Shown: one piece after another, positions 1 through 24,424 of the stretch
Layout: each line of letters starts with the position of its first letter
Position numbering within the stretch: the stretch's first letter is position 1
Made by a program: the position numbers and the translations under genes
Source of the DNA: a virus
Lineage: Duplodnaviria; Caudoviricetes
Direction: 5' to 3' (one strand)
Length of the DNA: 24,424 nt
IMG/VR virus record: IMGVR_UViG_3300021087_000075
Span: 1-24,424 of that record
The notes under the pieces: generated by a model
What the model was told of the DNA's origin: nothing
Seen by the model: the letters and a program-made list of their open reading frames with translations, nothing else
Databases searched by the model: none

Positions 1-701
1 TCTTCTTCAATGGCGTTAATCTCGGTAACAGCATCATCGTATAGCTGACGTCCATTAAGAGTTACACCACCCGGAAGCTGCATGCCTTCGAATTTAATAA
101 GGTTTGCACCCCATTGTTGTTTAATTAGAGATGTTGTATATCTCTTAAGAAGCATATCATTATATATCGCTGTATGTGTATCGGGCTCAACTGTGCGATA
201 AGCGTCTACAATAATGTAATCACCTACTGCTACATCTGATTCCCAGTCAACATCAAGATACAAGCGATTCATATGACGGCTAAAGCGTACCTGTTCTGGT
301 CCGTTTAGCATCAGATTCATTGTGCTGAGATATGACATTGTTTGTGAGTAATTAGCAAGGTTGCCGGTAAATCCCAGGCTGTACATATCGTTAAGATGCA
401 TTTGATACTTTGCATCAAACATACTTACGCTTGAATTACTTTCAAACATCGGAAAAATTCGTTGTACTGACAATACCTGATTTGGTAACGAGATATATTC
501 ATTTGTTACATCAGTAATTGTGATCTGATGCTTATGATATACTTTGTATATTGCATCAGAATGGTATTCTTGATAAAATTGCAGAGCTTCATCGACACGA
601 TCAGATAGCTGATCTTCATCGACGTTAATCTCAAGGACTGGTGCTCCGAGTTTACGGAGACAGTAATCAATGAGTGTCTGTCTTGAGTTTGGAGCGGCCA
701 T
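1..701 (-). CDS. gp13: T4-like neck (head completion) protein gp13, 3' end outside the window
   Basis: Not in the ORF track (runs off the edge). Manual translation from ATG at 701: MAAPNSRQTLIDYCLRKLGAPVLEINVDEDQLSDRVDEALQFYQEYHSD...LKRYTTSLIKQQWGANLIKFEGMQLPGGVTLNGRQLYDDAVTEINAIEE. The N-terminal 'LRKLGAPVLEINV' and C-terminal 'KQQWG.NL.KF.G.QLPGGVTLNG' motifs are typical of T4-like gp13. Preceded by AGGA and a late promoter. Confidence 0.93.
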   Translation of the reverse strand, partial: MAAPNSRQTLIDYCLRKLGAPVLEINVDEDQLSDRVDEALQFYQEYHSDAIYKVYHKHQITITDVTNEYISLPNQVLSVQRIFPMFESNSSVSMFDAKYQMHLNDMYSLGFTGNLANYSQTMSYLSTMNLMLNGPEQVRFSRHMNRLYLDVDWESDVAVGDYIIVDAYRTVEPDTHTAIYNDMLLKRYTTSLIKQQWGANLIKFEGMQLPGGVTLNGRQLYDDAVTEINAIEE

Positions 702-709
702 GTAAAAAT

Positions 710-782
710 AGTCCTACAGATTAGTTTCTATAAGACTATTTATATGTTTTAAAAACTTGGTATTAAAGATTATTCTGGCTTA
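710..782. repeat. Direct repeat copy A (gp13 promoter/leader plus 'KPE-stop' tail); partner at 22046-22118
   Basis: 710-756 vs 22046-22092 match at 46/47 nt; after a 13-nt divergent spacer in both copies, 770-782 and 22106-22118 are identical (ttattctggctta). Ungapped offset of 21,336 bp. Confidence 0.95.
737..744 (-). promoter_or_regulatory. T4-type late promoter TATAAATA for gp13
   Basis: Exact TATAAATA on the minus strand, intergenic, 35 nt upstream of the gp13 ATG. Confidence 0.88.
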
Positions 783-784
783 AG

Positions 785-2587
785 TTATCCTATTAAGTAT
801 CCGTTGCATGTAGTAAACGCTGCTGTTGCAGTGCCGTACATGGCATAAGTTTCAGCCGTGCTTGATCTAACAAAAATACTTATATAATCACTAGCCGCTA
901 AATTAAAGATGCCTGTAACAGCTGTTTGTTTCCAAGCACCTCCGGCGGATTGCATACTATTGGACTTAACACACGTGGATGTATTTCCATTGACAGATAG
1001 CCATATCTGAAAGTCACCACTAGTTCTTCCATGCATAATATTAGCATCAAATTTATATCTACCCGCAACAGGAGCTGTGAAGCGTCCAGTGCTTGTATTA
1101 AAACATCCACCAACATTATGCCCTCCATTGAGATAAGTAGTTGACCAAGAACCAGCCTCTACTTGACCTGCACCAGAAAGAGCTAAATGTGATGTTTTAT
1201 GAGCCATAAATGATGGTTGTCGAGGTTGAACTATTTGTCCTGTATCATGAATTCTCTGATTTTCACGATATCCATTTAAATCCCTATCATATCCTTGAGT
1301 AACAAAGTCTGCTCTCTGGCCATCAAATTGATGAGCTCCAGTAAACCACTCATAAGTTCCAGTATTATTTGCGTACCTAGTACCAGTATAACCATCAGTA
1401 TTAGCAGTATGCCTTAGCTGCATGGTAGGTTTATCTAAGAAGCCAGTAGGAGTATAAGCGTCATGGGTATCTTGATAAACTGTTAAACGCCCGTTGTATC
1501 CTCCAGTTGTTGTTGTGTTAATCCCCACACCATTATCATTAGAAATATATAAGTCGTCGCCAGCACTACTATCAGTGCCAGTAGTAAATCCTATACTTCC
1601 AGTAGTTTGATGGCTATAAATCTGCCCCCTGAGTGTAGTACCAGCGTAATTTCTAAATTGTATAAATGCGTAGTCGTCGGCGCTCCTGGCTCTTAATCTC
1701 AAAGCATTTGCTCCGCTACTTGCAACAATTTCTAACGGCACGCTCGGATCAGCTGTGCCAATACCAACATTGCCATCTTTATTAATTCTCATGGCTTCAG
1801 TTTCAAGTCCAGATGAATTGTGACCTACTGCAAATGCTAACTCTCCTGAGTTATGACCAGTTCCTGCATTAGTAGTGACAAATATCGAACCAGTAGCGCC
1901 ATATCCACTAGATGTAACTGTTGTTAATGATAGTTTAGCAATCTTAGTTCCATTTGCACTAGGAGCTGCGCCGCTGTAAATATTTTCAATTTCTAAACCT
2001 GCTTTGTATTCAAAAGAAAGAGGATTATTAGTTGAACCATTGTTATCATCTGTAAAACGTAATCGCATTGGACGATAATTAGAACCACTTTCTACTTCAA
2101 CTTTAATCGCCGCAGCTGAGCCTTCCATGCTAGACGTACCAATACCAACGTTGCCTAGTGAGTTGACGCGCATACGTTCAACAGGGGTTGTTGAACCTTC
2201 AGGAGCCGTAAAGAACCCTAGTCTTGTAGGAGTTTCAGTACCGTCCCAATTAGCATCTGCTTTAGCAGAAATATAAGCACCTATACCTGGGGTATATGAA
2301 GAACCATAACTAGCAGACCAGGATAGCCTGCCCATTTCTTCGTTTACATCTATCCAACCAGCACTTTCTACTTTACCTAGAGTAATACCGTCTGTATTAT
2401 GTCCAGCAACATTTTTATTTACATGTAACTGTGATATAGGCGAACTCGTCCCAATACCAAGTCTGCCATTACCGTCTAACGACAAGAAAGCAGCAGAATC
2501 GATGTTGTCGAGTAAGTCTGCGTCTACCTCACCTGTTGATGAGATATTGCTGCCAGCTAGGGCGATTCGTGATGCTTTAGTTGCCAT
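785..2587 (-). CDS. Tail fibre / receptor-binding-like protein with C-terminal C1q-like domain (600 aa)
   Basis: Repeated 'ERMR..S.GNVGIGT' shaft motifs; C-terminus QPSFMAH...FNTSTGRFTAPVAGRYKF...L...DYISIF...NGYLIG matches the C1q/TNF-like domain signature. Confidence 0.8.
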   Translation of the reverse strand: MATKASRIALAGSNISSTGEVDADLLDNIDSAAFLSLDGNGRLGIGTSSPISQLHVNKNVAGHNTDGITLGKVESAGWIDVNEEMGRLSWSASYGSSYTPGIGAYISAKADANWDGTETPTRLGFFTAPEGSTTPVERMRVNSLGNVGIGTSSMEGSAAAIKVEVESGSNYRPMRLRFTDDNNGSTNNPLSFEYKAGLEIENIYSGAAPSANGTKIAKLSLTTVTSSGYGATGSIFVTTNAGTGHNSGELAFAVGHNSSGLETEAMRINKDGNVGIGTADPSVPLEIVASSGANALRLRARSADDYAFIQFRNYAGTTLRGQIYSHQTTGSIGFTTGTDSSAGDDLYISNDNGVGINTTTTGGYNGRLTVYQDTHDAYTPTGFLDKPTMQLRHTANTDGYTGTRYANNTGTYEWFTGAHQFDGQRADFVTQGYDRDLNGYRENQRIHDTGQIVQPRQPSFMAHKTSHLALSGAGQVEAGSWSTTYLNGGHNVGGCFNTSTGRFTAPVAGRYKFDANIMHGRTSGDFQIWLSVNGNTSTCVKSNSMQSAGGAWKQTAVTGIFNLAASDYISIFVRSSTAETYAMYGTATAAFTTCNGYLIG

Positions 2588-2593
2588 TTGTTA

Positions 2594-5383
2594 TTATCCT
2601 ATTAAATGTCCGCTGAAGATAAATGTTCTTACGCCTAATGTTGTGCTCATATTTTTCCAACCTACCGATACATAATCTCCGGATGTTAATGGAATATTTG
2701 CAGAAAAACTAGGAGCTCCTATTTCTTTTTCCTGATCTAGTGTGCTTCCTCCCTGACCAATAACAAAAGGTGTTGATTGTGACATGTTTAGTCCACTATC
2801 ATATGTTCTCCAGTTAAACCTAGAACCGTTAACGTATAATCCCCATCCTACACTATTATCACCATCGCTACCCATTACATATAATGATAGGTTAAAAGTA
2901 ATATGATAAACACCAGTGACCGGTGCAGTAAATCTACCATTAGAGGTGTTATATATGCTTTTTCTGTTTATAAGAGTAGTATTTGCTATAAGTGTTCCTT
3001 CACTACCACTTAGCTGGTATATATTGCCTGCTGAAGAATTATTATTATATGCAGTAAATGTTGGATTTAGCGGTGCTCTTACTGCACCATTTCTATTAAT
3101 AGATAAAAGAACCTGATCATACGTAGAAGCATTATTATTATTATTGCCCTGACCTTTAATTAAAATAGCACCATCACCACCGTGATTAGTAGTTCCATCA
3201 TATTCAATAGCAGCATTTGCATCTGTAGCAGTAGCAGTAGCAGGCCCTTCCCAAAATTCTATTCTTTGACCTGCTGTTAAATTAGAGCTCAAATTACTTA
3301 AAATTACACGTGAATTATCTTTATGTAAGTGTAAATCACCTTCAGGCGCAGTTGTTTGTAGTCCTATTCTGCCGCTACTTGTGATAGTCATTCTTACTGG
3401 AATATCTCCGCCTGCTCCTACACTATCAGGTTTAGTGGCAAACATTAATCCACCTATGCTCTCACTACCATCACGTTTATGGAGTACTGCAGCACCAACG
3501 TTACTAGTATCAGTTGAATGTAGAAACCCTAATGCCACGCCACCGCCATTTGTATCAGAATTACGTTGTATTCGCATTTGTACTTCAGATACATCAACAC
3601 TCGTACCTGTTAATGCATTTGTATCTCCTCTGACATGAAGTTGTGATGTCGGATTTGGAACATTCCCAATTGCCACTTTACCGTCAGGTTTAATGTACAT
3701 TCTAATATCAGTGCCACCTGTCTGAAATTGCAGTTCGCCAGTAGCATCGCTTGCCGCAATGTGAAATGCACCATTTTGATTTGAAACAATCTCATTTGGA
3801 TCATGAAATAGACTATAAGTTCCGTCAGTAATGGTAAAGTATGAATTAGCAGTGTTTGCTGCACCGCCCATAGTTCCTGAACTTTTAACAACTAGTGGAT
3901 CAGTTGGGTTTGTTTCACCAATACCAACATTACCATTGGCTTTAACCACAAATTTCGGTGTGTATGTATCATTAGAATAATCAGTATCTTGAGATCCTAC
4001 GGCAATTTCAAATCCAGCATCTACTACTTCTTGAGCAGCTATTCTCCAATTATAGTGATTGCCTGTTGTTCCAAAATACATTTCAGGCGAACCGTTGTTT
4101 ATTGCCAAGTCACCGGTCAGTACACCACCAGCAAGCGGTAGGTATGAACTAACGCCAGTAGAAATCTGACTATTAACTTCTGCTTGTGTATAGACTTCTG
4201 ATTTTATATAGTATGCATCATTAGTTAGTAGCTCATATACCTGAATATCGACTGTATCACCGGAACCTAGGTTATATGTGAATGCAACAGATGTACCAGT
4301 TGTCGCAACAAAGTCACGTCCTGATCCGTATACTTGTTTAATACCGTTTACATATGCAACTACTCGTGTAGTAGAAGATGTGGTATCATAGAATAATGTT
4401 TGTTTAGCTTGACCTGTGCCTGAGCCCACACCCGTAGCAGTAAACACAACTCCTACAGTATTACCTGATGCACCAATAGCAGTAAAGTCTGTATTGCCTA
4501 CAGATGTAATAGTATACTTGTGACCGATAATAAATGCACCTGCAGTTAATTCATTATCATCAACTCCACTTACAGCACTTGTTGTACCTGTGAGTGTATA
4601 TGAATAGTTACGGAAAGTAGTATTTGCATCAGTTGCACCACCACCTCCACCGCCACCTGAGCCAGCAGGTACGGCATCGATAAATGCAGATCCTGTATAG
4701 ACTTTTAATTTTTGGTTTAATGAATCAAAGAAGAACGAACCTTGAATAGGTGTTCCAGAATATGCAGTGCCATATTGTACTTTAAGATTTGATAAGACAC
4801 CTGCAAGTGAACCACCGACTGTCATAGCAGAGTCAGCTACAGATCCAACGATATTACCAGAAGCATCAATTACTTCTGATCCATTAACTCCAATATTACC
4901 TGCAACATCTAATTTCTGTTGAGGTGAAGTATCAGAGATACCAACGCGATCAGCTGCAGTATCAACATAAAGAGTTCCGCCATCTATCGTAAGATTAGAA
5001 GCTCCTTGGATTGCTGCAATTGCTCGAGCATCGGTATAGAATAAGTTTGAAGATCCCTCGGTAATGTCATCAGAATCTACTACATCATTTGTAATCGTAA
5101 CAGTATTATCTGTTACTGCAAGACTAATATTAGTACCACCTGTAAATGTAACTGTTTCAGTTAGTCCTACAGTATCAGTAGTTGTGCCATCTGTAATATT
5201 AAATGATGTAGAAACAGTACCCCAACTAAGAGCACCACTACCATTTGTTTTTAGATATTGCCCAGCACTACCATCAGATGCAGGAAACGTTTGACCGGCT
5301 TGTGTCAGAGTACCTGTAGATGTAATTGCTTGGCCTACTACTAAGCCGTTTTTGACTAGAAAGTCATGATTTGTGTTCGACAT
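2594..5383 (-). CDS. Large tail fibre-like protein with C-terminal C1q-like domain (929 aa)
   Basis: N-terminus 'DFLVKNGL', 'DGSAGQYLKTNGSGALSW', 'EGSSNLFYTDAR', poly-Gly linker, GNVGIG repeats, C-terminal YNTSNGRFTAPVTGVYHITF...FSGHLIG. Own late promoter. Confidence 0.8.
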   Translation of the reverse strand: MSNTNHDFLVKNGLVVGQAITSTGTLTQAGQTFPASDGSAGQYLKTNGSGALSWGTVSTSFNITDGTTTDTVGLTETVTFTGGTNISLAVTDNTVTITNDVVDSDDITEGSSNLFYTDARAIAAIQGASNLTIDGGTLYVDTAADRVGISDTSPQQKLDVAGNIGVNGSEVIDASGNIVGSVADSAMTVGGSLAGVLSNLKVQYGTAYSGTPIQGSFFFDSLNQKLKVYTGSAFIDAVPAGSGGGGGGGATDANTTFRNYSYTLTGTTSAVSGVDDNELTAGAFIIGHKYTITSVGNTDFTAIGASGNTVGVVFTATGVGSGTGQAKQTLFYDTTSSTTRVVAYVNGIKQVYGSGRDFVATTGTSVAFTYNLGSGDTVDIQVYELLTNDAYYIKSEVYTQAEVNSQISTGVSSYLPLAGGVLTGDLAINNGSPEMYFGTTGNHYNWRIAAQEVVDAGFEIAVGSQDTDYSNDTYTPKFVVKANGNVGIGETNPTDPLVVKSSGTMGGAANTANSYFTITDGTYSLFHDPNEIVSNQNGAFHIAASDATGELQFQTGGTDIRMYIKPDGKVAIGNVPNPTSQLHVRGDTNALTGTSVDVSEVQMRIQRNSDTNGGGVALGFLHSTDTSNVGAAVLHKRDGSESIGGLMFATKPDSVGAGGDIPVRMTITSSGRIGLQTTAPEGDLHLHKDNSRVILSNLSSNLTAGQRIEFWEGPATATATDANAAIEYDGTTNHGGDGAILIKGQGNNNNNASTYDQVLLSINRNGAVRAPLNPTFTAYNNNSSAGNIYQLSGSEGTLIANTTLINRKSIYNTSNGRFTAPVTGVYHITFNLSLYVMGSDGDNSVGWGLYVNGSRFNWRTYDSGLNMSQSTPFVIGQGGSTLDQEKEIGAPSFSANIPLTSGDYVSVGWKNMSTTLGVRTFIFSGHLIG

Positions 5384-5400
5384 GAGTTCACTTTCCCTCA
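5383..5400 (-). promoter_or_regulatory. Putative translational-operator stem-loop over the RBS (UGAG-GGAAAGUGAA-CUCA[UG])
   Basis: 4-bp stem whose last base is the A of the AUG; near-identical element at 14341-14360. Confidence 0.5.
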
Positions 5401-5410
5401 GTGTTTACTT

Positions 5411-5418
5411 TATTTATA
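5411..5418 (-). promoter_or_regulatory. T4-type late promoter TATAAATA
   Basis: Exact consensus, intergenic, upstream of ATG 5383. Confidence 0.85.
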
Positions 5419-5423
5419 ATAGT

Positions 5424-5471
5424 TTATTCTGGCTTTGTAAGTCATGATACTGTAGCTTTTTCTAAGTGATA
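5424..5471 (-). pseudogene. Possible relic of the 3' end of a tail-assembly chaperone gene
   Basis: Intergenic minus frame reads ...LEKATVS*LTKPE*, resembling SLEDVVWPTKPE* (22106) and SLDDVTWPTKP* (7562); TGA-CTT is two substitutions from TGG-CCT (W-P). Confidence 0.4.
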
Positions 5472-5473
5472 TA

Positions 5474-5836
5474 TTACCAAGGGTTGTCTGGAGCGCTTAG
5501 CTCAGGTTCGTTACTTGGAATAAAATCAACGAAGGTTTTTTGTCCAACATCCCCAGATTCTTCAATTTCGGATGCGAGCTCAGCAGCAACTTTTTCCTCT
5601 ATCTGAGTAACAAAACTAGATCCTAGTTGACCTTTTACCCAACCAATAACTTGAGCTTCTGTTAAGCTTGCAAATGGAGTAAAGGTTCCTGCATTATATT
5701 CAAACTCAGCAATCGCTTCATAGTAAGCAGAAGCTGTGCCGCTTGTAGTGGTATATCTGTAAGTAGCTTGTTTCACTATGTTATTTACATCACCTGACGT
5801 TATTGTTCTTAAATTTTCTGAAATGGTCCAACTCAT
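5474..5836 (-). CDS. Small conserved phage protein, probable fibre partner/chaperone (about 120 aa)
   Basis: Likely start is MSWTISENL at 5836 (GAGGA upstream, 1 nt after the previous stop), not 5887. The motif 'FTPFASLTEAQVIGWVK' recalls small proteins found beside fibre genes in aquatic phages. Confidence 0.65.
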   Translation of the reverse strand: MSWTISENLRTITSGDVNNIVKQATYRYTTTSGTASAYYEAIAEFEYNAGTFTPFASLTEAQVIGWVKGQLGSSFVTQIEEKVAAELASEIEESGDVGQKTFVDFIPSNEPELSAPDNPW

Positions 5837-5837
5837 A

Positions 5838-7526
5838 TTAAATTCCTCTTCTAACTCTGCTGATGCCATTATAATGACCAACTTCAACGTATGTTACCGA
5901 AGTACCAAAATTAGTTGCGGCTGTTGATTTTACCTTCAACTCAACGGTACCAGTTGAACTGTTAGCGTTTGCTTCTGTAACACTTATAGTAAAGTCGCTA
6001 GTGTTTCCAAAAGAATTAACTAAAGCGATACCCGAAATGCCTTCATTGAATGCTTGAAACCTGTATAAATACTCTGCAGCTATTCGACTTTCTAATCCAT
6101 TTCGCCCTGCAGCGCATTTTATTTTAATAAATCCACAAGCCCAAAGACTTTGACTGGTCGTTAGTTGAAAAATAACACCAGACCTGTAAGAGTTATCTGT
6201 CCCAACTGCAAGCATAACTTGAGAGGCGTCACTAGAACTGGAAAAATTAAGTCCAAGACCTCCCTTGATTTTAACAGCTCCATCTCCAGTACCGTCATCA
6301 CGAAGGATTCTCATACTCTCAGAACCACCAACTTGAAACTGCATAGTTCTTGAATCGTGTGCGTAGTTAATATAACCATCATAAGAATCAGCACCACTTG
6401 TAGTATCACCAAAGTGAATTGTATTAGCACCATTAGTAGGGTTAGCTATCATTTGTATCAGTGCTTGACCATCAGTTACCTTACCAATAGTTATATCACT
6501 AAATGTTGACATACCTACCGCAGTCACGTTACCTGATAGGTAGAGGTTTTTGAAGCGGGAATTTGTAGCACCTAAATCCATAGTATTATCAGAGTTATCA
6601 CCAGCATCATTAGTAGGAACTACTGCTCCGTTGTACCAACGCATACCATTACCTGAGTTTCTTGCAATGTATGGGTCGCCATTATTAACACCAATAAAGC
6701 CTTTATTTGAGTCGTCCCTAGCTAATGTAATAGCCACACCATCACTACTTTTACGGTTAAAGTAACCTCCAGTTGCATTTTCTGAAGCTACCCATATTTG
6801 TCCTTGTGAGCCAAAGACAGTAACGCCTTTAGTATTATTGTAGCCACCTGCACCAAACTTAGCTGCACCGCCATCAGACATATCAAGACGAAGTGCTTCA
6901 ATACCAACACCACCATCATTACCTACAAAAACAATATCTTTATCTTGTACTCTTGACTCTAATTTAAAATCGCTACTAGCGTTTTCTATACGCCCAAAAT
7001 GTGTACCGCCATCTTTAAAGTCAACTAAACCAGTATTATCAGCATCTAAGATAATTGCTCCTGCAACGTCTAATGTAAGGTCGCCCAATAAAGATAGTAA
7101 AGAAACTTTATCAGCGTCAGTCGTTATTGAACCCACATGATTAGAACCATTTCTAAATTTCATCATGTTACGACCTGTTCCAGCCGCTCGTCTAATTTGT
7201 ATTTCTCCGTCTGCGCCTATGTAAGCTGTATTATCACCAGCACCAAGAGACGTTGATGGGTTAGCTCCTATTACAACATTACCTGACGAGTCAATAACAG
7301 CAGCAGTTGCCGATGCATTGTCATCAATACCAGTAGAAGCAAAGTTACTAATAACTCCACCATCAACTGAGTTGCCTGATATTTGATTCGCAGCAAAAGT
7401 CAATGTCTTGCTTGACAAGTTCATATCAGTATGCAGCTTAGCATGAGTTACTGATAAGTCAGCAATCTCAGTTGAGTCGATAGTTGCATCTGATATAAAA
7501 TCTGATAAATTTCTTGCCTTAGACAT
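5838..7526 (-). CDS. Tail fibre-like protein (562 aa)
   Basis: N-terminus MSKARNLSD, 'VTHAKLHTDMNLSSKT', 'STGIDDNA', 'DLGATNSRFKNLYLSG', 'GYINYAHDSRTMQF' modules shared with other fibres here; beta-rich C-terminal tip of unknown fold. Confidence 0.72.
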   Translation of the reverse strand: MSKARNLSDFISDATIDSTEIADLSVTHAKLHTDMNLSSKTLTFAANQISGNSVDGGVISNFASTGIDDNASATAAVIDSSGNVVIGANPSTSLGAGDNTAYIGADGEIQIRRAAGTGRNMMKFRNGSNHVGSITTDADKVSLLSLLGDLTLDVAGAIILDADNTGLVDFKDGGTHFGRIENASSDFKLESRVQDKDIVFVGNDGGVGIEALRLDMSDGGAAKFGAGGYNNTKGVTVFGSQGQIWVASENATGGYFNRKSSDGVAITLARDDSNKGFIGVNNGDPYIARNSGNGMRWYNGAVVPTNDAGDNSDNTMDLGATNSRFKNLYLSGNVTAVGMSTFSDITIGKVTDGQALIQMIANPTNGANTIHFGDTTSGADSYDGYINYAHDSRTMQFQVGGSESMRILRDDGTGDGAVKIKGGLGLNFSSSSDASQVMLAVGTDNSYRSGVIFQLTTSQSLWACGFIKIKCAAGRNGLESRIAAEYLYRFQAFNEGISGIALVNSFGNTSDFTISVTEANANSSTGTVELKVKSTAATNFGTSVTYVEVGHYNGISRVRRGI

Positions 7527-7552
7527 TATGCTTCCAATACTTGTGTTTTATC

Positions 7553-7560
7553 TATTTATA
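7553..7560 (-). promoter_or_regulatory. T4-type late promoter TATAAATA
   Basis: Exact consensus 1 nt after the stop of 7562..7945 and upstream of ATG 7526. Confidence 0.85.
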
Positions 7561-7561
7561 A

Positions 7562-7945
7562 TTACGGTTTAGTTGGCCACGTAACATCGTCTAAAGAAGT
7601 TGCAGTAGATGTGATATCTCGTAATGCTTGACGATAAGCACGTTGTGCATTTGTCATAGTACGATCTGAACTTGCCCACCAGTCAGTGACAGCGATCAAG
7701 CGATCACGTTCTTCTCTGAGTAGACGCATTGGTTCAGCAGCAATGAGTTCGTCACGTTTTGCTTCGATCTCTTCCCATGTTGCTCCCCAGTTTGCTTCGT
7801 CATTTGTTTCGATTGCAGATCCATTTGCATCTGTGCCGATTACTCGTGCAAACATATGACGAAATGATGATTTATCAGTTGGTTCGCCACGAAGTACCCA
7901 CTCCGTAATACCCAACTCTGATAGTGCTGTTGCGATTGTTGTCAT
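7562..7945 (-). CDS. Phage tail (fibre) assembly chaperone, Tfa / Phage_tail_APC-like (127 aa)
   Basis: C-terminal LREERDRLIAVTDWW...YRQALRDIT...VTWPTKP is the characteristic motif; AAGGA RBS. Confidence 0.8.
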   Translation of the reverse strand: MTTIATALSELGITEWVLRGEPTDKSSFRHMFARVIGTDANGSAIETNDEANWGATWEEIEAKRDELIAAEPMRLLREERDRLIAVTDWWASSDRTMTNAQRAYRQALRDITSTATSLDDVTWPTKP

Positions 7946-7960
7946 TTTATTTTCCTTATT

Positions 7961-8437
7961 TTATCCTGCGATTTCCATTACTGTAATTCTTGATCCACCA
8001 TATTGATTTATACGCATCAGTCCCGAAGCCGCAAAATGGTTCACTTGAACTTTATAAGTAATAGGACTTGTAGTTGCAGGGGAATCTAATTTAGTCAAAG
8101 AAACACATAGAGCATTATTATCTTGAAACCCAGCCGCGCCTTGTTGTGTCAAAATTGAAGTTGATCCTCTCAAAATATTAACACCAATAAGTCCAGTACC
8201 GTTAACAAAAGTTTGTAAATTTGTAATTACATATACTTTACTTGATGAAGACTTTGGAGTTATTGTTACAGACAACCCAGTATCAGTATAAGATTGAGAT
8301 GTTATATCTGTTTGTGTATTGTATTCTCCTTCAACAACCTGTAACACTGTACCTGTTGTATTAATCCCTAAGTCAGCCGCCGTTGGTGCAGCACCTGCTG
8401 CAGTCTGTATCTGATCGACTTTAATTATACTGGTCAT
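7961..8437 (-). CDS. Short fibre-tip-like structural protein, paralogue 3 (158 aa)
   Basis: G.VLQVV...TGLSVTITPKSSSSKV...LDSPATTSPITYKVQ...VMEIAG; paralogous to the two upstream genes; ATGA overlap. Confidence 0.7.
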   Translation of the reverse strand: MTSIIKVDQIQTAAGAAPTAADLGINTTGTVLQVVEGEYNTQTDITSQSYTDTGLSVTITPKSSSSKVYVITNLQTFVNGTGLIGVNILRGSTSILTQQGAAGFQDNNALCVSLTKLDSPATTSPITYKVQVNHFAASGLMRINQYGGSRITVMEIAG

Positions 8438-8919
8438 TGTGCGATCTCCATTGCTACAAAGTTTATGTCACCTCTATCAGGACCATTATATTGATAAGTT
8501 CCACCATCGGTTTTTGCATATGTTTGATAAGTTGTAGCAGATGTTGTACTAGGTGAGTCCAGTACCATCATTCCGTGAGGAGTAATAGTAAATCCAGTTG
8601 TTCCTACTGTATAAAAACTTTGTAATCCTCTAGTACCACTTCCAATATTAGTACTGCCTCTATAAATAGTAACTGAACCCATAGTATTACCTTGCGGCAA
8701 ATACTGACCACCGCCTAAGACATATAACAATACTTGTGAGGTAGAAAACTTAGGTGTAATTGCTACTGTATGTCCTGTTGCTGTAAACGAACTGCTAGTA
8801 ATATTAGAATTTACCTGACCCCAAGTACTCTGCACAACTTGTAATATATGCCCAGGAATATGCACACCATTACCGCTTGTCTTTTCGACGAGATTATCAA
8901 CATATAAGGTACTAGTCAT
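8434..8919 (-). CDS. Short fibre-tip-like structural protein, paralogue 2 (161 aa)
   Basis: GHILQVV...ITPKFSTSQV...LDSPSTTSATTYQ...MEIAQ; ATGA overlaps on both sides. Confidence 0.7.
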   Translation of the reverse strand: MTSTLYVDNLVEKTSGNGVHIPGHILQVVQSTWGQVNSNITSSSFTATGHTVAITPKFSTSQVLLYVLGGGQYLPQGNTMGSVTIYRGSTNIGSGTRGLQSFYTVGTTGFTITPHGMMVLDSPSTTSATTYQTYAKTDGGTYQYNGPDRGDINFVAMEIAQ

Positions 8920-9479
8920 TGTGCGATCTCCATTACTTCCATCACAGCGTCTGCTGTCCCTCCATTGCCATTATTTATTCTCCACGAGTTATTTGATCCG
9001 CCATATAGTCTTCCTTGAAGTTGATAGGTAATCGCAGATGTTGTATTAGGTTCATCTATGTAGCTTAGAGTAAAAGGAGGATAAAGATCAGTAGTAGCCC
9101 AACCCATATTATAATAGTTCATCCAACTGCCATTAGTAAGTTCAGTGCTACCTCTCATAAGTCTATGATCCTGCGCAGATTGATTTGATCCATTAGCATT
9201 ATTAAGGACAGTTTTAGCCCAAATACAAATAACAATTCTTGAATTAGTATGTTTTGGTGTAATTGTAACAGTAAACCCTGATGCATCTGTATAGGAAGCA
9301 GAGCTAAAGGTTGTTTCTGCTGAAGGTTTAACTGTTTTTAATTGAATTATTTGATCAGCGCTAGGTACAAGCGTTGCTGCACTAGCATCTAGTGTCTGAC
9401 CACTAGGTATTAATACTGTGTCAGCATTAGCTCCACTTGTAGGACCTCGTAATGTTTGAACTGTTAATTCACTTGCCAT
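8916..9479 (-). CDS. Short fibre-tip-like structural protein, paralogue 1 (187 aa)
   Basis: QIIQ...VTITPKHTNSRI...IDEPNTTSAITYQ...MEIAQ; AGGA RBS. Confidence 0.7.
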   Translation of the reverse strand: MASELTVQTLRGPTSGANADTVLIPSGQTLDASAATLVPSADQIIQLKTVKPSAETTFSSASYTDASGFTVTITPKHTNSRIVICIWAKTVLNNANGSNQSAQDHRLMRGSTELTNGSWMNYYNMGWATTDLYPPFTLSYIDEPNTTSAITYQLQGRLYGGSNNSWRINNGNGGTADAVMEVMEIAQ

Positions 9480-9488
9480 ATTCCTACC

Positions 9489-9701
9489 TTAAACTATAGT
9501 TAATGTACCATTGACCGTTATATCACCCGTAGCGGTAAATGGACCAATGATCATTGCGTTGTCTGTTGATGCAATAGTAAAGTCATCTGCACTACTATTT
9601 GCATTTTGATATACTTTTGCAGTCACGGCAGTTGTAGCACCAAAGTCAATGTCTTCACTGCTTGCTGTGATTGCGCCGTTTGAATTTAATACTAATGCCA
9701 T
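9489..9701 (-). CDS. Small structural/adaptor-like protein (about 70 aa)
   Basis: Likely start MALVLNSNG at 9701 (AGGA upstream). C-terminus VYQNAN...FTI...NAMIIGPFT...VNGTLTIV resembles the C-terminus of 11439..11837. Confidence 0.65.
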   Translation of the reverse strand: MALVLNSNGAITASSEDIDFGATTAVTAKVYQNANSSADDFTIASTDNAMIIGPFTATGDITVNGTLTIV

Positions 9702-9706
9702 TTTTT

Positions 9707-10666
9707 TTATCCTAATAAATGCCCAAACCAATAAGATTTTCTATTGCCAGTTGATCCACCTTGTATGTAAACTGTATTGCTCGAAGATAATTCAGCATCA
9801 ACATACATTTCTACATAATCTCCTGTATTTAAATATTGAACAGCAGTTCCTGAAGCTCCAGGATGATCGTAACCACTACTACCATCATAATCATTTGTAC
9901 CGCCTACAGACATTAAATCTCGTCGCCGTGAGCCATTTAGATATATCTGAAATCTAGCAACTCGTATTTTTCCAGGTGCACCAATTCTAAGATGACCTCC
10001 AAAAAGATAATACCCTGATACTGGAGCAGTAAATCTTTGATTAGTAGCATCGAAGTGGCTACCTACATTATGATCTCCTGCATAAAAGCAAGTAACTTTA
10101 CCTCCTGCACTTATAGCAAAATCACTACCATTATTCCAAAACTGAAACCCTGGCTGGTTAGGAGTTGTAACATATCCATCATTAGTAATACGCATGCGTT
10201 CGGCACCACCAGAACCAGAATTTAATCTAGTTCTAAAGGTAAGGTCTACTTTACTAGCAGAGTTAGCACCTGCTCCAATCTCAAATATTTCTGAATCGTC
10301 TGCAGCATTTGTTGATTGCAATATGATGTGTGTATCACCTGCATCTGCAATATGTAGTTTTCTAAGAGGAGTAGATGTTCCAACACCAACATAGCCATTC
10401 GAGCCAACACGCATACGTTCTGTAGCACCGCCTGTGTCAAAAATAAGAGTACCGCTGCTTCTTACTCGACCTGCTCCTGTTGATAACAAACTAAGTGTTG
10501 CACCAGTAGTATTTTCTATTATTATTCCGGTATCATTTGACTTTTGTAAGTGCAGTCTATCGCTAGGAGAACCTGTGCCAATACCGACATTACCATTGGA
10601 AGCTAATGCAATATTATCGCCCGAGTTATCAGGATGTTTTATGTTTTCTAATTCTAATGTTGACAT
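9707..10666 (-). CDS. Short fibre with C-terminal C1q-like domain (319 aa)
   Basis: GNVGIGT and ERMR motifs; QPGF...HFDATNQRFTAPVSGYYLF...LNTGDYVEMY...FGHLLG. Confidence 0.78.
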   Translation of the reverse strand: MSTLELENIKHPDNSGDNIALASNGNVGIGTGSPSDRLHLQKSNDTGIIIENTTGATLSLLSTGAGRVRSSGTLIFDTGGATERMRVGSNGYVGVGTSTPLRKLHIADAGDTHIILQSTNAADDSEIFEIGAGANSASKVDLTFRTRLNSGSGGAERMRITNDGYVTTPNQPGFQFWNNGSDFAISAGGKVTCFYAGDHNVGSHFDATNQRFTAPVSGYYLFGGHLRIGAPGKIRVARFQIYLNGSRRRDLMSVGGTNDYDGSSGYDHPGASGTAVQYLNTGDYVEMYVDAELSSSNTVYIQGGSTGNRKSYWFGHLLG

Positions 10667-10670
10667 ATTA

Positions 10671-11438
10671 TTATCCTATTAAGTGTCCTGAATAAAACGA
10701 CCAATGATTTGTAGCAGAATGATCTAATTTTGAAGAGCCATTACTTGCATGCAAAAACAGATCTATATAATCATTAGCGTCTAAATCTATTATAACATTT
10801 TGAAGTATAAGTTGAATCCAAACATTGCCTGCATCTGTCCTTTGAGTGTAAGCATAGTACTGTCCTGATCCGCCATTTTTTACTACTCTCCAATAATATG
10901 TCCCAGTCCCAGAATAATGAAAAATATTCCCACCTGCGCTAAATTGATATCTACCAGCAACAGGTGCAGTAAACCTGTTTGTACTAAGGTTATAATGTCC
11001 TCCGATATTATGCAGAGCAACGTCCCAATTTATTATAGCACCACTTCCAGCATCTAATCCAGTTTGAGCAGTGGTTTTCTTAACAGTAAACGATGGCTGC
11101 TTAGGCGTCACAACACGGCCTGATGAATCGATTTTAAAGAATATATTAGAAAAATTACTATCAGCAACCGTCATACCATTACCACTCAATGGTACATTAA
11201 GCCAACCTGCAGCAGCACTTTTTATATAATTGTTACTGCCATCATGATATAGCTGCAAATCATTTCCAGCACCAAGATTAACTTTATTATTATCACCAAA
11301 GGACATATCTGCACTAAATGTATTAGCAGCATTCTTCTGTGGAACTTGATCAAGGTCTAGTGTAGAACTACTAGCAGCATTCGGTGCTTCTAGGTCTACA
11401 TAACCTGAGCTATCACCATTGATTCTTAACTTAGCCAT
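10671..11438 (-). CDS. Short fibre with C-terminal C1q-like domain (255 aa)
   Basis: 'FGDNNK...DLQLYHDGSN' module; QPSF...YNLSTNRFTAPVAGRYQF...LDANDYIDLF...SGHLIG. Confidence 0.78.
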   Translation of the reverse strand: MAKLRINGDSSGYVDLEAPNAASSSTLDLDQVPQKNAANTFSADMSFGDNNKVNLGAGNDLQLYHDGSNNYIKSAAAGWLNVPLSGNGMTVADSNFSNIFFKIDSSGRVVTPKQPSFTVKKTTAQTGLDAGSGAIINWDVALHNIGGHYNLSTNRFTAPVAGRYQFSAGGNIFHYSGTGTYYWRVVKNGGSGQYYAYTQRTDAGNVWIQLILQNVIIDLDANDYIDLFLHASNGSSKLDHSATNHWSFYSGHLIG

Positions 11439-11837
11439 TTATACAATTACCCATCTTGATCCGCTAGGAATAGTTACTGTTACGCTGGTATCCAGCGTAA
11501 CTGGTCCAGCACTCATTGCAGATTTATTTGTTGTTATAGTATAGTTGCTTGATACAATTTGAGCATTTTCATAAAACACATCTTGCTGAGCGCCAACAAT
11601 CAAGTTACCTGAACCTAGAATAGAAGCACCGTTCACACTTTTAATATGCGTACCAGATACTAATGTATCTTGTTTATTTGTTACTGCATTAACTTCTGAT
11701 TGAACTGCGGTATGCAATTTACCAAGAGTAATCTCGCCATCAGGAATATCAGCAATAGTGATACCACCAGTTGCGATACTTCCAGCATCTACCGATCCAT
11801 CAGCTAAAACCGCATTTGATATTTTCTGAATAGCCAT
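11439..11837 (-). CDS. Small structural/adaptor-like protein (132 aa)
   Basis: 'KQDTLVSGTHIKSVNGASILGSGN' fibre motif; C-terminal FYENAQ...YTITTNKSAMSAGPVT...IPSGSRWVIV. Confidence 0.65.
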   Translation of the reverse strand: MAIQKISNAVLADGSVDAGSIATGGITIADIPDGEITLGKLHTAVQSEVNAVTNKQDTLVSGTHIKSVNGASILGSGNLIVGAQQDVFYENAQIVSSNYTITTNKSAMSAGPVTLDTSVTVTIPSGSRWVIV

Positions 11838-11847
11838 TGTTTATTCC

Positions 11848-12129
11848 TTATGGTGTTTCTTGTGCATCCATTGCTGTTTGGTATGCAGTCTTTACTGCGC
11901 TTGTCCAAACTGCGTTACAGATAGCTTGTACTTCTGTTGATTGATCTGAGATGTCTGTGTCACCCCATGTATCACCTGATTTAGTTGAACAAGATAAGAC
12001 GTGACGATGGAATGATCTGCTGATCTCTGTGCCATCTCTAGCAATCACATTAGCTGTACGAACTTGCACATGCTTGTGATCTCCTACGACTTCAATTTTA
12101 TCTTCAACTTGTGTTTCTGTTAGTGCCAT
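11848..12129 (-). CDS. Small conserved phage protein, probable partner of the upstream fibre (93 aa)
   Basis: Strong RBS (AAGGAGG); MALTET..EDKIEVVG...QVRTA...DG.EISRSFHRHV...EVQAICNAVWT motif, which I recall downstream of fibres ending in an 'LDDYEEGTWTP' domain. Confidence 0.7.
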   Translation of the reverse strand: MALTETQVEDKIEVVGDHKHVQVRTANVIARDGTEISRSFHRHVLSCSTKSGDTWGDTDISDQSTEVQAICNAVWTSAVKTAYQTAMDAQETP

Positions 12130-12190
12130 ATTGGCCTCCTTTGTTTATCGTGGCGTTGTTGCCACCTGTCCGACCCAATCTCTGAAAGGG

Positions 12191-14341
12191 TTATTGGTCT
12201 GTATGATAAGTGAACTGTCCTCTAAGAACAGTGCTGGCTTGTATATGATCTGAAGCATTTTGACCTGTAGCACCATTAAGATTTACAATCCTATACCTTG
12301 TATTAAAACGTCCTTGCAATGCTAGGCTTCCCGTCATGCTGTTTGTTAAATTAGTATAAGCAATGTTAGGCCCACCTCCGCTTGCTGTGTTTATAGTGAA
12401 GGGCATACCTTCTAATTGAATAGCTCTACTAGAATTTGTTCCTGTAACGCTATTAATGGTTACATCAAAAACTAAGGATACAAGCCTTCCTATCTTAGTG
12501 TAAGATGCATGGTTTACTGTAATACTAGCAGCTGCTGCATTTTCTACTAATATTGAAGGTGTCCAAGTCCCTTCTTCATAATCGTCCAACTTATTAGAAC
12601 GACTGTCAAACTGAATGCCACCTGATAGGTAAACGTCACGAAATTTGTAAGTTGCTGAGCCAATATCAACTTCCGCACTAGAAAAAGCATTATTCTTTCG
12701 TGGTTCAACTGCCACAGCAGTACGGCTAAATCCAATACCCGCTAGGTTTGCACCACCCGAACTCTGTATATAAAGCCGCCCATTATCAGAACCAATATCA
12801 CCTACTCCAGCACCGTCTTTGTAAAAGTTTAAAGCAGTACCATTTGAAGAGTTTCTGTTTATAGCCATAGGTGTACCACTACGGCTTACATAAGTTTCTC
12901 CATTTTGACGTGCTTCAAAACCATCTACATTATAACCAGCACTCGTCTTACCCACCAACAAGTTGCCTGACGAGTCGATGCGCATACGCACTTCGTTGTT
13001 TACAGTAAAACGCATACTGTTGTCAGAATGTGCATAATCTAAAATGCCAATGTTGCTGTCGTCAGGGTCGGCAAACATTATGCGACTGTAGTCTGTGTTT
13101 TGAGCAGTAAGTGCTAAAACGGCTTGTCCAACTGTACCATCATCATATATTTCTAGTTGTCTACTAGGAGAACTCGTACCCAACCCAAGCCGTTCCGTAC
13201 TCGCATCCCAGAAAAACTTAGCACTTGTGCCTGTGTCCTCGTAGAAGCTGATGTCGCCGTTGTTATTTATTTTCAAGCGTTCAGAAGAATTAACTGACAC
13301 ATTAAAGCTACCGTACCCACTAGGAACTGTCAGACGGTGAGTTGCGTTGTTCTGACCAACAGTTGCTTCTGATGATAAGGTCAACTGGCGACCTGCAACG
13401 CTGTTATCACCACCAATAAAGTAAGTTGTATTAGCACCAGAGCCAGTAGAAGTCAGCCCATCGCTGGTCACTGTGCCTGTTACGTCTATGCCTATTGATG
13501 TCGTGGCTAACTTTTCTGAGCCATTATAATAGAGTTTTACATCACCGTCTATATTAGCAAGAATCATATTCTCACCATCAGTTTTTTCTAACACAATAGC
13601 AGGACCAGCAGACTGCAATACTAAAGCACCAGTACCGGTTTCTTTGACATAACTATTCCCCCCATCATGGTAAATCTGTAGGTCACTTCCCTCTCCAAAT
13701 ACTGCTTTGGCATTATCATCAAAATTTAAGTTACCGTTTAAAGTAGCAAGTTGATTTGAAGTAATGGAGTCTGCTGCAGGAATATAAACACCAGACTGAA
13801 CACCTAAGTGGACAACTCTAACATTTGTGGTATTTGGAAGTGCAGGTGAAATAGTAAGTGTCGTACCTGCTACAGAATATGCAGTAGAAGGCTGAACAAT
13901 ACCATCAACACTAAGAAGCAAAGAATTAGAACCAATTGTTGCTCGTGTTAATGTATAAGTTGTCTGTGAACCATTCGCTGTAAATGTTTCTTCAAGATAA
14001 TCTTTAAGAGATGAATCAAGTTTAGAAGCTGTGACAGAACCGTCTGTTGGAGTAGTTGTACCACCAACACCACCAAGCAAAACAATATGACAAGTGTCAG
14101 TAGATGCTGGAGCAGATGCGAATACAATACTACCACCGCCGATACCTAAAGTATATGCAGCGCCAGGTTCCTGAATAATACCATTCAGTGAGACAATAAG
14201 TTGTGTTGCGTCTCCAACTGATTGGTTAACTGTACTATAATCCAAATCGAACTGAGTTAATGATCCGTTGAAAGACGAAGCAATAGAGTCTAATTTCTTA
14301 AACTCACCAGCAGATGGCTGATTTCCTATGTAGTTACTCAT
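12191..14341 (-). CDS. Tail fibre-like protein (716 aa)
   Basis: N-terminal YIGNQP, two 'F.G..T..L...V..GI.Q.P..Y' beta-sandwich-like repeats, DLQIYHDG module, RMRIDSSGN, C-terminal 'LDDYEEGTWTP...YTKIGRLV' domain. Confidence 0.78.
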   Translation of the reverse strand: MSNYIGNQPSAGEFKKLDSIASSFNGSLTQFDLDYSTVNQSVGDATQLIVSLNGIIQEPGAAYTLGIGGGSIVFASAPASTDTCHIVLLGGVGGTTTPTDGSVTASKLDSSLKDYLEETFTANGSQTTYTLTRATIGSNSLLLSVDGIVQPSTAYSVAGTTLTISPALPNTTNVRVVHLGVQSGVYIPAADSITSNQLATLNGNLNFDDNAKAVFGEGSDLQIYHDGGNSYVKETGTGALVLQSAGPAIVLEKTDGENMILANIDGDVKLYYNGSEKLATTSIGIDVTGTVTSDGLTSTGSGANTTYFIGGDNSVAGRQLTLSSEATVGQNNATHRLTVPSGYGSFNVSVNSSERLKINNNGDISFYEDTGTSAKFFWDASTERLGLGTSSPSRQLEIYDDGTVGQAVLALTAQNTDYSRIMFADPDDSNIGILDYAHSDNSMRFTVNNEVRMRIDSSGNLLVGKTSAGYNVDGFEARQNGETYVSRSGTPMAINRNSSNGTALNFYKDGAGVGDIGSDNGRLYIQSSGGANLAGIGFSRTAVAVEPRKNNAFSSAEVDIGSATYKFRDVYLSGGIQFDSRSNKLDDYEEGTWTPSILVENAAAASITVNHASYTKIGRLVSLVFDVTINSVTGTNSSRAIQLEGMPFTINTASGGGPNIAYTNLTNSMTGSLALQGRFNTRYRIVNLNGATGQNASDHIQASTVLRGQFTYHTDQ

Positions 14342-14360
14342 TGAGTTCCCTATCCCTCAA
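14341..14360 (-). promoter_or_regulatory. Putative translational-operator stem-loop over the RBS (UUGAG-GGAUAGGGAA-CUCAA[UG])
   Basis: 5-bp stem ending in the A of the AUG; 16/18 identity with 5383-5400. Confidence 0.5.
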
Positions 14361-14371
14361 GTTCTTTTAGT

Positions 14372-14379
14372 TATTTATA
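14372..14379 (-). promoter_or_regulatory. T4-type late promoter TATAAATA
   Basis: Exact consensus, intergenic, upstream of ATG 14341. Confidence 0.85.
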
Positions 14380-14393
14380 ATACTTATTCTTCA

Positions 14394-16262
14394 CTACCAT
14401 GTAGTTATATTAATACTTCCCCCGCCACGGGCTCCTTGAACAACAAAAGAACCATCACCAGAAGAACCAGATGCGTTAAAGTCCCATCTATAATTGCCAC
14501 CAGATACACTAAAACTATAATTTACAGTACCATCACTTGTTCTTGAAGCTATAGTAGTTGAGTATCCAGCATTATTATTGTTATTAATATACCCTTCCCA
14601 ATATACTAAACAACTACCGCCGTTTGTACGTTGAGCCATAATTCTTACATGAGCTGATTCATAGTTACCTAGCTGTATTTCTACTCTACGATTATAGTTG
14701 CCAATTCCAAAGGTTCCATGTCTAAGTTCCATTCCTTGAATTGACATTTCTCTTGAGACTATAGATATTTTACCGCCTTGGCTTCCGTCTATCTTCAATG
14801 CTGAAGTTACAGCACCACCAGAATTATTAACATCAAAGTGCATATCAGTAGTATTAACAGCACCTTGAGTTTTAACTCGTATTCCTGCTTGTCCATCTTG
14901 TGTGTTATTAGAGAAAGTAATTTCACCTATTTGCTGGTCGCTATTACTGTCTAATCTTTTTATAGCAATACCTTGGCCACCACCTGACGCAGGAGTAGTA
15001 ATAGTCATCGCTTGATTATCTGCTTGCTGTAATGCAGCACCAGCGTAACCTATTTCAAAAGATCCATTTGACTTTAGTCTTAATCGTTCTGTATCACTAG
15101 TACCAGTTGAAACTGTTAAGAATCCTGTTACTATTCTAAGATTTGAACTTGCGCTTGTCGCATGGTACAAGCTTTTAATTGTTTGTACAGTATGGCCAGA
15201 ATTATTATGCGAAATTAAAAGTCCAGCACCACCACCAATTTTTACATCACCGTTACCTGTACTTCCTGCTTGTACGTGTAACAGGTGAGTAGGACTTATC
15301 CCAATACCAACGTTGCCCGAATCTAAGAATGTAACTAAAGTTGCGTTTGCTTGACTTTTTATTACTAAACCTCTAGATGGCTCACCACTACCTCGATAAT
15401 AACCAAAATCCATATAGCGAACATCTTCGCCTTCAGTTCCATATCTTGTTAAAGCATATTGACTCCACGCTAAACTAGAATTTCGTATACTTTGTATAGG
15501 ATTCGATCCTGCATCGTTTACTATATTTAATGGTCTTGCAGGAGCATCTGTACCAATACCAACATTGCCTGAGTTGTCGATGCGCATACGTTCTGATGAG
15601 CCAGTAGCAAATCGTATATCTGATGCTCGAAACCCAAGCGGTCTTAATGCTGAACCTGCTGAATTAACAGATTGCATTGCAAAGGTTCCTGTACCAACCT
15701 CACTAATAGCATTAGAGGTATACATTTTTGCATCTGTACCAGCAGTTATATCAAGTTGAACAGCATTGACTGTACCTGATAAGTGAAGGGCTTTGAACCT
15801 TGCACCGGTTGTACCAATATTAATTCCACCATCTCTAGTACTGTTGGTTGATATATTATGTGGAACAAGGTTGTCAGAACCATCCTGAAAACGTAAGGCT
15901 ACATCGCCTGTACCAATCGTTAGATCACTACCTACAGTCCCAACAATACCTACTGCTGCACCATCTTTAAGAAACTTTATAATATCACCATCTGAGTTCA
16001 GGCGATTTAACAAAAGCGTATCACTATCAGTTCTAGCAATACGAATACTATCTGGGTGTATATTTACACCATCGTTTCCACTACCAGAATTATTAGCAAC
16101 ATTAGTATCAACAGTACCTACTAATACATTACCTGTTGTATTCAATGTACTCAGCGTAGGAAGCGTAACCGTTTTGGTGCTAAGATCCATATCGGTGTGC
16201 AATTTATCATGTGTAACCGCTAAGTCGGGAATACCGCTTGTCTGGATCTTAGTAATGGACAT
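14394..16262 (-). CDS. Tail fibre-like protein (622 aa)
   Basis: 'VTHDKLHTDMDLSTKT' N-terminal module, 'NRLNSDG...FLKDG', 'ARFKALHLSG', several ERMRIDNSGNVGIG repeats; beta-rich tip of unknown fold. Confidence 0.75.
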   Translation of the reverse strand: MSITKIQTSGIPDLAVTHDKLHTDMDLSTKTVTLPTLSTLNTTGNVLVGTVDTNVANNSGSGNDGVNIHPDSIRIARTDSDTLLLNRLNSDGDIIKFLKDGAAVGIVGTVGSDLTIGTGDVALRFQDGSDNLVPHNISTNSTRDGGINIGTTGARFKALHLSGTVNAVQLDITAGTDAKMYTSNAISEVGTGTFAMQSVNSAGSALRPLGFRASDIRFATGSSERMRIDNSGNVGIGTDAPARPLNIVNDAGSNPIQSIRNSSLAWSQYALTRYGTEGEDVRYMDFGYYRGSGEPSRGLVIKSQANATLVTFLDSGNVGIGISPTHLLHVQAGSTGNGDVKIGGGAGLLISHNNSGHTVQTIKSLYHATSASSNLRIVTGFLTVSTGTSDTERLRLKSNGSFEIGYAGAALQQADNQAMTITTPASGGGQGIAIKRLDSNSDQQIGEITFSNNTQDGQAGIRVKTQGAVNTTDMHFDVNNSGGAVTSALKIDGSQGGKISIVSREMSIQGMELRHGTFGIGNYNRRVEIQLGNYESAHVRIMAQRTNGGSCLVYWEGYINNNNNAGYSTTIASRTSDGTVNYSFSVSGGNYRWDFNASGSSGDGSFVVQGARGGGSINITTW

Positions 16263-16272
16263 TAGTTATTTC

Positions 16273-16545
16273 CTATTCTGGTGTGTCTTCAGCTGCTGCT
16301 GCATTACGTGCTTCTGCTGTTTGTACAACATTTAATTCAAATGCTTGTGCTACCTGAGCTTCTTTACCTACAGCCATAGCGATTTCATTATCGTTACAGT
16401 GAGTCATAAGCATACCACAAATCTCATCGATTGCGATACGTGCTCGGTTTGTTACTGCGTTATCAGCCCAGTCTTGTGGACTAAGGGCAGCGTACTGCAT
16501 AGCTTTAAGCTCTGTTGCAGTTACTTCAATTGTTATTGTTGCCAT
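16273..16545 (-). CDS. Small helical phage protein, probable fibre partner (90 aa)
   Basis: AGGAG RBS, own late promoter; motif 'ALSPQDWADNAVTNRARIAIDEI'. Function unknown. Confidence 0.7.
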   Translation of the reverse strand: MATITIEVTATELKAMQYAALSPQDWADNAVTNRARIAIDEICGMLMTHCNDNEIAMAVGKEAQVAQAFELNVVQTAEARNAAAAEDTPE

Positions 16546-16579
16546 TTTAAATTCTCCTAAGTGACAAGATTAATAGTGT

Positions 16580-16587
16580 TATTTATA
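16580..16587 (-). promoter_or_regulatory. T4-type late promoter TATAAATA
   Basis: Exact consensus, intergenic, upstream of ATG 16545. Confidence 0.85.
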
Positions 16588-16591
16588 TAAG

Positions 16592-16765
16592 TTATTCTGC
16601 ATCTGCAATGGTTAGAGTACCAGCTTCAACTTGCTTGAGTATCTCTGCGTAGTGCCTGTTGGCCGAGTTTAGCGGGACAAACATCTCTTGTCCGTCTATT
16701 GTTGCTTTGACTGAAGAGTTGTTACCACCCATATCAGTAGTGTATTGCGCTGTTGTAATGTTCAT
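16592..16765 (-). CDS. Small conserved phage protein, probable partner of the upstream protein (about 57 aa)
   Basis: Likely start MNITTAQY at 16765 (GGAG upstream); motif 'VPLNSANRHYAEILKQVEAGTLTIADAE'. Confidence 0.68.
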   Translation of the reverse strand: MNITTAQYTTDMGGNNSSVKATIDGQEMFVPLNSANRHYAEILKQVEAGTLTIADAE

Positions 16766-16779
16766 ATTATCTCCCATGA

Positions 16780-17955
16780 TTATAACTCCGCATCAAAATT
16801 TATAGACCCACCTGAAACTGCCCCAAACCAGCCCATCAAGGCATTTGTATGATCTGTTCCTGGAACAAGATTAACTCTAGCAGATGTCCCATCTGGATGC
16901 GCGCTTAAAGAAACTGAAGAAACTGTATCGTATACAATACCTGGTTTATGTAACCTATCCATGCCTGTGTTAGACATAGAAGGTTCGGTTCTCATTGTAG
17001 ACATGCTGTAAACTGTTCCAGAATACTCATTATGAGTCGATCTGTTTCTAATCAGTGCTACATTTCCGTTGGTATCTTTACATTGGATAATTTGATAATA
17101 GCGCTGACACAACGCTAGTTCTTCACCGTATGATCGGTGCTCAAAGGGTGTAGCGACTTTGCCAACCTCAAACTGTACCCCTGTAATATGCCAATAATCA
17201 TTAGTAGTTTTACCCCAATGTGCAGTGTGCCCTCCAGACCAATTTCCAGTTGTGTAGGAAGACCAATTAGGAGCCTCACTCACAGTATAACTAGACCCAC
17301 TACTTAAATTAAAGTAAAATGCTAATCCATCACTATTGCTATTAAGAATGCCTGTATTAGTATCTGGTGGTATGACTAATGTAACATACTGCCAAACACC
17401 TGCGTGTTCAACTGTGTATATTGGTGCTACCACCCTGGCAGATCCAAATGTTTTATATATACTAACTGTATAGTCACCCGGCACATTTGTTCTTACCCAA
17501 AAAGATAAAGTTGTATGCTTAGCGCCAGATGTTCCATAACCAAGATGCTGAAGATCACTACCTTCTATTTTGTAAAACAAGCCAGATACTAATTCTGTTG
17601 ATCCTAATGAAGTGTCTGCTGTAGTTGCTATAATGTGGTGATAGTGAGGAAATTCTGCTAAGCCGCTATTGTTGTCTTGCCTTACTGTATAAGTACCTGA
17701 ATTGGCTTCATAGAAAGCCATTCTATCAGTAGCATAATAACCATTACTTGCAACACCTGTAGCACTAGTTCCACGCTGTGCAATCCGCATATCACCATTA
17801 ATAATCATATTCCTACGCCCAGCACTAATCAGGTTAAACTGTTCCTGTGGTGTCTCTGCAGCTAACATTGCTTGACCAGCTGTACCGCTTGGCTTATCAA
17901 GCTCACTAATCTTTTCTCTTACATTTATTTCTGGTTTACTTACTTTAACTACCAT
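16780..17955 (-). CDS. Structural protein with putative carbohydrate-binding (galactose-binding-like) domain (391 aa)
   Basis: 'RNMIINGDMRIAQRGT...TDR...TLSFWVR...W...ITGVQFEVGKVATPFEHRSYGEELALCQRYY' pattern typical of phage tail carbohydrate-binding-like proteins. Confidence 0.68.
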   Translation of the reverse strand: MVVKVSKPEINVREKISELDKPSGTAGQAMLAAETPQEQFNLISAGRRNMIINGDMRIAQRGTSATGVASNGYYATDRMAFYEANSGTYTVRQDNNSGLAEFPHYHHIIATTADTSLGSTELVSGLFYKIEGSDLQHLGYGTSGAKHTTLSFWVRTNVPGDYTVSIYKTFGSARVVAPIYTVEHAGVWQYVTLVIPPDTNTGILNSNSDGLAFYFNLSSGSSYTVSEAPNWSSYTTGNWSGGHTAHWGKTTNDYWHITGVQFEVGKVATPFEHRSYGEELALCQRYYQIIQCKDTNGNVALIRNRSTHNEYSGTVYSMSTMRTEPSMSNTGMDRLHKPGIVYDTVSSVSLSAHPDGTSARVNLVPGTDHTNALMGWFGAVSGGSINFDAEL

Positions 17956-17958
17956 CGT

Positions 17959-20900
17959 TTAATCCTCTGCTACCATTCCGTTTGATGCACTGATAGCTGC
18001 GCCTACTGCATCTGTTGTATTATCTATTCGTCTTAGTCCTTGGAAGACTGAACGTCCTGCACTTGTACCTACATGAAGCAATTCTGTATCATCGTCATAT
18101 GCTAATGCTGTGACTGCATCTGAAGAACCATAAAGAGTAGCCTTTGCATTCTCTTGGAATAAGAACTTCTCGTCTTCGTATATCTTTTTAATTTGTTCTT
18201 GAGATAAAGCCGTGTGTGATAAACGGAATAGAGATAGGCTTCCTCTCCAATAGGTTGTAGTTTGAGTAGGCTCTGTCCTTCTACCTAATCTAATAACATT
18301 ACCGGAACGTGTTAAATTTGCAGTATGTGTATAGCTACCTGCTGTTAAAATTCCATTAATAGATGTAGAAACTGTTCCACCTTTTCTTTGATGAGTTACA
18401 TGTATCCAATTATTTAAAGGAACAGATGATTGAATATAATTCCAGTTACCGCCACTTTCTCTTGTATATGTTCTTAATCCTTGCCCAGCAACATATAATG
18501 CTAAAATAGCCTGGTCTTGATCTGAGGCATACCCATAATGATAGGCAGCCGCCGTAGTATCGCTTGGAATATACATCCAGGTCTGAATACAAAAGTCAGC
18601 ACTAAAATCTAAACTAGAATTATAAGGTTGTTGTAAATAATTACCGTCACCAAACCCAGCATAACTTACAATATCTCTATCGCTTCCACCTTTACTCTTA
18701 GTCACAGTGCCGACTACTTCTACTGGATGACAATAAACGGTTCTATTATAATCGCACTCTTGAATACTATACCCTGTTACAGTACCAGTACTCCATGTAT
18801 AAAAAGTCCACGATGGGAAGTTTTTTATATAAACAGTACTACTGATTGGTGATCCAGACGTACCACCAGCTTGGATATTAAGATTAGCTTGTCCTACTCC
18901 AGGCGCAGTAGTATCTCCTGTATAAACATAAACTCCATCAGTTGGATTACCGTATCCTGGCCATTGTCCGTCGATATCCCCATAACCTGTAATAGTTACT
19001 TTATAAGTCTTTTTAGGATTAAGTGTAATAGAACCTAAATTACCAGTTGCTGGAGTATAAGGATTTAGATTAGTGTCAGATACATTAGTGTCGTCGGTAT
19101 CGGATAAGGTAGAGAGTTTGATGTTACCGCTCATCCAGCCTGTGTTATAGTCAGAAGTTATATAGGCTACTGAGTTGCTGGGCGAAGATAAACCTCCGTT
19201 TATGTTGAAAACATTTAAACCATATGTATCTGCTGTGGCAGCATTATTGTTATCTAAAGAAATTGCTCTATTTGCTAATCCGTATTGTTGATCACCATGA
19301 GGATTATTACTAGGACCGTTAGGACCAGGGAAGGCGATACCATTACTTCTAAAATAATTTAAATACGGCCAGCCTGAAGGGTGAGCCCCTGAGGCTGCTG
19401 TTAAATACGTAATAACAAAGTAACTATAATTATTTCTAGTTACTATAAGGTACCCATCCTTTGTAAAATCCACAGTTGCGCTGTATGTGGTTGCATCAGT
19501 GGTTACTTTATTGACGACAATACCGTCATCCTTAATAATACTTACTCCACCATTTGTTGCAACAGCAATAGTCGGCACAGGCAATCCTGTAGCACTATCA
19601 ATCGGGGCGTTGGGTAGCACGGTCATTGCTACATCGTTGATATTCTGTGATACAATAGCTAGAAGATCATAATCTCCCTTATAACTCCTATAGCTGTTTC
19701 TAGTAGATATTGGACCTGTGTAAATAGACCCTGTGAAACCACTTCCTACAGTACGATAACACCGTGATAATTCAGAAATAAAGTTAACAGTAAATGCACC
19801 TTCTGGAGAGCTACTGTCATTCATACCAAAGCACATAGTTCCATTTATACACCCTACGCTTGTTACACTACCACTACCTGTAATAATATTACTTGAACTA
19901 CCAATAGCACCAACAGCATTAAATACCATCCACATAGGCAAATCAGGATCATCACCATCATAGATCGTAACCTGTGAACTCTCAGCCACAATCACAGCAA
20001 CCGCTGGAAACTCTTTACGAGCACCACGAGTAGCAGTGTTTAGTGTTTCATTATACCAAGATGTATGCTGAGTACGTTTACGCCATGCACCACCATCTGA
20101 ATCTTTACGAGTGTCATATATGAATACATCAACTGCAGTATCAGAAATATCTTTAGCAACAGCAGCGAGATCCATATCACCAGTTACGTTACCCGTTACA
20201 TTACCTGTAACTGCACCAGTATGCGTGCCTGTAGTATCGCCGGTTAAATCACCTGTAATAGTACCATCAACCGTTAAACTTGTACCATTTAATAGTTGTA
20301 GAGAATCGGATCTCCATCGGCCAGTAATAACATTTGATCCAGCCTTCTTATGAGCAAACTCAATGATGCCATCTTCTGTTCCGTCACTAGCATCTAAAAT
20401 TTTACCAGTGATTTTTGCAAAGACTGTGTTTTGGTCTGCATCATTATCAGCAGTAAATTTAATTTGACCAATATAGTTTGCATCGGCGCCGGTGTTATCT
20501 CTTCGTAATTCAAATTCTGGGGCTGCGGAACTACCTGAGTCTGTTGATGTAAGAGTTGCATTACCTGTTACGTCAATACCTGTTGATGTTGTGGATAGTT
20601 TGGGGGAGTTGTCGTGATAAAGTGTTACTGCACCATTAGATGTACCATTTAATATATTTTCACCAGATGCAGTCTGGATACGAACATCTGTGCCTTGAAG
20701 GTATAAAGAGCCTGTGCCGCCTTCTTTTACATAAGAGCCAGTATTGTCGTGGTAAATTTGTAGATCGCTATCATCACCAAAGATAGCTTTATTATTATCT
20801 GCAAAAGTAATGTTATTGCCTGAACCACCGATCTGGATAGTACCGTTTACAATATCACCGTCATAGTTAATGTAGCGAGAGTCTGATGCTGCTTTAGAAT

Positions 20901-21186
20901 AAGATGCATCATTTGCAATCTCATCTTGAGTCATGATTATTAGTTTATCACCAGAAGCCGCACCTGATGTTAATGTAAGTACATCTCCACTGATAGTATA
21001 ATCATCGGTAATAATAAGCCTGACGCCGTTCAGATAAACATCGTTGTCATTTGCTTGAAGAAGATCTAGAGTTAAGCCATTCTCATCAGTACCGCTAAAT
21101 GCAGTCTGATTTGCTGTAGAAGTAAACTCATAGACCGCGCGACGACCCTGCCTTATACTGCCAGGTCCATTACCGATATATGCCAT
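17959..21186 (-). CDS. Large virion/fibre protein with LamG (concanavalin A-like) domain near the C-terminus (1075 aa)
   Basis: MAYIGN.P N-terminus, beta-sandwich repeat, DLQIYHD module, (G.VT)n repeats, and DFCIQTW...NNWIHVTHQRKGG...INGIL...IRLG...WRGSLSLFRLSHTALSQEQIKKIY (LamG-like, approx. 18170-18640). Confidence 0.72.
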   Translation of the reverse strand: MAYIGNGPGSIRQGRRAVYEFTSTANQTAFSGTDENGLTLDLLQANDNDVYLNGVRLIITDDYTISGDVLTLTSGAASGDKLIIMTQDEIANDASYSKAASDSRYINYDGDIVNGTIQIGGSGNNITFADNNKAIFGDDSDLQIYHDNTGSYVKEGGTGSLYLQGTDVRIQTASGENILNGTSNGAVTLYHDNSPKLSTTSTGIDVTGNATLTSTDSGSSAAPEFELRRDNTGADANYIGQIKFTADNDADQNTVFAKITGKILDASDGTEDGIIEFAHKKAGSNVITGRWRSDSLQLLNGTSLTVDGTITGDLTGDTTGTHTGAVTGNVTGNVTGDMDLAAVAKDISDTAVDVFIYDTRKDSDGGAWRKRTQHTSWYNETLNTATRGARKEFPAVAVIVAESSQVTIYDGDDPDLPMWMVFNAVGAIGSSSNIITGSGSVTSVGCINGTMCFGMNDSSSPEGAFTVNFISELSRCYRTVGSGFTGSIYTGPISTRNSYRSYKGDYDLLAIVSQNINDVAMTVLPNAPIDSATGLPVPTIAVATNGGVSIIKDDGIVVNKVTTDATTYSATVDFTKDGYLIVTRNNYSYFVITYLTAASGAHPSGWPYLNYFRSNGIAFPGPNGPSNNPHGDQQYGLANRAISLDNNNAATADTYGLNVFNINGGLSSPSNSVAYITSDYNTGWMSGNIKLSTLSDTDDTNVSDTNLNPYTPATGNLGSITLNPKKTYKVTITGYGDIDGQWPGYGNPTDGVYVYTGDTTAPGVGQANLNIQAGGTSGSPISSTVYIKNFPSWTFYTWSTGTVTGYSIQECDYNRTVYCHPVEVVGTVTKSKGGSDRDIVSYAGFGDGNYLQQPYNSSLDFSADFCIQTWMYIPSDTTAAAYHYGYASDQDQAILALYVAGQGLRTYTRESGGNWNYIQSSVPLNNWIHVTHQRKGGTVSTSINGILTAGSYTHTANLTRSGNVIRLGRRTEPTQTTTYWRGSLSLFRLSHTALSQEQIKKIYEDEKFLFQENAKATLYGSSDAVTALAYDDDTELLHVGTSAGRSVFQGLRRIDNTTDAVGAAISASNGMVAED

Positions 21187-21187
21187 A

Positions 21188-21523
21188 TTATGCTTGCTCC
21201 ATAATGCTCAATGTTGTATCAATTGAATTCGCTGTATCAGATTTAACCTTAAGAACATCAGAAGTTTCAAGGATTAATTTGTTTCCAGACATAACTTCTA
21301 TCGAAGATCCAGTTGGTATTGGAACTCCTTTTAAGAAGTTAATATTGTCTCCATCATTATTTTCAATGAGTACTGTTGCGTAAATTGTGTTTGTTGTTAT
21401 ATTAGCCAGTGTGATACCAAGCACAACTGTTGTAGTCGCGGCAGGTGCGGTATAAACCGTCATCGCAGCGTTTGCAGCTGTACTAGAACCATCAAAGGTT
21501 TTTAATTTAAATGTATTAGCCAT
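21188..21523 (-). CDS. Small all-beta virion structural protein (111 aa)
   Basis: MANTFK...VYTAPAATTTVVLG...LAN...IPTGSS...GNKLILETSDVLKV...SIMEQA; a recurrent aquatic-phage family; AGGA RBS inside the upstream gene end. Confidence 0.68.
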   Translation of the reverse strand: MANTFKLKTFDGSSTAANAAMTVYTAPAATTTVVLGITLANITTNTIYATVLIENNDGDNINFLKGVPIPTGSSIEVMSGNKLILETSDVLKVKSDTANSIDTTLSIMEQA

Positions 21524-21526
21524 ATC

Positions 21527-22039
21527 TTATCCTAGTGCAATTGCCAAAGCTGTAGCATCATCTATTGATGCTTTGGTAGCTAGACTATTTGTTATAGTTG
21601 TTGAGAAGTTAGCATCGTCATTGATAGCGGCTGCTAATTCGTTTAGTGTATCTAATGCCGCAGGTGCACTATCAACTAAACCTGTAATTTGTGTCTGAAC
21701 ATATGATTGTGTTGCCCAGTTGTTGGCACCTAAGTAAGTTCCAACTCTTGCATCAGTGTAGTATAGATTACTTGATCCTTCTGCGACTGTATCTGTATTA
21801 CCTTGAGTAAAGGTGATTACACCGCCTGAATAACCAAGTTGAGATCCTGATACTGATATAGCACCTTGTGATCTGGCATTTGTAAAGTATAGATTAGTCG
21901 AGCCTTCACCAAGCTGATCTGTATCATCGCCTGTGGTAAGAAAGTTACCATCACCGTCAATCGCTGCTACGTCACTACCTTCGTTATATGTTAACTTCCG
22001 GGATAACTGCGCGAGTTCTGTTGCTTTAGTTGATGCCAT
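21527..22039 (-). CDS. Short fibre-shaft / adaptor protein (170 aa)
   Basis: Two 'EGS.NLY.T.AR' repeats and 'LVDSAPAALDTLNELAAAINDDANFSTTIT' (motif known from P2 gpH-type tail fibres); ends ALAIALG. Confidence 0.72.
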   Translation of the reverse strand: MASTKATELAQLSRKLTYNEGSDVAAIDGDGNFLTTGDDTDQLGEGSTNLYFTNARSQGAISVSGSQLGYSGGVITFTQGNTDTVAEGSSNLYYTDARVGTYLGANNWATQSYVQTQITGLVDSAPAALDTLNELAAAINDDANFSTTITNSLATKASIDDATALAIALG

Positions 22040-22045
22040 AAAAAA

Positions 22046-22073
22046 AGTCCTACAGATTAGTTTCTATAGGACT
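22046..22073 (-). promoter_or_regulatory. 11-bp RNA hairpin burying the AGGA RBS, followed by a U-run (possible terminator/attenuator)
   Basis: AGUCCUAUAGA-AACUAA-UCUGUAGGACU then U-run then AUG (22039); equivalent hairpin at 710-737. Confidence 0.7.
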
Positions 22074-22080
22074 ATTTATA
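22073..22080 (-). promoter_or_regulatory. T4-type late promoter TATAAATA
   Basis: Exact consensus, upstream of ATG 22039. Confidence 0.87.
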
Positions 22081-22105
22081 TGTTTTAAAAACCTCAGTTT
22101 AGATT

Positions 22106-22420
22106 TTATTCTGGCTTAGTTGGCCATACAACATCTTCTAAGGATGTGTATGTATTAGTAATATCTCTTAAGGCTTGTCTATACGCCCTTTGCTCATCGG
22201 TTGCTGTACGATCTGGCATCATCCACCAATCAGTTTCAGACAGTTTTTCATCTCTAAGCCTACGAAGACCTGATAAACTAGCTTCTGCAATTTCTTCGTC
22301 AGTTATAATTACTGGTTCTTGATTCGGGTCTACTTCCTCTAGCGCCATAAGTTCGTCATAATTACTGCTTATATATTCTATTGTGCCGTCTTCACGTTCT
22401 GTTCTTATAAAATTTGTCAT
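22106..22420 (-). CDS. Phage tail (fibre) assembly chaperone, Tfa / Phage_tail_APC-like (104 aa)
   Basis: LRRLRDEKLSETDWW...YRQALRDIT...VVWPTKPE; AAGGAG RBS. Confidence 0.82.
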   Translation of the reverse strand: MTNFIRTEREDGTIEYISSNYDELMALEEVDPNQEPVIITDEEIAEASLSGLRRLRDEKLSETDWWMMPDRTATDEQRAYRQALRDITNTYTSLEDVVWPTKPE

Positions 22421-22429
22421 AATAACTCC

Positions 22430-22903
22430 TTAATATGCGCCTGAATTAGAACTAGTGCTTGTGTGAGCAACTACAGCTGCGTGGAAAGCAGTGTGTGACC
22501 TTCCCGATTGATGATATAAAAACCCGCCTGTATAGCTGGCGCTGGTATGTAAAACAATAACAACGGAATCGTCATCTGACGAGTAATAATAATTATTAAT
22601 CCCGTATCCGCCGGTACTACCCCAGTTATGATGGACAGGGTTGTAAGGAGTGCTTGTACCATTATATGTGTAAAAGGTTACAGAGTTGTGAATATTTCTA
22701 TCAGAGTAAATATATCCGTTAAACTCAAACTTGTGCATCCTATCATTGCTGCCGCCAAGATTTGTTTTTAAATGTAGATATACATTCCCAGTTGCTCCAA
22801 AGAAACCCAGATTGATACGTGCACCGCTGTGACTGCCTGTGGCGTACTCAACAATACGTCCAGAAGTGTTATATAATCCATCAGCATTAAGATATACACT
22901 CAT
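22430..22903 (-). CDS. Small beta-rich protein, probable fibre tip/adhesin (157 aa)
   Basis: TAATG coupling with the S74 fibre; rich in aromatic, Gly, Ser and His residues; lies between a fibre and a chaperone gene. Confidence 0.55.
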   Translation of the reverse strand: MSVYLNADGLYNTSGRIVEYATGSHSGARINLGFFGATGNVYLHLKTNLGGSNDRMHKFEFNGYIYSDRNIHNSVTFYTYNGTSTPYNPVHHNWGSTGGYGINNYYYSSDDDSVVIVLHTSASYTGGFLYHQSGRSHTAFHAAVVAHTSTSSNSGAY

Positions 22904-24424
22904 TAGTTGTTCTCCAATTCATCTATTCGTGTTTTTAATTCTTTTATTTCTTTAAGAGCATCTTGTAATGCAGCAACAATAATAGGTGTTATTCTACCAT
23001 AATCCATACTCATCATTTCATCAGACTCAGCATCGCCTGATACAGCTTCTGGTACAACTTCTTGCATCTCTTGAGCAATAAAGCCGTGCACTTGAGGATC
23101 ATCTGGATTATCTATCCATGTATGTGTCACAGGTTTCATATGCATTAGCTTATCTGCAGCATCTGCGATAGGTTCAATATTGTCTTTTAGTCTGCGATCT
23201 GATGTAGTGTTATATGTTGTACCTGATGCGGCAACATTAATGGAACCTACTGTAGATTGGTTATATCCAAGTTCTGCTATCTGACCAGCACCATTATATC
23301 TATGTAATATTAAAGGTCTGTTATTGTTCGTACTAAAATTAGCTTGACCTAAGTTTCCATTACCATTTAACACCCATCCAGCAGTGTTAGCATTATGTAG
23401 ATTTATTGCACCACCGCTTGCTATAACTCTGTTACCGCTGTTTGGGTGGAACAACATATAATCATTCAAACCAGCAGCACCGCCTATAGCAGCATATGAT
23501 CCATTAGCACTAAGAGTTAACATAGTACTAGATCCGTTAATTAGTTTTATCACAGGCCTATTTGCCTCAATTGACCTTACTGTTAACCCATTGTCAGCAC
23601 CTTGTATATCAAGTTTATCAGATGGGCTGCTATGTCCTAAAGCAAGATCGCCATCATTAGCCATATACATTTTTATAGCGCCATTTCTCAACACTTGAAT
23701 CATTTCGCCAATATGACCACTAGTAGTATTTACATATAGTGCAGATGAACCTGTACTGCCGCCACCTAAATTAGCTAGTGCAGCAGGTCCGTTTACTGAT
23801 AGTAGCGATCCTGGATTACTCGTACCAATACCAACGTTGCCGTTACTGTGGATCGTCATATTTTGCGTAAGATTACCAGCTTCTGACTTTGTGTAAAACT
23901 CCATAGTCCCACCGCTGTCATCACCAGCGTTGCTGTCAGTAGTTGCAATAATAGTTCTAATCTGACCTACTGTTCTATTTTGTACACCTGATCCAGCTAC
24001 GCCTGCGTTTTCAAAATTGTTGAATTGTATTGCACCTGCATTATATCCGTTTGAATTTGCACGTGAAGCAAGTTCTAAGTATCCTGATGTAGCATTGTTA
24101 AGTGTGGTACTCATCACAGTAAGTTTTGTAGATCCTGTGTCATATCCACTTGAGACCGGGCCTGTTGTACCAATGGCAACGTTTCCTGACGAGTTGATAC
24201 GCATTTTTTCAGCCGTAGCGTACCTAAATGATATGTGCTGATTAGTCCCAGCATCTATAGCAACAGGTTTTCCATACGAACCTTGAAGAACAATTTCAGT
24301 ACCGTTTGCATATAACTGGCCAGTACCTTGTAAATCTAGTCGGCCAACGGAAGTACCATTAATAGTAAGGGATGTCTGACTTGAAAGTGATACGGGGGAC
24401 TGAGTTCCAATACCAACGTTGCCA
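22903..24424 (-). CDS. Tail fibre with C-terminal peptidase S74 intramolecular chaperone; 5' end outside the window
   Basis: The frame stays open beyond 24204 to the window edge (GNVGIGTQSPVSLSSQ...RYATAEKMR). C-terminus YNTTSDRRLKDNI...PVTHTW...GFIAQEMQEVVPEAV...DYGRITP...coiled coil is the S74 signature. Confidence 0.85.
   Translation of the reverse strand, partial: GNVGIGTQSPVSLSSQTSLTINGTSVGRLDLQGTGQLYANGTEIVLQGSYGKPVAIDAGTNQHISFRYATAEKMRINSSGNVAIGTTGPVSSGYDTGSTKLTVMSTTLNNATSGYLELASRANSNGYNAGAIQFNNFENAGVAGSGVQNRTVGQIRTIIATTDSNAGDDSGGTMEFYTKSEAGNLTQNMTIHSNGNVGIGTSNPGSLLSVNGPAALANLGGGSTGSSALYVNTTSGHIGEMIQVLRNGAIKMYMANDGDLALGHSSPSDKLDIQGADNGLTVRSIEANRPVIKLINGSSTMLTLSANGSYAAIGGAAGLNDYMLFHPNSGNRVIASGGAINLHNANTAGWVLNGNGNLGQANFSTNNNRPLILHRYNGAGQIAELGYNQSTVGSINVAASGTTYNTTSDRRLKDNIEPIADAADKLMHMKPVTHTWIDNPDDPQVHGFIAQEMQEVVPEAVSGDAESDEMMSMDYGRITPIIVAALQDALKEIKELKTRIDELENN

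Follow-up and report, generated by a model that had tools for sequence, protein, structure and literature searches.

The window, by which we mean the whole 24,424-nt stretch of DNA analysed, belongs to an uncultured T4-like phage whose gp13 is less than 60% identical to that of every isolate (2,047 matching isolate records); the runs holding the phage are labelled marine or seawater. All genes of the window are carried on the minus strand, in the order S74 fibre, partner, chaperone ending WPTKPE, cassette copy B, 21 ORFs, cassette copy A and gp13 (Table 1); the initial annotation had counted 18 genes between the copies. The pair of genes that follows copy B (170 and 111 aa) is conserved, with its order unchanged in relatives. 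A 44-nt repeat encoding a GNVGIGT-type fibre motif is present in seven copies, which are likely internal crossover points.

The two copies form a direct repeat. As first described, the cores are identical at 46 of 47 positions and a distal segment (770-782 and 22106-22118) at 13 of 13, both with an offset of 21,336; a repeat search extends the pair to 80 nt at 88%. Core matches with up to three mismatches number two in the window vs none in 100 shuffles. Misassembly was rejected as an explanation: the single mismatch leaves only two 23-nt exact halves in the core, and other contigs span junction A (L091, L110) and junction B (L201, L212, L258). A contig from X1, possibly the window's own run, crosses copy B without difference.

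At copy B the distal 13 nt are indeed the end of a real Phage_tail_APC chaperone gene (..WPTKPE-stop), and at copy A they are an orphan that belongs to no gene and trails the stop codon of the 600-aa fibre gene in frame (stop-L-K-P-E-stop). A PTKPE or PTKP chaperone directly upstream of the gp13 leader, the order that had been proposed as ancestral, is found in the relatives L006/L107, L002 and L255, and the orphan KPE is therefore read as the scar of a chaperone gene.

Table 1 Features of the window and their positions.
Feature	Position	Strand	Details
gp13 neck/head-tail adaptor gene, runs off the window	3..701	-	PHROG 211, E 2e-42
Copy A cassette and flank	703..782	-	core 710-756; late promoter TATAAATA 737-744
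Copy A predicted 15-bp hairpin	706-741	-	covers SD AGGA 712-715; folding z-score -6.2
Orphan KPE-stop, chaperone gene-end remnant	770..782	-	in frame after fibre stop codon
Last fibre slot MATKASR.., 600 aa, C1q-like tip	785..2587	-	
Fibre slot MSNTNH.., 929 aa, C1q-like tip	2594..5383	-	plain late promoter 5411-5418
Fibre slot MSKARN.. (562 aa) and DUF7936 partner	5474..7526	-	plain late promoter 7553-7560
Chaperone (Phage_tail_APC), three short paralogous fibre-like genes, two C1q-like genes, small partners	7562..12129	-	
Fibre slots MSNYIG.. (716 aa) and MSITKI.. (622 aa)	12191..16262	-	plain late promoter 14372-14379
Partners, 391-aa fibre-like gene, 1075-aa LamG fibre (MAYIGN..)	16273..21186	-	plain late promoter 16580-16587
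First pair after copy B: 170-aa MASTKA..AIALG gene and 111-aa gene	21188..22039	-	
Copy B cassette and flank	22039..22118	-	core 22046-22092; TATAAATA 22073-22080; SD 22048-22051
Copy B 11-bp hairpin, then T run (terminator-like)	22046-22073	-	folding z-score -5.7
Tail assembly chaperone ending WPTKPE-stop	22106..22420	-	Phage_tail_APC, PF16778, E 4e-15
157-aa partner and S74-chaperone fibre; itself a variable slot	22430..24423	-	MSDTKIK.. start seen in L201
44-nt GNVGIGT-type repeat copies	1755-1798, 2136-2179, 10377-10420, 12948-12991, 15550-15593, 23822-23865, 24167-24210		
Pieces skipped or replaced in X3, X15	8449-8848, 9707-10954, 16592-17912, 22100-22901		

Late promoter and hairpin of the cassette

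The initial annotation did not describe the core as a late promoter combined with an RNA hairpin. On the minus strand the core consists, in order, of an AT-rich stretch, the late promoter TATAAATA, the hairpin, a T run and the ATG; the 5' arm of the hairpin overlaps the promoter and the 3' arm contains the SD sequence AGGA, just before the ATG. Both copies fold better than expected (z-scores in Table 1), and the fold weakens from -16.7 to -2.9 kcal/mol when the 5' end is trimmed to the late start, the position of which was assumed from T4 spacing. In a simple terminator scan copy B passed and copy A failed. A search for sigma70 sites found none in copy B and only one at chance level near copy A. 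A gp55-type late sigma factor (PHROG 234, E 5e-52) is encoded, outside the window, on G002, a contig whose gp13 is 100% identical to that of the window. Four other TATAAATA promoters in the island are not accompanied by such a hairpin, and the cassette had no match in Rfam.

The length of the loop varies from 4 to 13 nt between fixed arms, the mismatches in the arms are G-U pairs, and the stem persists in unrelated gp13 leaders, for which the consensus fold yielded only four pairs, three of them changed on both sides. Because of the variable loop, the G-U pairs and the two-sided changes, the sequences point to a stem that would act as RNA and not as a DNA site for a recombinase. The hairpin is dispensable, since it is missing from L003, whose gp13 is 99% identical, and strong folding (-9 kcal/mol or better) is seen in only 10 of the 47 distinct gp13 leaders that have TATAAATA. 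A second pairing of promoter and terminator, with a different late promoter and a strong hairpin (-19.8 kcal/mol), was observed at L001:6989-7038, upstream of a gene that follows a tail-tube-like gene.

Distribution and exchange of the cassette among relatives

Viral contigs contained 33 loci with the cassette pattern, of which 31 are before gp13, one before the copy-B gene and one unrelated. The 88 loci in metagenome contigs, a redundant set that includes two from the window's own contig, lie before gp13 (45), the B gene (27), other fibre starts (12; 6 + 3 + 2 + 1) and a PAAR-like gene (one), with the contig ending there in three; four metagenome records were searched in part. The pattern scans fix 27 bases, so that conservation of the core is partly by construction. 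The gene after the cassette in L234 (98 aa), which by its motif looks like a PAAR spike tip, would place the cassette in the baseplate region also. Isolated phages gave no real match (one weak hit, E 0.2) and prokaryote genomes gave none, hence no clue to the host. The pattern for the start of the B gene matched only the contig of L088, matches to the protein of the 170-aa gene were for the most part distant fibres, and a search with the gene upstream of the slot before copy B returned two distant loci and was uninformative.

Two copies are present in the window and on the L279/L280 contig. Since the 30-68 kb contigs (G001, G002, G003 and G007) hold one copy each, the cassette seems to be confined to the tail region and not to occur genome-wide. 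A generic late element occurring throughout the genome, which had been named as an alternative, was rejected in that form on these single copies and on the absence of the hairpin from the other late promoters of the window; what stands of it is that the cassette is reused within the tail region. In a quick tree of gp13 the cassette falls in three separate groups, with four changes of which at least two are forced, and near-identical cores precede gp13 genes that are only about 60% alike (L248 vs the window). From L272:5050 on, a MATKASR-like start, broken off by a stop after 19 codons, comes after the cassette and gives way to unrelated ORFs, either a truncated slot or a chimeric contig. The distant T4-like L134, L010 and L018 have no cassette, and in these one gene separates a MATVIR-like gene from gp13; within the family the size of the fibre region thus ranges between about 1.5 kb and more than 24 kb.

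The region is built as a series of slots in which the starts are conserved and the tips and partners exchangeable. What the last fibre gene has in common with close strains is limited to its first 117-152 nt, and in each of the runs X2 and X4 at least four alternative upstream alleles join the leader within positions 765-786. The slot preceding copy B shows variation of the same kind, which places copy B inside the variable region. Orphan KPE remnants precede both copy A (e.g. L091, L106, L237) and copy B (e.g. L193, L202, L238) and are therefore replacement scars. These findings do not support the initial proposal that one duplication was followed by accumulation of genes between the copies: the variable region runs on upstream of copy B, the scars are not limited to copy A, and the cassette recurs before several other fibre genes and the PAAR-like gene.

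Within the window's lineage the majority of crossovers lie upstream of the core, in the KPE end, and the flanks of A and B show no mixing. Crossover scars do not share one position and spread across about 40 nt of upstream sequence, and many island junctions have no relation to the cassette. The leader flanks look layered, with older chaperone ends or a foreign lineage flank between stop codon and promoter, like successive scars (L221, about 45-25 nt upstream of the promoter; L269; window 22093-22105). Contigs from X3 and X15 skip or replace pieces of 0.4-1.3 kb (Table 1), small gains and losses that are not tied to the core, and the last slot of L095 runs on into sequence 91% like window positions 12955-13189. 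Enzyme-like genes are found among the fibre partners of L104 (5963-9397), L261 and L205; they start MKIIILGGG, MRIVIAGGG or MKFVIVGAG and are presumably Rossmann-type.

Between close relatives the cassette is linked to gene gain, loss or replacement. A module of 3,074 nt is common to L241 and L244 (86% alike); it runs up to the B leader in the former and up to the gp13 leader in the latter. Five pairings, three of them assigned by likeness, link B leaders to particular gp13 leaders as their best matches (0.89-0.97); in a separate test of co-occurrence, leader likeness within assemblies was 0.746 vs 0.667 when permuted (p = 0.002, n = 11 B loci with a gp13 locus). Lineage-specific AT-rich flanks are common to A and B in L195/L267. 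The pairing of A and B in one genome is seen in the window only, is suggested for L195/L267 by a shared scaffold name and is otherwise a matter of co-occurrence.

L227 and L266, which are 96.8% alike over 2,566 nt, contain what is normally the last slot, a gp13-type leader and a gp13-like ATG GCA GCT, followed by the B gene. The usual B letters are present in 21 of 23 distinct B leaders; the L227/L266 leader has both A letters. L255 and L096, whose gp13 leader matches that of L227/L266, are without the last three slots, and judged by their sequences the four would fit a permuted island, the two parts of which lie on separate contigs. The predicted recombination between leaders thus left a product of two leader types in L227/L266; the removal of the whole block that had been predicted with it was not found. 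On the L279/L280 contig 3,736 bp separate the first copy, which precedes a MATTKAF fibre, from the second, which precedes gp13. L296, whose gp13 is identical to that of L279/L280 over 295 nt, has one copy and is without the 3.7-kb cassette, which replacement explains as well as excision because the upstream fibre allele of L296 also differs.

Fate of the block and alternative explanations

In a collapsed genome, gp13 is expected to be preceded by the B flank or by the slot that normally precedes copy B (MSDTKIK/MADTKIK). Among 51 distinct gp13-type loci, 14 reach a recognisable slot, and in none of these is it the slot of copy B; the other 37, most being short, show no recognisable slot. Hybrids joining the B flank to gp13 were likewise absent from the 35 loci carrying the window's exact core, which have A flank, T and gp13 (16), B flank, C and the B gene (14), B flank without downstream sequence (one), gp13 with a foreign flank (one) or an unrelated gp13 (three). 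The depth of copy B matches that of gp13 in four runs (490/450 in X2, 110/112 in X3, 714/690 in X4 and 14.9/13.3 in X6); in three of the four the listed contig holds both B flank and B gene, and in X4 the B flank sits on a piece outside the contigs listed. In X1 the depths are 7.6-11.8 within the island and 10.7-11.4 past copy B. No collapsed junction was present among the contig matches listed; contigs drop rare variants, so rare circles could still occur. The raw reads of X21 gave 15 partial reads, and the phage is absent from that run.

In relatives with the chaperone before gp13, fibre slots of the island are still present upstream in every case where the contig is long enough, and the starts and order of the slots persist across phages with gp13 about 60-80% alike. 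The empty-site form of an excisable island was absent from the relatives and contigs examined, and the view that the two copies bound an excisable unit is not supported. A viable 21-kb excision is unlikely.

From the observed anatomy, positions and junctions we propose, with a probability of about 0.65, that the repeat is an insulating restart cassette and doubles as a crossover anchor, one of several, at which fibre modules are swapped or rearranged. In the predicted regulatory steps, read-through transcripts from upstream would fold the hairpin, hiding AGGA, and with the U run may terminate; transcripts begun at TATAAATA would miss most of the 5' arm and be translated. Gp13 and the first island genes would be insulated from whatever module arrives upstream. 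As the recombination route we infer that fibre tip, partner and chaperone are replaced together by a double crossover, the first at the conserved start of the fibre or at a GNVGIGT-type repeat within it and the second in the KPE end of the chaperone or in the cassette, which would leave KPE scars. Occasional crossovers between non-equivalent copies would homogenise the copies within a lineage, and may also reorder the island and add or drop single cassettes. The whole block is retained, probably because its conserved slots are required for virion assembly. A bolder version, which we hold only tentatively, has the late-promoter cassette turning the fibre region of these marine myophages into a recombinase-free, integron-like array. 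Crossovers between its copies would pop out, re-insert, duplicate or circularly permute fibre cassettes of any size between 3.7 kb and the full 21 kb, with the late-promoter cassette itself spreading between co-infecting phages only about 60% alike.

The cassette could instead be purely regulatory and kept alike by selection, e.g. by a phage protein binding the stem or loop, in which case the recombination nearby would only reflect a conserved intergenic stretch at the end of a variable slot. The near-identical cores before dissimilar gp13 genes, the unmixed A and B flanks of the window's lineage and the hairpins of T4 genes e, soc, 49 and I-TevI, a purely regulatory precedent (PMC3014915), are in keeping with this explanation; we consider it rather unlikely given the lineage-specific flanks common to A and B in L195/L267, the dispensability of the hairpin in L003 and, in L227/L266, chimeric start codons that cannot arise by selection on a promoter. 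Excision of the 21.3-kb block as a unit, leaving a viable phage with chaperone, leader and gp13, draws on the direct orientation and near-identity of the copies, on the reciprocal end-to-start junction in L227/L266, on the distance of only about 1.5 kb from the MATVIR-like gene to gp13 in the cassette-free L134, and on the circles that PeSL pairs are reported to excise in RB49 and phi1 in about 1 in 1e5 virions (PMC2839356). Against it stand the 0 of 14 informative gp13 loci and 0 of 35 exact-core loci, the matching depths in X2, X3, X4 and X6 and the persistence of slot starts and order, which together make it very improbable. We give least credence to the palindrome being a DNA site at which a site-specific recombinase or cruciform-cutting nuclease targets exchange. 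Inverted arms of 11-15 bp do surround a short spacer, their sequence is unusually fixed across distant phages, and Arbiol et al. leave such a possibility open for PeSLs; the spacer, however, varies in length, the G-U mismatches suit RNA and not DNA, the scars are scattered upstream, and no recombinase is present among the proteins of the window.

Relation to known systems

The promoter-stem-loop cassettes PeSL and PmSL are described from the T4-like phages RB49, phi1, PST and nt-1 (PMC2839356, PMC4122927). Like these, the cassette is intergenic and combines an AT-rich stretch, a promoter, a stem-loop, an SD sequence and a start codon; it is also repeated, has variable genes next to it and is associated with genes being gained, lost or replaced. 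The differences are that it has the late promoter TATAAATA whereas PeSL and PmSL use a sigma70, early or middle promoter, that its predicted stem covers the SD, and that it lies in the structural fibre/neck region, where groupings of PeSLs are said to be less frequent. It is present in one or two copies per contig, counted on contigs only, as against about 50 PeSLs reported per genome, and it is known from sequence alone whereas circles and activities are reported for PeSLs. The cassette may work like a PeSL, as its late-promoter analogue, and is not filed as one because its promoter is not an early promoter. The PeSL papers report early and middle versions, with groupings less frequent in structural regions (PMC2839356, PMC4122927), and no late-promoter version was found in the part of the literature searched. 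For a large deletion that arose spontaneously in S-PM2, a link to PeSLs was considered unlikely (PMC4503421).

Ribosome-binding-site-sequestering hairpins are reported for the T4 late genes e, soc, 49 and I-TevI (PMC3014915). The cassette shares with them a late promoter in the 5' arm and the SD in the 3' arm, an arrangement that late transcripts would escape. The T4 hairpins are gene-specific, whereas here one sequence precedes gp13, several fibre genes and the PAAR-like gene and carries a terminator-like U run.

The island region is the known host recognition cluster (HRC) of pelagi- and cyanomyophages, which lies between VrlC and the neck genes and has reported mean sizes of 44.6 and 34.2 kb (PMC7029224). 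Both are directly upstream of the neck genes, fibre-rich and hypervariable. The 21-kb stretch is only part of such a region, in a phage with no close isolate by gp13, and a 1753-aa PHROG 358 gene is found upstream in G001, beyond the window. The available text on the HRC describes no repeated regulatory anchor (PMC7029224).

The interpretation given in the initial annotation is partly supported, and a flanking direct repeat need not signal an excisable island. How T4-like phages reshuffle the host-recognition region without upsetting the expression of essential neck and tail genes is the question on which a late-promoter version of these cassettes bears: its named junctions give fibre exchange in an uncultured marine clade a concrete anchor that can be tested.
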